This document shows, piece by piece, positions 1 to 64,000 of a stretch of DNA of 64,000 nucleotides. The first letter of the stretch is position 1; the number at the start of each line of letters is the position of its first letter. The stretch is from a virus. The position numbers and the translations under genes are program-made. The notes under the pieces were generated by a model. That model saw only the letters and a list, made by a program, of their open reading frames with translations. It searched no databases and was not told where the DNA came from. The stretch lies in the IMG/VR virus record IMGVR_UViG_3300045988_118131; one strand, given 5' to 3'.

Positions 1-121
1 TATTTTTTATATATTTGTTTATATGGTATATTCAAATGAGTTGGTACTACTTTGACTTTGACGACTATTGGGAAAGCTATTTGCTATTATGGGATAAAAT
101 AATGGTAAAATTGAAAATAAA

Positions 122-415
122 ATGATAATTAAGAGAACTGTAGAAAAGGATATTTATGGAAGAGGTCCTGTAGAAGATTGTCAATACTTTGGTAAGGATG
201 CTGAAGAATTTCTTAAATCTATTAAATGGGATAAAAGCATTAACTACTTAGGAAAGGAATGTACTATAGATAAAGGACTGCAGGGAATTATAGTAGGAAT
301 AGAAGATTGTAATTCCTTTTGTGATTATTATTATATTGTTTATGTACCAGAATCTAAGCAAGTAATGTATGAATTAGCCAACAGCGCTGATTTTGTTAAG
401 ACAATTAAAATATGA
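122..415 (+). CDS. hypothetical protein (97 aa)
   Basis: ATG-initiated ORF. Its TGA stop overlaps the next start (ATGA). No recognisable motif. Confidence 0.5.
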   Translation: MIIKRTVEKDIYGRGPVEDCQYFGKDAEEFLKSIKWDKSINYLGKECTIDKGLQGIIVGIEDCNSFCDYYYIVYVPESKQVMYELANSADFVKTIKI

Positions 416-1089
416 AGAAAATAGTATTTTTAACAGGAGCAGGGATTTCAGCCGAATCTGGAATCCCTACATTTAGAGACGAAGTAACAGGTCTTTGGGA
501 AAATCATAGAGTAGAAGAAGTTGCAACAGCTGAAGCTATTAAAAATAATCCAGAACTTGTTTATAATTTTATAAATCAATTAAGATTTAAATATAAGGAT
601 TGTGTTCCAAATTTAGCCCATTATGATATTGCAGAACTAGAAAAGAAATATGAAGTTGTAGTAATTACTCAAAATGTAGATACTCTACATGAACAAGCTG
701 GTTCTACCAACGTTATTCATCTACATGGTAATTTGAATGAAGTGAGAGCTGTAGATAATGACAATTTAATCTTCACATATCCTTATGAAGGAATTACTCC
801 TAATACAGAAATTGAAGGACATAAAATAAGACCTCATATTGTACTATTTGGAGAGGATGTACCAATGATAGGAATAGCTGCTGAAGAATTAACAGATGCT
901 GATATTTGTGTAGTTATTGGGACTAGTTTCAACGTATATCCAGCTGCTGGTTTAATACAATATGTTCCTTATGGTAATCCAATTTATTATATTGATCCTA
1001 ATCCTGCTCCTACTCCTGAGTATCCTGACATTAAAGTTATCAAAGCTACTGCTACAGAAGGAATGAAACAATTAATCCAAAAACTATGA
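412..1089 (+). CDS. Sir2-family NAD-dependent protein deacylase-like protein (225 aa)
   Basis: Sirtuin motifs in order: GAGISAESGIPTFRD, ITQNVDTLHEQAGS..VIHLHG, VVIGTSFNVYPAAGL. No CxxC zinc-ribbon cysteines are visible. The gene ends TGA TAA. Confidence 0.85.
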   Translation: MKKIVFLTGAGISAESGIPTFRDEVTGLWENHRVEEVATAEAIKNNPELVYNFINQLRFKYKDCVPNLAHYDIAELEKKYEVVVITQNVDTLHEQAGSTNVIHLHGNLNEVRAVDNDNLIFTYPYEGITPNTEIEGHKIRPHIVLFGEDVPMIGIAAEELTDADICVVIGTSFNVYPAAGLIQYVPYGNPIYYIDPNPAPTPEYPDIKVIKATATEGMKQLIQKL

Positions 1090-1514
1090 TAAAATTAATT
1101 CCTATAGAAAATGAAGACCCTTACTATCATGTAATATTTAATTATATGATAGGAGATGCTGATGGAAGTACTACATATGATTTCACCTGTAACGAATCCG
1201 AGATAGAAGAGGTTGTTAAGTATGTAAGTATATTAAATAAGCTAAAACCTCTTCAAGATCATTGGGGTATATGCTTTGATAATTACTGCGGGATAGGATA
1301 TCCAGGAGAATATATTGGATTGTCTGAAGAAGAATATAATACATTTATAGAACTTCTAAGTTACGATGGTAACGATACTGTTAAAATAGAAATATATGAG
1401 CACCTAAGAAGTGAAACTGAGTACTCATTTTTAGTATTTCAAGGAGTTGAGATTTATTATTATGACGAAAATAACACTAAATATAAAGTAGAATGGGATC
1501 AGATTAAGGGATAG
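1086..1514 (+). CDS. hypothetical acidic protein (142 aa)
   Basis: ORF with an ATGA overlap to the upstream gene and a TAG stop. Confidence 0.5.
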   Translation: MIKLIPIENEDPYYHVIFNYMIGDADGSTTYDFTCNESEIEEVVKYVSILNKLKPLQDHWGICFDNYCGIGYPGEYIGLSEEEYNTFIELLSYDGNDTVKIEIYEHLRSETEYSFLVFQGVEIYYYDENNTKYKVEWDQIKG

Positions 1515-1611
1515 AATACGTAATAATGTGACAGTGATGATATAATCATTCACAGTGGTTTTGAAACTAAGAAATATTCAAATTTTCAATTATAATTAGA
1601 CATAAAATAAA

Positions 1612-2022
1612 ATGATATATTTTATAAGTGGACATAGAGATCTTTCTTATGAGGATTTCAAGAAATATTACATTCCAAAAATTAGAGAAGTATTGGAAAA
1701 TGATCCTTGGGCAGAATTTATAGTAGGAGATTGCAAAGGTGCTGATAAATATGCAATGGATTATATTTATAATAAAACAGGTAGAAAACTCACAATTTAC
1801 CACATGTTTGAATCCCCTAGAAATATTCCAGAAGGATATGAACCTCCAATTGGTATTGAAGAGATTCTAGACTGCTCAGTAAGTACTATATCTGGGTTTA
1901 AGTCTGATGAAGAAAGAGACTCAGCTATGACTAGAGATTCTGATTTCGACATTGCATTTGTAAAGGATGATAGATGGGATAGCGGAACAGCTCAAAATAT
2001 AAAAAGAAGACACAATATCTAA
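1612..2022 (+). CDS. hypothetical protein (136 aa), possibly SLOG/YpsA-like fold
   Basis: ATG ORF. The N-terminal pattern FISGHRD...FIVGDCKGADKYA resembles SLOG-type nucleotide-binding domains. This rests on weak recollection only. Confidence 0.45.
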   Translation: MIYFISGHRDLSYEDFKKYYIPKIREVLENDPWAEFIVGDCKGADKYAMDYIYNKTGRKLTIYHMFESPRNIPEGYEPPIGIEEILDCSVSTISGFKSDEERDSAMTRDSDFDIAFVKDDRWDSGTAQNIKRRHNI

Positions 2023-2024
2023 TT

Positions 2025-2801
2025 ATGAAACATAGTAGACGATATATTAAGAAACAACAGAAAGAAGAACTTATTAACAAAAAAGTCCTTCAACGTATTA
2101 TTAGAGAAAGCAGCCTTTGCCAACATGCAATAAATGAACTCAAATTAGCTGGGTATGGTAACGGTGAGGATGGTCCAACTAATTGGATGTACCAACAAGT
2201 TCTTGAAGCTATAGCTGTATTTAGTTCTCATGGTAACTCCGGAATGTCAGCTCCTTGGGAGATTGATCTCGTCAAAAGACTCTGTAATTGGGATGTTATT
2301 AGCCCTCTTCGTTTTACCGACGATGAATGGCAGCAAGTAAGTCCTCTAGGTGTTTACCAAAATAAACGAAAAAGTAATGTCTTTAAAGAACCAAATGGAG
2401 ACATTTGTTATAATGGAGCATTTACTAAAAGACCTACTGGGAGATACAGCTTTGAAACCAGACAATGGAGCGAGAACAAAAATCCTATTTGCTGGAGTGG
2501 AGGCTTGTTCGAACATAAAAATAACGTTTTAACTGGCAGATACTTTAGCACTTGCTTACTGCGAGACGTTGATAAGAATAGATGGATACCTGAACCCACA
2601 AGAACTATTGATTGTGTTGAAGTAGAAATAGCTCCAGATGATTGGATTATGGCTGTTGATGCTGATAATACTGATTTATTTTTGCTTTCTTGTGATTATA
2701 ATATTGTTTGGAAACAATGTCCTTGCTTAGAAGGTGTTCGTTTGGAAGATGTTACACCAGAATTATCAGACTTAGCTTATAACGAAGTAAAAAACAGCTA
2801 A
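2025..2801 (+). CDS. hypothetical protein (258 aa)
   Basis: ATG ORF starting directly after the previous stop. TAA stop. Confidence 0.55.
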   Translation: MKHSRRYIKKQQKEELINKKVLQRIIRESSLCQHAINELKLAGYGNGEDGPTNWMYQQVLEAIAVFSSHGNSGMSAPWEIDLVKRLCNWDVISPLRFTDDEWQQVSPLGVYQNKRKSNVFKEPNGDICYNGAFTKRPTGRYSFETRQWSENKNPICWSGGLFEHKNNVLTGRYFSTCLLRDVDKNRWIPEPTRTIDCVEVEIAPDDWIMAVDADNTDLFLLSCDYNIVWKQCPCLEGVRLEDVTPELSDLAYNEVKNS

Positions 2802-2804
2802 TTA

Positions 2805-3305
2805 ATGAGTAAGTACTTATTTTTAGATGTGGATGGAGTTTTGAATAGTGAAGCATTTTACACAGAAATATCTCAAAATGATAGAATGCTTAAAATACAT
2901 AAAGAAAATCCTAGTATGCCAGGACAAATGATATACAAGCTATCTAACTTCGATCCAAAAGCTGTAGAGAAACTTAATAGAATACTTAGAGAGACAGAGT
3001 GTAAATTAGTAGTATCCTCTAGTTGGAGATTTGATTCCGATTTAAAGGAGTTATTTAAAATGGTAGGTATCCAACAGGAAATCTTTGGGATAACAGGAAT
3101 AAGCCAAACCAGATATAGAGGATTTGAAATACAAAACTATTTAGATACTCAGAAGGATGTATTATCTTATTGTATATTGGATGATGATTGTGATATGTTG
3201 CCCACACAACTAGACAGTTTTATTCAAACTGATTTCAGAGTGGGATTAACTGAAGATAATGTTAACAAAGCAATTAATATATTAAACAAGTATGATGAAC
3301 ATTGA
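2805..3305 (+). CDS. HAD-superfamily phosphatase-like protein (166 aa)
   Basis: Motif I FLDVDGVL (DxDG), VVSSSWR, and a late ILDDD acidic motif. Confidence 0.65.
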   Translation: MSKYLFLDVDGVLNSEAFYTEISQNDRMLKIHKENPSMPGQMIYKLSNFDPKAVEKLNRILRETECKLVVSSSWRFDSDLKELFKMVGIQQEIFGITGISQTRYRGFEIQNYLDTQKDVLSYCILDDDCDMLPTQLDSFIQTDFRVGLTEDNVNKAINILNKYDEH

Positions 3306-3720
3306 TTTAATGATTCTTCAAGCGATGAAGGATAAACAGCAAGGAAAAGTTAAAACTTATAGAGCTATAAAATCTGAAATTCAAACGTTTAAAACAGCTA
3401 AAAACGCCAAACCTTATGATGAAGCTGCAGAAATAACTTTGTTGAAAAAAATGATTAAGCAGAGGGAGGATTCTATTCAACAATATACGGATGCTGGAAG
3501 AAAGGATTTAGCTGATTTAGAAAATATAGAACTCATGTATCTAAAGGAATTAATTCCAGAGGAGCCTACTAAAGAAGATATTCTAGATTGGCTTGAAGAT
3601 CACAGTTATACTAGCATAGAAAGAAAAGAAATGGGCAAAGTTATTAAAGAAATCAAAGCTAGTTTACCAGCAGCAGATGGAAAAATGGTTTCTGAAATTG
3701 TTAAAACTTTAATTAAATAA
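3292..3720 (+). CDS. GatB/YqeY domain protein (142 aa)
   Basis: Full-length YqeY-like pattern: LQAMKDKQ..., LKKMIKQREDSIQQYTDAGRKDLADLENIELMYLKELIPEE, GKVIKEIKASLPAADGKMVSEIVK. Confidence 0.8.
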   Translation: MMNIDLMILQAMKDKQQGKVKTYRAIKSEIQTFKTAKNAKPYDEAAEITLLKKMIKQREDSIQQYTDAGRKDLADLENIELMYLKELIPEEPTKEDILDWLEDHSYTSIERKEMGKVIKEIKASLPAADGKMVSEIVKTLIK

Positions 3721-3721
3721 C

Positions 3722-3886
3722 ATGGATAAATTTATAACTGCAGCAGTAATAGACAAAGCACTATACTTAGGAGGAAAATTGAATATTCGAGCAGAAGTAT
3801 CTTGCAGAGATAATAAGTGTGGTTATAAGTTAAGTTTAGGAGAACATAGATTTGAATTTTCTGATAGCAGGGCATGCGTGTTGTAG
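3722..3886 (+). CDS. small hypothetical protein (54 aa)
   Basis: ATG at 3722, TAG at 3884-3886. Below the ORF-track cutoff. It fills the gap between neighbouring genes. Confidence 0.3.
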   Translation: MDKFITAAVIDKALYLGGKLNIRAEVSCRDNKCGYKLSLGEHRFEFSDSRACVL

Positions 3887-3924
3887 AGGAAGAAGTAAAA
3901 CATCTAAAAATTTTATTTGGAAAT

Positions 3925-4583
3925 ATGAATAATAGTAAAAAATTTTTGCCTGTTTCTCCCCATTTGATTGGCATCAGTGGGAAGAAGCAGGCTGGATAGG
4001 TAAGAATACAATAGGTAAAATTATTCAGGCTATCCAAATGTGGTATTCTATTAATCCTGAAAAAAATATAGAGGAGTTTTGTACTCAATGCCTAGATCAG
4101 AACTTGGATACTAACAGATTTTCAAAGTTTAAATGTGTAAGTTTCGCTGACACTTTGAAGAAAATGGCTAGTACATTAACAGGATTTCCTGATGTTTCTA
4201 TGTGGGAATCTGCTAAAGTTAAAGATTTATATAATCCTACATTTGGAGTAACTAATAGAGAAATATTGCAAATATTAGGACAATCTCTTAGAGATAATCT
4301 AAGCCCAGATGTTTGGGTGAACGCTTTATTTGCCACATATTCTTCAAATGAAAACTGGATTGTTACTGATGTTAGAATGCCTAACGAAGTTAAAGCTATT
4401 AAAGATAGAGGAGGTATTATAATTAGAGTAAATAGAAATACTGAATATAATGACAACCACATTTCTGAAACAGCTTTAGATAACTATAAAGATTTCGATT
4501 TTGTAATAGATAATAATGAAGGTCTTGAAGAATTAGTTAAAAAAGTATTATGTATATGGAAGTCTGTAACAGAAAAAGTGTAA
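3925..4583 (+). CDS. deoxynucleoside monophosphate kinase (T4 gp1-like) with a frame break in the P-loop
   Basis: Frame 1 (ATG 3925) encodes MNNSKKFLPVSPHLIGISGKKQAG and then TAG at 3997-3999. The frame of ORF 4038..4583 is open from about 3940 and reads (G)KNTIGKIIQ from 3999. The C-terminus VTDVRMPNE...HISETALD...DNNEGLEELVKKV resembles T4 gp1. The two parts make a canonical GxxxxGK(N)T only if 5 nt (3997-4001) are skipped. Confidence 0.6.
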
Positions 4584-4759
4584 TGGCTAACTTAAAAGAT
4601 TTTGACCATTTGTCAAAAGAGCATGATTACATAGAAGTGACGCAGTGGAATAATGGAGAAGGTTGGGATATATTTATAAACGAAAGACATATATCTTTAA
4701 CTTATGGACAACTAGAAGCAATCAATTATTTAACAAAACATTTAGAGTTATCTAAATAA
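4550..4759 (+). CDS. hypothetical protein (69 aa)
   Basis: ATG ORF overlapping the end of the kinase gene. TAA stop, followed by a terminator. Confidence 0.4.
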   Translation: MYMEVCNRKSVMANLKDFDHLSKEHDYIEVTQWNNGEGWDIFINERHISLTYGQLEAINYLTKHLELSK

Positions 4760-4764
4760 ACGAA

Positions 4765-4818
4765 AGGGCAAGTACGGCTAGGATTATTCCTAACTGTGCT
4801 TGCCCTTATTTTTTTTTT
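4765..4818 (+). terminator. Rho-independent terminator closing the plus-strand module
   Basis: The 12-bp stem AAGGGCAAGTAC / GTGCTTGCCCTT (one mismatch) is followed by a run of 10 T. Confidence 0.75.
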
Positions 4819-4820
4819 GC

Positions 4821-4880
4821 CTTAACCATTTAAAAGATGAATCCAACTTAATTTTGGAGCTCTTCTTTTAAATGGTTAGG
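4821..4880. other. long hairpin element, copy A (homologous to 58015-58074)
   Basis: A 17-bp stem CTTAACCATTTAAAAGA / TCTTTTAAATGGTTAGG encloses a 26-nt loop. The stem and part of the loop recur at 58015-58074. Confidence 0.5.
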
Positions 4881-4891
4881 GCTTATTTTTT

Positions 4892-7800
4892 TTAAAATAA
4901 ATCTTTAGCTGCTGTATGAATGTAATCTGGATTTGGGAAATAATCATATAATGAATACTTCAACGGTCTTATGGCTCCAAAATTATCTATAAATACTCTA
5001 GCTATATTGAGCTTTCCATCAAACACATCCTCAATATCACTTAAAACATTTTCAGTAAAGTTTATAGCTGGTGCATTAAATTCGGTTGCTCCAGATAATA
5101 CTTTTTTAACATTAAGTTCATTACTTACATCTCTAGCCATCCCTATAAATGTTCTTTGAGATGGTGATAATTCTCCAACTTTTGTATCTCCTAAAGCTAG
5201 TTTTAACAAGTATTGTATCAACCAGTATAAGAAAAGTTCTTGTCCAGCAATTAGAGCATTACGTTTCTTTATAGGGTCTCTCCAAGCTGCTGTAGCTTTA
5301 TCTCTGTATGTAGGATCAAATATAGCTCTTGCTGGATTGTATATTAGATCTAATACAGACCAGAAGATGCCTTCTGTTACAGAGCCTTCCCATTTTATGT
5401 AAGGATGATCCGTAACTTCAGTAGTAATTTCTAATAGCTTACCATTTTCATCATACTTCATGTACAGTAACTCATTATTTTCATTTCTAGCTTGAGAAAA
5501 GTGCCCTCCAGCATATGTGCCTCTAGTTAAAAACCATTGATTTTTCTTAGCTGTAAGATACGTTTTAAAGTGTCCTATTATAGTAAATATTCCTGTTTTA
5601 AACACCTCAGATTTATTATCATTATCCATATAACCAAATAATGTATCAGCCTCCTGCTTAATTCCTGCAATTTCTAAATCAGTAAATGCTTGTGGTAGAT
5701 TGTCCTCTTTGGTTATAGCTCTTCTTACTCCATTGGAGTCTGTAATTTGATACCCTTGAGATATAAATCTATTCATCATGGCTTCATATAAAGCTCTTTG
5801 ATATTGAAATTCTTTTAGTAAATTCTTGGGAACTGAATTTTCAGAATCTTTATATTTAGCATATACATTGAACCTATTATCCTTTTTCCAATTATACATT
5901 AGTTGGTTGTCCTTAAACTCGTATGCATCATAGCATCCATATTTTTTCATGTATCCTACTAAAATAGTCATTCTATTTAGATAATCAGGAGCACGATTGC
6001 ACCAGAATAAGTTGCCATTAAATCTCAGAGGATCTCCTTGGAAATAGTTTAATCTAGATACTAGCTCGTCCTCAGACATGTTAGATATACCAAAAACCAT
6101 ATTTAGAGCCTCCAGCTTAGTCACTGTAGTAACTTGGTGTAAAGCATCTCCTCAAACGGTAGTATAAGCAGAGAGCATATCCTTTAAACCAATTTTATCC
6201 TTATCAAAGGCTGAATTAGCAATAGCTCTAGTATATAGTGTAAAGAATGATACCGCGGTTTCCTTTACGCCAGATTTTCAGTTAAATCCTAATATAGCTC
6301 CTGATGCCCATCTCTTTGCATGTGACATAATAGTATATAATTGTTTATTTTCAGACGATATTAATGACTCATCGAATACAGTTGTTTTGATATGGTCTGT
6401 AATAAATTGAATAGTTTTGTTTATATCTTTATCACTAGATATAAAGGAAGCGAGTCTTAAAATAGTTAGATTAGCTTGAATAGCTGGAAGTATTTTATTA
6501 TATTCATTTTCTCGTATATAAGCTAAATGCATAGTATCGCCAACTATCTCCAAATTAGTTTCAAATATAGACATAGGATCATCAAATCTTCCCTTGTCTT
6601 TTCTAGCTTTATCAACAAGTTGTGCTCTAGCCTCTAAAGTATTAGATGTAGCAAATATATTATACATCTCCATCATTAGATCGTCATTCAATTCTGTATA
6701 TGATTTTATTGAATTTTCCTCTACTACGTTCTTTCTATTAATTAACTCGTCAGTAACATTAGCATTAACGGCTCTCGATAAAGATATAATGTTTTTACTA
6801 TTGGCAATTCTAGAAGCTGTGCTAGCCTTCATAATACCTGCCATTAGCCATTGTCCACTTTTTCTCAAAGCCTCCTCAGACTGTCCTGGAAACCTTAAAG
6901 AATTTATGTCCTTTAAATAAAATTCCAAGAACTCTCTCTGAGCTGGAGTTAGAGATGTGTCAGACTTTGGATCTTTTAATAAAAAATACTTCTTGCCATT
7001 TTCCGAGGTGTCGAATAAATTTTTATAATCATATTCAGACATATTAAAGAATTTGTTAGAAGCTAGACCGTTACTCGCTTTGAATTTTTTATACCTGTCT
7101 ACAACTGCCATTTTGTAATTAAAATACTCAGAACGAATGTTATACCTGGTAGAATCTAAAGCCCTTTTAATAGGTTTAAACAATTCAATAGTATCAGAAG
7201 TATTTAGTTTAGTTGAATTAAGAAACTGTCTATTCAATCCCCCGTCTTTCCAAATATCTCCGAACCATTCAGCTAGTTTGGGAGCGTTATATGGATCCAC
7301 TTCTATTCCAGATAGATTAATAATAGCTTTAGCTACTTCAGCATACAGGGCTGATTCTAATGTTTCGTTAGGTTTATAGCCTCCTTCATAGAAGAAAAAC
7401 TTGTTTTTTAAATCTTCTAATAAATTATACAATTGTTTAAGCTGAGAATTTCTTTCCTCCGGAGTTAAATCGGTAGATGGTTTAGGTACTTCTTTTATCT
7501 TTCCTCTAATAGCATTACTGAGTCTTGTGGCACTCTTCAAACTGCTAATCCCTGTTTGTATTTCGTTATATACTTGATAAAATTTAATTAAAGGGTCTAA
7601 AAGTACTAAACTAGTGTTGTTCACTCCAGTTTTTCTTCGCAGCATATTATAATTGTACAACACCTTGTCTAATGAGTTTGGTTTTAAAGCTTTTTTAGCG
7701 TCAACGTTAACTACTGCAAGTTCATCAACTTCATAATCTTTTAAGTCGCCTTGAAGGATATTATCAGCTATTTCCAATAATTTTATTAACTCTATATTCC

Positions 7801-9505
7801 CTCTAGTAGCTGGCAGTATGTTAGAATCAGTTTCTACCGACTGGTCTGCATAAAAACTTCCCAATAGAGATCTGCCCTTTGGCAATTTAACCTGCATAGA
7901 CGGATCTAATCCTGTCATAGAAACAAAATCTACTTTCTTAGACCTATCATTTACAAGCATTATCACCCCCATATCAATAAGATCATCATTATCTACAACT
8001 TTCCATCCTTTCTCATAGGTATATTTAGAAAATAGTGTGTTTATATACGATTGATGTTCAGCATTTCTTAAATTAGGAAATAAAAAGTTGGCAGAAATAT
8101 ATTCATCACTGCTTCTGTTAACTATTTCCAGAGCCTCTTTAAAAGATTGCTTTATTTCTGATACTTGCTCACTTATTCTCTGATCTATAGTAGACAGATA
8201 ATCATCTAAGAATACACTAAGCTCTTCTTCTGTATTAAATATTTCATATTTATTACCTATAGAATCATAAAACTGGAATTTGCCTTCAGAATTTCTTTTT
8301 GTTTTTTCTATTAATGTCTGTTTTGCAACGTTAGAAAATTTATTACCATTTAAACATTCTACAGGAAAATACTTAGATAAAGTAGAAGAAACGGTTTCTT
8401 TTAGTTTTGATGTATTTAACTCTGTAATGCTATTTACTGGAAAAGCATCATTAAATTTCTTACTTAACTTAAAATTGTTCCTAATAGATACGTTTTCTGG
8501 ATTATAAACCGAAACACTGGAAACTATCTCGGCATTGTCCTCAATTTTTAGCTCTTCGTTCTCTTCCGATATTCCAGATTTATCTATATTTATTTCAATA
8601 GGAATTACAGATGTTAAAATCTTATTAGAATTAATTCCCTTATTATGCAGTAGTCTTCTATAAGTCTCTAACTGAAATCTCATAAAGTTTTTCTTATCAA
8701 TATCCCAGTTATCCATCTTGTCTTTAGACACTTTTACATCATATATATGTACAGAGCCATCTTTCTTTACTACAACAATATCCACCTTACCTCTTACTGT
8801 TGTATTAGAATCAACTGCCCCATCTATAACATATTCTGTATAAATTTTCTCTACATCGGGAGTATTTAGCTGAAATTTTAAGTCAGTCATTTGTTGGATA
8901 AAACTTTCCAGAGCTTCGTCAGTCATTCCTTTTAAAGTGGCATCTTTAGCAAAACCCTTAGTCCAAGAGGTGTTAAGTTTTATCCTAGCTTTAGATGGTG
9001 TTAACTTGACTTTAGTGTTGAAAATAATATCCGTTACGAAGTGTAATCCTCTACCTAATTGCTGAGAATAGCTCCAAGATGCAAATTCCTTATCAATTTC
9101 TTTGTTGGCTTGTTCGTCAGTTATTGTCGGATTCTCAGCCCTTATATCAGATACTTTTTTCTTTCTATAGTCATCCCTATTAATAGGATTAGCTAACTCA
9201 ACATTAGCAATCCAATCAAGTACTGAGATAGCTCCGTCAGTATAAGATATATTATCATCTATATTTAAATACTCAGCTAAAGCCTTAGCTCTTACTTCTT
9301 TCAACCTTTCTTTAGCCTCCTCTTGAGCAGAGTCTAATACATCTAGTGTGGTTTTATCAAAAGAAAATAAAGTATTGGAATTTTTTACTTCTTTAAGAAA
9401 CGACTGAAAGTTATCTAATAGCATATTATCTAAATCAGTCTCATTCTTTATCTTAATTTCTTTTCCATTTATTTTTAATGTATAGACACAATTTTTCATT
9501 AACAT
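4892..9505 (-). CDS. giant virion-associated protein (1537 aa with TGA read as sense)
   Basis: Track ORFs 4892..6124 and 6278..9505 share a frame. The interval between them contains only TGA at 6152-6154 and 6278-6280. ATG at 9503-9505, terminal TAA. The N-terminal region has a possible PD-(D/E)xK pattern (VDIVVV...IYDVKVSK). Confidence 0.7.
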
Positions 9506-12375
9506 TCCTCCCTAAGTGTATTATTTTTCATTAATTCCTTTTTTAAAGCGGCTAATTTGGTTAACTGTTGAAACTTATTTTCCTTAAATATTTCAGAATA
9601 TGTAAAGGAATCTTCAGTAGAAGATAGCATGTTTCTTATAGTATCATTCATAAGTCGCATAACTTCAGAATCATTCAAATCTTCCGGTAATTTAAATATT
9701 TTTTTAACCACAGTCTCCCAATCTATTGAGTCCATAGTGTCTGTTACTGCAGAAGAATCTATATCAGTGAAGTAACTAGAAAATAAATGAACCAAATACT
9801 CCTCTTTTAAATCATTTTGAGTAAGTCCCTGATATGTAGAAGAAAAGCCTTCTGGAATTTCATTTATTTTTGACAGCAAGATATTATAAGCGTTTGTATC
9901 TTGAGTTCTCAAAGCTGCTAATATAATATGAGATAACTCATGTACATATGAATCTATAGTACTTAAATCTTCATTCATATATATTATTCCATCATGAGTA
10001 AACGCTTTAAAGTTTTTTAGGTCTTTTATAGAAAACCCTAGGTCAGCTTTGGTGGATTTTCTATTAAACCATATTACTGGAATTGTTCCTTTGGTCAATC
10101 TAGTATTTATTCTTTCTACTAAGTCCTGAGTAGTATAGTATTTAAAATCTCCAGTAACTGGGTGAACTACGGATCTCTCTGAATAATCAGAAGGACTAAG
10201 TCTAAATAGAAGTCTTTTCTTATTATCTCTTAGTAGCTTATTGAGACTTTCTACAGGTATTCCACTATCCTTTGAAAATTCTTCAATTCTAGGTTTAAAG
10301 AAATCCTCCTTACTCAAATTAGAAAAAGTGTCCTCTTCTACACTATAAAAATGTTCTCTCCCATTTGTATCTCTATACCAAATAATTCCATCCTCATTGA
10401 CTGGAGTAGCTACTTTCATGCCGTTTTGCAGTCCTTGTTCTACGTATTCCAGATTAACAGTAGTAATAGTAGGTTCAGATGAATCTAAGTCTATACATTT
10501 TATACTATTTTCATCTATTCTTTCTACAAATATATAATGTCTTCCAGTTTTGAGAATTAAATCTCCTTGTTCTATACTAGCGTTGTTTTCAGACAAATAA
10601 TACTGATGATATAATGGAATTTTCTCAGTTAAAGTTACTCCTACCGTAATGTTGGGATTTTTTTCATTATATAATTTAAATGATTCTCCTATAGAATATT
10701 GATTCATAGACTCATTAGACGAGGTCACCGGGACTAATGTAGGCTTTGTAGCAATACTTGAAAATACATTTGATTGATAACTCAATGGTTTGTACTTTGC
10801 AGCCAGAGGCTTCACAAATACAGGCATAATAGACGTATATTTGGATAGAACATTATCCATGTTGCTGTCACTTCCAGCATACAAATTGACTTGATAACCA
10901 AATCTATTTGCCTGTTTTACATATTCTATATCATTGGCAGATCCGTCTTTAATGGTTAAATAGCTTAAATTTTCTCTGTATAATTTAAATACATTTTCTG
11001 TCTTTGATAAACTAATATTACCCTCAAATTTTAAATTATATAGACCATACTTATTAAGAAGAACTTTCACTTCAGAACTATTATTAAGAGCCATTTCTAG
11101 AGGAATAGTAACAGATTCCTGTCCTCCATCATACGATACATTACTTGCAGAAGAGGACACTATTAAGCTCTTGAAATTAAGTCTGGAGGCAGTATATCTA
11201 ATTTTTATCATACGATTTTGACCAAACCTAGTTCCTGGCTCTATGTCTAGTTTAGATGGGTCAGGAGTGAAGGATAACTCTGACTCAGGTATAGAAATAT
11301 TATCAATTAAAAGTAATTTGCTAGCTTCCATTAACCTATCTTTTATATTATCCTTTTTAATTGTGCTAGAGTTTAGCTTATCATAAACTACTTCTGCTAC
11401 GTCTTTATGCTTAATTAAATACCCTCATAAATCTTTTCTATATATAGTAGTGTCAACTTCTTCTAGCCCAAAAGCCTCTTTAAATTCTTCCTCTGTAGCT
11501 TTTACAGTATAAGAATTTCATAGTCCATTTTTAAAGTTTATAATATCTTTTACACTAACTCCTATAGTTCCATCAGAATTGGTAATTATTGCATTTCTGT
11601 CATCTACCATTATATCAAATAGAGCATTTTCCTGATGTGAACCTGATAGTTTAATTTTATCAGTTAATTTTATTTTCGTATTTATATCCTGATTAATTAG
11701 ACCATTTAAAGAGTCTCTCACTGATTGTTCCAAATTTGGATTTGCAAATAAGTATATTGCTTTATCCATCATAGACAAATCTTTAATATCCTTATATAGT
11801 TCTCCAGAATAATCTTCGATTACTTTTGAAAATTGTTTAAATATCCAACTATTAGGCTCCCTTAACTGATTTAACGTATACACAGTAGAGAGCAGAGATA
11901 ATGCTTCCTCCGGTTGGGATTCTGGGTTTAATATTAGCATAGTTCTATTATTCTTAGTTAATACTCTATTCCTAGCTCCATCCATAAGAATAACATCATA
12001 ATTAGAAGTATTAATAACTCCTCTACTTCCCAGAACATTAGACAGCAACAAAACTTTATCGCTTCTTCTAGAGGCATTAAAATACGAAGCTATATTATAG
12101 ATACTACTATTCCCCGCATAACTATCCAATAGTTTAGAAATCTCTGAATCTGACAAAACTTCTTTATTCAGAATGTTCTTTAACTCAGATGAACTGTTAT
12201 GCTCTCCATTTAAAGAATTAGTTATTTCTTCTAATATACTTATATTACTTTTATCTTTTAGTATATATTTTGAAATAATATCGGGAAAGGAAGCAGTTAA
12301 GTCTGCTTCCTTTGACACGTCGATATTAAAAGTGTACTTCTTTGAACCAACGTTTATTTGAATACAATGTTTCAT
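9499..12375 (-). CDS. large virion-associated protein with HExxH zincin-like motif (958 aa with TGA as sense)
   Basis: ORFs 9499..11331 and 11518..12375 are in one frame, interrupted only by TGA at 11425-11427 and 11518-11520. HELSH is encoded at 9928-9942. The ATG at 12373-12375 overlaps the upstream TAA (TAATG). Confidence 0.65.
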
Positions 12376-15300
12376 TAGTCACAATTAAGTTTAAATTCAA
12401 CTAAGCCACTAGAAATAAATTTTGCTAAATCAGCTGCAACTTGAATACTCTTAGCTTTAGTAAAAGCATTTACACTGTCAGTAGTAAACAATAGTGTATT
12501 TATATTGGCAATTGGATCAGCATCTATATCTAGTTTAGTTTTGTTATAGAATATTTCTGTAACTCCCTCTAAAGACTTTTTCTTTTCTAATCCCATAACC
12601 TCTTGATCTAGCGGTATAAGACGCAATACTAAGTCTTTAATATCATAGTTAATTGCAGAATCTGAATCTTGTTTGGATAACTGACTTATATATTTCATGT
12701 ATTTAGACACCATTCTGTTCGGATTACTTAAATCTTCCTTAAACAAATTAGTGAATGAGTAACTACTATTTGAGTTTTTATTCATCAATAAATTATACAA
12801 GAATAGAGCGTCCCCAAATGTTAAGCCATTAGATATAGAAGTTCATGAATATAATTTACTATAATCAATAGATATATCAGAAAGTCTAGTCTCATTTATA
12901 TCTCGACTCATAGTACTCATATCAATATCTAGGGCGCACATAGTGTAAGGAACTCTTAAGTCATTTTGGAAATTCTTTACAGTTATATTTTTAGCAAAGT
13001 TATCATTTCTGGTTCTAAACAAATTTATCAAATATTCTTCCATCCAATTTTTGAACGTAAGTCTATTGTCTAAATTATCAAAATTTATTATATAATCCTC
13101 TGCTGAATCTAAATGGATAGGATTTCCTTCAACGTATTCAGTTGTTACTCCAGGTATAGTTATAGGAGCAACAGTTTTGAAATAATCGTTGATTATACAA
13201 TCAGTCAAAAATCTATTAATCTTATTTGTAATTTTAGGGGTAAGTCCTCCTTTTATAACCCCTAAAGATTGCAGTTCTCTATTTATGTTTATTATATTAG
13301 CTCTTCTAACAGTTAAAGAATCTAGAACAGTATTATTTGTAGTAAAGGTTTTTAACATTTCTCCAAAGTGAGGAACAGTTAATATAGCATCTAATATATT
13401 GACAAACGGGCTCTTATATTTATACCAATGTTTAAAAAATTCTTGAGTTTCTTTGTTGTTAACAAACTCATTTAAATCAAAAGGTTTATAAGCATATTGA
13501 TCATTAATCAAATGATTAAGTTCTACGTTAGTAAAGTATTTTTCTAACTCGGAGTATATTGCCTCTTCACTTTCGCTTAATTCCTGTCCTTTTTTCAACT
13601 TATCAAAGACTCTGAATTCCTCGTTAGTAAATTGCAAGGTTCTAGCAATACTATTAGTTAGGCTAGATAAATAATTTACCTGTTCATATAACTGAGTTCT
13701 GATACCCTGGTTTAATGATGATAATCTTCCTAACAAGGTTAATTCATTAGCACCTTTTCTTATATTGACAATGTTATCTATACTTTGTTCTAATTCTTCT
13801 CTAGGCATTCCCTTTAGTATCTTATTTATTTGATTATCTCTTTTAACACATTCATTTAAAAAGCGGTTGAATAAGATCTTAATATTGTCTTTAGAACTAA
13901 TAAATGTTTCCTGAGCTTCACTTTCGAATAACTCTAGATTTGCATCTTCATCTATTTCATCCAAAAATGATTGATACTCTAACTCTTCAATATCCCTTAT
14001 CTTCTTACTTGATATAGAAGCATTTAATACAGCATTAGGAGTAATAAGATATTCTCTTAAGAACTCTTTAAAGGAATCTATATTTTCTATAAATTCTTTA
14101 GCTATTTCAGCTTCTAATAAATCATTAGACAATTCTTTTAGATTATCGTGTTTATTTTTAAATTCTACCCAAGCATTCCTAAAAGAGTTTATATATTTCT
14201 CTGGAACATATCGTCCTAGTTTCGGTCCTTTTAGATAATAATTGATAGAGTAGTCAATATTATTGTCAGCTTCTCCAGAAACAAAGATATTACTTTTTGC
14301 CTTTTCTTTTATTAGACTCATTATAGGAGAGGTCATAAACTTTGCAGAATCGGCAAATGTAGCCCCTCTAAATAATAAATATATGTACATACCCATTAAG
14401 TCTGGAGTTGCATTAATCTTTTCTAGTACTAGCTCTTTAGCATTATCAGTAGCCAAACTTAACAATACTGATATAGATAGAAATACGTCTTCTTGCGCTC
14501 CAATCTTTTCTAGTATTTGTCTTAGAGTTGCATCTCCTTCAATAGGTACATCAAGTACAGAAATCTTATTCCCATTCTCGTCTAATTCATATTCCCCATT
14601 TTCATCTACTATAAAAGAATTAGACAAATTATCATAGTTTACATTAGGAATAATGTTTAAATATCCTCCCTTTAGATCTAATCCAGATATATCTACAATA
14701 GGCTTGCCCTTTATTTCATTTATTGTGTCAAGCCATTTTTGGATAGTCCAATCCCTTTGATTATATAATTTACTATGGACATATGTTAAAGTATTAGAAT
14801 ATACCTTAATACCAGTAGCAGCTATACCAATTCCGTCTTTACCAATACTATTCTGGAATTGGGCGATTGCTTTTGCTGCAGGATTATTATTGTTTATATA
14901 TTTGCTAAAGCTCTCTGCATGTTCAGCAGCTTTTTGTCCGTCTTCTATAGAGATAGGGGATGTCTGGGATACTATGTTAGCATAGTTAGTTCCAACTTCT
15001 CACATTTCAGCAAATACTTTGTTTTTTATTCCTTCCTGGATTCTATATTCATTATCAATATTATATAAATTATGGTAATCTATCACTGTTCTAGCTGAGT
15101 CCTTATAATTTTCATCAATAGAAATAGATTTTCTGGAAGATGCAACAGATAGTAACTCAACTAAATCTTCTATACTATCTGAGTTTTCATATTTTTCATA
15201 CAGTTCTGTTATATCTACTCCATCCTTAGAAAATTTGATAGGTTTACCAGTAGGTAAAGGTAGTCTTAATGATTTTCTAAATGTGTTTATATCAGAGTAA

Positions 15301-18300
15301 TCAAAATAGGGACTCCAATCTACAAATATACCATCATTGTCTATACTAGCACCTAGTATAAATGCTTTATCAATGTCCAGTTATCTTATATCTTTCGATA
15401 TAAGCCCGACTATATCATCATTCCTTAATCTCACGACTATTGAATGTCTCGCACTTCAGAATCAGCTTTTTGCTGAGCAATAAATTCTTCCTTAGTAAAA
15501 TTGTCTCTAATTTTATATAATAAAGAGGGAACCTGCTCTATATAAGGTTTTACAATTTCTATAAACTTGTAACAGTCTTGTTCGGAACTGGAAGCTATAG
15601 AAAAAGTACCCTTTCCTTCTTTAAATGGTCTAAATTTTATACCCCAAACTTCACTAAAATAATTAATAATAATTTTTACAGTTTCCTCATTTACACAAGT
15701 AGCTATTTTTATGGTATGTTGAATCGAACTACGTTGTTTTGAAGTATTAACATTAATACACCCATCATCCATATACCAAATAGCTAATCCTAAAGGATTT
15801 AACCAATTTAATAATCTTCTAGTAATAGTTTTCTTTGGAATATAAACAGTCCTACGTAATGCTTTAATTGTAGGATTTATTGACATTTGAGAGTATAAAA
15901 CATTTTTTCCAGTATTGTATCCACACGAAGATATGTATTCTTTAATCCCGTTATTTTTAAAATTATATTCATTTAATAATTTTACTTTCCATTCTAAATA
16001 CTCCCTTTGAGCTTCAGAATGAGATAATTTAAATACAAAATTACTAGATATAGTCCCATCTCCTAATAACATACCTATTAACAAACTCTTTTGTTCTTTA
16101 CTAAGTTTTTTAACAATTTTTCTTGCCATTTATCCAATATTTCTAAATTAAACATTAGATAAAAGTTCTTACTCCCTTCCGGGATAGTCTGTGAACCTTC
16201 ATCCTTATAAAATACAAAGATATTAAAAATTTTGTCAACCTAAAAGTCTTTCTTTGTAAAATTTATCTAGGATGCTTGGATGCGGATTGTCCAATCTTAT
16301 CATTTTTTACTATACCTGTAGTGGTTAATTACAGCCATTAGATATATTTCTATTCTAATTTAGTATGATAAGCTCTAAGGAGGTCCCCGTCAATTCACGA
16401 GATTTAACGATTACCACATTTTGTTTCTATTTAAGCAAGCTTCAAGTTAAATTTTAGCTGATAATCGGACCCTTGAAGCCAAAGCTGGTCTGCACATATA
16501 TATACAACGTTAGAATCTGTATTAATGAATCCTTTTATAGTCATATTCATAAACGATTGCATAGACTGTGCAGGAATACGAGCTACTATAAAGTTTAGTG
16601 CCATATTTTTAAACGATATAGCCATTTTATTAGCTTTACGTTCAATGGCTCTTTCTGGAGCTTCGTATACGGCCTCTAAGTCTTCTTTTGAAGGCAATTC
16701 GTCTTCACTAGTTAGCATATTGAGTACAGAATCAGATACTAACTTAGATTTTTCTAATGCACTTGCTACATCGTGTCTGTTTACTCTATATACTACTGTT
16801 TCAGAGAATGTGCTACTATTTTCTAAATAGTTCATATCCTCTGGATTATCTAATACTGCAGCTACTATTCTTTCTCCATATTGCATTTTAGAATATAACT
16901 TAATACCCTTTTTTATAGGATATAACGGCTCTCCATTAGTATCGAGTACAAACACTTTATTATTTAATACTGCAGTTTCTGGATTATATTCTGACCACTT
17001 ACTCTTATCAAAATCTTCTCCTAATATAAGATATAAATTATTAGATGAATTTAATCCTTTTAATGCTGCAAAGGCTTTATCCGGCTTGAAATCGTTTAAG
17101 TCTGAATAATCAAATACATCATATAATTTAGTTTTAAAGAAAGTAACTGGATCTTCTAATATTGAACCTAAGTTGTCCCCTTCCTTTAGCATAAACTTAC
17201 TAGCCCAAACTTTTGGAAGAAGCATTTCGTTGGCTGAATAAGAGATTTCACCATCTAAAGGGATATATTCCAAATTAGATTTAGACCACTCTACCAACGA
17301 CGGATACTCGTGATTATACTGTATTCTTTTACAGTCTGAAATTATCCATTCCTTAATTGTTAAACCTAATTTTTTTAATGATTCCTCATTGCCCTCTATA
17401 GCTTTGTTTATATGATTAATTATGTCCCCTTCATTTCCTGTATATAATGATTCCTTGCTTTTTACAAAGTTTATAAACTTAGAAAGTCTTAATATATCTA
17501 AGTCATTAGGAACATCAGTATTAATTTCTCCAGAACTAGAAACTGACTTAACTTTTCCTAAAGTTCTAGAAAGTGAGTAACTTAGTTTGGAACTATCCAT
17601 ATCAAAACCGTCATAAACCCCTCTTTCTCCTAAATTAAATGTATAATTGTGAGGTCTTAAATTCCTTCCATATTTATTTATCTTCTCTACTTGTCTTCCA
17701 AGTTGTCTATATTTATCTCTTAAATCTTGCAGACTTATATGTTGTCTTCCGTCCTTTAGAGGTTTGAAAGTAACTTGTTTTTCTACCCCATCATCCAAAA
17801 CCCAATCTCCATTTAATACCTGTCCTGGATCTACAAGAGTATTAGGGATGTTATCTATTGGCACTACTCCATTTTTATTCTCATAATCTTCTTTGGTATA
17901 TAATTGAGTATTGCCATTTTCATCAGTATATTCGATAAGTCCAACAACATCGTGTGATGGATTTAATACTGCATTTAATCCAAAGAATTTTCTACGAATA
18001 ATATTTTGGTTTAGGTTATTAGCAAAATCAATGACAAATTTACTAAAAATATTTGGATCGTCAAAAGGAACTAGTATTTCTTTTTCTGCATTATTTTCTA
18101 GTAGATCTTCTTTAATTAATTTAATATACCTAGAAGCTAAATTTTCTGCTGATAAGTCGTCCGTACTAAATGATTGTAACAATTGCTTTCCTAAAGTAAC
18201 AATAAGTTGATTGTTATTGACATTCATAAAAGGCTCTAATCCTTTAGCTATATAAGATCCCAAGTCTCTATACACAGCTAAGGTAGTTTCATAAGAAATA

Positions 18301-21300
18301 CCCTTTTGAATAAGTGCAGACATAACCTGCGTCATTTCCGATACTTCAGAGTTTTCAGCATGGTGTTCAGCAGACATTTGTATTCCTATAAAGTCTGGGT
18401 CAATTTCTATGTAGGTCAAATCTAAATCGTTATAATAGTTAGATGTATCCAGTAGATTTATAGCCCCATTTTTTATAGCAGAATGATTAGCCAAATAGCT
18501 TACGTCACTTAGTTTTAAAGGTTGGAAGAATTTTCCAGAATTTCTAATTTTCTTAATGTAGCCATCAGAAAATTTGGGAAATTTTGCTATAAATTCTAAC
18601 GGAAGTTTAGTAGTCAACTCCATAAGAGATTCAATAGCTTTAGTCTTCTCTAAATTAAGATTAGAAGCTAGGTTAGCTACAGTTTCTATTGAGGATTCAT
18701 CATACTCGTTATTATACGCTATAGATTTTTCCCCACCTAATACTTTCCATAATGTATAATTTGAATTAATATTAACTCCTTGAACAATATCATTTGATAT
18801 TATACTTCCGTCAAGATTGTAAGTAGTAATTTCTATATCATACATATTATTAATTTTTCCATCTTCCGAAATGTTAGATCCATTATATGTAATATTTTTA
18901 ACTTCCTTTATAACTACTTTTTGAACCCCATTTTCTATTATAGTTTCCTTATATCTCGGATTTAAAAGAGTGTTTTTGGCATCTTTTAAATGAACAGAGG
19001 AGCTATTTAATTTCAATTTACTTTTTAAATGGTTTATATTAAGTGCAATAGGAACTATCCAATTTTCATCGGACATTTTCTTTAACATACTCTCGGCGCT
19101 GTTTTTACCTAAAGAGTTTCTAATAATGGTATTATTTACAGAGAATGTTGCACATTTCATAAGTCCAGATGATAGGTAATTAGCTAACGAAAAATATCCG
19201 ATAGGTTTTCTATGAATACTAGACTGTTTCACTTCTTCTACAGAATTCTTTTCCCAAATAGCTTGGAAAGGATTCATCCATATACCTCCGTCATACATAG
19301 TAACTTTATCTATATCCCCATGTATATTACCCACATAATCTATAGGGTCTTCAATTACAGCCAGTTTAAGTTTATTTGGAACTCCGTTAAGTTTATTCTT
19401 AAGCCAAGTATGAATAGTAGCACCTCCAATTACAGCACGTTTATATGATGCATTAGTTCTAGCAGCGTCTTCTTGAATGATGCTAGAATCGCTAAATTTG
19501 AAGAAATCAGAGCGAGAAGGAGTTTCTCCCTTCTTTAGTTTGGAATCAGCTAAGGACTTAGAAGTAGCACCTTTAGCAGGATGTATAAACGGAAGACCAT
19601 ATACTAAAGAATTATAGTTACTGGCTATAAGATTGTCTAAGGATAGAAATTTATCGAGAAGAGGATTCAATTCTATAGTAAAATCTGAACTAAGCACATC
19701 ATCTTGTGTAATATAACTTATAGATTCCCCATTTCTGAATGCTTTAAACAATATAAGTTCATTAGAATCTTTGTTTACCCAATCTTCCATATATGAATCG
19801 TAATCCATATTCATCTTTTCCAAATGAAACTTAATACCATTCTTTATTTCGGTTATTTCTTTTCCATTATTGTAACTTAACTCTATTTTCGTAGAATCCT
19901 GTAGTTTTAAAGCATAAAATCCTTTATTGAGATTTTCCCTGGAATTGTATTTTTCTATATCGTCATTTGAATACATTTTAAAGAAGTCGTACAATGCCGG
20001 ATTGACTTTAAATCCAGGAAGCCAATGTATTTGGTCTATTATAGTAACCATTTCGCCAGTAGTGTGCTTTAAGTATCTTAAAGCGTCCTCTATTAATTTT
20101 CCATCAGCTTTCTCTCTAAATAAAGATAAATAGTTTTCATATTTTTTAATAACATTATCTGTATTTAAATCATACTCAGAAGCTAGCTCATCTACATTTC
20201 CAAATACTCCAGTTTTAACTAATGCTTGATAGTCAGAAAGTACTCTGTTAATAAATACATTAGCCATTCTTTTTGTAGACTCGTATTTAATACTTCTAAC
20301 CTGATCCGGAGTCATTTCTTGGAGAGTCCTTCCTTTTAGATGGTCAGGTATCCAAGACGCTTCTAGAGGAATATTAGTATTAATGACTTTATTCCAAATA
20401 GTAGATTTATCTGAGTACACAGTAGGTTGTATAGAAACTTCATCTTCTCTGGTTAGGAAGTCATGAATGAAAAATAAGTAATTAGTTTCTGAGTCAGTAG
20501 CAGTATTAATTTTCTTAGGAGTAGAATTGTAAAAACTGTTATAGAATGTTTTTAATTCCGTTCTTGTTAGTAGTCTACTGTCTTCTGTAGTACCGTTAGA
20601 AGTAAATAGATTATATTTAACTACATCATCATCCAGAATGTTATCTGATACTTTACTAAGTAGAGTTTCGAAGTAGTAGTGATCATCATTAGTTAAATTA
20701 GTCAAACGTTCTTTTTGTAACTTATTACCATTGGCGTCTGTAACATTAGATTTAGAACTGTCTCCGTTTATAATACTTTGTACTACGGCTAATGATTCTA
20801 GACCATTTAAAGATGAAAAGTATCCTGACATTTTTAGAGATTTGGTCTCTATATTAAAATACTTCCACGGACTTTCATAGGAATCAGAAAGTTCTAAATT
20901 AGGATATAAATCTAAAACTGTTCTTAAACTAGGATTTTCTACTAATTTATCAGAAATATTCATGTTTAGCAGAGAAGCTGTGATAACATCCAATACTCCA
21001 TTTAATTTGGCATCAGAATTTATAATTTGAGACAAGATATTAACATAAATATCATCTGCATGAATATACGCAAAATCAACTAATAATCTTTCTAGCATTT
21101 TTCCAAGACTGGAGTCCGTTGATAAACTACTTCTTGTGATTCTAGTCTCATTCATTGAATATGTAGGATTATTAGGATCGGAGAAGTCTATAGTTAAAAT
21201 ATCATCGTTGTCGCCTAATGTTATTTTACTTAGATTAAGACTATCTGAGATATTATCAGAGTAATAGTTTAATGAAGTTCCATTCTCGCTTAAAAAGTTT

Positions 21301-22751
21301 ACGTTCCACTTTTTAAGTGCATTTAACCTAGAATCTCTATATAAACTATTTGCCATTATGTTTCTTTCTATAGTATATTTTTTTCTATCTATATCAGAAC
21401 TGTTTAGTATAGTGGCTTTATTAGTCTTGTCTGTAGTATTATATATATATTGAGTATAAGTTGTAAAACTAGTTTTATTTATCTGATTTAATATCATTCC
21501 GTAAATATCAAATTCGGATGAAACCATATTAGAGTCTAAACTAGCCTTTGCTAGACTGGGAGTTCTTAATGAGAATATTTTATAATACATAGTATCGAAT
21601 ATTCTTCTAACATGTTCCTTCTCTCCAGAAAATATTGTTTTTCTATATCTGTCTGCCTTTTCAAACAAAGATTCTATACTATAAGTATCATCTCTAAGTC
21701 TAGAATAATCATTCCTAGTTACAGGATTTTCCTTTAGTATTCTTAAAACCTCTTTGAAGTTTCTATAAGATAAGTACTGGTTTGGGACTATCTTATAGAC
21801 TCCTTTACTATCTCTATCATATAGATTAATATTTTCCAAGAACTTTCTAACTAAAGGGTTAGCTTCATCCGACTCTTTAGATAAATCTTCGTCCCATTTT
21901 TGGGCTGGAACTTGCTGAAATGCAAATTCATATTTTGGAATATTATACAGAGGAATAGTGTTGGAACCTCTCAGATTTAGTCCAGTTCTTGATATTCCTA
22001 CTATTTCCGAGAAATTAGGGTTAGTTATAAGTTTATCAAAATTTACTAGAGAGTAGAAGCTATAAAAAGCATTATCCTCAACAGGATCATTGCTTGATTT
22101 ATATTTTCCGTTCACTAATCTCTCACTGAACTTGTTCTGGGCAGCCTCTAATAGTAGATTATAGGGTATAATTTGCAATTCACTACCATTAGTTCCTAAA
22201 TCTTTATATAGAGGGAAGTTATCTATTTCTAAGTATTTTACTATATTATCTACATAAGTCTGTTTTAGTCTCTGTATAGAGAAATTAAGATCTGCTGTAG
22301 ATTTAACTATTCTTTCAGGCTGTAATAGAACTGCACTATTAACTAAACTTGTATTAAACCATTTAGAGAATAGTTTAAGAGTATTATCTCCTAAAAAACT
22401 ATTTGTAAGAGAATCTGTAAGTCTTGGCAGTTTATTTACTTTATTAGGTCTTAACTCTCTTCTTAAATATTTTAATCTATTATAATCTTTCAATATCAAT
22501 GATGCTACTTCTGAGAACTGTTCTTCATTTAAATCTTCGTCCTCAAAATTCTCAGTAACTACATCAACAAAATCATCTACTGAACTAGGTAATTGTCCTG
22601 TTTGAGTAAGTAATTTAATAGAGAGACCTTTTAAAGCCTCTCTATCACTTACTATCTTCCCATCAACATCAACTGAGAAAACATCATTAAACTCTGTAAC
22701 GGCAAGAGTGTTATCTAATGCTCGTCTAAAGTCATTACAAATATTAGCCAT
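12375..22751 (-). CDS. giant RNA polymerase-like protein, split gene: exon 1 16461-22751, exon 2 12375-15377 (about 3097 aa)
   Basis: Exon 1 is ORF 16431..22751 up to ...LWLQGSDY. Exon 2 continues in frame as DIDKAFILGAS... through TGA at 15000-15002 and 12843-12845 to TAA at 12375. Splicing restores DYDID, which resembles the DxDxD catalytic loop I recall for the crAss-like virion RNAP (phi14:2 gp66). Confidence 0.6.
15378..16460 (-). mobile_element. group I intron (1083 nt) carrying a homing endonuclease ORF
   Basis: The 5' exon ends in U and the intron ends in G. P1 is exon CGAUUAU paired with internal GUAAUCG (16408-16415), with a U.G wobble at the splice site. Core elements: P GAAUUGACGGGGAC (16383-16396), Q ACAAUCCGCAUCC (16278-16290), R GGUUCACAGACUAUCC (16182-16197), S GAUGAUAUAGUCGGGC (15404-15419). 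The terminal hairpin CUUAUAUC-GAAA-GAUAUAAG has a GNRA loop. Confidence 0.85.
15437..16129 (-). CDS. LAGLIDADG homing endonuclease (230 aa), intron-encoded
   Basis: Two LAGLIDADG motifs: LIGMLLGDGTI and LAIWYMDDGCI. The ORF lies between the R and S elements of the intron. TAG stop and no in-frame TGA. Confidence 0.9.
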   Translation of the reverse strand: MARKIVKKLSKEQKSLLIGMLLGDGTISSNFVFKLSHSEAQREYLEWKVKLLNEYNFKNNGIKEYISSCGYNTGKNVLYSQMSINPTIKALRRTVYIPKKTITRRLLNWLNPLGLAIWYMDDGCINVNTSKQRSSIQHTIKIATCVNEETVKIIINYFSEVWGIKFRPFKEGKGTFSIASSSEQDCYKFIEIVKPYIEQVPSLLYKIRDNFTKEEFIAQQKADSEVRDIQ

Positions 22752-25700
22752 TTGAACACTGATTTGTTTGTTTATTTGAATTTAATGCTTGTAATATGTA
22801 ATTAGTAAGTGCCTTTATTGGCAAATTCTTATTTACATTTTTATAATTAGGTTTTAAAGAATTCCTAATATCTACAGCTTCAATAACTTCCTGGTCTTTA
22901 AATATTTCTATTACACCTTTTATGGCGTCTAAATCAGCTGAATCTAAGTCATTGGATAAGTTAATTCCTACTCCTTCTGTATCTAGTACATTTTGAAGAG
23001 TTTCCATAAATTCATTTGATGATTGTACTACAGTCTCTAATTGTTCTACCTTTTCTAAAGTAGAACCATTTAAAGTGAAAAACTCATCAGTAAAATTAAA
23101 TTGAATTTCATTCCCGTTAACCAAAATTTGAACTGGGATGTTATTTCCTAATAATACTTTTAAGTTTTCTTTAATAGTATCATCTTCCAATATCTCAAAT
23201 GCCTTGGATTTCAATAATTCTATTGCATTATTGTTTCCAAGTTCTTCTGCCTCAATAGATTCATCTTTAATTCTTAACATAATAGCTTTTCCATCTACAG
23301 GAATAATCTCTCCATCTATAGATGCTACTATTCCTAGATTTTTATCTTTTCTGTTATTATAAAGCTCTTCTATTTTAGATTTTAAATTAGCTAAATCCAC
23401 TGTAGAATTATGCAAATTTAGCTTATCTAGGTAACTATTCAAAGTGTTTTCAGTAGTCTCTTCGGATATTTCTTCAGATGTTTCTACAGGAGTATTATTC
23501 CCAAATTGAATAGAGCTTAAATCTATATATGCGTTAGGGATCTCAATTAATGAGTTAAAATATAGATCGTCTGTTGTATTAGAGGATCTATAGAATCCAT
23601 TTTCACTCATATCTGAAAATATTCCATTAGCCCATATACCATCCTTATATTGTGCAGTATGATCAATGCCAATAGATGCAGCATTCATTAATTCTGGACT
23701 CTTGTTTACTATTTTAAACAAGCTATGTGTTAGCATAGTTCCTCCGATAAAATTGGCTGCATAACCTTTATTTATTAACCAGTCTATTAAATCTCCCGAT
23801 ATATTAGTGTACTCATTTACTCCTTCTGAAGTAGCTGGAGTAAGTGTACTAAGTATATTAGGATTATCTTCAGCTAGTTTAGTAAATGCGTCATATAATT
23901 TTAGAAAAGCTTCTAAATCAGAATACACTCCATCCACCATAGCTTTGTTAGCTTTATCTCCAAATATACTAGTTAGCTTTTCAGTTAATTTATCTCTATC
24001 TAGGTTCCTTATCTGTTCTACTATTTTGTTTTTGGGCAGATTATCTAATAGAGTTTTTGTGTCTTTTCTAAATGTGGAACGATCTAATCTTTCCCAATCT
24101 ACTTTAAAATTATTACTAAAGTGAGCAATTGCATCGGATCATTCTGATATTAAAGTGTCTATAGTTTTCTTAACAGACTGTAACTGGTCTGGAGAAACTA
24201 TACCATTATAATATTCTATATCATTATTTAGTGCAGTTGCATTTCCAGCATATAGATCTTTTAAAGCTGTTTCTATATTTTGATTCTCTGCTCTCGCTGT
24301 TAGGTATCTTTGGAATCTGATTAATTGTCTACGTAATAAAATAGGTTGTCTATATCCAGAAAATGACGTGAATTTTATAACTCTCTTCCCATTCTTACTA
24401 TTGTATAAAGTTCCCCATTTTTTCATATAGCTAGTAAAATCATATCCGTGCAAGCTTGCTCTTAAAGGGACTATATTGTTATTTTCTCCAGATATTCTCT
24501 TTTCAAACAAAGATTTAAACTCATCTGGATTTATAAACAAATCTCTAGAATACAGTACAAACGGATAACCCGCTTGAATATAATTGGCTTTTGTTTCTTT
24601 ATTAGCTACCCAGATTTTCCCAGAAATGTTAGCTCATGGATTATTCTTAGAGAATTTAGATATGGAATTATTATCAAAAGTAAACTTTCCCTCTTTTACT
24701 AAAGTTATCTTAGCTTTAGAAAATTGAATATTCATTTTAGATTTATCCAATTTGAAAGATTGATTAGTATTAGCTGTAATTAACTTAGTTCTTATATCTC
24801 TGTCTACCAATTTATTAGGATCAGTAATTACTCCTAGATCTATTTCCCAATCTCCAATCTTTCTAAATATTCTATATATGTAATCTGGAGCTTCTATATT
24901 AGAATTAACACCATTGTCCTCGGAAGCATATTCATCTGAATATTGAACCTTCTGTATAAAGAATTCGCTTTCTCGTATAGCTTCAATAGCTTCGGTTCTA
25001 GATGTTATACCAAATTTAGGGAACAAGGAAATAGCAGACGTTAGAAGTGAATTCTGGTATCTATCTGTATTTTCGTTGCTAAGGATTCTTTCTAAATCTT
25101 CCTGATTTCTAAAGATTAAATTCTTTAAAATATTAAACTTAGAGATAATATCCTTATCTCTATCTCATTTTCCTAAATTTCTATTAGATCCAGTATTAAA
25201 ATTGTACATAATATGACTCTGGAATACTGTAAAGGCTCCAGGATTATCTAATTCTTTAGACTCTTTTATGTCTTTTTCAGCAACTTGTTTTAATACTTCA
25301 GACCCAGGAGTAGATGATTTCAATCCCGGAGTCCCGATTTCAGGAGTAGGTTCAGGTTTAGATGGTTTAACACTAGTAGAACTATTTAATTCTAGTCCTT
25401 TATAAACACTGCTAATAAACTCTTTGTAGTCACTTACTTCTTTTGGATCAAAGGTACTGCTAGAGTAAGTTTTGTATCTTCTAGAGTTTCCAAGTAGTAT
25501 ATGACTATTAGAAATTAACATAGTTCCATCTTTAGATCTAGACATTAATGTGTATAAATCTCTTAAAGCATTAACTACTGTAGCAGGGGTATCTGCTTTA
25601 TTAACTTCTTTATAATCTATATCAACTATAGTATAATTGTATTCAGACCCTTGAACATCGTCTTTGTGTACTGTTATAAATTTACCAGGATACTTACTAG

Positions 25701-28700
25701 TTAATTCCGACATCTCAGAAGTAGGAGTATGAGCTTTGTCGTAAATATAAGCTATATTTTCTCCATTTGGCAATGATGTAATCATAGACTCCAATTCAGA
25801 TATAGTTGGAACAGAACTAACTGTTTGCTCTCCTCTAACTAATCCATTAGACTCTGAAAATTTAAAGAATCCATCCTTTTTTATTAAATCTAAAGTTGAA
25901 GCTGTATTAGATATACCAGCCTGTCCAGTTTTATACAGTTCATTTTGTCTCTGTAAAGAATCTATAATAGAAGCTAGAGAATTAAGATTGTCCTTCTTGT
26001 GATTGTTATTAGCTCTAATACTAACATCTAAAGATGGTGTTGAAAATGCTGTTAAAGACCCTCCACTCCCCATTATTCCATTAAACCCGTTCTGTTTAGG
26101 ATCTCCTAAATTTAAAATATATAAATTAGGGATACCCCCCAATATCATGAGTTCAAAATTAGATAAATGTGTGTACTCATCTATTATTAAGACTTCTCTA
26201 TTAGGAGATAATTTATTTTTATCTAATTTTTCTAATATCTCATTTTTCTTTTTTATAATATTATCAACTTCAACTTTTGAATCCCCAAGTAAAGACTCTT
26301 TGAATGATTTAATTTCATTTATGACGTCCTGACTAAACCATTTGGAGTACAGTTCATACCCACTAAATACTTCTTCAGATTCAATAGTTTTATGTAGCTC
26401 ATTAGCTCTATCCTGTTTTAATGCATAAGACGAGAATTTAATATTAGGATCTTGAAGAGTAATTATGTTTTTAAATAATTTAGCTACAACTTTAGTTTTC
26501 CCACTGCCCGCTGACCCAGATACTAGAGTTTGATTTCTTAAATATATTTCTCTACTTTTATCTGGAAATCTAGTTACAACATCTCCTAAATATTCATTTA
26601 CTGTGTTAGCTCCAAAAAACGCTGATACAGCTTCTTTTACTACTAACATTTGCGGATATAAAGGAACAATATCTTTAAAGCTATCGTCACTTATAGATTG
26701 AATATAGTTATTTCTAAAATCGTTAGGATCATATACTAAAGTAGACAATACATAGGCTACTACAGATTCATTATCAATGGAAGCTATGTCAAAATCTCTG
26801 TTTAGTTTAGCTGGAAGACTTCCATATGGATTTAATTTAGACAACTCTTGAACAAGCTCAGATTTCTGACTATCACTTAAATTTTGAAATTTATTGTAAT
26901 AATAAGTCTCCATTCTGAGAAGTTCCTTTTCTAAGCTAGTAACCTCATTAACACTTAACTCTTGTCCAAGTGAGGCTTTTACAGTAGCTTCTAACGCTTC
27001 TGGTTCAATATCCTCTAAATCAAAAAACTTATTACCATCTAATAGGATTGATTGAAGCCCTTTATGGGTTGAGAAAATTCTAATCCAGTTTGCAACAATT
27101 TTAGTGTGAATAATTTTATTTTCTTTTATTTTTCCATTCCTGTTTATTGCAGAAATTTCTTTCATTATATTAGCTGCATTAGCTATTTCTCCTAACTGAT
27201 TCTTAATTTGTTCAGCTCCGTCTACTGATAGAGTTTGCAATTCTTCCAATCCTTTATTTCTTCTATATCCATTTACAACAGTAATAAAATCGAATAAATT
27301 AGGATTAGATGTTCCCCTCTTATACTCTGTGCTGTAAGTTAATATAGAGGCTAACAAATTAACACTATTAATTAAAATATCAAGTCTGGACTCAGCAGAA
27401 GGATCACTTATTATAAAGTCTACTAGGCTTTTACTTGAAGTTAGAGAATTTAATAACTGTTTATATAGTTCTGTTATATCTTCCCCGTAAACAGCACTGG
27501 AAATTTTTCCTAGTAATTGAGAACTTATATCCTTTACATTACTAGAATCTAGTAGTTTATTAGCCTGTTCTATTAAGCTAACTGCAGTAGCATCTGGAAT
27601 ACTGATTTTTCTAAGTTGTTCTATTAAACTATTTTTACTATTATTATAGTCTAACAGTGATTGTACAGAAGTATCTACTGATAACAAATCTCGTAATAAG
27701 TTAGTTACTGTAGTATTGTTTAGTACTACTGTATATTCTTCTCCCAGGTTATTTGTTAATGTAGCTTCATAATTTTGTTCATCCAACTTTTTTAATTCTA
27801 TGCCATTAGGAGTTCTATCTCCTCCTAATTCTTGCATCTCAACCATTGTCTCTTCATCAACTTCTAGCTTTTCTACAATAGGTTTAATGGTACTTAGTAT
27901 AGAACTAGCGTCCTCAAATTCGTAAGACAATGATTCTCCAGAATTTACAAAGTTTTTTACAATAGTTTCAGTAGAGAAGTCTTTTATGTTCAGCTTATCA
28001 ATTATAAGTTTTACTTTGTTAGCTGTTTCAGCATCTATATAACCATACTTATTTTTTATTTCCCCTAATACATTTATTACTTGTCCAAGTCTTTGGGTGT
28101 CTCCAAAGAATTTAGGGTCTAATCCTAGCTGGAAATACTTTATAAAAGCATCACTACTCTTGGAGTTCCATTCATTTTCTATTTCTTTATTGAAATAGTC
28201 ATCTACTAGAGACTCTTTTTGCTCTTCTGTAAGAGCATCTTGTTTCTGATTTAAACCATATAAAGAGATTATCTCATCATTACTTCTTCCGTTTCTCTTT
28301 TCTTTCTTTAAATCGTCTATTTCCTTTTGAGTAGGAGGCTCCAATCCATCTATTTTACTGTCAATAAATAACTTGTGAAGAGATTCCTGTAAATCCTTTA
28401 AGTAGTTAACATCTAACTCTTTTACATTCATGATATCTCCCTGAACTAGATCTCTAGATCTTTTAAATACTTCATAAGCTAAATTTTCTACATTTGAATT
28501 ATTTTTAGTAAACTCTTGATAAGATTCTTCTATTTCTTTTCTTGTATTTTCGTCAGCTTCTGAATAGTCTTTATTTATTGATCTAGCGTACATATATATG
28601 TCAGGAGTATAAAGAGAAGCTCCTAATGATCTACTTAATTTAAAGACGGTCTTATCTAGAAAATCATCAGCATACAGACCTTCTCTCAAATCTTTGATTT

Positions 28701-31101
28701 TTTGTCTTATGTCGTCGGCAGTTTTTTTAGCTTCGGCTAATTCACTACTATTTGCTTTTTGATCATCTCTTATAGAGTAATAAAGCTCCTTGTATCTCAA
28801 ATTAGCATTAGCTAACTGTACTAAAAGATTATTAAAAGTATTTATTACTTCTGAGCCCAACCCATTCTCTCTAAGTGCAGCTACTCTTATATCTTTATTC
28901 ATAGCTTCATTTATAAGGTCTGAGTCAGAAATGCTTAATCCCTCTTCATGGATAAGGGTATCCCAATATTCTACATACTGTTTAAGATAATCAAATAGAA
29001 TAGCATTTTGACTATCAGAATAGTCCATAGCAGGCTGGAAATTATCATTACCTAACGAGTTTAAAGATAGTCCAGTAGGAAACATACCTTTCTTCTCATA
29101 TTTGTCTAATTCTTTTAAAATTGGTTCTTTCCCATACTTTCTAACTAAATCCACAAAGTCTAATACATCAGATTTGTTAGACTTAGCTAGTTCAGCTTTA
29201 TGTCGTTGATATGCTTTCCAGTTTTGAGCTATATCTAAAGCTCTATTTACAGGACCTCCAATAGCACCTCCGACAAATGCAGACAAATATCTTTCTAATG
29301 GATTACTATCCAAGTAATTCCAAGACCCCTTATTAGTCTGGTCTATTCCTAATTGCTTAAGTGACCATGCTATAGAAGACGATCCCTGCATAATAATATC
29401 CTGAAGCACTTCTTCACTTACTTCTTCAGCCCCTTCTTTTAGAGCGCTTTCCATAAATTCAGAACTCTCCATTAGTTTTTGAACTCTATTGGATATTTTG
29501 TCAGCCGTTTGTCTAATCCAAGCTAATTTTCCAGTCTGAGTTTTAGCTGCATCAAAAGAAGCTTGACCCTCATTAGCTAATTGCTTTAGGTTTTTCTTAA
29601 CTGCTTTACTTACTTCATCTAGACCTAATCCCTTTAAAGCCACATCTCCAAGTTCAGAATCCATTATCTTTTTGAATCCTAATAACGCAGCTAGTGTAGC
29701 TGCAGCAGTATAAGGCGAACTAAAATCATTCTCCTTCATACTATCTACTATATCAGAAGATTGAGTTAAAGCCATATACCAAGAAGAAGAAGATCTAGCG
29801 AACTTATCAGCAGCCTTTCTCGCATCTAGCATCTTCTTTATCTGAGGCATGGTAAGAAAATCATCAGCAACATCCCCATCAATAAATGCTTGCTGTAAAG
29901 ATTTTCCGTATTTCTTTAAGTATGTATCTCCATATTCAGATATAAGTTTCTTTTGAAGGTTCATACCTGTACGATCGTATCCTAGAATCCTCATAAAATT
30001 TATAGCCCCTTTAGCTACAGCTCTTTGCTGTGCTCCTTGTGTAGCTACATCGCCTACCATCCCAACTAGATTTTCAAAATTCCAAAAAGACTCTTGTCCC
30101 TTTTGGCTTATAGATCGTTGGGTTACAAAAGACTTAGTATAAGCCTCTGTGTTATTTAAAAGTTTCCATAAATCGTTATCTTTGTAATTTTTATCTAGAG
30201 TTTCGATTCCGACTTTGGAAATAGAGGATAGTGCATCCGCCGCATTAGCAGCAATAAGTCCGTATGCATATACTTCCCCTACATAAGGAATAAATAATGG
30301 GGCTATGGTTGCAACCATTTTAGCTACAGAGCCGGCAACAGATTTATCAATTCCATCACTATCAAAAAAGTCAAATTTATTAGCTTGAGACCCGTCTATT
30401 GTCAAAGTGTCAGTTATACTAACTAATTCTTTTCCAGAAACATCTTCTCCCTCTCCAAGTTCTTGAACAAATGGCATCCCTTCTTCATCTAACTTATATT
30501 CTCCTTTTAAATGGTAAACCTCATTTCCATTGGCGTCAAGATGCGTTCCATCCTCATCCCATTTAGCGTAATATAATGGTTTATTTTTGAAAAAGCTGAG
30601 CCCTCTTCTATTATCGTCATTCGGGCGCCAATCAAGTTTATTTCCATCAGCATCTCTCGCGAAATTATCTTGAGCTGCCTCTTTCATTGACCGTCTAGCT
30701 TCACCTTGACCATATAAAGAGGATATTCCAGATGTTCTTAATTCTGGATTTGCAACTTTAGTAATTCCAAAAACAGGCAGTTTTCCTTGTCCTTTTCCTT
30801 CAATACTAAATAGACTCCAATCGTTTTCTCTAACATTTTTATTGTTTAGATCATTATTAACAAATTTGTTGTACGTCCTAACTGCGCTATCATAGTATTG
30901 ATCAAATGCCTCCTGGTCAAAATTACCTTCAGCATCGGAAAATTTCTGTTTTATCTGATCTATATTTTGATAATAGTCTTTATTATACATTACAGTGTTA
31001 CTAGAATTTAAACCTGCTGCTATAAAGTTTTCAGTTCCTTTATCTGGGTTTAAAAATAGTGTTGCTAACCAATCATTTTTTTGTTCCATTTTTGTTACCA
31101 A
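22744..31101 (-). CDS. giant virion-associated protein with SF1 helicase-like P-loop domain (about 2785 aa with TGA as sense)
   Basis: ORFs 25165..31101, 24634..25026, 24139..24540 and 22744..23940 are all in one frame, separated only by TGA at 25165, 24634 and 24139. Walker A GSAGSGKT (about 26494-26520), Walker B VLIIDEY, and DVQGSEYNYTIV. The start is probably the ATG at 31087-31089. Confidence 0.65.
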
Positions 31102-32981
31102 TTAGTTCTTATAGATTCATTATTGGATGATTTTACTCCGAACACTCTCGATGGTGTTCTATCCTTTTTATTAACAAATACTTGCCCATTAGATAGTAAC
31201 GTTTCACTAACTGCAGATGGAGAATATGGTATAAATACTGCAGTTTTATACATATTTACATTACCTATATTTTGTCCAAATAACCTAGAATTAATAGGTC
31301 CAGAAGTAAAGTCAATTTCTCCTAAATTGTGTTTTTCTCTATCAGCATTAATTCCCTGTTCTATCTTTCTGGTTTCATCAACATCATTTATTATGTCTGC
31401 AGCTCCATTACTGTCAATGAAGTTGTTATCTGAAGCATATCCACTAAATATTAAGAACGGAGCTATTTTATCACTATTATATAGAGCTTGAGTAGATTGT
31501 TCTGATGGTTGAATTACTGTGTCAATATAGTCTCCCAATCCTTCACTCTCCAAGGCATCTATAATTTCTGTATTAGAAGCTCCTTTATCTAGTTTCTTCA
31601 TAGTTTCTTCTATTCGGCTGGTAACTCCAAGATCTACTACTCTTCTTCCGTTGCCGTCTACTTTAGATGGTAGTAAAGCGTATACAGCTCCCTGAGTTGT
31701 ATCAATTCCTATGTTGCCAAAATCTGTAGGCTTAGCTACTTGAGTTCCTACTGATACTCCAGCCTTATCCAGCATAGTAGATAACTTAGTATCAGTAAAT
31801 AAAGTATTAAGAGTAGTAATAGGAGATAAAGGCTCCCCTTTAAAATCGGGGAAATTATTATAATATGAAGCCCCCTTAACACTAAACTGATATGTAGAAC
31901 CTGGATTAAACGTATAATTTACTTTAGATTCTGGAGATAGAGCTTGTCCTGTTGACATCCAGTCATATACCTCTGTTTCAACAGTCCCTTTACCTTCACT
32001 ATCAGATTCCTTGTTAAGAGATGCTGGCAAACTTAATTTACGTTTCTTTGTAACTGTAGTTTTAGCATTAGCATAATCCTGAATAAGATTAAAAACTCCC
32101 TCTACAGGATCTTGACCAGATGCAGCTGCCTTAGCAGCTAAAAACTTTTTATAGTTATCCGGAAGAGATTTATACAAATAATTTTTTGCAGCTTCTAATT
32201 GAGCTAAGTTAGTTTCATCTGTTATATTTTCTTCTACAACTCCTTGTTGTAGCAATTCTAATCCCTTTTTTACGTTTCCTAATTCTGAACCTGGTATAAA
32301 CTGGTTATATTCACTTGAAGTTTTACCAGCTTCGTTTATAACAGTTCTTATATATTCGTCAATCTCCTTACTTCCAACAGCATTTTCTAGTATATTAAAT
32401 ATATTAGTGTCGTAAGCTAAGTTAGAATTATTCATCCTAAGATTAGCTAATTCAGCATTAGTCAGTGGTGCGTATCTATCAGAGTTTTCAGCTAATTCTG
32501 TTGGACTTATTTGTTTTATTCCTCCAGCCTCATTGTCGAATGTTATGACCTTACCAAATGAAGTTACTGCAACTTCATCTAAAGCTCCTGACGTTCTAGC
32601 TGCATCCACTGCTTTATCAAACATAGCTTTTCCGTTTTGTATTTGATTAATCCTAGATATTAAGGTTAATTGTTTTCTAGCTATATCAGAACTATTTAGT
32701 GAGGATCCAAAAGGATTAGCTTCTAAAGGATTTGAGTACATAGAATTAACTTCTGATACAAATCTATTTACATCGCTAGTTAATCCCTTGCCCATCAAAG
32801 CCTTTATCATATCATCTGACAATATACCCCCCGGTTGTTCTCCAGTGGGCACTCCAGTTTTACCACTTCCGGCTGTTTGAGCTGTTTGTGGTATATAAGG
32901 AGTATAGTCTAAAAATCCATATGCTTGAGCAGAGGAGCCTAACGCTCCTCCCTCTTGCATTTTTCTAATATTTAATTTCAT
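31095..32981 (-). CDS. hypothetical virion protein (628 aa)
   Basis: ATG ORF overlapping the upstream TAA. The N-terminus MKLNIRKMQEGG shares a motif with neighbouring genes. No in-frame TGA. Confidence 0.65.
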   Translation of the reverse strand: MKLNIRKMQEGGALGSSAQAYGFLDYTPYIPQTAQTAGSGKTGVPTGEQPGGILSDDMIKALMGKGLTSDVNRFVSEVNSMYSNPLEANPFGSSLNSSDIARKQLTLISRINQIQNGKAMFDKAVDAARTSGALDEVAVTSFGKVITFDNEAGGIKQISPTELAENSDRYAPLTNAELANLRMNNSNLAYDTNIFNILENAVGSKEIDEYIRTVINEAGKTSSEYNQFIPGSELGNVKKGLELLQQGVVEENITDETNLAQLEAAKNYLYKSLPDNYKKFLAAKAAASGQDPVEGVFNLIQDYANAKTTVTKKRKLSLPASLNKESDSEGKGTVETEVYDWMSTGQALSPESKVNYTFNPGSTYQFSVKGASYYNNFPDFKGEPLSPITTLNTLFTDTKLSTMLDKAGVSVGTQVAKPTDFGNIGIDTTQGAVYALLPSKVDGNGRRVVDLGVTSRIEETMKKLDKGASNTEIIDALESEGLGDYIDTVIQPSEQSTQALYNSDKIAPFLIFSGYASDNNFIDSNGAADIINDVDETRKIEQGINADREKHNLGEIDFTSGPINSRLFGQNIGNVNMYKTAVFIPYSPSAVSETLLSNGQVFVNKKDRTPSRVFGVKSSNNESIRTNW

Positions 32982-35776
32982 TACAGTTTTAAACTATTCT
33001 TAATTAGTGATGCAGAATAATTAGAAATTCCTCTTATAGTTTTATTACCCTCTGTTATAGACAGCCTTAGTAATTTATTAAACTCTTTCTTGTCCTGAAG
33101 TAATTTCTTATTATATTCTCTTATATTCTGTAGTGCTACCCTCTCTCCAAAGCTTAGAGAACCGCCCTTCTTAAGAAATACAGAAGGTTTTCGTCTTCTA
33201 GCCATAATATCCTCATAGCCGCGATTTGTTATTTCTCTGGCTTTCTCGGTCATAGCTCTTCTTATTCTAAGTTGCTCCTCTGGAGTTTTAGCATTTGCTA
33301 GTTGGATTTCATATGGAGATAGCTCATTATTATATATTTGGCTCCATTTATTTCTAGTCGTTTCTAAATCTAGATTTCTATTCCACTCATTAATCCCTTC
33401 CAGCCTTTGCTGTTTACCGAATAGCCAATTAGCCAAATTTTGACCTCTCTTAAGACCTTTAGCTCTTTCAAAAGCAGCTTTAGCCTCTTGAGCAGATGCC
33501 ATTCTAAGTTTATTTTGATTGGCGTTTTGGATTCTAGATAGCGTATTGGTATTTTGAACTTCTTGTGCCCTCTGGGAAGTTGTATTATAGGTATCCAAAT
33601 TGGCTAATCTCCCTCTTTCTTCCTGACCTACTGCAGCGGATTCAGCCTCTAGTTGTTGTGCAAAGTTTCTAACTGAATCACTTGTAGCAGCTCTAGCTCC
33701 AAGTCTTCTAAACTTATTAGCTGCATTTTGATAAAACATCTCCATAGGGAGATTATATTGAACCTTAGAATATAGTGTGGGAGCGTCAGTTAGAGCAATT
33801 TGTGGGTTATACTTTTGTCTATTATTGAACCATTGAGTGAGTCCAAATCTTAAATCGCCTATATTTTCTGAAGATAGTCTTATGTTAGGAAGTTTAGATG
33901 GATTTATTTCATTTCCAGAAATATCTTTAATTTTCGAAAACGTTTCAGAAGTTGAACCATTTAAAGAAGAATTATCCAAATTTGGCTGAATGTTCTCTTT
34001 AGATGGTTGCTGAGCCATTGGTCTTATTCTCCATCCTCCATGAGTTGCTTTATAAAACTTCAACCCATTTTTATTAAGCTCTGTATTGTATAGTTGAGCT
34101 ATTTCATCAGATATTCCTCTACCTAAAGTTCTTTGTATAGTCATATTTCCGAATCTTCCATCTTCTCCCAGGTTTGGTCTATCTCCGCTATTTCCAACTC
34201 CAGTAAATCCTTTGAATATGGGATTATTAAGACCTCTAGAGTTTCATACAAATTGCATTCTTTTAGTTTTGGGATCGAACTTTATATTGCTTAGAGATTG
34301 TGTTCCCCAGTTATTCAAACTTCCTTCTCCATAAGTGCTTGTATAATTATTATCGTAGAGATCTTCATACCCATTAAACTGCGTATAATTATCTCTATTT
34401 AGACTTCTAAGATAATTTAGTGTTTCTTCTGATTTCAACAAGTCTCTATCTCTATTATAAGAAGAATTCATAGAAGTATTTCTAATACTTTTAGCGGCTG
34501 GATTATATAAAGCTGCTCCACTCTGAGCTTTCACAATTCCTCCATTTTTATAATAATAACTAGGCTTTTCTTGTTTTTTAATAAAAAAGTCTATAAACAA
34601 GTCCTTTATCTTATTAGCTACAGCATTAGTTGCTTCAATTCTCTTATCCTGAAGACTACCCTTTTCTATTATAGGTTGTCCTGGAATTACTCAATTACCT
34701 ATTTTAAGAGGCGGTCTGATTTGAATGTTTTTGTGATTTGGAGTTCAAGGTTCAGATATTCCAGATACTGAAGATTCTCTAAATAAGTCTCTAATAGTGG
34801 CTTTAGTTTCTTCTTTTTTAGCTGCTTCCTCAGCTTGTTTACGTTCTAATTCCTCCATTTTGGCTAAATGTTCTGGAGAATCTTCTTCTGCTATACGTTC
34901 AGATTCTGTCATTTCTCCTAATTCATCCTCCAATTGTTGAGTTTTAATACGAGCCTGCTCTTCAGCTGCTTGTCTTTGCTCTGGTGTCATTCTAGAATAA
35001 TCGTAATCAGCTTTGTTCATAAATAATGAATATAAGTCAGCTTCTCCAACATTGTACAAAGATTGTTTTAAAGAATCTAAGTTCTTAGATTTCAAAGCCG
35101 CCTCAACTTCAGCAAGAGCATTTAAGTATTCATTTTTATCTTTAAATGAAGTTGATGAAAAATCATAATCTCCAGTTAGAGATTCTCTATAATTGTTTAA
35201 AGCATTTAAAGCAGTATCTCATTTATTTTCATTTGCATACCAAATTTCTTTTTCTGCATCTGATTCATTATTATCTTTAAATATATTTTTTCTAAGTTGT
35301 TTTCCATATCCGTAAGTAAAAGATTGCTTTGCAGTATTAGGAATATCTTCTTGACTACTGTTATGTGGAGATAATGAATTAAATACATTATTAAAATATG
35401 CTAAAGCTATTCTCTTCTTGTCTCCTCTTATTTTTCCAAATAAGCCTCTTCTAGCTGGATTACTATCTGTGATAAGTGACTCATCCGAAACAGCATATGT
35501 TCCGTCTACATTTCTTCTAATTTTTCCTTCTTTAAATCCCTGTAAATAAGAGTTCAAGTATCCTCGTATTTCTTCTGCATCCTTACCCTCTATGCCTTGT
35601 TTTTGTAGGTAAGAATCAAAGTTATTATTCATAACTGCATTTTCAAAATCAGAGTATTTATATTGATTAGAACCCCAAATTACTGGATTTTCTTTAAGTT
35701 TATTAGAATCAACCTTATCACCGTTAGCTAATTTTAATATTGCTTGTGACATTTTTATATAACAAAAAGGGAACAT
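32981..35776 (-). CDS. large hypothetical virion protein (about 931 aa with TGA as sense)
   Basis: ORFs 35219..35776, 34745..35095, 34244..34600 and 32981..34144 share a frame, joined through TGA at 35219, 34745, 34691 and 34244. An alternative ATG lies at 35750-35752. Confidence 0.6.
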
Positions 35777-35815
35777 ACAGATTACCTTCTATATGCTCCC
35801 TATTAAATTTTAGGA

Positions 35816-36139
35816 CTAGTTTTTAATTCTACCAACAAATTTTCCGCCTTTTCTATAGACTGGTTCCCCCTGTGGAGCAGTTTCAGGTCCACCAGCTTCT
35901 CCAGCCATCTGTTGAACTAACTGTAGGAAACCTTGACACACTTCTAATGCCATTTGTCCGTCATTATTCTGTAATGCTTGAGCAGCCATTTGTGCTAACA
36001 TTAGTAGAGCATCATCTTCTCCTTGAGGTGTGTTTCCGCCTTCAGCCGTATTTCCAGCAGGAGCTGCACTAGTATCGTTTGTTTGTGCTCCCATCGGTCC
36101 ACCTTCCTGTAAAAATTGTACATTTGTTTTAATTTTCAT
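35816..36139 (-). CDS. small Gly/Ala/Gln-rich protein (107 aa)
   Basis: ATG ORF with a TAG stop. The N-terminus is MKIKTNVQFLQEGG. A promoter-like box lies upstream. Confidence 0.55.
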   Translation of the reverse strand: MKIKTNVQFLQEGGPMGAQTNDTSAAPAGNTAEGGNTPQGEDDALLMLAQMAAQALQNNDGQMALEVCQGFLQLVQQMAGEAGGPETAPQGEPVYRKGGKFVGRIKN

Positions 36140-36183
36140 ATACTTAACAATTAATTAATTATTTAGTTTCATCTAGTAAATAT

Positions 36184-36191
36184 GCAAATTT
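36184..36191 (-). promoter_or_regulatory. candidate Bacteroidota-type -7 box TAAATTTG
   Basis: Matches TAnnTTTG on the minus strand, 45 nt upstream of the ATG at 36139. No clear -33 TTTG. Confidence 0.4.
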
Positions 36192-36260
36192 ACAACAATA
36201 GTTGCATATTTAAAAATATTTTTATAATTTTAAAGGAAATCAATTTTATATAGACTATTA

Positions 36261-36830
36261 CTAATCTTTTTTGTTTTCTGGAGAGTCTACGTACTCAGGT
36301 TCGTTTGAATCTTGTATATCTAGAAATTTAAACATCTTTTTTCCTAAGGCTCTAAAGTGTTTATCATCCTTAGATGCATCTGCCTTTTTAGCCATTTTTA
36401 TTAGAGCTACAGTATTCTTTCTACTGAATATTCTAGCTCCATTTTCTAACTCATATTGTATAGACCCATCTGGAGCTATAACCTTCAGGTTAGAATCATC
36501 ACTATCTAATTCTAATTCGTCTCCTTCTTCTATTCCGGAGTTTACGTTAACTTCTAAAACATACTTTACATTATCTTCTTTAGCTATATCTAAATTTCCA
36601 GGCTCACCTTGATATATTGAAATGACCTCTCCGTCCTGATCTATAAAGATAATATCTAGAGGAATAAGGGTGTCCTTCATTCAGAATCCTACTGTTTTAG
36701 GTTCATCGTATATAAATAACATTCCTTCATCATCCTCTAACTTAGAAACACCCTGTAGACCTTTCAACTTGTCCTCTTCAGATTCTACTAGTCTTACGTT
36801 ATATTCTTTGTCTCCTATTTCTATTTTCAT
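36261..36830 (-). CDS. DUF192 family protein (189 aa) with TGA-encoded Trp
   Basis: From the ATG at 36828: MKIEIGDKEYNVRLVESEEDKLKGLQGVSKLEDDEGMLFIYDEPKTVGF[TGA]MKDTLIPLDIIFIDQDG... The TGA at 36681-36683 occupies the W of the family motif FWMKNT..PLDIIF. Confidence 0.8.
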
Positions 36831-38383
36831 TACTCTACCTCATTTAAAAGTCCTGTATTATCCTGTGTATTATATAATATCTCTTGAACTAGTAATTTTC
36901 CTGCTTCTATAGCTATTGCGTCTTTTTCTTTAGATGAAGATTCATCATCAGAATATTTGTCTCTAAGTTTTTCTAATTTTTCAGTAATCTCCCTTGTAAA
37001 AATAATTTCATTCTTCTCTATTTCAGCAACTTGTTTTATTCCATTTTCCCCTTCTACGATTACTGGAATACCTTTTTTTGTTATTTTTCCATCTAATTCT
37101 GGAGCATCTATATTATGCTTTCTAGCATGTAAAGCGCCTTCAGGAATTATATTAACTTTACCTCCTTTTTCAAATTTTTCAAAGAATTTAGGTCAGCCTT
37201 TCTTATATTCTTTGGCGAATATAATGGCTTCTTCTGGAGTCATTTTTAAATAGTTTCCTGTTTCTATAGCTCTATTTATAGCATCTTTGTGATTAAAGAA
37301 TTTAAGTTCTCCATCAACTTCCTGAATACGAGGAATAACATATTCTCCAGCTGATTCTAAATAATGACTACCTTTAGCTGTATTTCCATCATCGTCAACA
37401 AATTCAATTCCTCTTGGAGCTTCTGATAATCTTTGAATAAATCTTGGATTACTTTTTTTAGCAAAATTTATAAGTTCCTCTATAGAACGAGGTTTACCTC
37501 CTTGCTGAAGTTTTTTTGGAGATTCTTCTTTTAAATGGTTAAGAACTTTATGTGCAAACGATAAATCATAAGACATCTTAGCTCCAGACTTTCCAAATCT
37601 AATTCCATTATTTTGTTGTCAACCTCCAGACATGTTTAGATTATATCTATTTGCTAAGTTTTGTATCGAGCCGGCTGCTGCTTCTTGATCTGTTTTTGCT
37701 GATTTAAGAATACCTTCAGATTTAGTCCTTTGCTGCTCTCTTTCCGCTACTTTTTTGGCATATCTTTTACCTGCTCCAATACCAAATAGTCCAAACTTTT
37801 TAGAATCTAACTTATCTAGTCCTCCATATGAAGAAGAACTATCAGTCAATTCTTTAGCTGTATTACCTTTAACGTTCGGACCTATTGAAGTAATCAATGT
37901 ACCAAGAACTTTGGCGCCTGCTCCCACTAAACCACCTACTGGTCCAAATGCGGAGGCTATATCTCCTATAGTATCCATCGCTTGACCAGTTATTTGACTT
38001 CCTTTGTCTTCTGCCTGTGGAGTTAAAGATTTTATTACTCCAGTAGCTATATTTGTTCCTGATAGTAGTCCTGCCCCACTTTTCTTTAGAAATCCACTTA
38101 GATTTCCTATTTTATTAGCACTAGCTGTAGTAGAAGTTTTCCCGAAAGAATCTACCTGTGCCTTGATCTGTTCAGGAGTAGCCATTCCTGGTATTGGGTT
38201 ATTCAAATAAGATCGTTTTCTATTAATATTATCCACAATCCCTTGACCGTAATTCTTAAATTGGTTAGCAAAATCTAAAGATGCTGGCACAGTATAAGCT
38301 AATGGAGCAGGATTTCCAGAAAGTGTTGTAATTTGATTAAAGGGAGGAATTCCTCCTCCCTGTAATTTTTTAATTTTATGCAT
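36830..38383 (-). CDS. hypothetical virion protein (517 aa with TGA as sense)
   Basis: ORFs 37619..38383 and 37193..37576 are in one frame, and the open frame continues to TAA at 36830. TGA at 37619 and 37193. The N-terminus is MHKIKKLQGGG. The terminal TAA overlaps the DUF192 ATG. Confidence 0.6.
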
Positions 38384-41300
38384 AACTTATAGAATATATA
38401 GTTCTTAAAGCTGAAATTATAGCTTTATCTTCTCCACTATATCTAACTTTAATCCTAATATACTTATCTCTAATTCTTGTTTCTTTTCTAGAAGTTCAAC
38501 CATCTAAAGGTAATGTCACATCCGTAATATCGTATTGACTAGGAAGATCCTCTGAGCTTATTTCATCCTTTTCTATATCATTTGGAATATTGTTTAATAT
38601 AATCTGTGGAACTTTATTCCACTTAGACTCATTCTTTTGAACATAGTTTATAGGGCGTATTTCAACTTCTCATATGTCTTCTTTATATTGCATATTACCT
38701 CTCAGTCTTCCAACTTCTGTTAAATCAGCTCCCTTGCAATGAGTAACTAAAGAATATTCTCCTAAATTGTCATCATAAACTACTTCCGTTCCTGTCATAT
38801 TCTGATAGTCTTTATTAAAAGCTGATTGCTTTTGCTGATAATTATCATAAATCTTATCAAAAGTATCAATTCTTTCATAATACCACGGAAATAGAGTAGA
38901 TGGAGATTTTTGATCTAATTTAGTATCAGTATAATTTCTATTAAATATAATATCTGAACCTAAATTTTGATATAGTTCTTTTGTAGCCTCTTGTCTATAA
39001 TATATATTAGGTTTATCTTTAGCAAATCCATATACCTCTCCAACTATTTGATAATGGAAAGATTCTGGTTTAACCTTGTTAGATATTATGTTTAAATTTT
39101 CAAATATCTTATGTATTCCCGGATTGTCATTTACTATAAACTCAAATTCAAATGGATGTTGTTTTCCATACCAGAAACAAGGTTTCAATTTTTCTTGAAC
39201 ATCTATGATTCCAGCTTTTCCATGTTTCCAAAAATCTGTAGTAAGATTAATTAATCTTCCAGACTCATCTGTTGCATTGACAAAACTAGAGTCTACTACA
39301 GCTATAGTATCGCTAAATTGACCTCTATTTACAGTTATATATTCCTTCCAGCCATTTAAATGCTGAGACAGATTTGGATCTTTAGAAACTTCTTCTGAAT
39401 TTAAATCACAGTAAATGTCTAAGTATATTACTTTATCTCTCGGATAATCCTCTTTAGCATATAGTTTATTATCTTCTATGTAGAAATATTTAGAGAATAT
39501 ATTCTTCTGTAGGGAGAACTTAAACAGTAAATTAGAATCTACTTTAGTAGAAGTATTTAGAATATTATCCTTTAAAACTCTGTTAATAATGTTTAGATTT
39601 CCTACAAATCCAGGGGATTGTATCATAACATTATCTAATACTATTCCATCTCCAGACATTTCTGAGTCTATACTACTTATAGAATATTGTTCGCCAGTCA
39701 TTCCTAGTTTAGCAATGGCTTTGGAAGTATCTCTATTAAAACTAAAGAATATATTATCTATGTTTCCAGAGTATGAAGGAACCCAAGAATACTGAGTTAC
39801 CCATTTTCCTAATACTTCACTAAAACATATATTCCATACGTTCTCTTCTATTCCATATAAATTGTCATAGAATGTAAACATTACATCTTGTTTATAAGCA
39901 TTGTAATGAGTTTTTACATTTCTAATTCCTATAATTGGAGTTTTCTCTCTTTCCTTTAGAGTAATATTGTCATTTAAATACCTTTGTATTTTAAAATCAG
40001 AAATAACTTCAAAGGTTTCTCCATTAGTTCTCCATATTTTCTTAGCAACAGTATCTACTCCATACATGAAATTTGGAGTAAGTATCACGCTCTCTGGTCA
40101 CATACTTCCATAATTAGTAGATAGCATTCTAGGATTCAGTGGCAGAACATTAGCTGTATTAATAAAGGCTGGGCCTCCAGCACCTTCTCCAGATACTACT
40201 CTTTCATTTACTGGAATCAAAGCAACTCCATGTTCAAATACACACAATATATTTCCAGAGAAAGATTTAAGACTTACTATAGAACCGTGCTCTCTAGTGT
40301 AATCTTGAAATTGAGTAGATTTAAATACCCTATATCCATTTTTAAATGCATCATTTACAAATATGTCAGAATATAGTATTCTATTATCAAATTCATTTTT
40401 TAGATATGGAACATTAGGCATTACATAATTGTATCTATATGACAATGTACTTGCCTGCCCAGAGTTATATAAACTAGATTCTGGAATTTTAGATTCTCCT
40501 GTTCAACTTAATTCATATAATGGATGGAAAGCTCTAGGTCTCCCTGTTAATCCCAACTCATTATAATAATTATTATCAACGTCTCTTAAACTAAGATTTA
40601 TATTTGCTAAACATTTGAAAGTTGCTCAGTGTCCTATTTCTACAGCATTAACATCTCCTCTATTTATATCTCCATTCTTTTCATTGTCGTCTATACTATA
40701 ATTTTCTTTTCATGTAGTTTCATCTACTATAAGGTCATTGACTGGAGCTTCTGGGTCTTGGAAATTACGTTGCATTCTGTGAGTAAAGTTTCCAATATAG
40801 CAATCTCCTCTATAACATACAATATTTCCTACTGTTCTATCAGATAAATCTACACGCTCACTAATAGCAATAAATGGAGTTTCATCAGTGAACCTTATTC
40901 TAAAATACTGATCCATTCTGGAGTCATTGTATTCAGGAACTCTAATATTTATAATATTATTGTATCCATTGAAATCCTCTATTCCAATATAAGTTCCAAA
41001 ATTACCTCTCACAACATTAGTTGCAGCAGTATCTAAAGAGTCCTTACTCATATAAGAAAGCCTCCAAGCTTCTTCCCCCTCTCCAGCTCTAGCAGAGAAC
41101 TTCTGTGTACCAGAAGTAGTCATTTTTGTACCATCCTCTACTAAAGTTATTCTAATTCCTTGAATAGCTTTTATCTGCTCACCTAAATCTCGATATTTAT
41201 TAATGTAAAAATGACGCTGATCAAAATCTTGAGCTGATAGATTTTCAGATGGCTGATTTGGAGCTTTAGTTATTGTAAACTCACTTCCAGTAAATAACTG

Positions 41301-42947
41301 ATTAAAGAATGGAAGTTTTAATTCTGCTTCTGGACATATGGCAGCCTCAGTTCTAACATTACTAGATAATAGAATACGTTTATTAAAATCATGGGTTAAT
41401 AATCTATTAGAATCTATAAAAGATTCTACAAAACCTTGACCCTTTTTATATTCTATACAAGGCAAATGAGAATTTTGGTCTAGATATACAGTAAGTGCCT
41501 GAGCTAGGATAGTAGGGATTCTCTTTTGTCTTACAATAAAAAATCCTCTACAATATTTTTTTAGCTCTTCTAGAACATCCAAGTTAAATTTAAATTCTAT
41601 ACCTATTGGGTTAATAGAATCTGAGTGTATAGGATTAATGTTTTCATCAATTCTAACAGTTCCCTTTACATTTTCTAAGGTATCACCATTTAAAAGGAAT
41701 GTATCTTCATTAATTTCAATATAGTTTCTAGCTCCATTTTCATATAGAGGGATATCTGTAAAATTATTTTCTATATTTAAATTATTTATTCCTCTGGTAT
41801 CAAAAGCTGGAGATAGTGAATAATCTTTCATTATAAAGACTGCAGAAAATCTATATATTTCTCCAGGTCAGTATCCTAGTTTATAATATATATTTCAAGG
41901 ATTGTAATATTCATATAAATTAGTTTTATCTTTATATTCATAATCAACATATCCTATAGAGTCTCCATTGTAAACATGTGGAATAAATCTTAATGCTAAG
42001 TCTCTTAATTCTTTGTAGGGAATTTCAGGTCTAGATAGATTTCCTAAAAATAACCTATTTTGGCACTGAGCTTGGGTTTTAACCGTACTTGCCAAAAAGT
42101 ATTGAGCATTTATGTCTTCTAAGTTAATATCTATTTCAGGATCGTATCCAGATAATACTATTTCACATGATGAAGATTTAATAACAAAATCTCTGTCTAT
42201 TTTTACAGCTTTAGTTACTAAAACGCCATCGGGACCAGACGTAGTTCTAGTATAATATACTTTTACATAGTCGTAAGCTGTATCTATATTAGTAACCCTT
42301 AACTTTATTAATTTATTACTATTCTCGTCCATTAAACCTCCTCTAATAGAAGTAGGAGAATTGACAGACCCAATATAGCAACAAACGGTTCCAGATTCTG
42401 CTATGAAATCAGTTTCATTTCCATCTACATCAGAAAGAGTAAAATAGAAGTTATAATTTCCAACCTTATTTACACCTCCAGATTCTACCCCCTCAAATAT
42501 AACTTGAGGTATTTTGGTAATTCTTTTGTATAAAGATGTATCTAATTCAAACTGAACTGGATCATTTCTATATATATTAGTATTATTATTTTTATATCTT
42601 TCTATTATCTTGTATGTATTGTTTTCCAGACAAGTAAATCTGGAGTTTATCATCTTAGGAGTATTTACATCATCGTTCAATATTAAATTCACAGTTCCAT
42701 CATATGACGGTTGACATTCAATATTTACTGGATGATGTAAACTAAATTGAAGAAGATTAGTATCAAAATCTACCAATTCTCCTTTTATATGGTCTGAGCT
42801 ACTTTCAACTACTCTTAAATTTCTAAATGGGTTATATTCATAGGCTAAGTTTCCCTCTTGATTTAATTTATTAAACTTTACCTTAAATACCTGACTGAAA
42901 TTTATAGAAGTAGTAGAAATTGCTACTCCAGATTGTACAACTCTCAT
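38376..42947 (-). CDS. very large tail-module structural protein (1523 aa with TGA as sense)
   Basis: ORFs 41895..42947, 40710..41831, 40098..40445 and 38670..40088 share a frame. The breaks are only TGA (41895, 41868, 40710, 40626, 40503, 40098, 38670, 38496). The function is inferred from size and position only. Confidence 0.6.
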
Positions 42948-42948
42948 A

Positions 42949-45900
42949 TTATTGCCAAGCTTTTAATTTTGGATAAATTGTTGCACTTAAGTCTATATCA
43001 AATGCAGACCTATCTTGTTTTATACCAGTTTTGTTTCTAACATTATGGGTTGCAGCAGAATTTATGTATATTAAAGGTCTAGAAGATTTAGCAGTTCTTC
43101 TAATTTTAAAGAAATCAGATTTAACAGACATAGTTTCACCATCAGGATATGTAAATTTCCCATCAAATGGAATATATTTTCCATTGGAATGTACATATAT
43201 AGTGTCTTCTTTATATGGCGATTCAGATAGATTGCCTTCCGGATCTACTGTTATAGATTCAAGCTCCTCTGCAGATGAGGCTTTACTAAAAGCAGAATAC
43301 CATTTTTCCATTGATACTGTAGATCCTAAACTATAACTTATAGTATAATCTAAATCATTAACAGTTTTTATATTAGTATGTATGATTAAATTATTATCTA
43401 GAGAATCTCCAATATCAGTATATTGAGGTAATAATCTAGCTATCTCTGCTTTAACATCTGTAGGATTAAAATTAATTTTAGTATTTCCGTTACTATAAGT
43501 TATTAGATTACGAGGAATGTCTTTTCTATTGTATTCATATGTATTTAATATAATACCGTATTTATATATAATTTTAAAATCCTCATTGAAAGTTCCGTGA
43601 TAAACTATAGTATCAGAATTTGGAACTTTAATATTGTTTACAGTGACTTTACTACTTTCTAATGTATACAGATTATGAAGCAGATTATAAATAATATCGG
43701 TAGTAGTTAATCTATTAACTTTTCCTTGTTGGGGATATTCATAGATACAATTTTCTACCTCAAACTTATTTACATTTATGCCATGATCATTATATCTCCA
43801 AGCTATAACTCCTCCTAAATTTATAACTCTAAAACTATAATCACTAATTTTTCAAGCTACTAATAAAGCATCAGCTCTAGCGTGAGTACTAGGATCATCC
43901 TCTCTATATACTTGCCAACTAGGATTAAGAGACTTTCCCTTAATAAACCAACCATCATCCATATCATATCCAGTAGAATCTATTGTAACATATACTATAG
44001 GATGCTTTAATTGAAAATTATTATAACTATTTATTTTTTCATTATTACAAGCACTATCTAGATCTTTTGACAATTTCTCTGCATCACCTGTAGGAGGAAG
44101 TCCAGGATCTCCTGTAAGTTCAGTATAATAAAATCCATAATCATTATGTCTTTGAAAAGGTAGAGCTCCATTATATTCTACATGGTCATGGTTTCCAGAA
44201 GTCATAATATTTGGAGAACCTACAACGCTAGCAGAAATATATTCACTCAAATCAGCAGTATCTCTAACAACTCTAGTCAATTGCATAGCTTCTAGTTCTG
44301 TAGACTGTTCTGCCACCCCAGTAGCCATAATTCCTCTTCTAATATAACCATTTATATGGGTAGAATATGTATTATCCTGTAATTCAAGTTTTGTTTCTTC
44401 TATATTACCTCTCCAGTTTTCTCCAAATTCAGCTTTCATTGCATTTTCTAATGCATCTTTATTTTCTATAGAAGATCCTAAGTACTGAGGAGAATCTTTT
44501 ACAGTATACGAATAAGTGTCATTCATTTTTATTACTAATCCATAGTCTTCATCATTTTCATTTATAGTAGCTTTCCAATTTAGTTCTCCAAATTGATTAT
44601 CATCAACTAAAGTTGGAATTAATTTAAATGTACCACTAACACTATAGATAGTAGATGCTCCAGCATATACTTTATCTCCTTCTTTTATTTGACTCATAAT
44701 TTTGCTCATATTAGGAGTAGGCAATGGAGTAACTTCAGCATTTTCTAAGTTAGTTTCTATTTCGTAATCTATAGTAACTGGATAATTCAGTTCAGCAAAA
44801 TCCTTAGTTTCATACTTAATGAAGTTTTCGTTAAATACTCCAGTTGTAAATACCATTTTGTAATATCTCTTTGGACTAACTTTACCTCCAGACCTATTTA
44901 CAAAATTTATATCAATAACTACAAAGTAAAAATGATCTTTCTTTAACCCGTATACTGTTTTACTATTTATAAATGGTATTTTTTCAGAAAAATTACCGTT
45001 ATAGTTATCTTTTGATCCACAAGTATAATACTCATGTGTTCCATCAGGAGCTGCAAATTTAACTGGAGCCAATCTAGGTTCCATCATATCATGAAAAGTA
45101 AATTTTACTTCGCTTACTTTTAAGAACTTTATAACATCAAAATCAAGCCCCCAGTTTACTTTTAAGTAATCTCTATCAGCATAATATCTCCACTCAGTTA
45201 GCTCGCAGAAACCAGTTCCTAAAGCACTAAAATCAATAATTCCAGATACAGCAAATGATGATAATTCTCCATATTTACAAATAGGAATTATTTTGTAGTC
45301 TAGAATATCAGTTTTCCTTAAATCAGCCAATTCTATATACAACCCAGGAGTAGTAGAGTATATTGGGTTATTGTTTAAGTTAGAGGTTAATTTAAACTGT
45401 TCAGCATGAATATTAGATTCTGTAGTATAACTTCCCTGAAAGGATAACCCAAATTCTGGATTAGTATTGGAGATACTATCCCCCTGCCCATCTACTGAGA
45501 GCAGTTTTATATCCCTAGAAATGTTAAACGTGTCAATAGTTAATAGTTCTACTATTATAGTTAAATATCCAGATGTCTTACTTGTAAATACTTGTCATTT
45601 AGTACTAGTTTCGATATCGTTTGTATCTATAATATAAGGGCTTTCTAAATCCTCTTCTATGTATGTTATATTGTTTTCTTTGTCTACTATACCTATATGT
45701 ATCTTTAAAATTCCTTCATAAGTACCTGAAAAATACTTAGATATACCAGAGGAAGTAATTATAAACTTATCTCCTGGATTAAGTCTATATAAATTTTTCT
45801 TGTTTTCGTCATATATATCTAGTCTGATATATGCATTGCTAGTATTTATGTTTGTGCTAGTAGCAAAGTTTCTGCCTAGTTCTTCAGTACTTATTTGTCT

Positions 45901-46188
45901 TTCGGGTGAAGGAAAGCTTCCTAATTGACTTTTACCAGTCAAAGGATTGTATGAAGCCACATATATAATACCTCCATACTCAGTCATTCCGACTGGAATA
46001 TATCCAGAAGGTAATCTAGCTGTCTCTACTCGTCCATTTCCTACATCATTTTGAAGAATAAACTCATTTCCATCATAAGTTACCAACGTTGCATTTAGAG
46101 CATCTGTAAGTACATTAGCTGGAGTATTAAGCGGATGTAGATCTTTTACAAGCCCTTCTGTAAACGTATTCACTGTCTCTTTTCTCAT
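42949..46188 (-). CDS. large tail-module structural protein (1079 aa with TGA as sense)
   Basis: ORFs 45595..46188, 43852..45342 and 42949..43311 are in one frame, with TGA at 45595 and 43852. The stretch 43312-43851 is open in that frame but has no start codon, which explains why it is missing from the track. Confidence 0.6.
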
Positions 46189-46194
46189 ATTTCT

Positions 46195-47322
46195 TTACCT
46201 ATTTATTGTTTTAAACCCATTAGATTCTAATTCTCCTAAGTATTCTGCTTTATCTGTTCTAAAGTCTTTTTTCAAGTATCTATAACCTAAGTCAGTTCCA
46301 GTAGGGATTTTAAAAAAATATTTTTTATTATACTCAGCTACTTTACATTCTTTAAATATTTTATATAACATAATAGTATTATCAAACGTAAAGTATTTTC
46401 TCTTTCTCCCTTTAGATTTTTGTTGAGATAGGTAATTTTGATATTGATTATCTGATAAAGCAAAATAATAGTACCCATCTCATTGAGTTTTAGCCCTGTT
46501 ATACAGCACTCTAATCTTTACTATCATTTTTTTTACATAGTATTGGAAATGCTTAAGAGAATCAAAGGTTAGGTTTCCTATATAAAATAAAAACTTGTTT
46601 TTGGAATCATCCTTTAATATTGTATCTCCTCCATAAACATTATGCAAATATACGGATTTTCACCCATAATTCATAATTCTTTCTATATCTTTTTTTGGAA
46701 CTTCTGGAAATGCCTCAGAAACTTTATCATAGTAGTCTTTAGTAGTCTTAGGAATAGATACATAATATTGAAGTCCTTTGTTAGTATTCTCAGTTATTAA
46801 GTTCCTCATTCACTTACTTATATAAATTGGCTTATGAATATCTCTTTCACTGGCAAAATACATTAGCTCTAAGTGATACCCAGAAAAATTAGATGCAAGA
46901 TAATCGACGTCTAATCACTTACCATTTCTTCTGGCTTTTTTAAAGTCCTCTCCATAAACCCTTTTCATTTGTATGTAACACTCTCTCTGAGTAGGCAGTT
47001 TAAATGTTACATTATTTTCAATAATATCTAATAATATAACCTTAACAGAATAGTAAAATATTCTGATAACTACTGCCCTTCTGTCTAGTGTATTAAATAA
47101 CCTTTTACAATCTTCCCTAGAAATTAACAATTTTTTAAGGGGAAAGTTAGCAAAAAGGTCTTTGCTTGTAAAAGCATATCCAGTAGCAAAATTCATATAT
47201 TTTAAAGTTAGACCATTTAAAAGAAGAAACTCCGAATTAACTCGAAGTTCTCTTTTTAAATGGTTAGTGTATAGGTTTAAATGAAAAATTAAATCTTTTC
47301 CTGTCTCAGCTAGAGTTGGCAT
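46195..47322 (-). CDS. hypothetical structural-module protein (375 aa with TGA as sense)
   Basis: ORF 46915..47322 continues in frame to TAA at 46195 through TGA at 46915, 46810, 46660 and 46480. This region has no track ORF under the standard code. Confidence 0.55.
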
Positions 47323-48001
47323 CTAGAATTTCATTCCATTCATTTTGATTGATGTAGTATGGAACTCTAGCAGCGCTACATAATTTCAGCCATTCTTGAT
47401 AAAGCATTTGGTATTCTTGGAGTATAGCATTATTATGGGATACTAATCCGTCTCTTCTCAATCTAGTCATTGCACAGTATGTAGCTATAGCCAACGCTTC
47501 TTTTTCTGTAATATAAGGTAATCCTTCACTATCTAATACTACTCCTTTGTATAATATATTAATTGTACCATAATCTCTGTCGAAATATAGTTTATCCCCT
47601 ACCCTTTCGTATTTAACATATCTTCCAGAGATGTATAAAGGAGATTGTGTAATTTTTCTAGTTTCTATGTAATTTTCAGTAAACTGAGATGAATAATCCC
47701 CATTTACTGTCTTATTAGTAGTGTATTTTCAATCCTCCCATCCATATGTTACCGCTTCTAATATATCACAATTACATGGAAGTGACATGGAAAATCCTTC
47801 AACCTTTTGTCCACATCCGTTTCTACAGGGAGGAGTATCACAAATTAAATTTGCTGAATATCTATATAATTTAGTAAATTTATTACCTATATGTTTTCAC
47901 GCTATAAGTCCAATTTCTTCAAAGTCTTCAGGAGTTAATTCTACCCCATATAACTGCTTTATCAAAGGATAAGCAGTATAAAATTCATCCATATGTTCCA
48001 T
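47264..48001 (-). CDS. hypothetical structural-module protein (245 aa with TGA as sense)
   Basis: The ATG at 47999-48001 overlaps the upstream TAA. The frame is open through TGA at 47897, 47729 and 47306 to TAA at 47264. It includes track ORF 47306..47494. Confidence 0.5.
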
Positions 48002-48672
48002 TATCTAGCAATTTGATCATTAACAACAGGCATTGGAGCAAGTTGACGATAAAACCTTATCTTTTTCTCTGTAAGTCTTCTTTTAATTTCATTGTTCAAG
48101 AATGATGGATTATCAATATCCTCCGAGTTACAGCAGTTATACTCCATTGCTTGCCTAGGGTCTTTAAAAATAGCTACTACTGATACCATCCTTAATAAGG
48201 GAGCGTTAAAAACAAAACAGTCATACATATTATTTTTATTAGGAGTCATATCTACATATACATACGGTCTATTTTTACCTCTTTTTCTGTATTTGTGTGC
48301 TCTCCAAGAATTTATACTATTATACCATATAAAAGGTAACTGTCTATCTGTTGCTCCAATATATTCTATAGCATCAGTTCCAAAGTCTGCTATCACCTGA
48401 GGAATTTCAAAGTGTGCTACTAATTCATCATCTTCTGATTGAACACAGCATCTGTCTAGAGATTCACAGTCTACTGGGATGCAATTTATAGATAGCATTA
48501 AATCTTTTTTTGGAAGTATTCCCTTCAGTGCATACTCTTTAATAATCTGTAATCTTTCGTCTATAACATCATCCTCTAGCTGATCTAATGATAAAGATAA
48601 ATTAGCTGAATAGCCTCGTAATCCAGCTTGGATATCATTAAATATTGCTGATGCAAGTTTACTATATACCAT
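48001..48672 (-). CDS. hypothetical structural-module protein (223 aa)
   Basis: Track ORF 48001..48711 trimmed to the ATG at 48670-48672. The first 13 track residues are a translation of the upstream terminator hairpin. Confidence 0.55.
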   Translation of the reverse strand: MVYSKLASAIFNDIQAGLRGYSANLSLSLDQLEDDVIDERLQIIKEYALKGILPKKDLMLSINCIPVDCESLDRCCVQSEDDELVAHFEIPQVIADFGTDAIEYIGATDRQLPFIWYNSINSWRAHKYRKRGKNRPYVYVDMTPNKNNMYDCFVFNAPLLRMVSVVAIFKDPRQAMEYNCCNSEDIDNPSFLNNEIKRRLTEKKIRFYRQLAPMPVVNDQIAR

Positions 48673-48679
48673 ATATTTA

Positions 48680-48718
48680 AAATAAAAAAGGCGAAAGGCA
48701 AAAGTGCCCATCGCCTTT
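48680..48718 (-). terminator. Rho-independent terminator after gene 48737..49876
   Basis: On the minus strand, AAAGGCGA...TCGCCTTT (8-bp stem with an inner GGCA/TGCC pair) is followed by TTTTTTATTTT. Confidence 0.75.
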
Positions 48719-48736
48719 ATTTGGTTGATAATTTTA

Positions 48737-49876
48737 CTAAGCTTTTGCAGTTACAGTTACTTTACCCTGAGCTTCTTTGCCTTGGTAAACTACTTTGACA
48801 TTTATATCACCAGTTGGTGTACTATCCGAAGTTTTCAGACTACTTCCGGTGATAGATGCTCCAGTCACAGAACCGACAATAGACCAAGTTCCTCCAGAAG
48901 TCTTTTCTTGACTATCTACAGTAAACTTAAGAGCTATAGTTTCTCCTTGTTTAACTGTCTGTCCAGCAGGAACAGCTACTACAATTTCCGGAACGTCTGG
49001 ATCGTCTTCGTTAGTAATAGTTTCTAACGAGAGACCAGCAGCAGTAATAGCTGCTTCAAATGCTTCAGCTAAATCCTGTCTTACGAAGAATACATGATGT
49101 GTAATGGAAGTTACCGTATCACCTACAGCATCAGATCCCATAATTCCTCTATCTTTGCAGTATTCTAGAGTGTATTGGTTATATAGCATTCCTATAACTG
49201 GCATTTCATCCTGCGTAGGAGAACCAAAACGTAGAGCTTCCAAAGTCGGAAGTCTTAAATTTTTCATAATATAAGTATATGTACCGAAACCTTCTTTACC
49301 ATTGGCAATTACTGCTTCTGATACTTTCTTATATTGATTTTGGTCGTCGGGATATACGGATACGGTTGCAGAAACTAATTTCTGAAGCTCAGCTTTATTA
49401 AATACTTCGTATTCGTCTGTTCCAGAAATAACTACTTTATTACTATCGTTCTTACTAGCCTTGATATAAGGATAGAGATTTTGTTGGAAGAATCTAACAG
49501 CTTTTACCATATTGTCAGCAATAGTAGAAGCGTTATCTCCATGAGCTACTTTAAATTCAATATGAATAGGTTTGCTCTTATAAACTGTAGCTGCTGTAGC
49601 CATAGTTGAAGCTTGACTTCCAGACAGTCTCATAAATAACTCAATTCTATAGAAATCTTCGGCTCCAGCCTCAGACGGTGCTGTCGGAGGGGTGAATGTA
49701 GCTGTACTTATGATTCCTTTATATCCTTCTCTTTTGGAAATATATTTAACAGAATCTTTATTAAATCTCCCAACTCTCTTAACTCTAAATTGATTGTTTT
49801 TACCTTCGAACTTAACTAATCCGCTTAGTTCGTCAGTATCTGAATTGATAACTACTGTGTTTGTGTAAGTAAACAT
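48737..49876 (-). CDS. capsid-associated protein with C-terminal Ig-like domain (379 aa), possible head fibre or decoration protein
   Basis: The C-terminal roughly 90 aa (VPAGQTVKQGETIALKFTVDSQ...GDINVKVVYQGKEAQGKVTVTAKA) looks like a bacterial Ig-like (Big_2-type) domain. A strong terminator follows. TAG stop and no TGA. Confidence 0.45.
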   Translation of the reverse strand: MFTYTNTVVINSDTDELSGLVKFEGKNNQFRVKRVGRFNKDSVKYISKREGYKGIISTATFTPPTAPSEAGAEDFYRIELFMRLSGSQASTMATAATVYKSKPIHIEFKVAHGDNASTIADNMVKAVRFFQQNLYPYIKASKNDSNKVVISGTDEYEVFNKAELQKLVSATVSVYPDDQNQYKKVSEAVIANGKEGFGTYTYIMKNLRLPTLEALRFGSPTQDEMPVIGMLYNQYTLEYCKDRGIMGSDAVGDTVTSITHHVFFVRQDLAEAFEAAITAAGLSLETITNEDDPDVPEIVVAVPAGQTVKQGETIALKFTVDSQEKTSGGTWSIVGSVTGASITGSSLKTSDSTPTGDINVKVVYQGKEAQGKVTVTAKA

Positions 49877-49888
49877 AGATTAAAATTA

Positions 49889-50818
49889 TTATTTAGTTTG
49901 CGGCTGCTGTTGAACTGGTGAAGCAATAGCCTGATTAATAGGAATATTTGTTTGTAATCTTGGGTCTCCTGCATTTTCTAGCAGAAGTGTTACCAGCTCC
50001 TTTACAATCTCATAACATACATAATCTGGTCACTCAAGAACTTGAGATGTATCCTCTACCAAGTCTAACTCTTCTTGAGTTAATCTTATATACTGAGGAG
50101 TCTTTATATAATCAATAAATACTTTTTCTAACTCAAATAATGAGTTGTCTTTTCCATATCGAATTTCCATTCTTACTGGAGAGACATTTCCGTATCTTAA
50201 TTTAGCTAAGCGTTCTACGTTTGAAGCTGATCCTTTAGTTAACTTTATAGTAGTTGGAAGCCCTCCAGATATTTGAGAATCCTCCTCATTTTGAACATCA
50301 GTACCCCAAGTTCCATCATAAGGATTAGTGGGATTAGTTTCAGAAACATTTACATTATGTAAATAAAAGTAAGGCTTTTTGTAGGAAGGCTTATTGTACG
50401 CATTAATTATAACTGTAGGTCACATATCTCCAGTCAATCTTTGAGCTGGAAACTGAACCTTGTTACCTTTATTATAACATTTGAAATTTTTAGCAACATT
50501 GTATTGACACACACAATTCAAAATATGAAAATAGTCATTTGGAAGCTCTACTTCATAGACAGCACCATATAAAGAATCAATTCCAGTTTCGTCTCCATAT
50601 TTAGATGAAGCCAGTACTGGTCTCAATATTGCTGTTGCTTTAAGAACCCGCAAATCATCAGATGTTTGCTGATTTATATCATAAATGTTATATCGCTTAT
50701 CTAAATACTGATAAAAAGATTTATTAATTAAATACACATAATCCTCCAGCAGTAAACTTTGTGCTCCTACTTTATTAGTTTCTATTAGAGCATATTCAAA
50801 TAATTGTCTAGAGGTCAT
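49889..50818 (-). CDS. hypothetical capsid-module protein (309 aa with TGA as sense)
   Basis: ORF 50420..50818 continues in frame through TGA at 50420 and 50030 to TAA at 49889. Confidence 0.55.
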
Positions 50819-50825
50819 TTATATA

Positions 50826-51668
50826 TTATTCTAGGTCAAGAGCTTTCACGGCATTAGGATTAGTGACTTCTAATTCATCGCCATACGTGTCTCTTTTAAT
50901 TAGTGCTAACATCTTAGAATTTCTTGGGTCTCTCATCCATGCTAACACAGCATCTATTGTTCCTCCCAAAGGTATTCCATCACCATAAATGTAAACTCTG
51001 TTTTTACTGTAAATAACGTCCTTGTCCTTAGCATCCATAAATAATACTCTAAGTACAAGATCTTCTCCAGTATATAAGTTGATAATTTTATCAGGATCTT
51101 TACTAGCTATGTCTAATAGATACTCTTTAATGTCTGCATCAGGAGCATTTCTAAGATTTCTTCCAAGTAATCTTGCCATTTTGAGTCTTCCATCTGCTCC
51201 TTCCGGATCATTAAAGACGTAAGTCTCAGCTGTGTGGATTTTCTCTCTACGACTAACCTTCTTGCTAGTTTCGTATCCAGGTCTTTCCACATATAGTTCT
51301 GCTGCACTGTATTTAATGCCTGATTGTCTACTAAGAACATAGTTACCGTTCTTATCCTTTTGGTCAATAGTTTTAGCAATCAAAGAACAATTCTTAATAG
51401 CCTCCCATTGTGCTCTTTCAATAGGATTATCTAGATTAAATTCTTTTCCACTTTCAAACGTAATAGAAAAGTTTTCAGGAATATAGACTTTGCCGCTGTT
51501 TCTTTCAGCATCAGTCATAATCATGTCACCTTTTGAATCTACATATTTTACACAATCGGGATATTGTCCAGTCACTCTATCTTTACATGGTTGTAGAGTA
51601 TATTTTTGACCTACTTTACCATATACACTTCTAAGGATAATTTTATTATCAACGTAGTCTTTTGCCAT
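50826..51668 (-). CDS. hypothetical capsid-module protein (280 aa)
   Basis: ATG ORF with a TAA stop. No in-frame TGA. Confidence 0.6.
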   Translation of the reverse strand: MAKDYVDNKIILRSVYGKVGQKYTLQPCKDRVTGQYPDCVKYVDSKGDMIMTDAERNSGKVYIPENFSITFESGKEFNLDNPIERAQWEAIKNCSLIAKTIDQKDKNGNYVLSRQSGIKYSAAELYVERPGYETSKKVSRREKIHTAETYVFNDPEGADGRLKMARLLGRNLRNAPDADIKEYLLDIASKDPDKIINLYTGEDLVLRVLFMDAKDKDVIYSKNRVYIYGDGIPLGGTIDAVLAWMRDPRNSKMLALIKRDTYGDELEVTNPNAVKALDLE

Positions 51669-51689
51669 ATTAATTCATTATTAATTAAA

Positions 51690-51725
51690 ATATAAAAAGT
51701 GTTGTGGAGGGTCTTTGCCCTCCAC
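51690..51725 (-). terminator. Rho-independent terminator after gene 51747..53159
   Basis: On the minus strand, GTGGAGGG-CAAAGA-CCCTCCAC is followed by AACACTTTTTATATTTT. Confidence 0.7.
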
Positions 51726-51746
51726 TTATCTGTATATTTTTTGATA

Positions 51747-53159
51747 CTATGCCTCAATTAACATATATGATCTATATGGGTTAAATACTGCAACTCCAGA
51801 ATAACCCCAGTTAATAAGTTTACTTGCTGCAACAGCAGAAGAAACTACTCCAGAACTTAAACCGTCTAAACCACCAACTCCAGGGAATCTATTAGAAATA
51901 AAGTCTCCTCCTTTAAGAGTGAACATCTGCAAAGCAGGTTTACCGTCTACGGAGTCAGCTGTTAAGTCAATAAATACTCCAAAGGCTTTTCTATCCCATT
52001 CATAAGATAGAGCACGGTCAACTTGGAATGTAACTTGGTTTCCAGCAAATTCATAAGACTGGAATGTAGCACCTACCTCTAGATATTTATTCTTTGCAGT
52101 AGAGTACATATAAGTTGAACATGGTTTAAATCTAGACAAATATTCTGAAAGAACATTTTGAACCATTGTCCACATAATCTCATTGCAAATGAAGATGTAT
52201 TTGTTTCCAATTGGTTTTTCAGACTTTTGAACCATTTCATTCATAGCAGTCTGGAATACATTAATAGTCATTTTGTTGAAGATATACTTACCGCAATATC
52301 TTTCGATTTGTGGAAGAACACCATCTCCAATATAAATTGGTCTACCAGTATCAGGGTCTTGAATAGTTGCTTTGCCGTTTTTATCAACGTTAGTTCTATT
52401 GAACATTGAACCGTTGTTACGAGCATATAAGAAAGAGTCTAACAATTGTTTTTCTTTCTTATCCATTTTGTAGATTGTCGGAATAAGAGATTTCTTATCC
52501 TTTCCTTCAGCTACTTGGATAAATACATTTTCCATAGCAGCAAACTGAGCTGAGTAAGATACATCAACACGGTGTGTAGTAATATATCCTCTGTGTGTTT
52601 CAACATTAGATTGATATTTGATGTAACCTTCTTCGTGCATTTCTGGCATAGCATTAGACTGGAATCTAGTAGTCATACCTACCTGGCAACCGTCTAGATC
52701 AAGAACTGAAGAATAATCGTTGTCGATTAGTCTTACTGTATATTCCCAGAAATCATCAGCTTTTCTAATAGGTCTTGAAACAACCTGACATTGCTGACGA
52801 GTTGCATCAATTTTAAAGATGTCATACTTTTCGTAGTATCTTTCTTTAAAATGCATAATAATATCTTCTCCTGCTGCACCCTGTTCTGGAACTGCAGCAA
52901 ATTCTACACGTTTAATGTAGTTAGTTTCGATGTCCCATTCAAAATAAGGAGCTTCTAATGATTTGTACTGTTCTTTCTTATGATCCATATAGAAAACATT
53001 TCTAAGACCTTCTGTAAGGAAAGAAGTAGTTAAATATGGATACATACGTGACATTACACCTAAACGATGTGGTTTAGCACCTACGAATTTATAAAAATCT
53101 TCGTAAGTCTTAGTATCGTTCATGTTTTGTTTGTTGGATACGTAACTTGCTACTAGCAT
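51747..53159 (-). CDS. putative major capsid protein (470 aa)
   Basis: Its size, its position downstream of an acidic scaffold-like gene, its own terminator and its lack of TGA codons are consistent with a highly expressed head protein. I did not verify a diagnostic motif. Confidence 0.45.
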   Translation of the reverse strand: MLVASYVSNKQNMNDTKTYEDFYKFVGAKPHRLGVMSRMYPYLTTSFLTEGLRNVFYMDHKKEQYKSLEAPYFEWDIETNYIKRVEFAAVPEQGAAGEDIIMHFKERYYEKYDIFKIDATRQQCQVVSRPIRKADDFWEYTVRLIDNDYSSVLDLDGCQVGMTTRFQSNAMPEMHEEGYIKYQSNVETHRGYITTHRVDVSYSAQFAAMENVFIQVAEGKDKKSLIPTIYKMDKKEKQLLDSFLYARNNGSMFNRTNVDKNGKATIQDPDTGRPIYIGDGVLPQIERYCGKYIFNKMTINVFQTAMNEMVQKSEKPIGNKYIFICNEIMWTMVQNVLSEYLSRFKPCSTYMYSTAKNKYLEVGATFQSYEFAGNQVTFQVDRALSYEWDRKAFGVFIDLTADSVDGKPALQMFTLKGGDFISNRFPGVGGLDGLSSGVVSSAVAASKLINWGYSGVAVFNPYRSYMLIEA

Positions 53160-53182
53160 ACTTTATTTTATTTTTATGGTTA

Positions 53183-54271
53183 TTAATCTAAGTCTAAAAT
53201 AGGAATATCACTACCTAAACTTATGGTTTTTTGTTTGTCTGATTTAGATGGAGAACTTTTCTTATTTATTTTAGATTTTTTACCACTTAAAGCATCCTTA
53301 TAGCCTTCTTCATACTTAGTCTGAGAATGTTGTTTAACAACATCAGTCCAGTAATCATTTAGTGCTTTTATAGAATCAGCACCATCTAAAAGGAATCATG
53401 CCATTTTAACTATACTTTCTGGGTCTTTTAAGGCTCTATACATGTAGTTAGTTCCAGTGGCATCAGTTCCTAAAATAAATTCTGCAATGCGTTCTCTGTC
53501 TTCGTCCTCTAAGTCAAACGATTCAATTGTTTTTAAGCCATTGATAGCTTCTATCATAGAATTAGCAAAAGCCTCTTGTGCTTCCTGGTCTTTAGCTTCA
53601 TCAACAAGTTTTTGTTCTTCTATCTTAGCTTCCTCTTTGGCTTTATATCCATCTCTTAATGCTTGTATCTTTTTATTCCATAGAGTCTCGTTAGCTTTCT
53701 CGTGTTCTAAATATTGCTGAGCCTCCTCTTCAGTAATATCTCCAAAATTATACTTTAAATCTAACAAGTATAATTCTTCATCAGATAACTTGTCTACTTC
53801 ATAGTGAGGTTCGCTATTAGCTGCTACAAAATCCTCTATGGCTTTATTACGAACATAATCTAAGTAGTCTTCTACGGATAAGTTATTATCTCTTAAAAGA
53901 CTTATAAATTCTGTCTCTTCAGGTTCAAGTCCATAGTTATCGTCTAAATCTGAAGAGTTTAATATATTGAGTTGCTCTTCTCTAGATAAACTGTTGAAAT
54001 CAACTTCCTGGATATTTCCCTGCTCATCTTCGTACTTAATAGCTGATGGATCTTTTATACCTTTACTTTTTAGTAAAGCAACTAATAGATCATCGTCGTT
54101 ATCTGAATTTTGGTCTGAAGTATCACCTTCGTCCCCTTTATTAGAGTCACCGTCGTCACCGTGATCATCTAAATTATCATCAAGCCCTTCTATATTTACA
54201 GAATCAAGAGCCTGATCATCTGAATCACCGTCTACGGGATCTATGTCTAAATAGTCTAAATCATCGTTCAT
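53183..54271 (-). CDS. acidic, coiled-coil-rich protein (362 aa with TGA as sense), possible scaffolding protein
   Basis: ORF 53396..54271 continues through TGA at 53396-53398 to TAA at 53183. The N-terminus is extremely D/E-rich and the central segments are E/K-rich. It lies immediately upstream of the putative capsid gene. Confidence 0.45.
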
Positions 54272-54388
54272 ATTAATTCCCTTTAAAATTATTTACAAAA
54301 TTAGCTATATTTTACGTGTTTGCAAAATAAAAAACAACTCATTTTAATTAAACCTGCAAAGTAGTAAATTGTAGTAAGTTATGTGCTA

Positions 54389-54721
54389 TTAATTATCTTG
54401 TGTTAACATAAGAATAGTATCAAGATTAGTTTCAGTCACTCCTCTAGTTTTATTTATCCTATTAGCACAATTTTTTAAATATTCTCTTTCTTCATTTGAA
54501 AATTCTATATCTACATAATGAGTTTTAGCCTTATCACTAATATATTTTAGCATTATGTTATTATTATTATCTGAATCTAAGACAATTCCCATGCCCTCTT
54601 CTTCTTTAGTTAATTTTATCTTTTCCTTTATACTTTTATTTTTTAACATATCCTCTATACTTCCATTCGGAGGAAGGAGTCCTAAAATAATAATTATTCT
54701 ATCAACTACACTAAGTTTCAT
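54389..54721 (-). CDS. hypothetical protein (110 aa)
   Basis: ATG ORF with a TAA stop. It starts 4 nt after the stop of the upstream fibre-like gene. Confidence 0.5.
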   Translation of the reverse strand: MKLSVVDRIIIILGLLPPNGSIEDMLKNKSIKEKIKLTKEEEGMGIVLDSDNNNNIMLKYISDKAKTHYVDIEFSNEEREYLKNCANRINKTRGVTETNLDTILMLTQDN

Positions 54722-54724
54722 AAT

Positions 54725-57541
54725 TTAAGTTTTACATGGACTTATCCATCATGTCTTGTTGTGATTATCTCATATGGCTATTATAGTTTCTTCTTTTCCA
54801 GATTGTTGAGAAGTTGAAGTTCCGCTACTTATTCCTCATAGTACCTTATTTCCTCCACCACTTATAGTAACAGTATATCCAGTATTTCTAATAAAATACA
54901 TTTGCCCATCTTCTGGAGACGAGGGCATAGTTAATGTTACATCTCTAATAGCTATAACTATACTATCCATAGTACTTAAAGTAGTAGATTTAGCTATTCT
55001 TCTAGTTCTTAGTCTAAATCCACAAATATCTCCCTTAGCTAAATATAGAGCATGATTTCCAGAAGTAATCAAGTCATCATATGGAATAGCTCCAGTAACA
55101 CTAACATATAATCCAGCATTTCCTCCTGGATAATCTTCTTTTAAATCTCTAGTAACTTCTAATCGTTGAGGAGCTACTAACGAACCACCACTAGTGGCTG
55201 GAATAGTATCTCCTCCCAAGTAAGCTGTAGAACCTACTGAGGAATCAGTAAATTTTATTAAATCAGCAGATAATAACATAGTCTTAGTCTTATCCGCCGA
55301 GGTAGCTTCCATTCTAGTATCTGACAATGCAAACCCTCCTATATTACCTTTATAAGAATATATAGTACCTTTAATATAAGCATTGTTAGCGTACATATTA
55401 CCGTTCTGGTCTACATAGAAAGCTCCACTTTCTATTTTCTCTAGTTCTGTTTTAGACATTAACTTTCCAGGTTGGTTTGGATCAGTAGACGGAGTAATTA
55501 CACCAGCTGAACTTATAGCGATTACTGGAAAGGTGTTCGTAGTATCTGCACCACTATAAACTCTCCCATTCATATAACAATTTTTGCTATTAGACCACAT
55601 CATCGCATTACTAAAATTCCATCCCCCCATATGACCGTTATTAGCAAATAATATTTCTGTAGCCACTGATTCAAAAGATGCTCCAAACCTTTTTCAGTAA
55701 TCGTTCTCTCCAGAAGTAGGAGGAGTTTTACCGCTGAAACTCCCGTTAACGGTTGTCTTACTATAATAATAAGCACCATTATGATATACAACTTCTACTA
55801 AGTCAGGGCTTCCTGTATAAGTAGCTCCTGATTCATAGTTACCTCTAAAATTCATAGCTGGACCTACAGGTCCAGGGTCTCCATCCTTAACTAACCTAGT
55901 ATAAACAGCTGGTGTAGACCAAGTTCACAAAGATTCTCCAACATCTTTAACTCCATTGCTATACCAAACAACTGGTCACCTTTCACTAGGAGCAAGAGCC
56001 GATGCTGACCAGCCACTTGGCACATCGTAAGAAGGACTGGGAGTGCTAGGTGTCCTCTCATCATAGTCATAGAATATAGTTCTAAAGCTAGCCCCATCTT
56101 CTCCATTATCTCCTTTCGAAGTATATAAATTCCAATAATTAGTATTAGTAGGTAATACATTACCATAAACATCCTTTATACAGATATAGGTACTTCCTTC
56201 GTAGGAAACTACGTCCCCTTTATTATATTTTATATTGGAACTCTGTATAAATGGTCCTCTTCAATTTATCATAACTGCGGTAGAGTCTGGATCTTCTTGA
56301 GTTATATATCCTTTTATAAACAATTGCTTTAAATCAGAGTCAAATCTGATGTATGTATTTCCATTACCTATCCTAAAATTACCATTAATCATATCCCAAT
56401 AACAATTTCCAGTTTGATCTTTTATAACTCCAGTAGTTATTGTATTTCCAGCAATTTCGGTAAACCCATACATAGTTTGAAAACTTCTTACTTTAGAAGC
56501 CTTTACTGTAGAGTCGCTAACTCCTCCAGATATTTCACTGCCTCCTTCACTAAGACTAGCTCTAGGAGTATTAAGTACTCCAACTCAGAACATATAATAC
56601 CCATCCTCAGACTCTAAAAGTTTTTGTTCTGTAGACAATAAGAACTCTCCTTGATTACTAGTTTTACTACATTTTGCATACAAGTAGTAAGGCTTTCCAG
56701 GATCTAAACCAGACTGGTCGAAATCTGGAGCAGTAAGTGATCCACTTATGTTATGCAAAACCTCCCAAGTAGCTCCTACCGTATCATCATTATTTTCTAA
56801 TCCTATTGTATTATGAATTAGCAATCCAGGTCTACTTATATCAACAATAAATGCGGCGAATCTATTTTCATCACCTAAGTGATTAGGAGAAAACTTAATA
56901 TTTTCTAAACTAAATTGCTGAGAATTAGTACCAACAATTAATTGAGCTGTATGTACTGCAAGTGGAGTAATTTTCTCAGTAAAATAGTTTCCCTCTGGGT
57001 CAAACATCATATCAAATGTCTCCATTACGTCCTGCCAAGTTCTCTGTGTAAAATCACTTTGGTTCTTTAAAGCATCACGTATTTCATCTAAATTTCCAGT
57101 AATCATATCTTCTAAGTCATTAACATTAAATAATGTGTTTACCCAATAGCCACCTTGTTGTACTAGCAAATCCCCATCTCTAAGGTTAACTAACATTACA
57201 TCTTCTAGTTCTGACAGTTTAGTAACTCCTTCAGAATTGTTGTTATTATTGCCAGCGCCTCCACCTAAAGGGATGAGTGATTTTTCTACTAAGGCATACA
57301 TTCCATCCCCATTTCTTACATAGTAAAATCCAGTTTTAGTTCCAATATCATTAATAGTATCTACTACGTGAATAATAACAGGAGCGTTAATTTTACCATC
57401 CTTTATTAAGTCTATGAAGGAATTTCCTTGCTGTATTTTTACCTTACCCTTAGTTTGTATAACAAAGTCCTTATCTCTAGAACCAGCTATAACTTGCTTA
57501 GTTCCCAGAACGGAATCTGATCTAATTAACTCTTGAGACAT
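54725..57541 (-). CDS. tail fibre or spike-like protein (938 aa with TGA as sense)
   Basis: ORFs 56585..57541, 56261..56473 and 54836..55666 plus the open stretches between them are in one frame. There are eight TGAs (56585, 56261, 55976, 55925, 55694, 54836, 54770, 54749). The composition is Gly/Ser/Thr/Asn/Tyr-rich. The function is inferred. Confidence 0.5.
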
Positions 57542-57543
57542 TT

Positions 57544-57981
57544 TTATTTTACTTCTATAATTAAATTATCCTTATCTTTCTCAAGTAATTCTAATAGCTT
57601 ATTGTAAGTAGCCCTAGAATTTAATACTTTTCCTTTAACTAAATTTTGCCCAACTAAAATGCACCCCTCTGTATCAGAACTAGTATTTCCACTGTGTATT
57701 CTTATTCCTAAAAAGTGAGGAACATTTAATAGCTCTGGAAGTATTTTTTTAAATCTGTTAGAATAGGATAAAACAACTTTATATGTTCCAGAAGGAATTG
57801 CTGTCTTTCCTTTAATCTTTCCTTCACATTTGCAGTCTATTCCATTAGGAGTATAAGGACATTCATCTGGAAGTACTCTAACTGTATCTTCCAAAGTATC
57901 ACAAAACCATTCTCCATCAATGTAGAGCTTTCCTATCGTGTACTCTGAACCTTTAAAAATTCTATTCAATAATAGCTTCAT
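57544..57981 (-). CDS. DUF5675-like protein (145 aa)
   Basis: Pattern TIGKLYIDGEWFCDTLED...KTAIPSGTYKV...VPHFLGIRIHSGNTSSDTEGCILVG, recalled as the DUF5675 family that is common in Bacteroidota and their phages. Confidence 0.55.
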   Translation of the reverse strand: MKLLLNRIFKGSEYTIGKLYIDGEWFCDTLEDTVRVLPDECPYTPNGIDCKCEGKIKGKTAIPSGTYKVVLSYSNRFKKILPELLNVPHFLGIRIHSGNTSSDTEGCILVGQNLVKGKVLNSRATYNKLLELLEKDKDNLIIEVK

Positions 57982-58014
57982 AACTTATTACTTATAATAA
58001 TTATTTCAAGATTA

Positions 58015-58074
58015 AACCATTTAAAGAGAATGTTCCGATTTTATTTTAAATTTGGAGTTCATCTTTAGATGGTT
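58015..58074. other. long hairpin element, copy B (homologous to 4821-4880)
   Basis: A 13-bp stem AACCATTTAAAGA / TCTTTAGATGGTT encloses a loop with blocks shared with copy A (GAAT, TCC, TTATTTT, GGAG.TC). It lies just downstream of the candidate promoter box at 58083-58090. Confidence 0.5.
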
Positions 58075-58082
58075 CCAGTCTG

Positions 58083-58090
58083 CAAATATA
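58083..58090 (-). promoter_or_regulatory. candidate Bacteroidota-type -7 box TATATTTG
   Basis: Matches TAnnTTTG on the minus strand in the 211-nt intergenic region upstream of 57981. The -33 element is weak. Confidence 0.4.
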
Positions 58091-58145
58091 TAAATAATTA
58101 TGCCTTATTCCGAATTAATTAAGTTAAATTAAGTTAATATACTCC

Positions 58146-58186
58146 TAAACAAAAATACCACCGATACAATTAAGTACCGATGGTAT
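58146..58186 (-). terminator. Rho-independent terminator after gene 58193..58507
   Basis: On the minus strand, the stem ATACCATCG / CGGTGGTAT (one G.U pair) is followed by TTTTTGTTT. Confidence 0.65.
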
Positions 58187-58192
58187 CTTTAG

Positions 58193-58507
58193 CTAGTTAG
58201 CTTTTTTATTTGCCTTAAATGTATTTACCAACTCGTCTACATCCTTATCAGTAAATTTAATTCGTCCTACTGTAAATCCGCCCATTCTCTTGATTTCTTC
58301 TCTGGCTGCTTCTCCAAGCATATCCACATTTATATTTCCATTCTTATCAATAAACAGATCTATAATTGGTCCATATTTATCAACAGCGTTTTTAACTACA
58401 TAATTTACAACAGCTTGTGTAGGCAATGAATTTAATCCAAACATAGTAGATGCTAAGTTTTTAGCATATTGTTCAAATGTTTTTACTAAAATCTCTTTAT
58501 CGCTCAT
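58193..58507 (-). CDS. hypothetical protein (104 aa)
   Basis: ATG ORF with a TAG stop, followed by a terminator. Confidence 0.55.
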   Translation of the reverse strand: MSDKEILVKTFEQYAKNLASTMFGLNSLPTQAVVNYVVKNAVDKYGPIIDLFIDKNGNINVDMLGEAAREEIKRMGGFTVGRIKFTDKDVDELVNTFKANKKAN

Positions 58508-58522
58508 AATTTATTAATTTAA

Positions 58523-58960
58523 TTACTGGTTATTTGTAAGCATCTCCTCATATTTTTTCTTGAGGTCTGGGTCATTTTCTAGTAAATTTAGCAACTTGTC
58601 AATTTTTTGTTGCTTGGCTCTTAACCCTTCATTTACCCTTTCTTTTTGCTGTTTGATGGTTGTTAGAAGGTTATTAGCAGCTATTTTTCCGTCTGGAGTA
58701 GTAACATACTCCACAGCAAATTTGCTTCCTAAATATCCCAAAAACCCTGCCTCATATGTCTGTTTGGCAAGTTGATATTCTCTTGACTCTGCCATAACAG
58801 CCTGCTCTTCTGAACTCATAGAAGAAACAATTTTATTAATTTCTTCCAAGACTGGTACAGACGCCTGCTTTTGTTGCTGCATTGCTTGCATAGTTTGCAT
58901 CTGCTGCAAGTAGGTAGTCTGTAAGTCTTGAAGATTAGTACCAAACGGATTTTCAAACAT
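58523..58960 (-). CDS. hypothetical Gln-rich coiled-coil protein (145 aa)
   Basis: ATG ORF with a TAA stop. Confidence 0.55.
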   Translation of the reverse strand: MFENPFGTNLQDLQTTYLQQMQTMQAMQQQKQASVPVLEEINKIVSSMSSEEQAVMAESREYQLAKQTYEAGFLGYLGSKFAVEYVTTPDGKIAANNLLTTIKQQKERVNEGLRAKQQKIDKLLNLLENDPDLKKKYEEMLTNNQ

Positions 58961-58961
58961 A

Positions 58962-59411
58962 CTAATTAAATCTTTCTATAAGAATATTTACGTTATAAGC
59001 TGGAGCATCGACTGAATTAATATTTAATGCAGAAGCTCCCGTATTTGTGATAGTTATTACATCTCCTTTATTAAGAGACAATACTGTCTTAATCTCATAC
59101 TCTGTATTTATGGCGGTTGCACCACTTGCTACTGGAGCTGCAGATACTATAACACCGTTTACAGAAATAGTAGGTATAATAGTAGAAGAAACAGTCCCAG
59201 GAGTACCTATAGCAGAAACATCTATCATATATGTACCCTTGTTAGTAACAACTAATGAGTTACCAGAAACTATAATATTGTTAGCACTAGAAGTAGCTAC
59301 AATGCTTCCTGGTTGTAAAACTCCGCCTAATGCCGCCCAAGTTTGGGTAACATTATTCTTTATATAAGTGTATCCAGGCGTACTGGATACACTTCTTCTG
59401 CAACAACTCAT
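58962..59411 (-). CDS. hypothetical beta-rich protein (149 aa), possibly C1q/BclA-C-terminal-like
   Basis: ATG ORF with a TAG stop. The Ser/Thr/Val/Asn-rich composition suggests all-beta structure. The fold assignment is speculative. Confidence 0.5.
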   Translation of the reverse strand: MSCCRRSVSSTPGYTYIKNNVTQTWAALGGVLQPGSIVATSSANNIIVSGNSLVVTNKGTYMIDVSAIGTPGTVSSTIIPTISVNGVIVSAAPVASGATAINTEYEIKTVLSLNKGDVITITNTGASALNINSVDAPAYNVNILIERFN

Positions 59412-59432
59412 ATTTACTTCCTTTTTAAATTA

Positions 59433-60236
59433 CTATAAACTTTGAGAATTTCCGCAGCATCCTGTCCAAGTAGTTCCGCTGCCATTAGGAGTGAAAGGAG
59501 TACAATACAAAGGAGTGATATTAGGAACAGGAGCACATAGATTACTATAAGCATACTTTAATTCTCCATCAATTTTGTGATCTAATTGTCTTTGTAGATA
59601 AGCATCAGAAATCAAGTTTTGTTTTTCAGCTCTGCAGCAGCAATCGTCGGTATATTTGTTAGCCTTAACCTGAGTTAATTCGAACATTAATGGAAGAGCA
59701 GCAGCAGTAGCGGCTTCTTTCTTTTCAAGTTCATTAATTCTAACATTCAATCTAGTAAATATATCAGTTTTTTCCTGAATATCTTTTTCTCTATTTGCTG
59801 ACAATTTGTCGCATAGAGTAAGATTTTGAACGTTATCTCTAGTAATAAGGTCTACATACATATTACATTTTTCTCCTATATCCTGGATACGTCCTTGATA
59901 GTTTTGGTCACTCAAAACTTTAGTTTGACCATTGATATAAGTGTATAGATCTATATCATCTTGCATAGACTGTACTCTATTAGACCAAGCTAAATTATCA
60001 GCCATTTGACCTTGAGCATAAGCCATTTGCATTGCTCTTTCTGCTAAGCTACAGTTTCCGTTGTTTCCTCCAAACAGACCACCTAATAGTCCGCCATTGT
60101 TTCCACAACCGCATCCGCCGTTGTTAGATAGAGCAGCTAGACCTGTACCAATGATACCAAGAGTTAAAGCTGCATTAGTTTTACCTTTAGAACCGAACTT
60201 ATCTTCGGCTTCTGACATTGTTAAAAATTCTGCCAT
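59433..60236 (-). CDS. Gly/Cys-rich hypothetical protein (267 aa)
   Basis: ATG ORF with a TAG stop. A hydrophobic segment LTLGIIGTGLAAL is followed by GGCGCGNNGGLLGGLFGGNNGNC, a central coiled-coil-like region, and C-terminal CCC and GCCG clusters. Confidence 0.55.
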   Translation of the reverse strand: MAEFLTMSEAEDKFGSKGKTNAALTLGIIGTGLAALSNNGGCGCGNNGGLLGGLFGGNNGNCSLAERAMQMAYAQGQMADNLAWSNRVQSMQDDIDLYTYINGQTKVLSDQNYQGRIQDIGEKCNMYVDLITRDNVQNLTLCDKLSANREKDIQEKTDIFTRLNVRINELEKKEAATAAALPLMFELTQVKANKYTDDCCCRAEKQNLISDAYLQRQLDHKIDGELKYAYSNLCAPVPNITPLYCTPFTPNGSGTTWTGCCGNSQSL

Positions 60237-60331
60237 AATGTTTAAAATTGTGTGTTAGTGATTCGTCTTATCTATTTTTTACGCGTAAAATCAAATTTTT
60301 ATAGAGTAGTTTTTCCCTTTTATTTACACTG

Positions 60332-60363
60332 CAAAGATAATATAAATCTATGAGGTTGTCAAA
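60332..60363 (-). promoter_or_regulatory. Bacteroidota-type promoter (-33 TTTG, 20-nt spacer, -7 TATCTTTG)
   Basis: On the minus strand, TTTG (60360-60363) is followed by a 20-nt spacer and TATCTTTG (60332-60339). It lies about 95 nt upstream of the ATG at 60236. Confidence 0.6.
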
Positions 60364-60394
60364 TAAATTATTAAAAATTGTTAAAATTAACAAT

Positions 60395-60440
60395 TATAAA
60401 GAAAGCGTGCTAAAATCTGTTAAAAGATCTTAACACGCTT
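60395..60440 (-). terminator. hairpin terminator closing the DGR-containing transcription unit
   Basis: On the minus strand, AAGCGTGTTAAGATC-TTTTAACA-GATTTTAGCACGCTT (15-bp stem, 2 mismatches) is followed by a T-rich tract. It lies 59 nt after the TAA at 60499. Confidence 0.55.
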
Positions 60441-60498
60441 TTGTTAAAAATTATTAAATAAACTACTTATGTGATAATTATATAAATATAGACTATTA

Positions 60499-61497
60499 TT
60501 ACTTAGCTATTTCTACATAAAGACCAACTAAAGCTGATAAATCATGATATACTGGCTGTCCAGAGTTTCTAGTACATTTATAGACCACACCATTTTGTGA
60601 ATAATATTTACCAGCAAATAATTCCATATTATTATTATAAGGAATAGGATCTTCTAAAGTTCCTTGATTAGTTTCGTTAATTTCTTCATATAAAGCAGCA
60701 GTATGAATTGAAGGTGGTTGATTTTCTAATACAGTAGCTATAGTCTGTTTAACTTTATATAATTTATTTTGATACAATACTTTCATTCCAGTATCTAATT
60801 TTCCACCTACAAAAGATTCCCATTTAGGATAAAGTAATTTCATTGAAAGAGATTGTTCATCTGTAAGTTCCAAAGTGTTAATAAATGATTGTGCAAATAA
60901 TACACTTTGATTTACTACAGAATTTTCTTCATATTCTTTTGCAGCTGTTACTAAACCTTCAGAAGTTAATTCTACCTTATCAGGAAATTTAATATCATAA
61001 TTCACTTTTTCCAAATCTTCTAAAGAAGTACACTTCTTAATAGAATCTATTAAATCTTCTCTATTACTTTCACAAGTTTCATAGTATTCATTTAATCTAA
61101 TCATTGCTTGTAAAGCAGACTTACTGTCTAATGAGATACCACAATCTACACAAGGAATAGTAACATTAGCATCACTATTTTCACATTTAATTTTAATAGT
61201 AGATATAGCATCTTTACTTAATACACATTTATGACCATTAATTGATGTTTCGTTTTTAATAAAAAATTCATTACACCAACTTATAATGGTTTGTTTAATA
61301 TCTTCTATAGATGGTTTAAAATAGAACCTTTCATAAGTCCAAGTAGCTAAATTAGTTGGAATTGTTCCAGGTTCGTTTTCTGGAGTGCCTTCTTCTTTAT
61401 CAAATACATCTTTATAATACCATCTAACTACAAAAACGTTTTCACTTTCTTGTTCAAATTGTTTGTAATTAGTCTTTAAATCAGTAATTCTAATCAT
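60499..61497 (-). CDS. hypothetical protein (332 aa) with two C-terminal CBM5/12-like repeats
   Basis: ATG ORF starting 3 nt after the RT stop. The repeats GMKVLYQNKLYKVKQ...PPSIHTAALYEEI and GKYYSQNGVVYKCTRNSGQPVYHDLSALVGLYVEI resemble small carbohydrate-binding modules. The resemblance is weak. Confidence 0.5.
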   Translation of the reverse strand: MIRITDLKTNYKQFEQESENVFVVRWYYKDVFDKEEGTPENEPGTIPTNLATWTYERFYFKPSIEDIKQTIISWCNEFFIKNETSINGHKCVLSKDAISTIKIKCENSDANVTIPCVDCGISLDSKSALQAMIRLNEYYETCESNREDLIDSIKKCTSLEDLEKVNYDIKFPDKVELTSEGLVTAAKEYEENSVVNQSVLFAQSFINTLELTDEQSLSMKLLYPKWESFVGGKLDTGMKVLYQNKLYKVKQTIATVLENQPPSIHTAALYEEINETNQGTLEDPIPYNNNMELFAGKYYSQNGVVYKCTRNSGQPVYHDLSALVGLYVEIAK

Positions 61498-61499
61498 AA

Positions 61500-62699
61500 T
61501 TAATAGTTGTTTTGAATTATTTTGTTTAATAATCTATGCTTAGTAGTATATTCTTCCTTACATATAAATTTACTATAATCTGGAGCTATGTCCACTACTT
61601 CATATCATCTTTTAGAAATCATATTAGCATATTTCTTTCTTATATTATAGGATTCGTATTTACCTAAAAACCCATAGTAGCTATTAAGAACGCTTATGAA
61701 ATGCTCAGCTTTTTCTGCTGGATAATATTCATATTTCTCAGCTAGATCGTTGAATTTAAATATAGTTTGATGTAAGTATGCTACTGTCCTGTTTGCAGAA
61801 TATTTAAACTTACCTTTAACTACAGCTCCTATAAATTTACAACCTTTCTTATAATATTGAATGTATAATTTCTTAGGGTGTAAAACTATTTTAAGATTAT
61901 CTTTTAAGTAATTTCTTATTCACGGAACAGAATCTAATAGTAGTTTTTTGTCTTTACTTATTACAAAGAAGTCGTCTACATATCTGCCATAGTATTTGAA
62001 TTTCTCTACCATTAGTTTGTCAAAAGTATTCAAATAAAAATTAGCAAACATTTGACTTGTTAAATTACCAATTGGCAGTCCATAATCTTTGTCTACAGTA
62101 AATAAAGATTTATTAGCTGGCAAATCATCTCACATGAAATCTGGAGATTTTCTAATACAATTGTTTTGAGGGCAATTGTTTACAATTTTTGTTACTAGTT
62201 CTAGTATTATATCAACATCATCTTCTTTATAATTTTCTTTTATAAAAGTTATTAACATTTTCAATAAAGTAGGTTTGTGGATAGACATAAAAAATCCTTG
62301 CAGATCAAATTTAGCAATGTAACAAGGTTGAGTGTAGTTTTCACTACACTCTTTTACTTGTTCATGAAGTCTATTTATTCCGTATAGAGTTCCTTTCTCT
62401 ACTCTACAATTGTAATTGTCTTTTATAAATTCTCTCTCAAATAAGGGTTCTAATCTTAACATAACTAAATGATGTACAACCCTATCTCTGAAATCAGCTG
62501 CAAATACCTCTCTCTTTTTAGGTTTAGTTACTATAAATGCTATACTTCTTCCTATCTCATAAGTTCCATCCATAATATCTTTGTATAGTTTAGCACATTC
62601 TATTTCCCAATTTATTTCAAATTTTAATGCATTACAAGTATTTCTCTTATTTTTTCTGCATTTGTAATAAGCAGAAATTACATCCTCTAAAGCAATCAT
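61500..62699 (-). CDS. DGR reverse transcriptase (399 aa with TGA as sense)
   Basis: ORFs 62130..62699 and 61920..62123 and the open frame down to TAA at 61500 are joined by TGA at 62130, 61920 and 61605. Motifs: FAADFRDRVVHH, LPIGNLTSQMFANFYLN (the DGR-type IGxxxSQ) and YGRYVDDFFVIS (YxDD). Confidence 0.85.
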
Positions 62700-62724
62700 A
62701 CAATATAATTAGGGCACTTAAAGA

Positions 62725-63121
62725 ATATCAGGGACGACAGTAGAGGGTGAAGTTCTTATCGTTGTTGTTGATGTTCAGTGTTGTTATCATAAAGCATTTT
62801 ATTCTTTATTTCATATAGTTTTCCATTCTATATGCTCAGACTATATCTTTATCCTAACAGGATAATGGGCGCTCGTGTTAGTATTATGTTCTCTTAAAAT
62901 TTAATTCGGATTTTTCTTTTAAATGGTAAGAGTTTCAACTATTAGTCGTTGAACCTTCTAAAGTTGTTAAGCTCTAGCTTGGCTGCTGATTGTCCATATT
63001 AATAGGAGGATTTCCAGCAATTCACCCATTTTTCTAATATTCATTACTGAATATTGAGGCTTGTTTAGTAAACCACTATCTCAATTCAATTTCCACGCGT
63101 TGTTCGACGAGTACTCCGTTG
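62725..63121 (-). repeat. DGR template repeat (TR), split: 5' part 63072-63121, 3' part 62725-62775
   Basis: When joined, the two parts give 101 nt collinear with the VR at 63746-63846. 91 of 101 positions are identical, and all 10 mismatches are at TR adenines (minus-strand sense). Confidence 0.9.
62776..63071 (-). ncRNA. ORF-less group I intron (296 nt) inside the DGR template repeat
   Basis: The boundaries are fixed by collinearity with the VR. The upstream TR segment ends in U and the intron ends in G. Core elements: P GAAUUGCUGGAAA (63011-63023), Q ACAAUCAGCAGCC (62981-62993), R GGUUCAACGACUAAUAG (62939-62955), S AAAGAUAUAGUCUGAGC (62834-62850). P2 is AAUAUUCA-GUAA-UGAAUAUU. P4 is UGCUGG/UCAGCA. 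Confidence 0.85.
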
Positions 63122-63312
63122 CGTTCTTACGATTATATTGTCTTAGCTATTTCGTGTATTTTTATATATAATTTTTGTAATATTTTTACACGGGTCTAGC
63201 ACGTAAGCAGCTTCTTTAAGTTTGTTTAAAATAAATAAATAACATCTTACTCTAAACTTAGGCTCCTCCTAGCATAACCTTAGTCACACTAGCTCTATTT
63301 TATATATTGTTG

Positions 63313-63693
63313 TTAAGATGCTTGCATACATAAGCATTCCTCTATATTAGAGAAATGTTGAACGAAACGTGCTTGTTGTTGATAACTTATCAACTCTTTT
63401 TCAAAACTGGCTCTTATAAGTATTTTTACCGTTTCGTATTTAACCCTATATTTTTCTAGACAACTTTGTCTAGTATTAGGATTTTCCCAGTTTTGATGAG
63501 CTAGCGCCAAATAGGCTACTAGCTCACAACTATTATCCATAATTCTGTCTCCTAATGTAAATCTTGAGTTTTTAGGAAACGTTTCTATACATCCTATTAC
63601 TTCTAACATAAACTTATATGTTTTCTCATATAACGGTAAGCTTTCTATCTTACTTTTCATGTCATATTGCTCTTTTGTTTTAGTTTTTAACAA
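63313..63693 (-). CDS. avd: DGR accessory variability determinant (Avd)-like four-helix-bundle protein
   Basis: 115-126 aa, located between VR and TR as in canonical DGRs. The motif FPKNSRFTLGDRIMDNSCELVAYLALA is typical of the Avd / S23-intervening-sequence protein family. The start is probably the ATG at 63658-63660. Confidence 0.7.
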   Translation of the reverse strand: MLKTKTKEQYDMKSKIESLPLYEKTYKFMLEVIGCIETFPKNSRFTLGDRIMDNSCELVAYLALAHQNWENPNTRQSCLEKYRVKYETVKILIRASFEKELISYQQQARFVQHFSNIEECLCMQAS

Positions 63694-63698
63694 AGTTA
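63691..63698 (-). promoter_or_regulatory. candidate -7 box TAACTTTG upstream of avd-TR-RT
   Basis: Matches TAnnTTTG on the minus strand between the target-gene stop and the avd ATG. No clear -33 element. Confidence 0.35.
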
Positions 63699-63736
63699 AT
63701 TTTACTTATATTGTTTCATTTAATTTCATCTATATT

Positions 63737-64000
63737 TTATAGTACATATCAGGGACGACAGTAGAGGGTGAAGCGCTTACCGCTGCTGATGATGGTACCA
63801 CTATCTCAACTCAATTCCCACGCGTCGTTCGACGAGTACTCCGTTGAAGCCCAATGATAACCTGTAAGCATAGCTGTACCTCCAATTTTACTTAGAGCAC
63901 TATCTACCTGAGATTTATTATTATAAGCTGTTTGTCATTCACCCAAAGCTGGAAGGTATCCTTTTCTATTTTCACCCCCAATATTAATGGACTTCGATCT
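63737..64000 (-). CDS. DGR target protein, C-terminal part (partial; gene continues beyond the window)
   Basis: Translation: ...NRKGYLPALGE[TGA]QTAYNNKSQVDSALSKIGGTAMLTGYHWASTEYSSNDAWELS[TGA]DSGTIISSGKRFTLYCRP[TGA]YVL-TAA. This matches the DUF1566/C-type-lectin-fold pattern of DGR variable proteins (YWSSTE..NAW.VNF.NG....K....VR.V). Confidence 0.8.
63746..63846 (-). repeat. DGR variable repeat (VR)
   Basis: 101 nt at the 3' end of the target gene. It differs from the spliced TR only at 10 adenine-templated positions (for example AAC to GAC, ACC, ATC, AGC or CGC). Confidence 0.9.

What the first reader, a model, noticed from the sequence alone, without database searches (positions are those of the whole stretch)
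4892..64000. Opal (TGA) recoding: about 50 in-frame TGAs stitch fragmented ORFs into long genes that end only in TAA or TAG
I walked the codons between neighbouring minus-strand track ORFs. The neighbours are in the same frame in every case, and the only stops between them are TGA. The positions are: 6152, 6278; 11425, 11518; 12843, 15000; 24139, 24634, 25165; 34244, 34691, 34745, 35219; 36681; 37193, 37619; 38496, 38670, 40098, 40503, 40626, 40710, 41868, 41895; 43852, 45595; 46480, 46660, 46810, 46915; 47306, 47729, 47897; 50030, 50420; 53396; 54749, 54770, 54836, 55694, 55925, 55976, 56261, 56585; 61605, 61920, 62130; 63749, 63806, 63935. Regions with no track ORF at all (46189-46914, 43312-51, 49889-50419) become fully coding. 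All merged genes end in TAA or TAG and often overlap the next ATG as TAATG. Stop-codon recoding, including TGA to Trp, is known in gut phages and crAss-like phages, so the phenomenon is not new. It does change every gene call here: standard-code annotation gives about 40 fragments instead of about 16 genes.
Basis: seen in the sequence. Interest (0 to 1): 0.7.

Follow-up and report, generated by a model that had tools for sequence, protein, structure and literature searches.

The report
TGA read as tryptophan in phage

Summary
All 50 listed positions are in-frame TGAs on the minus strand. Reading TGA as sense turns the fragments into 31 tightly tiled genes, and every one ends in TAA or TAG. There are 47 in-frame TGAs in 18,936 codons and no in-frame TAA or TAG. 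Shuffled sequence gives open runs of at most 184 codons, against 2,785 observed.

The encoded amino acid is tryptophan. In distant relatives the aligned residue is Trp in 268 of 511 cells (background 0.6%) and never Gly. In TGA-recoded relatives the sites are either TGA or TGG. Two solved bacterial DUF192 structures have Trp opposite TGA 36681.

The window is a strain of a ~175-kb Zeta-group crAss-like phage. Its RT, Avd and tRNA features match those published for Lera/ct1yV3. About 32 kb upstream of the window, the same genome encodes a tRNA with anticodon UCA and another with anticodon CUA. Sister lineages use the standard code or reassign TAG.

All of this was published in 2021 and 2025, so the finding is correct but already known. 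One gene model needs correcting: "gene" 12375-15380 is exon 2 of an intron-split 3,096-aa gene.

Two side observations are less ordinary. The UCA tRNA has an atypical shape with a long variable arm. The DGR template repeat is interrupted by a group I intron.

The parts
4892..9505 (-). Gene of 1,537 aa with an N-terminal PD-(D/E)XK nuclease domain. In-frame TGAs at 6152 and 6278. Ends in TAA.
   Evidence: Pfam PF12705 on the N-terminal part. The ~90%-identical relative has TGA and TGG at the two sites.
9499..12375 (-). Gene of 958 aa. In-frame TGAs at 11425 and 11518. Ends in TAA. Its start overlaps the upstream stop as TAATG.
   Evidence: The close relative has TGA and TGG at the two sites.
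12375..15377 (-). Exon 2 of a giant gene of about 3,096 aa; it is not a gene of its own. In-frame TGAs at 12843 and 15000. Ends in TAA.
   Evidence: There is no ATG in its first 125 codons. In relative L049 the two parts form one uninterrupted 3,098-codon frame, with junction ...GSDY|DIDKAF.... The close relative has TGG at both sites.
15378..16460 (-). A 1,083-nt insertion splitting the giant gene. It is group I intron-like RNA plus a LAGLIDADG homing endonuclease ORF (15437-16129, no TGA).
   Evidence: phrog_11023 LAGLIDADG, 2e-21. Rfam RF00028 at 15386-15507, 30 bits, E 2.7e-5, below the gathering score. The insertion is precisely absent from the 99%-identical strain and from L049. It is present at the same place in the standard-code relative MT835470.
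16461..22751 (-). Exon 1 of the giant gene (about 2,097 codons). It has 19 TGG and no TGA.
   Evidence: 0 of 19 Trp codons are TGA, against 26% overall (binomial p = 0.006).
22744..31089 (-). Gene of 2,781 aa with a superfamily 1 helicase-like domain. In-frame TGAs at 24139, 24634 and 25165.
   Evidence: Pfam Viral_helicase1 and AAA_19. The close relatives have TGG at all three sites.
32981..35776 (-). Gene of 931 aa. In-frame TGAs at 34244, 34691, 34745 and 35219.
   Evidence: The close relative has TGG at three sites and TGA at one.
36261..36830 (-). DUF192-family gene of 189 aa. In-frame TGA at 36681.
   Evidence: Pfam PF02643, 2.9e-22, with the match spanning the TGA. Solved bacterial structures 3pjy and 3m7a both have Trp in the WMKNT/WMRNT motif opposite the TGA. 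Two distant relatives have W there.
36830..38383 (-). Gene of 517 aa with no TGG at all. In-frame TGAs at 37193 and 37619.
38376..42947 (-). Virion structural protein of 1,523 aa. Eight in-frame TGAs: 38496, 38670, 40098, 40503, 40626, 40710, 41868 and 41895.
   Evidence: phrog_15100. Distant relatives have W at 38670, 40098, 40626, 40710 and 41868 (14 of 14 at 41868).
42949..46188 (-). Gene of 1,079 aa. In-frame TGAs at 43852 and 45595.
   Evidence: The same-species strain has TGG at both sites.
46195..47322 (-). Gene of 375 aa. All four of its Trp codons are TGA (46480, 46660, 46810, 46915) and it has no TGG.
   Evidence: Relatives have W in 33/34, 32/34 and 20/34 cells at three of the sites. 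Use of TGA only: binomial p = 0.004.
47264..48001 (-). Gene of 245 aa, resembling tail ring protein 1. In-frame TGAs at 47306, 47729 and 47897.
   Evidence: Relatives have W in 36/36, 35/36 and 33/36 cells. Pfam CrAss_Ring_1 scores 25.6 bits, just below its cut-off of 27.
49889..50818 (-). Gene of 309 aa. In-frame TGAs at 50030 and 50420.
   Evidence: At 50030 relatives have F in 38 of 38 cells. At 50420 they have W, F, E or N. The close relatives have TGA or TGG.
53183..54271 (-). Gene of 362 aa just downstream of the capsid gene. In-frame TGA at 53396.
   Evidence: Distant relatives have W in 44 of 44 cells.
54725..57541 (-). Tail-fibre-like protein of 938 aa. Eight in-frame TGAs: 54749, 54770, 54836, 55694, 55925, 55976, 56261 and 56585.
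   Evidence: phrog_15074 (1.5e-54) and tail-fibre PHROGs, with matches spanning TGAs. The close relatives have mostly TGA or TGG.
61500..62699 (-). DGR reverse transcriptase of 399 aa. In-frame TGAs at 61605, 61920 and 62130.
   Evidence: phrog_1423 RT, 6.8e-80, matching residues 7-370 across all three TGAs. PDB 8ub7, 6.6e-25. The same three TGAs occur in 10 independent assemblies.
63737..64000 (-). 3' end of the DGR target (tail-fibre) gene, which runs off the window. In-frame TGAs at 63749, 63806 and 63935; the first two lie inside the variable repeat.
   Evidence: The gene continues as a 721-aa ORF with 4 TGAs in L060.
122..3305 (+). End of the forward (replication/early) gene block. ORFs 122-415, 412-1089 and 2805-3305 end in TGA. 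An in-frame TAA or TAG follows 3, 1 and 10 codons later.
   Evidence: The homologue of 2805-3305 in standard-code relative MT835470 ends at the position of the TGA. This suggests TGA still acts as a stop here, or is code-neutral.

Best explanation
The window is about one third of the genome of a ~175-kb Zeta-group crAss-like phage from the human gut. In its long leftward block of virion, transcription and DGR genes, TGA is a sense codon for tryptophan. It supplies about a quarter of all Trp codons, and termination uses only TAA and TAG.

The most likely decoder is a phage-encoded tRNA with anticodon UCA. It sits at the head of the same leftward block, about 32 kb upstream of the window's right end. 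It would compete with the host's release factor 2 once it is expressed.

The forward (replication) block still ends genes in TGA with a nearby backup stop, so the genome is compatible with the host's standard code early in infection and needs the suppressor later.

Shown here: TGA is in frame, conserved, not an error, and evolutionarily interchangeable with TGG. Also shown: a UCA-anticodon tRNA exists in this genome and is invariant across strains. Inferred: that this tRNA is charged with Trp, that the host uses the standard code, and that the arrangement has a timing or regulatory role.
For: TGA is sense: the coding frame holds 47 TGA, 0 TAA and 0 TAG in 18,936 codons, and open frames reach 2,785 codons against at most 184 in shuffles. 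Family matches run across TGAs: RT at 6.8e-80 and DUF192 at 2.9e-22.

The amino acid is Trp. In distant relatives, mostly standard-code or TAG-recoded, the aligned residue is W in 268 of 511 cells. The next most common are F (47) and Y (21). G occurs 0 times, against background frequencies of 0.63% for W and 5.8% for G. In ~85-98%-identical TGA-recoded relatives the sites are TGA 28, TGG 29 and other 6. Reciprocally, their in-frame stops face window TGA 24, TGG 21 and other 6. Against a same-species strain, 44 TGAs are shared and all 7 differences are TGA<->TGG. PDB structures 3pjy and 3m7a have W opposite TGA 36681.

Decoder: a tRNA with anticodon UCA lies at L097 545-640 (contig IMGVR_UViG_7000000317_000001, about 32.3 kb), next to tRNA-Thr, a CUA-anticodon tRNA and tRNA-Asn. 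It is 100% identical over 96 nt in 12 contigs, while the adjacent tRNA-Thr and the flanks vary. It has A1-U72 and G73. From my own knowledge, these are identity elements of E. coli tRNA-Trp.

Dual code: 3 of 11 forward-block ORFs end in TGA with a backup stop within 1-10 codons, and one homologue ends at exactly that point.

Lineage: sister lineages use the standard code or reassign TAG, as published for the Zeta group (PMC7886860; PMC12386605).
Against: The UCA tRNA is not Trp-like in shape. It is 96 nt long, with a long variable arm, a 5-bp D stem and a 6-bp anticodon stem. Its best Rfam match is tRNA-Sec at 34 bits, below the gathering score of 47. From my own knowledge, bacterial tRNAs of this class with G73 are normally charged by seryl-tRNA synthetase.

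Only about 100 kb of the ~175-kb genome could be read, so another Trp-type suppressor, a release factor or a TrpRS gene in the forward block cannot be excluded. No peptide evidence is available.

At some sites relatives carry non-aromatic residues, for example V at 45595, N/K at 46810 and K/Q at 41895.
Confidence: 0.85

Rival explanations
1. The phage infects a host that itself uses genetic code 4 (for example a Mycoplasma-like bacterium) and simply follows the host's code. No phage-driven recoding would be involved.
For: TGA=Trp is the code of Mycoplasma and Spiroplasma (own knowledge; also stated in bioRxiv 10.1101/2021.08.26.457843). The window has a low G+C content of 31.6%.
Against: The genome carries its own strictly conserved UCA tRNA. 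Forward-block genes end in TGA, and one homologue ends at the same point. Relatives at 53-72% capsid identity use the standard code or reassign TAG, which is hard to reconcile with following a host code. Published host predictions for Zeta phages are Bacteroidales and Firmicutes genera, not Mycoplasma-like bacteria (PMC12386605, Table 1); that these hosts use the standard code is from my own knowledge.
Confidence: 0.04
2. TGA encodes glycine (code 25, as in Gracilibacteria and Absconditabacteria and their phages) or selenocysteine.
For: Code-25 phages exist in human microbiomes. The UCA tRNA's best Rfam match is the tRNA-Sec family.
Against: Gly is aligned at 0 of 511 cells in distant relatives, against a 5.8% background, and Cys at 1. 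Changes between close relatives are almost all TGA<->TGG. From my own knowledge, fifty sites each needing a downstream SECIS hairpin is implausible, and Sec sites normally align with Cys. The tRNA-Sec score is below the gathering threshold.
Confidence: 0.01
3. TGA is read by the long-variable-arm UCA tRNA as serine, or ambiguously as Ser and Trp. The sites would be evolutionary Trp positions but translated with a different or mixed residue.
For: The tRNA has class II architecture with G73, which by my own knowledge resembles seryl-tRNA synthetase substrates. It is the only UCA tRNA seen in the parts of the genome that were read.
Against: Sites that are invariant Trp in 36-44 relatives (47306, 53396, 46915) and in solved DUF192 structures would be replaced by Ser in essential virion proteins. 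No TGA<->Ser-codon exchange is seen between close relatives (0 Ser among the 63 cells in close relatives; 1 of 51 in the reciprocal test). The forward-block tRNA cluster was only partly read and may hold a canonical decoder.
Confidence: 0.06
4. The TGAs are real stops. The region would be full of pseudogenes, split genes or sequencing errors, or would be expressed by low-level readthrough.
For: Standard-code annotation does produce many short ORFs. One public assembly was annotated that way: L117 has an RT fragment of 189 aa.
Against: TAA and TAG never occur in frame while TGA occurs 50 times. The fragments always share a frame. The TGAs are conserved across at least 12 independent assemblies. 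The phage is abundant: the exact Avd protein is found in 134 blocks of public assemblies. Essential genes are affected.
Confidence: 0.01

Closest known systems
Zeta-group crAss-like phages with opal suppression, especially Lera (PV725988) and ct1yV3, the proposed genus Echekvirus (PMC12386605, 2025)
   Same: Genome size is about 175-180 kb and G+C about 32%. A forward replication/tRNA block faces a reverse virion block that contains the DGR. TGA=Trp was inferred there from homologues. Both a TCA and a CTA suppressor tRNA are present. The RT is exactly 399 aa and an Avd gene is present. LAGLIDADG and other homing endonucleases occur (compared).
   Different: No direct sequence comparison was possible, because Lera and ct1yV3 are not in the searchable collections. 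Membership of that genus is therefore inferred from shared features only. The paper reports 'several TRs' and mentions no intron in the TR. It gives the isotype of its TCA tRNA as 'Trp or Arg', whereas this genome's TCA tRNA has a long variable arm.
Zeta group of crAss-like phages as defined by Yutin et al. 2021 (PMC7886860)
   Same: Genomes are 145-192 kb. Different branches reassign TGA, reassign TAG or use the standard code. Reassignment is mostly in late genes. The large transcription-block genes are interrupted by self-splicing introns with LAGLIDADG endonucleases. All of these features were reproduced here. Five metagenome contigs carrying the same tRNA have accessions beginning with 'O' (OKSD, OHUR, OGPS, OBAR, OGMN), the same style as the cMAG accessions named in that paper.
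   Different: Nothing essential. This window is one more strain.
Stop-codon recoding in gut phages (Borges et al., bioRxiv 10.1101/2021.08.26.457843; Ivanova et al. 2014, cited from my own knowledge)
   Same: [quoted passage not shown] A suppressor tRNA is encoded by the phage. Recoded stops are concentrated in structural and late genes, while the early block is compatible with the standard code.
   Different: No phage RF1 or TrpRS 'code-change module' was seen in the ~100 kb read here. The suppressor tRNA sits at the head of the virion block rather than next to a lysis cassette.
Genetic code 4 of Mycoplasma, Spiroplasma and mitochondria
   Same: UGA is read as Trp by a tRNA with anticodon UCA.
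   Different: There it is a genome-wide, host-level code with loss of RF2. Here it is confined to part of a viral genome, and TGA still ends some genes.

Membership tests
Phage stop-codon recoding, TGA to Trp (code 4) | In-frame TGAs in long, conserved genes that end only in TAA or TAG | tested here: met
   The coding frame holds 47 TGA (plus 3 in the partial gene), 0 TAA and 0 TAG. All 31 genes end in TAA or TAG.
Phage stop-codon recoding, TGA to Trp (code 4) | TGA positions align with Trp in homologues translated with the standard code | tested here: met
   W in 268 of 511 cells, against a 0.63% background. TGA<->TGG exchange in close relatives. W in PDB 3pjy and 3m7a.
Phage stop-codon recoding, TGA to Trp (code 4) | The genome encodes a suppressor tRNA with anticodon UCA | tested here: met
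   L097 545-640, on the same contig as the window's sister strain. It is identical in 12 contigs. It lies outside the window.
Phage stop-codon recoding, TGA to Trp (code 4) | The suppressor tRNA is of Trp identity, charged by TrpRS | tested here: inconclusive
   A1-U72, G73, C35 and A36 fit Trp. The long variable arm, the 5-bp D stem and a best Rfam match to tRNA-Sec (34 bits against a gathering score of 47) do not.
Phage stop-codon recoding, TGA to Trp (code 4) | The host uses the standard code, and peptides span the recoded stops | not testable with these tools
   The host is known only from published predictions for related phages (PMC12386605, Table 1). No proteomics is available.
Code 25 (TGA to Gly) | TGA positions align with Gly | tested here: not met
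   G in 0 of 511 cells in distant relatives and 1 of 63 in close relatives.
Selenocysteine recoding | UGA aligns with Cys/Sec in homologues, and a bona fide tRNA-Sec is present | tested here: not met
   C in 1 of 511 cells. The tRNA-Sec model score is below the gathering threshold. SECIS elements were not searched.
Crassvirales, Zeta group | crAss-type major capsid protein | tested here: met
   Pfam PF23898 Crass_capsid, 47.3 bits against a cut-off of 27. 22-24% identity to the major head proteins of classified crAss-like phages.
Crassvirales, Zeta group | Genome of 145-192 kb, mixed code usage among close branches, and intron-split giant transcription-block genes | tested here: met
   Contig lengths are 145-197 kb. 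Three codes occur among relatives. A group I intron with LAGLIDADG endonuclease splits the 3,096-aa gene.
Crassvirales, Zeta group | Phylogenetic placement by TerL, portal and MCP trees | not tested
   No tree was built, and reference Zeta genomes are not in the searchable collections.

The most novel reading that the evidence does not exclude
The only UGA decoder seen in this genome is a structurally non-canonical tRNA. It is 96 nt long, with a long variable arm, Sec- or Ser-like stems, and Trp-like A1-U72/G73, and it is 100% invariant in 12 independent contigs. If this molecule really inserts Trp, then host TrpRS (or an unseen phage enzyme) charges a class II-shaped tRNA. That would be an undescribed route to opal-to-Trp reassignment, and could explain why standard tools miss the suppressor in many opal-recoded Zeta genomes. 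Alternatively, decoding could be ambiguous between Ser and Trp.
Probability: 0.2. Interest if true: 0.55.

Novelty: already known. Interest (0 to 1): 0.25.

Why it matters
For annotation, the recoding matters a great deal. Table 11 shatters 16 genes into dozens of fragments and hides the RT, the tail fibres, the virion proteins and a 3,096-aa intron-split gene. One public assembly of this phage is visibly mis-called in this way (L117).

Scientifically, the recoding adds nothing new. TGA-to-Trp reassignment, phage-encoded UCA and CUA suppressor tRNAs and code switching between sister lineages have been published for this same phage group (PMC7886860; PMC12386605; bioRxiv 10.1101/2021.08.26.457843).

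Two things found on the way may be worth more follow-up than the recoding. The first is the odd architecture of the conserved UCA tRNA. The second is a natural group I intron inside a DGR template repeat, together with a strain in which the template locus looks overwritten by spliced, adenine-mutagenised cDNA.

Tried and rejected
- Megablast of 22 kb of the window against GenBank phage records found nothing. Only tblastn with the capsid protein found two unannotated relatives.
- PHROGs gave no hit for most recoded proteins.
- No tRNA was found in the window, in 47 capsid-centred loci, or in the standard-code relative MT835470. The TAG-recoded relative MT835492 has 5 tRNAs but no suppressor was detected.
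- Walking the contig with a DNA pattern from the end of a locus only returned the same locus, which wasted one scan. Walking with proteins worked, and the tRNA cluster was reached on the third step.
- I searched the metagenome collection with the anticodon masked, hoping to find the same tRNA body with a CCA or Ser anticodon. All 10 hits had TCA, so the tRNA's ancestry remains unknown.
- An exact 60-mer of the tRNA is absent from 185,579 species genomes.
- The Lera supplementary table lists tRNA lengths but not anticodons, so its TCA tRNA could not be compared.
- Whole-window Rfam at gathering thresholds returned nothing, although the TR intron scores 71.5 bits when the region is searched alone. 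The speed filters lose it.
- A fuzzy-regex search for the TR halves misbehaved and was replaced by alignments.
- Code 25, selenocysteine, pseudogenes and assembly error were considered and rejected on the residue tables and on conservation across assemblies.

Full report
**Observation.** I re-derived the reading frames independently by scanning stop-to-stop with only TAA and TAG as stops. This gave a head-to-tail tiling of the minus strand from 4892 to the window end. There are 47 in 15 complete genes, plus 63749, 63806 and 63935 in the gene that runs off the window; that gene's stop is at 63737-63739.

Making TGA sense raises minus-strand coverage by open frames of at least 150 aa from 0.738 to 0.873. 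The control reassignments reach only 0.754 (TAG) and 0.795 (TAA). In the 31 genes (18,936 codons) the coding frame contains 47 TGA, 0 TAA and 0 TAG, whereas all three triplets occur hundreds of times in the other two frames. In 100 dinucleotide-preserving shuffles the longest TAA/TAG-free run averages 127 codons and never exceeds 184. The observed runs are 2,785, 2,116, 1,539 and 1,528 codons. All genes end in TAA (23) or TAG (8), and four junctions are TAATG.

**Not errors or pseudogenes.** The window is a strain of the species represented by IMG/VR contig IMGVR_UViG_7000000317_000001 (175,639 bp). Identity is 98.5-99.8% over most of the overlap, with one 5.4-kb segment at 81%. That independent assembly shares 44 of the 47 TGAs. 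Every one of the 7 differences between the two strains at such sites is TGA<->TGG. The three TGAs of the reverse transcriptase gene are present in 10 further assemblies from different samples.

**Which amino acid.** I masked the TGA codons as X and aligned the proteins by tblastn to related loci. Relatives around the capsid gene use three different codes. The window, L002 and L036 reassign TGA. L003, L004 and GenBank MT835470 are standard. L015, L016, L041, L043-L047 and MT835492 reassign TAG. The non-TGA relatives therefore serve as clean controls.

At the window's TGA sites they carry W in 268 of 511 aligned cells, followed by F (47) and Y (21), and G in none. The background frequencies in the same alignments are 0.63% for W and 5.8% for G. 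Several sites are invariant Trp: 47306 (36/36), 53396 (44/44) and 41868 (14/14). In the TGA-recoded relatives the same sites are TGA (28), TGG (29) or other (6). Reciprocally, their in-frame stops face window TGA (24), TGG (21) or other (6).

An independent check comes from outside phages. Gene 36261-36830 is a DUF192 protein (Pfam 2.9e-22). Both solved bacterial DUF192 structures (3pjy, 3m7a) have Trp in the conserved WMKNT/WMRNT motif opposite TGA 36681. TGA therefore stands for Trp. Gly (code 25) and Sec/Cys are excluded by the residue tables.

**What the genome is.** The 470-aa product of 51747-53159 matches Pfam Crass_capsid above its cut-off and is 22-24% identical to the major head proteins of classified crAss-like phages. 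Its closer relatives are 145-197-kb viral contigs from human gut metagenomes. This matches the Zeta group of crAss-like phages of Yutin et al. 2021. They describe 145-192-kb genomes, branches that reassign TGA or TAG or use the standard code, reassignment mostly in late genes, and LAGLIDADG-bearing introns in the giant transcription-block genes (PMC7886860).

A 2025 paper on Zeta phages describes phage Lera and ct1yV3. Their features are opal suppression with Trp inferred from homologues, suppressor tRNAs with anticodons TCA and CTA, a 399-aa RT with Avd, and a forward replication/tRNA block facing a reverse virion block (PMC12386605). The present genome shows the same combination, as the following paragraphs describe. 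I could not compare sequences directly, because those genomes are not in the searchable collections.

**How it most likely works.** No tRNA is in the window. I walked rightwards along the sister-strain contig. At about 32.3 kb, at the head of the same leftward gene block, I found a cluster of four tRNAs: one with anticodon UCA, tRNA-Thr(UGU), one with anticodon CUA, and tRNA-Asn.

The UCA tRNA is 100% identical over 96 nt in 12 contigs, although only 24 of those nucleotides were fixed by the search pattern. The neighbouring tRNA-Thr and the flanks differ between contigs. A phage-encoded opal suppressor is therefore present and under strong constraint. That it supplies Trp at the 50 sites is an inference.

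The plus-strand block at 122-4759 is the end of the forward replication block. Three of its 11 ORFs end in TGA, each followed by TAA or TAG within 1-10 codons. The homologue of one of them in the standard-code relative ends at the same point. TGA therefore still behaves as a stop, or is code-neutral, in that block. This fits the published model in which early genes are readable with the host code and late genes need the suppressor (bioRxiv 10.1101/2021.08.26.457843).

TGA use is uneven among late genes. Exon 1 of the giant gene has 0 of 19 Trp codons as TGA (p = 0.006), and the capsid gene has 0 of 5. Gene 46195-47322 has 4 of 4. Genes that end in TAG tend to have an in-frame TAA shortly after (median 2 codons, against 7 for TAA-terminated genes). 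This agrees with what was reported for Lera, which also carries an apparently unused amber suppressor.

**An unresolved point.** The UCA tRNA is not shaped like a tRNA-Trp. ARAGORN, RNAfold and Infernal agree on several features: a 7-bp acceptor stem starting A1-U72, discriminator G73, four nucleotides between the acceptor and D stems, a D stem of 4-5 bp (4 in ARAGORN's drawing, 5 in the RNAfold and Infernal folds), a 6-bp anticodon stem, and a long variable arm of about 24 nt. Its best Rfam match is tRNA-Sec at 34 bits, below the gathering score of 47. From my own knowledge, A1-U72, G73, C35 and A36 are tRNA-Trp identity elements in E. coli, whereas a long variable arm with G73 is what seryl-tRNA synthetase recognises.

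The comparative data argue strongly for Trp at the protein level. No Ser codon is exchanged with TGA between close relatives. However, I read only part of the forward-block tRNA cluster. A canonical decoder, a release factor or a TrpRS may lie in the ~75 kb I could not reach.

The frame 12375-15380 has no ATG for 125 codons. In the ~90%-identical relative L049 it is fused in frame to the upstream 2,106-aa frame, giving one 3,098-codon gene. In the window the two parts are separated by a 1,083-nt insertion (15378-16460). The insertion carries a LAGLIDADG homing endonuclease (phrog_11023, 2e-21) and a weak group I intron signal (RF00028, 30 bits). It is precisely absent from the 99%-identical sister strain and present at the same site in MT835470. 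This is a mobile group I intron, and TGA 15000 lies in exon 2.

**Side finding: a DGR with an intron in its template.** The right end of the window holds a canonical DGR on the minus strand. Its parts are:
- the target gene, with its variable repeat (VR) at 63846-63746;
- bAvd at 63660-63313 (Pfam PF22296);
- the template repeat (TR);
- the RT at 62699-61500.

The TR is in two halves, 63121-63072 and 62775-62725. They are separated by 296 nt that match the Rfam group I intron model at 71.5 bits (gathering score 50, E 2.5e-18). The 5' splice site follows the U of a U-G pair in P1, and the intron ends in G. Spliced in silico, the 101-nt TR is colinear with the VR. It shows 10 mismatches, all at TR adenines, and none at the 67 other positions.

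Ten other assemblies that encode the identical Avd were fetched. Nine have the same intron. Their VRs all differ, mostly at TR-adenine positions on both sides of the intron site. One locus (L119) has no intron, and its TR core is almost free of adenines. Against the spliced TR it has 29 mismatches at A, 2 elsewhere and a 1-nt deletion. Its flanks are TR-specific and it is not a copy of its own VR. It looks as if the TR locus itself was overwritten by mutagenised cDNA made from spliced RNA.

A full-text search found only the artificial td-intron tag used experimentally in the Bordetella phage TR (PMC5703328). The 2025 Zeta paper reports 'several TRs' in Lera and ct1yV3 without mentioning an intron. 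This side finding seems more novel than the recoding, but it is outside the finding I was given.

**Verdict.** It is TGA-to-Trp reassignment in the late gene block of a Zeta-group crAss-like phage with a phage-encoded UCA tRNA, as already published for this group. Interest is low for the recoding as such. The atypical suppressor tRNA and the intron-containing DGR template are the items worth a further look.

Noticed in passing
window 62725-63121 (minus strand); intron 62776-63071; VR 63746-63846: The DGR template repeat is split by a 296-nt group I intron (Rfam RF00028, 71.5 bits against a gathering score of 50). The in-silico spliced TR is colinear with the VR, with 10 mismatches, all at TR adenines. 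Nine of 10 other assemblies carry the same intron, and their VRs vary on both sides of the splice site. I found no description of a natural intron in a DGR TR; only the artificial td-intron tag has been reported.
   Followed up: yes
L119 3349-3664 (Logan SRR33789863_18707), equivalent to window 62700-63312: In one strain the TR locus has no intron and its core is nearly adenine-free. Against the spliced TR it has 29 A-to-N differences, 2 others and a 1-nt deletion. Its flanks are TR-specific and it is not identical to its own VR. It looks like the TR was itself overwritten by mutagenised cDNA from spliced RNA, which would disable the DGR.
   Followed up: partly
window 15378-16460 (minus strand): A mobile group I intron with a LAGLIDADG homing endonuclease (ORF 15437-16129) splits a 3,096-aa gene into 16461-22751 and 12375-15377. 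It is absent from the 99%-identical sister strain and from L049, and present in the standard-code relative MT835470.
   Followed up: yes
L097 545-640 (= L098 5819-5914), about 32 kb beyond the window's right end on the sister-strain contig: The tRNA with anticodon UCA is 96 nt long, with a long variable arm, a 5-bp D stem, a 6-bp anticodon stem, A1-U72 and G73. Its best Rfam match is tRNA-Sec, below threshold. It is 100% identical in 12 contigs. Its shape does not fit a tRNA-Trp, although the comparative data say TGA = Trp.
   Followed up: partly
L097 1451-1523, and window genes ending in TAG (15437, 35816, 36261, 48737, 51747, 58193, 58962, 59433): The genome also encodes a tRNA with anticodon CUA (an amber suppressor), although TAG is never in frame in the window. 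TAG-terminated genes have an in-frame TAA a median of 2 codons later, against 7 for TAA-terminated genes. The sample is small.
   Followed up: partly
window 122-415, 412-1089, 2805-3305 (plus strand): Three of 11 forward-block ORFs end in TGA with a backup TAA or TAG 1-10 codons later. One homologue in a standard-code relative ends at the same point. TGA seems to remain a stop, or to be code-neutral, in this block.
   Followed up: partly
window 37493-42919: This segment covers most of the 517-aa gene (36830-38383) and nearly all of the 1,523-aa virion protein gene. It is only 81% identical to the sister strain, while the flanks are 98.5-99.8% identical. This suggests recombinational exchange of a virion module.
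   Followed up: no
L098 6994-7080; L099 11952-12227 and 12408-12480: The tRNA-Asn(GUU) of this strain is 87 nt long with an extra arm, which is unusual for tRNA-Asn. In relatives a 73-nt tRNA-Asn is preceded by a 276-nt element that ARAGORN calls a tmRNA (tag peptide AERTNTSFSIAA). This may be a false call or another inserted element.
   Followed up: no
sister-strain contig about 25.4-31.1 kb (L097/L098), outside the window: A sub-block of genes in the opposite orientation lies inside the reverse block. It includes an 882-aa ORF with 8 TGAs and a 261-aa ORF with 5 TGAs, so the recoding is not tied to one strand.
   Followed up: no

Follow-up and report, generated by a model that had tools for sequence, protein, structure and literature searches.

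The template repeat (TR) in the diversity-generating retroelement (DGR) described here is interrupted by a predicted group I self-splicing intron, and this interruption is what chiefly marks the locus. The element lies at the end of the window, that is the whole 64,000-nt stretch of viral DNA that was analysed (IMG/VR record IMGVR_UViG_3300045988_118131). In the best explanation, the phage is a TGA-recoded, crAss-like gut phage. We estimate at roughly 85% the probability that its DGR is active, that the TR is a split gene for a non-coding RNA, and that it works through a four-step cycle with a spliced template. In the first step, the Avd-TR-RT region would be transcribed. In the second step, the 296-nt group I intron would excise itself from the TR RNA, with cuts after the exon U that is paired with the internal guide G and after the terminal G of the intron. 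A complex of reverse transcriptase (RT) and Avd would then reverse-transcribe the ligated 101-nt TR RNA and misincorporate opposite adenines, and finally the cDNA would replace the contiguous variable repeat (VR), which lies at the 3' end of the gene for a 712-aa tail protein with Ig-like repeats and a lectin-like domain.

On the minus strand, the order is the 3' end of the target gene with the VR, then Avd, TR and RT (Table 1), as the original prediction had read it, and the evidence supports a complete and active DGR with the layout target-VR / Avd / TR / RT. Both the target gene and the RT are open throughout only if TGA is a sense codon (Trp). Two of the three in-frame TGA codons in the RT align with W190 and W365, which are invariant or nearly invariant Trp in 37 homologues.

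The motifs by which the RT had been called DGR-type are both found (IGNLTSQ and YVDD), and the protein matches Pfam RVT_1 (E=5e-14). A grouping with group II intron or retron RTs, which had been named as evidence against a DGR, was checked: the scores are far below both NCBIfam cut-offs (82 against 300 for group II, 49 against 235 for retron). The best solved relative is a 328-aa reverse transcriptase (entries 8ub7-8ube; 8ub7_A, E=1.3e-24), and a group II intron RT structure was matched at E=5e-4 only. Presumably, this chain is the RT of the DGR in the Bordetella phage. There are 6937 RT homologues with E<=1e-10, and most loci with related RTs contain an ordinary A-biased TR/VR pair.

The Avd-like protein was also recognised correctly, with full-length matches to NCBIfam DivGenRetAVD (E=3.9e-12; 46 bits, under the curated cut-off of 80) and Pfam bAvd (E=2.4e-7; 31.7 bits, under the curated cut-off of 40), and a PDB sequence search with Avd gave nothing useful. 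Some gene callers prefer a TTG at 63693 as the start of this gene. The phage is widespread: 593 blocks of the public assembly collection index the Avd sequence. No INPHARED phage was matched in a megablast search with the locus.

Table 1. Features of the DGR locus in the window (nt positions; TR-a and TR-b, the two halves of the TR)
Feature	Position	Strand	Remark
Inverted repeat CTATA-AAA-TATAG	63730..63742	-	overlaps target stop codon; probably chance
DGR target gene, 3' end (partial, runs off window)	63737..64000	-	reads ...YHWASTEYSSNDAWELSWDSGTIISSGKRFTLYCRPWYVL* with TGA=Trp
VR	63746..63846	-	101 nt, contiguous
Avd accessory gene	63313..63660	-	115 aa from ATG
TR-a (TR 5' half, 5' exon)	63072..63121	-	50 nt, ends ...GAUAGUGGU
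Group I self-splicing intron (predicted)	62776..63071	-	296 nt, without ORF
P1 guide sequence	about 63062..63056	-	G12 (63060) faces last exon U
P2 hairpin, GUAA loop	63055..63036	-	hand pairing
P3	63030..63023 with 62871..62864	-	hand pairing
P4	63020..63015 with 62988..62983	-	hand pairing
R element GUUCAACGACUA	62954..62943	-	hand pairing
Long P7.1/7.2-type hairpin	62932..62891	-	hand pairing
P8	62862..62851	-	hand pairing
S element AAGAUAUAGUC	62849..62839	-	hand pairing
P9	62834..62813	-	hand pairing
P9.1	62810..62789	-	hand pairing
Intron terminal G	62776	-	hand pairing
TR-b (TR 3' half, 3' exon)	62725..62775	-	51 nt, starts AACAUCAAC...
DGR reverse transcriptase	61500..62699	-	399 aa; three in-frame TGA (Trp); IGNLTSQ and YVDD

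The two TR pieces lie 296 nt apart (63071..62776), and the 101-nt match with the VR appears only once they are joined. The VR then differs from the spliced TR at 10 positions, all of which are TR adenines, while the other 91 positions are identical; with 34 A in 101 nt, the hypergeometric probability of 10/10 mismatches on A is 6.8e-6. The adenine specificity and the 91 identical positions claimed for this repeat therefore hold only with the intron taken out. The original prediction was right that the repeat is real and named a "spliced TR" in passing, but it treated the TR as ordinary and did not say what the insert is. TR-a is identical across most related genomes. In the TR-b of the window, the adenines at repeat positions 74, 75, 80 and 81 already carry the bases of its own VR (TTC..CTC for AAC..AAC). 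No additional VR was found in the window or its flanks.

The insert matches the Rfam model RF00028 at 71.5 bits (gathering score 50; E=2.5e-18), covering positions 1-253 of 253. This match appeared only on a short query (441 nt); Rfam reported nothing for the whole window at the gathering threshold and nothing for 2.6 kb at E<=10. Such an intron may therefore be present even where a scan of the whole window is negative. The splice boundaries are fixed independently by the VR, at ...GUGGU/UUACUAAACAAGCCUC and ...ACACUG/AAC (a slash marks the cut), and they are exactly the canonical sites after U and after G: the 5' exon ends in U, which is paired with the guide-sequence G in the Rfam-aligned P1, and the intron ends in G. 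In one genome of low coverage (L114; 3.8x) this terminal G is changed to A. The core elements AAUUGCUGGAAA, AAUCAGCAGCC, GUUCAACGACUA and AAGAUAUAGUCU were found and pair as expected, and the core resembles other phage introns, crAssphage included. The RNA fold has a z-score of -3.65, none of 100 shuffles folds as well, and P1-P6, P8 and P9 are recovered. No P10 pairing with the 3' exon is apparent, and the exon arm of P1 contains a U-U mismatch. The helix coordinates in Table 1 are putative and come from a hand-made pairing scheme, built from the Rfam alignment and the RNA fold. A long extra hairpin between P7 and P3', which we read as P7.1/7.2, suggests intron subgroup IA. All the intron-bearing genomes belong to one species-level lineage, so that the intron is of shallow age and covariation among its copies is almost absent.

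In total, 33 good-quality genomes of the same phage were recovered from independent assemblies, and 32 of them carry the intron at the identical site, in nearly identical copies. We compared the VR with its own spliced TR in the 29 of these 32 genomes that have a full VR. Nearly all mismatches (419 of 424) are located at TR adenines. The upstream side of the junction has 165 (no fewer than 3 in any genome) and the downstream side 259 (no fewer than 5). The VR hypervariability that had been proposed as a population check is present: other assemblies gave 30 VR alleles, 29 of them distinct, and 31 of their 36 variable columns are TR adenine positions; three contigs break inside the VR. Differences at non-adenine positions, which had been named as contrary evidence, do occur in other isolates, but they make up only 5 of the 424 mismatches, and in two of the five non-adenine variable columns (12 and 19) the change has its counterpart in the TR of the same genome. 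A few TR adenine variants (L103, position 9; L113, position 21) have no counterpart in the VR. Adenine-only VR variation across the junction is a property of many genomes, and matching non-adenine variants in TR and VR occur as well. In two genomes that were compared, the flanking genes are 98.6–99.8% identical and the VR about 80%, indicating that the diversification is recent relative to the shared intron.

The remaining genome (L098, a single contig from one sample) has lost the intron precisely, with an exact junction and with the TR-specific flanks kept. In its TR, 30 of 38 adenines are changed, 1 nt is deleted, and a mutation has struck the Trp TGA, a codon that never varies among the VRs. 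It looks as if a cDNA, spliced and mutagenised, had homed into the TR itself. Plain gene conversion from VR to TR was rejected, because it needs at least nine non-adenine changes, and it is also contradicted by the length of this TR (100 nt, a frameshift) and by the mutated TGA. A common intermediate for this TR and its own VR, drawn from their shared bases (10/17), was withdrawn, since 26 other VRs share equally (3–11 of 10–18) and base sharing with any VR comes from the A-to-G bias. The intron-less spliced TR (GAGATAGTGGTAACATCAACAAC) had 0 hits in IMG/VR. L098 and the milder TR variants suggest that templates can be worn down by their own cDNA, and that the RT is able to delete the intron precisely from DNA; the DGR would occasionally strike its own TR, with possible erasure of both the intron and the template adenines.

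Splicing is indicated indirectly: 30 genomes have a contiguous VR, and L098 has a TR from which the intron is missing exactly. We infer that it takes place, that the steps follow the order given above, and that RT-Avd uses the ligated RNA. When a td intron was put into a Bordetella phage TR, it was removed by splicing ahead of cDNA synthesis (PMC5703328). Most likely the intron is a selfish passenger, which persists in the TR because splicing renders it harmless there. It seems rather unlikely that it is a working part of the DGR, which would break the homology of the TR to its own spliced cDNA and so limit adenine-stripping self-retrohoming. The limit would act in a DGR whose TR and VR have identical 3' ends (here the last 19 nt); in L098, the intron and the adenines were lost together. 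As a working part, the intron may also make diversification depend on splicing-permissive conditions, and a corollary would be that a DGR can drive precise RT-mediated intron loss from DNA.

A different history, in which a recent intron insertion inactivated the DGR, would make the VR diversity older than the intron, which later spread horizontally into already diversified phages. Such spread would suit an intron-rich phage with at least one other intron that has a LAGLIDADG endonuclease, mosaic genomes (in L002, for instance, identity is 83.6% in the RT and about 99% in the flanks) and intron copies that are all nearly alike. We consider it highly unlikely, because this intron has no endonuclease ORF and occupies the same site in 32 of 33 genomes, where 29 of 30 full VRs are distinct and the flanks are otherwise ~99% identical. 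Moreover, non-adenine variants of TR-a, upstream of the intron, were copied into their own VRs (C19T in L115 and C12T in L117), and an exact intron deletion together with adenine hypermutation, as in L098, needs a spliced RNA intermediate.

Repeat finders report two separate TR-VR pairs at this locus, and three pairs were published for the similar phages Lera and ct1yV3 (PMC12386605), so TR-a and TR-b might be two independent short TRs, each templating its own half of the VR without splicing. This is very improbable, since the two pieces meet exactly in the VR, each of them ends internally at a canonical group I splice site next to the 71.5-bit ribozyme, TR-a is followed by no VR-matching sequence 3' beyond the junction, the codon right after the junction is mutated like the others, and the halves are joined exactly in L098. 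RTs are able to switch templates and the case for RNA-level splicing is made from DNA, but copying of unspliced RNA with the intron crossed by a template switch is the least probable reading of all, because one and the same landing nucleotide in 30 VRs and L098 is not expected and an intact, conserved ribozyme core would be left unexplained.

The 5' part of the target gene beyond position 64000 was obtained from related genomes, where the full protein has 712 aa (full-length homologues in L002 and L088). It is built of Ig-like modules in repetition, and a putative Lcl_C / C-type-lectin-like domain follows at the C-terminus. Because the gene reads through only with TGA as a sense codon, the protein ends in ...LYCRPWYVL*, and not in ...LYCRP as first read. 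The C-type lectin / DUF1566 identity that had been claimed for the domain is weakly supported. The full-length L002 target matches Pfam Lcl_C at 20.5 bits (E=6e-4), under the cut-off of 34.9, and a PDB sequence search with the target domain found no match. For a homologous domain with 54% identity, the AlphaFold model reaches a pLDDT of 93.7, and the best results of a fold search with it are the Lcl C-terminal domain (E=6e-3), 4eps (TMq 0.67), invasin-type adhesins, LOX-1 and C-type lectins, none of them at E<=1e-3. The target had been placed next to a tail-fibre module, and a tail-fibre-like gene is indeed located in the neighbourhood, at 57541..54725.

A hairpin of the Bordetella type had been proposed just after the VR. 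The inverted repeat is present, with a stem of 5 bp, all A/T, and a 3-nt loop, and it is the only such repeat found. Its functional role was rejected, because its fold of -1 kcal/mol as DNA does not exceed chance (matched by 22 of 200 shuffles) and because it differs from the Bordetella-type element, which has a 7–10 bp GC-rich stem and a GRNA tetraloop 4–34 bp after the VR (PMC3240598).

If the template is spliced as we propose, RNA splicing is an obligatory added step in the DGR cycle, and the locus parallels, in nature, the experiment by which the RNA intermediate of DGR retrohoming was established, with the ribozyme kept in the phage's own template. It would offer a tractable system for the order of template RNA folding, splicing and RT-Avd loading. 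DGR finders presume a contiguous TR, so that split loci are missed or called as several TR-VR pairs. The published Zeta crAss-like phages are apparently a case of the latter, and some DGRs described without a TR may be of this kind.

Compared with the BPP-1 DGR (mtd-VR / avd / TR / brt), the locus shares the gene order, Avd, an IGxxxSQ RT, adenine-specific mutagenesis from TR to VR and a tail protein with a C-terminal ligand-binding domain that varies, although the lectin assignment is weakly supported here. The differences are the group I intron in the TR, genes with TGA=Trp, and the recognition elements: TR and VR show no IMH/IMH* differences within the repeat, and no GC-rich GRNA hairpin follows the VR. 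The DGRs with the nearest RTs (<=60% identity; L003, L008 and Bacteroides phages F1/F2/F4) belong to the same RT clade and have Avd and, immediately upstream of the RT, a TR of ~100 nt that encodes a similar W.LNW...NNNN motif; their TRs are contiguous, unlike the one here, and the site homologous to the insertion is uninterrupted (L008: GATGGT/AGC). No split TR was found among 80 IMG/VR loci with related RTs.

The ribozyme family and the P/Q/R/S core are those of known phage group I introns (T4 td; crAss-like MCP, PolB and dUTPase region). These interrupt protein-coding genes, whereas here the non-coding template RNA of a retroelement is interrupted, and none of 120 IMG/VR phage introns sharing the P/Q core is near an RT. 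We found no account of a TR that contains an intron naturally. A td-intron-tagged TR was reportedly engineered by Guo et al. (2008, Mol Cell). The td-intron TR of Naorem et al. 2017 (PMC5703328) is a laboratory construct with T4 td exon tags, whereas the arrangement here is natural, is kept in 32 of 33 genomes and has no foreign exon sequence.

The Zeta crAss-like 'Echekvirus' phages Lera and ct1yV3 have genomes of ~180 kb that read TGA=Trp and encode Avd, a 399-aa RT and a target in which Ig-like domains are combined with a C-terminal lectin domain (PMC12386605). By this published description, the relatives of the window phage (170–178 kb) have the same features, and all of them probably belong to the same or a sister lineage. 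The DGR of Lera and ct1yV3 was described with 'three TR-VR pairs' and some non-adenine substitutions, and an intron in the TR is not mentioned (PMC12386605); a split TR would explain at least two of these pairs.

The locus in the window is a genuine, active diversity-generating retroelement (DGR), and what is new in it is a natural, conserved group I intron inside the template repeat (TR). All DGR features are encoded on the minus strand, and the TR consists of two parts, TR-a and TR-b, each a direct-repeat copy of one half of the variable repeat (VR).

Features of the DGR locus and of the second intron in the window
Feature	Coordinates	Strand	Remarks
Target gene 3' end, last 87 codons	64000..63737	minus	window ends inside gene
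VR, 101 nt	63846..63746	minus	inside target gene
Avd ORF, 115 aa	63660..63313	minus	after target gene
TR-a, copy of VR half, 50 nt	63121..63072	minus	191-nt spacer after Avd
TR-b, copy of other VR half, 51 nt	62775..62725	minus	296 nt from TR-a
RT ORF, 399 aa	62699..61500	minus	starts 25 nt beyond TR-b
Second group I intron	15386-16263	minus	partial RF00028 match, 30 bits, E=2.3e-5

The joined TR-a and TR-b (101 nt) differ from the VR at 10 positions, all of them TR adenines, and are identical to it at the remaining 91 (P = 6.8e-6 for all 10 mismatches on A; hypergeometric, 34 A in 101 nt). The adenine-specific mismatches of the original prediction are thus borne out. The TR that it described does match the VR, but only when a 296-nt insert is removed, which had been touched on only as a "spliced TR" among the proposed checks.

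This insert is a group I intron. In a short-stretch search, Rfam RF00028 is matched over the whole model at 63081..62823 (71.5 bits, E=2.5e-18; gathering score 50). The exon boundaries, which are set by the VR independently of any RNA model, agree with canonical group I sites: the 5' exon ends in ...GUGGU, with the final U facing a G in the P1 guide sequence (GCCUC), and the intron ends in ...ACACUG. All classical core sequences were found (AAUUGCUGGAAA, AAUCAGCAGCC, GUUCAACGACUA and AAGAUAUAGUCU), and thermodynamic folding predicts P1, P2 (GUAA loop), P3, P4-P6, P8, P9 and P9.1; a further long hairpin, between P7 and P3', is read as putative P7.1/7.2. The folding z-score is -3.65, none of 100 shuffles folds as well, and the core is similar to that of introns from crAssphage and other phages. 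The intron contains no ORF and lies in phase 0, between a Gly and an Asn codon of the repeat.

Rfam scans of the whole window and of 2.6 kb missed the TR intron because of speed filters. Default-filter scans of long stretches missed both introns in the window; AT-rich phage introns need short-stretch searches. The second intron, where GTTCACAGACTA at 16196 is R-like and GATATAGTC at 15416 S-like, encodes a 230-aa LAGLIDADG homing endonuclease (ORF 16129..15440; Pfam E=4.6e-29) and sits between ORFs of 876 aa and 2106 aa, possibly exons of a single giant gene.

Using the RT, Avd, the downstream 332-aa gene and the exon-intron junction, we found 33 good-quality assemblies of the phage from different samples, several of them contigs of 170–178 kb, and one error-prone long-read contig. 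The intron (296 or 297 nt) is present at the same site in 32 of the 33. The spliced TR has 38 adenines in its ancestral form and is identical in most genomes. For the 29 genomes with the intron and a full VR, 424 mismatches separate the VRs from their own TRs, 419 of which are at adenines. By side of the splice junction, the 424 split into 165 upstream (no fewer than 3 in any genome) and 259 downstream (no fewer than 5). Distinct alleles make up 29 of 30 full VRs, so the hypervariability anticipated at adenine-templated sites was recovered across assemblies. A detailed comparison of two genomes gave 98.6–99.8% identity for flanking genes vs about 80% for the VR, and diversification is therefore recent relative to the shared intron. 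Moreover, two genomes carry C-to-T variants in TR-a, upstream of the intron (C19T in L115, C12T in L117), and the same T is found in their own VRs, indicating that information passed between TR-a and the VR in genomes that carry the intron. This population evidence points to spliced RNA as the template, through predicted splicing.

Three independent assemblies (L001, L107 and L108) have contigs that break off in the VR at one shared position, directly 3' to its last variable codon, which suggests within-sample VR heterogeneity. The genomes are mosaic: the RT of the related locus L002 (6001-7200, vs 61500-62699 in the window) has 83.6% nucleotide identity, and its Avd, intron and downstream gene about 99%. 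In the target, the 154 nt that precede the VR (63847-64000) are about 86% identical between the window and L002 or another relative, L088. In L114, a contig with a coverage of 3.8x, the terminal G of the intron is changed to A.

The RT ORF contains three in-frame TGA codons and is open throughout only with TGA as sense; two of them align with Trp residues invariant or nearly so in 37 homologues (W190, W365). Long-ORF coverage of the window rises from 63.8 to 82.7 kb once TGA is sense, and the target C-terminus becomes ...LYCRPWYVL (stop) with TGA as Trp. Many late or structural genes use TGA as Trp (8 times each in the 938-aa and 1523-aa ORFs, for example), as does the RT at 62130-62132. No tRNA genes were found in the 64-kb window. 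One TGA Trp codon lies inside the VR and one inside the TR; the adenine at the third position leaves this codon open to mutagenesis, but the codon is unchanged in 30 of 30 VRs.

The RT matches Pfam RVT_1 and carries the expected DGR-type motifs, as IGNLTSQ and YVDD. Among solved structures its closest match is the 328-aa reverse transcriptase of 8ub7-8ube (E=1.3e-24), whereas a group II intron RT reaches only 5e-4, and it scores far under the cut-offs of the NCBIfam group II and retron RT models. The 8ub7 chain is probably the RT of the Bordetella phage DGR. The proposed Avd-like protein is matched over its full length by DivGenRetAVD (E=3.9e-12) and bAvd (E=2.4e-7), but both scores are under curated cut-offs. 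In relatives the target is a protein of 712 aa with repeated Ig-like modules. A DUF1566/C-type-lectin domain had been proposed for its C-terminus, which does match Lcl_C (formerly DUF1566), but below threshold. A model of a 54%-identical homologous target domain (pLDDT 93.7) has as best fold matches the Lcl C-terminal domain, a Bacteroides fimbrial protein (TMq 0.67), invasin-type adhesins and C-type lectins, though none at E<=1e-3; a predicted lectin fold is likely.

The DGR is surrounded by phage structural genes, among them one for a major head protein whose crAss-like relatives are distant and one for a 938-aa protein that gives tail-fibre-like matches, in agreement with the predicted closeness of the target to a tail-fibre-type gene. 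Within the 938-aa gene, nine clustered substitutions at 56702-56750 distinguish the window from L001 (a 99.7% identical contig). The 332-aa gene (60499-61497) directly follows the RT in every genome, is 99.5–99.8% identical in L002 and L088, and matches only PHROGs of unknown function and, weakly, carbohydrate-binding-module-like families; in the intron-less relatives nearest to this phage, a DUF4376 gene occupies its place.

One case of precise intron loss coupled with template hypermutation was discovered, in contig L098 (Logan SRR33789863_18707), where the gap between Avd and RT is 316 nt vs 613 nt. Its TR locus (3040-3139; 100 nt) lacks the intron, keeps TR-specific flanks on both sides and has an exact junction (...GTGGT/GGC...). 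Of the 38 adenines, 30 differ (18 have become G, 9 T and 2 C, and 1 is deleted), with two further substitutions at non-adenines; the substitution spectrum is similar to that of the VRs, and both RT and Avd remain intact. The locus is most simply read as the product of spliced, adenine-mutagenised cDNA homing into its own TR, perhaps repeatedly, which would delete the intron and remove template adenines; this reading rests on a single contig from one sample. A copy of a functional VR is ruled out, since the repeat is frameshifted and has TGT for the Trp TGA that is invariant in VRs. Given how short-k assemblies are built, joining of TR and VR is also excluded, because the repeat differs from both at many positions.

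Less drastic TR changes, almost all of them at adenines, are seen in the window, L100, L103, L110 and L113 (six adenine changes, in TR-a only, with the intron kept), and in L101 11 nt (ACTGTCGTCCC) are deleted at the TR 3' end, at about 1340-1390. They are consistent with leaky self-targeting, or with VR-to-TR conversion, in a DGR with identical TR and VR 3' ends. TR-b of the window reads TTC..CTC at 62744-62751 vs AAC..AAC in all other genomes, and its VR has the same bases, so four template adenines are lost. Partial self-retrohoming and conversion of the TR by the VR are both candidate causes; an assembly chimera formed through a shared k-mer is excluded.

The inverted repeat CTATA-AAA-TATAG (63742..63730), originally put forward as a Bordetella-type hairpin, overlaps the stop codon and folds at only -1 kcal/mol, as well as which 22 of 200 shuffles fold. 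The Bordetella-type element has a 7–10 bp GC-rich stem and a GRNA tetraloop (PMC3240598), unlike the repeat in the window, and the proposal was dropped.

No split TR was found in 80 IMG/VR loci with RTs 38–60% identical, where every detectable TR/VR pair is contiguous; about ten of these loci gave no pair, mostly with the contig end too near the RT. The DGRs of the nearest relatives contain a homologous W.LNW...NNNN template like that of the window, but the site is uninterrupted. Among 120 other IMG/VR phage introns sharing the P/Q core, none has an RT beside it. Within these limited screens, the arrangement appears confined to this phage lineage.

A full-text literature search returned no report of a natural intron in a TR, only experimental uses, general reviews and surveys. 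Guo et al. (2008) reportedly placed the td intron in the Bordetella phage TR and showed spliced RNA to be the template. The same use of the T4 td group I intron, with spliced RNA demonstrated as template, is described in PMC5703328. The Zeta crAss-like phages Lera and ct1yV3, described in 2025, are about 180 kb, with TGA as Trp, a 399-aa RT, Avd and an Ig-plus-lectin target (PMC12386605), and by this published description the window very probably belongs to the same or a sister lineage. That paper reports "three TR-VR pairs", calls the mechanism puzzling and mentions no TR intron (PMC12386605); we infer that a split TR would account for at least two of these pairs.

Follow-up and report, generated by a model that had tools for sequence, protein, structure and literature searches.

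The template repeat (TR) of a DGR encoded by the virus examined here is divided into two exons by a 296-nt insert with the features of a group I intron. We consider it highly probable, from sequence comparison, that this intron-split template is spliced and then copied into the VR by an active DGR. The DNA under study (a stretch of 64,000 nucleotides, hereafter ‘the window’) carries a complete DGR on its minus strand, consisting of the 3' end of a target gene with its VR, an Avd gene, the TR and a reverse transcriptase (RT) gene. As part of the same explanation, and with the same high confidence, the DGR is taken to be active and to belong to a Zeta crAss-like phage that has recoded TGA and is of the Lera/Echekvirus type. 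The system would supply natural evidence that the mutagenic retrohoming of DGRs reads processed RNA: each VR would be a record of ligated exons, so that a wild phage repeats what has been done with an engineered td intron, and a ribozyme intron and a retroelement template would be joined in one functional unit. The elements of the locus are as follows.

63737..64000, minus strand: 3' end of the DGR target gene, which runs off the window; stop codon TAA at 63739..63737
63746..63846, minus strand: VR, contiguous, 101 nt, aligned to the split TR
63313..63660, minus strand: gene for the Avd accessory protein, 115 aa
63122..63312, minus strand: spacer between Avd and TR, the most diverged segment between lineages
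63072..63121, minus strand: TR exon 1, 50 nt, CAACGG...GATAGTGGT
62776..63071, minus strand: predicted group I intron, 296 nt, no ORF, RF00028 match
62725..62775, minus strand: TR exon 2, 51 nt, AACATCAACAACAAC...CTACTGTCGTCCCTGATAT
61500..62699, minus strand: DGR reverse transcriptase, 399 aa (table-4 translation)

The RT reading frame contains three in-frame TGA codons (read as Trp) and is intact solely under translation table 4 or 25. Its product displays the motifs IGNLTSQ (GxxxSQ) and YVDD, matches Pfam RVT_1 and PHROG 1423 (E=2e-80), has the RT of the Bordetella phage DGR as its best solved relative (8ub7, E=1.3e-24), and finds 6908 homologues at E<=1e-20. The Avd protein is recognized by PHROG 3206 (‘Avd protein of DGR’, E=4.7e-12), by Pfam bAvd (E=2.4e-7) and by NCBIfam NF033474 (DivGenRetAVD, E=3.9e-12), the last at 46 bits and under the 80-bit equivalog cut-off. 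The Avd gene adjoins the RT gene in all 18 related contigs that were fetched; in the window the two are separated by a non-coding stretch of 613 nt, of which the spacer upstream of the TR presumably contains either the promoter for the TR transcript or the 5' segment of that transcript.

The target gene ends, in table-4 translation, in ...CRPWYVL*, and its homologue in ten related contigs (L013-L022, introduced below) is 712 aa in length. The VR encodes the C-terminal ..TEYSSNDAWELSWDSG|TIISSGKRFTLYCRPWY of the target and spans its last 33 codons except three. The corresponding gene of the Lera phage (2139 nt) is annotated in Table S1 of its description as a tail fiber protein, for which a C-type lectin-like domain has been reported (PMC12386605). 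The contiguous repeat falls in the C-terminal coding part of the upstream gene and is on that account assigned as the VR, the split repeat being the TR.

A repeat search of the window returned two families of direct repeats, one pairing 63072-63121 with 63797-63846 (94%) and the other pairing 62725-62773 with 63746-63794 (88%), at spacings of 725 and 1021 that differ by 296 nt, and it returned no other TR-like repeat. An earlier reading made from the sequence alone (the ‘sequence-only reading’) had described the VR at 63746-63846 as contiguous, and its sole homolog in the window as two pieces 296 nt apart; alignment and repeat search show that description to be exact. AAC codons abound in the split copy, and all ten differences between the TR and VR of the window fall at TR adenines, with three in the 5' block and seven in the 3' block. 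That count, also given in the sequence-only reading, holds for the TR of the window itself but not against the canonical TR of related genomes, from which the window VR differs by 14 A-site changes (3 + 11). The window TR is atypical near its 3' end, where 62743..62751 reads TTCACCCTC, the same as the window VR, versus AACACCAAC at that site in eleven other genomes. Such VR-like bases at the TR 3' end are found in two genomes (the window and L019), and the partly VR-like TR of the window shows that some information also flows toward the TR. Misassembly is an unlikely source of this tract, as the upstream join (AAGAAC|TTCACC) has no k-mer in common with the VR. The last 19 nt are the same in TR and VR and the flanks diverge right after, with no IMH/IMH* difference visible inside the repeat. 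In the two genomes with VR-like bases in the TR, these bases lie only in the 3' part of exon 2.

Group I features of the insert

When positions 62600-63300 were scanned with the Rfam covariance model RF00028 (Intron_gpI), the insert scored 71.5 bits (E=3.9e-18, model positions 1-253), with the match placed at 63081..62823 on the minus strand, and the insert of the most diverged relative (L006) scored 74.5 bits; the gathering score of the model is 50 bits. Rfam scans of the whole window, run with the gathering threshold and with an E-value threshold, reported no intron. The speed filters of such scans tighten as more sequence is supplied, and these misses are therefore an artefact rather than counter-evidence. 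Additional Rfam matches in the flanks (bxd_4, MALAT1, mir-651, RT-9 and others) lay far under threshold and were taken as chance. The secondary structure elements of the insert are the following.

P1, minus strand: exon GGU and intron UU with AAGCC at 63062..63058 (intron positions 10-14), as placed by the model
P2, 63055..63036, minus strand: 8-bp helix with a GUAA loop
P3, 63030..63023 / 62871..62864, minus strand: AAUGGGUG/CGCCCAUU
P4, 63019..63014 / 62989..62984, minus strand: pairs canonically
P7, 62947..62943 / 62843..62839, minus strand: GACUA/UAGUC
P7.1/7.2-type hairpin, 62932..62891, minus strand: between P7 and the 3' strand of P3
P8, 62863..62851, minus strand: pairs canonically
P9, 62834..62812, minus strand: pairs canonically
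P9.1, 62809..62789, minus strand: further 3' hairpin

The insert begins UUACU after the exon sequence ..GUGGU and ends ..CACUG ahead of AAC. The last base of exon 1 is thus a U, which pairs in P1 with a G (U(-1) with G12, as U·G at the 5' splice site), and the terminal G of the intron (omega-G) is found at 62776, at a boundary set by the VR junction. These boundaries (U / ...G), the P, Q, R and S strings and a GNRA-capped P2 (GUAA) had all been pointed out in the sequence-only reading and are all present. The insert had also been said to lack an ORF, and its longest open frame, even with table 4, is 34 codons. The core helices P3, P4, P7, P8 and P9 are canonical on a base-by-base check, and the minimum free energy fold regains P2-P9 (z=-3.5 versus shuffles). 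The extended hairpin between P7 and the 3' strand of P3 amounts to 70 nt, in a place that we take to match P7.1/P7.2 of subgroup IA phage introns, suggesting that the intron belongs to subgroup IA.

The weak points of this assignment are two only, a short P1 (5-6 canonical pairs) and the lack of a visible P10: AACAUC (GAUGUC in L006) shows no complementarity to the sequence 5' of the guide. Since many group I introns can do without P10, its absence does not exclude membership in the group. Because the TR is untranslated, ribosomes would not assist folding here as they do for some phage introns.

The P3-P7 core is linked by blastn to annotated phage introns (for example, the dUTPase intron of Carjivirus communis), and the P/Q/R strings of the intron recur in at least 120 IMG/VR loci. 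Within the window, a nhmmer search with the intron gave no second copy, and matches in an exact-pattern scan for P4-P6 were confined to the same phage. At the level of primary sequence and predicted fold, then, the identity of the insert as a group I intron is confirmed, and we infer that its removal would be autocatalytic.

Intron and VR variation in related genomes

The comparison extends over 14 genomes: the window, the IMG/VR contig 7000000317_000001 (L001-L003), OGMN01000019 (L004), L005, L006, and the ten contigs L013-L022, which were retrieved through the exact RT protein sequence of the window. The intron is found at the same TR site in all 14, at a length of 296-298 nt; among the ten contigs it is identical in nine and carries one substitution in L013. 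The TR is canonical in 11 of the 14 and diverged in L006, the window and L019 being the two with VR-like 3' bases. In one of the 11 canonical copies (L017), 11 nt are deleted at the TR 3' end and a non-A mismatch is present.

The VR is different in every genome examined, and the eight contigs of L013-L022 that have an intact canonical TR carry eight different VRs. When 16 VR variants are set against the ligated canonical TR, 253 mismatches fall at A and 3 at other bases. The variable adenines number 12 of 16 in exon 1 and 17 of 22 in exon 2, and the changes extend to exon 1 position 7, so that VR diversity among the 16 variants of the 14 genomes occupies both halves of the repeat, as the sequence-only reading had supposed, rather than only one. 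Its proposal that the VR was copied from ligated-exon RNA is likewise supported, in so far as adenine changes occur on both sides of the junction throughout the 14 genomes. The seamless GGU|AAC junction that it noted in one VR is seen in all 16 (GGT|NN C). At the two nucleotides directly 3' of that junction A, C, G and T all occur across the VRs, which means that these positions are templated by the AA of exon 2 and not by the UU of the intron, and the T preceding the junction is invariant; together, these observations fix the junction as GGU|AAC, exactly at the group I splice sites.

Variation is also visible within a single sample. The IMG/VR contig 7000000317_000001 opens with three distinct VR copies joined by Ns and ends inside the VR, which is the behaviour of an assembler at a polymorphic site and thus implies at least three VR haplotypes in that sample. 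Sequence variation of this kind points to diversification that is ongoing in the phage populations. A further line of evidence is provided by L006, whose TR differs at non-A sites in both exons (GAT->GAC in exon 1; ATC->GTC and GTCGTCCC->GTCGCCCT in exon 2) and whose VR has the bases of its own TR at those sites, again in both exons. The L006 VR therefore tracks its own TR, and both exons have fed information to the VR in an intron-bearing lineage.

The intron is common to lineages that are 3-6% apart in nucleotides. Between L006 and the window, divergence is 3.0% in the intron, 3.4% in Avd, 5.8% in the RT and 11.5% in the non-coding spacer; between lineages generally, the spacer is 8-12% diverged versus 1-3% for the intron. 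Three between-lineage substitutions in helices (in P1, P7 and P9) retain or create a pair, with C->U in P7 and A->G in P9 each giving a G·U and C->U in P1 creating an A-U pair, and G->A in P6 of L013 breaks one. Although the sample is small, the divergence and the pattern of pairing are consistent with selection on the ribozyme.

More distant relatives, in which the RT is ~60% identical (L007-L012), have the gene order target-Avd-TR-RT and a TR that is a single block of 98-118 nt, with ~265 nt between Avd and RT versus ~615 in the intron lineage. Their TR aligns with the ligated TR (..AACGCGTGGATATTGAATTGGTCTAACGGC|AACGTGAACAACAACAATAAG..), and the intron site falls between GGC and AAC. The intron-less form of the TR, which the sequence-only reading had proposed to seek among relatives, is found at this distance, while the intron is kept in all 14 close genomes, and the alignment indicates that the intron is an insertion into a once contiguous TR. 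One possibility for its origin is homing into the VR or the TR, with subsequent clean-up of the VR via spliced cDNA.

Proposed template splicing and competing accounts

In the mechanism that we favor, an ORF-less 296-nt group I intron would have entered the TR at the boundary of a GGT and an AAC codon, and would be transcribed as part of it. Excision of the intron, after the U of the P1 U·G pair and after the terminal G, would leave a contiguous template of 101 nt. RT-Avd would then begin 3' of exon 2 and copy over the ligated junction into exon 1, with misincorporation opposite adenines during copying, and the cDNA would finally replace the VR. In the Bordetella phage DGR, cDNA synthesis begins 3' of the TR (PMC5703328, PMC6182149). 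Given such a start, sequence from exon 1 could enter the VR only through an RT that passes from exon 2 to exon 1, most simply over the ligated junction. The exact ligated junction in 16 VRs argues for precise excision and exon ligation, and we infer that reverse transcription probably takes place after splicing, as opposed to other ways of skipping the intron.

Three accounts would dispense with splicing of the template. The intron might be a recent insertion that inactivated the DGR, with TR/VR differences older than the insertion; the order of events is unreadable from the window genome alone, and the deletion and non-A mismatch in the TR of L017 suggest that some copies may be decaying. Against this account, the ten loci with the exact RT are all intron-bearing (nine identically so), and yet the eight intact canonical TRs among them go with eight VRs; moreover, at least three VR haplotypes coexist in one sample, the intron spans lineages 3-6% diverged, and the VR of L006 agrees with the TR of its own genome at the non-A differences of both exons, all of which leaves inactivation extremely improbable. 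A second account would have the intron unspliced, the RT copying exon 2 and jumping to exon 1, or two cDNAs recombining. Template switching is within the ability of reverse transcriptases, but all 16 junctions are identical, seamless and positioned exactly at group I sites (U·G, terminal G), the boundaries (..GGU|UUAC.. and ..CUG|AAC..) offer no microhomology to guide a jump, and the insert is a complete and conserved ribozyme core that scores above the Rfam threshold; a jump or recombination is accordingly very unlikely. Finally, the real template might be a second, contiguous TR elsewhere in a genome of ~178 kb, of which 64 kb were read directly, with the split copy a relic. In some DGRs the TR or the targets are indeed remote. 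Such a copy, which the sequence-only reading had named as an alternative source of the VR, was sought within the window at <=3 mismatches, where neither the ligated junction nor any other TR-like repeat appeared, and across IMG/VR as an exact 18-mer of the junction, which gave zero matches in a collection that includes a near-identical genome of 175.6 kb. The annotation of the Lera phage lists TR segments only beside the RT (PMC12386605). In 11 of the 14 genomes the split TR is AAC-rich with its adenines unmutated, as for a working template, and the chance that a contiguous TR lies elsewhere is correspondingly minimal.

A different type of alternative, actually a variant of the favored explanation, is that excision depends on a protein of the phage or host, such as a chaperone or a maturase-like factor, rather than on self-splicing. 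Dependence on proteins is common among group I introns in vivo, and it would fit with the short P1, a P10 that is not evident and exons that are untranslated. The core is nevertheless complete and close to those of well-studied self-splicing phage introns, and the intron itself encodes no protein; protein-dependent removal seems improbable, if a good deal more credible than the accounts without splicing.

Returning to splicing of the template before it is copied, it is plausible, as the sequence-only reading suggested, that this step might gate DGR activity. In a more ambitious version, which is speculative and on balance unlikely without being negligible, the intron would be a maintained working part of the DGR. 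Splicing would license the template and couple diversification to folding, GTP level or infection stage; the intron would break the DNA homology between TR and VR, such that mis-targeting of the TR by cDNA or VR sequence would corrupt only the 3' part of exon 2; and the DGR could move or delete introns. If this were true, a group I intron could reach the VR in unspliced cDNA and be lost from the TR when spliced cDNA homes there. The arrangement raises the questions of whether splicing limits or times diversification, how a structured intron and RT-Avd are accommodated on a single RNA, and whether introns can be acquired, lost or passed on by DGRs.

Known DGRs, phage introns and the Lera annotation

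A td group I intron was reportedly engineered into the TR of Bordetella phage BPP-1 by Guo et al. in 2008, in the experiment that reportedly gave the first demonstration that DGRs operate via RNA. That precedent had been cited in the sequence-only reading and is confirmed by a later study in which the construct was used again: RNA carrying the td intron is spliced, and the joined exon sequence is copied by the RT and transferred to the target (Naorem et al. 2017, PMC5703328). Both cases place a group I intron with the same phage core type (P, Q, R, S) inside a DGR template. The td intron in BPP-1 was a laboratory tag with added exon sequence, whereas the window intron occurs naturally, lies between two codons of the template, is present without exception in the 14 genomes compared and adds nothing to the VR sequence.

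The DGR of the window resembles canonical DGRs (BPP-1, those of gut Bacteroides phages, and the loci L007-L012 and L145-L223), with which it has in common the gene order target-VR, Avd, TR, RT, an RT with GxxxSQ and YVDD, an AAC-rich template, adenine-specific mutagenesis, and a VR at the C-terminus of a putative receptor-binding protein. The TR of canonical DGRs, in contrast, is one block, while in the window 296 nt separate its two exons. Neither an intron core nor a split TR appeared when 80 phage DGR RT loci were screened; in 68 of them the retrieved sequence contained a direct repeat of >=30 nt.

The intron, in turn, possesses the same ribozyme core as group I introns of crAss-like and other phages (that of the Carjivirus communis dUTPase gene, and the T4 td/nrdB/sunY type). 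Those introns interrupt protein-coding genes, often with a homing endonuclease (an HNH endonuclease in the Carjivirus communis dUTPase intron), whereas the window intron has no ORF and interrupts a non-coding retroelement template. None of the 120 IMG/VR loci with a P/Q/R core that were screened (0/120) had a DGR RT or Avd nearby; no independent second case was found among these 120 core loci and the 80 RT loci together, nor any close relative of the cassette in INPHARED. The sequence-only reading knew of no natural counterpart, and a search of the full-text literature (mostly non-subscription journals) agreed with it in giving only the engineered case and papers that treat the two elements separately, none of which described a TR with an intron of natural origin. 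The components are each known, as is the splicing of a TR intron before reverse transcription; it is their natural, fixed and working combination that appears to be undescribed.

A closely matching phage that has been described is Lera/ct1yV3 (‘Echekvirus’, Zeta crAss-like; PMC12386605, GenBank PV725988), with a genome of ~180 kb, to be compared with 175.6 and 178.0 kb for contigs of the window lineage. The two have in common TGA as Trp, an RT gene of 1200 nt, avd, a tail-fibre target gene of 2139 nt and a downstream gene of 999 nt, and they are almost certainly the same phage lineage. Lera TR1 begins 26 nt from the RT, as does exon 2 of the window; Lera TR1 and TR2 are 289 nt apart, and VR1 and VR2 overlap, which is the same split as in the window (PMC12386605). 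In the sole published account of the cassette these blocks are read as separate TR-VR pairs (TR1, TR2 and a putative TR3), and an intron is not mentioned (PMC12386605). It had been anticipated that a split template would confuse the annotation of DGRs, and the listing of TR1, TR2 and TR3 for Lera is a case in point (PMC12386605). The published ‘TR3/VR3’ pair was rejected in the window, where the best offset gives 22 identities in 52 positions, a chance-level figure. The split TR corrects the annotation of Lera/ct1yV3 with several TRs and exposes two blind spots: programs that look for DGRs take the TR to be contiguous, and the AT-rich intron is overlooked by Rfam scans at genome scale. The phage that carries the cassette is frequent in human gut data, with the exact RT protein of the window listed in 218 blocks of the collection index.

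Possible sequence exchange within and between cassettes

The 3' part of the template repeat (TR) appears to have received sequence from elsewhere in the system on more than one occasion. In TR exon 2 of the window, the minus-strand tract at 62743-62751 reads TTC ACC CTC, whereas 11 other genomes carry AAC ACC AAC at this point, and the variable repeat (VR) of the window harbors the same TTC ACC CTC tract as its TR. Correspondingly, the TR of the related genome L019 (around 1465-1475) contains the TAT codon of that genome's own VR, including its C-to-T change. In both genomes the 3' end of the TR seems to have acquired VR or cDNA sequence, apparently in separate events. The last 19 nt of TR and VR show no difference, and thus the repeat itself contains no feature by which the TR could be told apart as a non-target.

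A second form of exchange is suggested by the related genome L005, in which the reverse transcriptase (RT) gene (3001-4200) is 16% diverged from that of the window (61500-62699), whereas Avd, TR and intron differ by only about 1%. This disparity suggests a recombination breakpoint close to the TR/RT boundary, and an exchange of RT genes among related cassettes.

The cassette of L017, another genome with the same intron-split TR, lacks 11 nt (ACTGTCGTCCC) from the 3' end of its TR (around 1480-1500), and its VR displays one mismatch at a non-adenine position (C to T); it may represent a copy of the diversity-generating retroelement (DGR) in decay.

TGA as a sense codon

TGA is a sense codon for tryptophan in the window, in the RT gene and throughout. 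Three TGAs lie in frame in that gene (61500-62699), and the longest frames of the window increase from 2116 to 2785 codons under table 4. The TR/VR itself contains two TGA codons (TR positions 39-41 and 96-98), the adenines of which are invariant in all 16 VRs from 14 genomes of the lineage.

Intron detection and matches in the spacer

The group I intron scored 71.5 bits in an Rfam/Infernal scan of 701 nt (62600-63300), and was not detected when the whole window (1-64000) was scanned in either gathering or E-value mode. Such scans may also overlook further introns of this phage group, which is rich in introns.

The published Lera phage is annotated with a 'putative TR3/VR3' pair, for which the following counterpart was considered:

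63149-63200 versus 63862-63913, window: counterpart of the Lera 'putative TR3/VR3' pair

This candidate was rejected, as at most 22 of 52 positions agree at the best offset; the apparent adenine mutagenesis is probably a chance product of an A-rich spacer. RT-9 is a reverse transcriptase-associated RNA motif family of Rfam, and its weak match in the Avd-TR spacer (63212-63294, minus strand), with a score of 16.5 bits (threshold 46.1; E=8), is most likely also due to chance.

VR copies at contig ends

The IMG/VR contig 7000000317_000001 begins with three differing VR copies separated by Ns (positions 1-300 of piece L003) and terminates within the VR (ends of pieces L001 and L002). This arrangement, which is open to misreading as a tandem triplication or a genome terminus, looks like an assembly or scaffolding artefact arising from VR heterogeneity in the sample.
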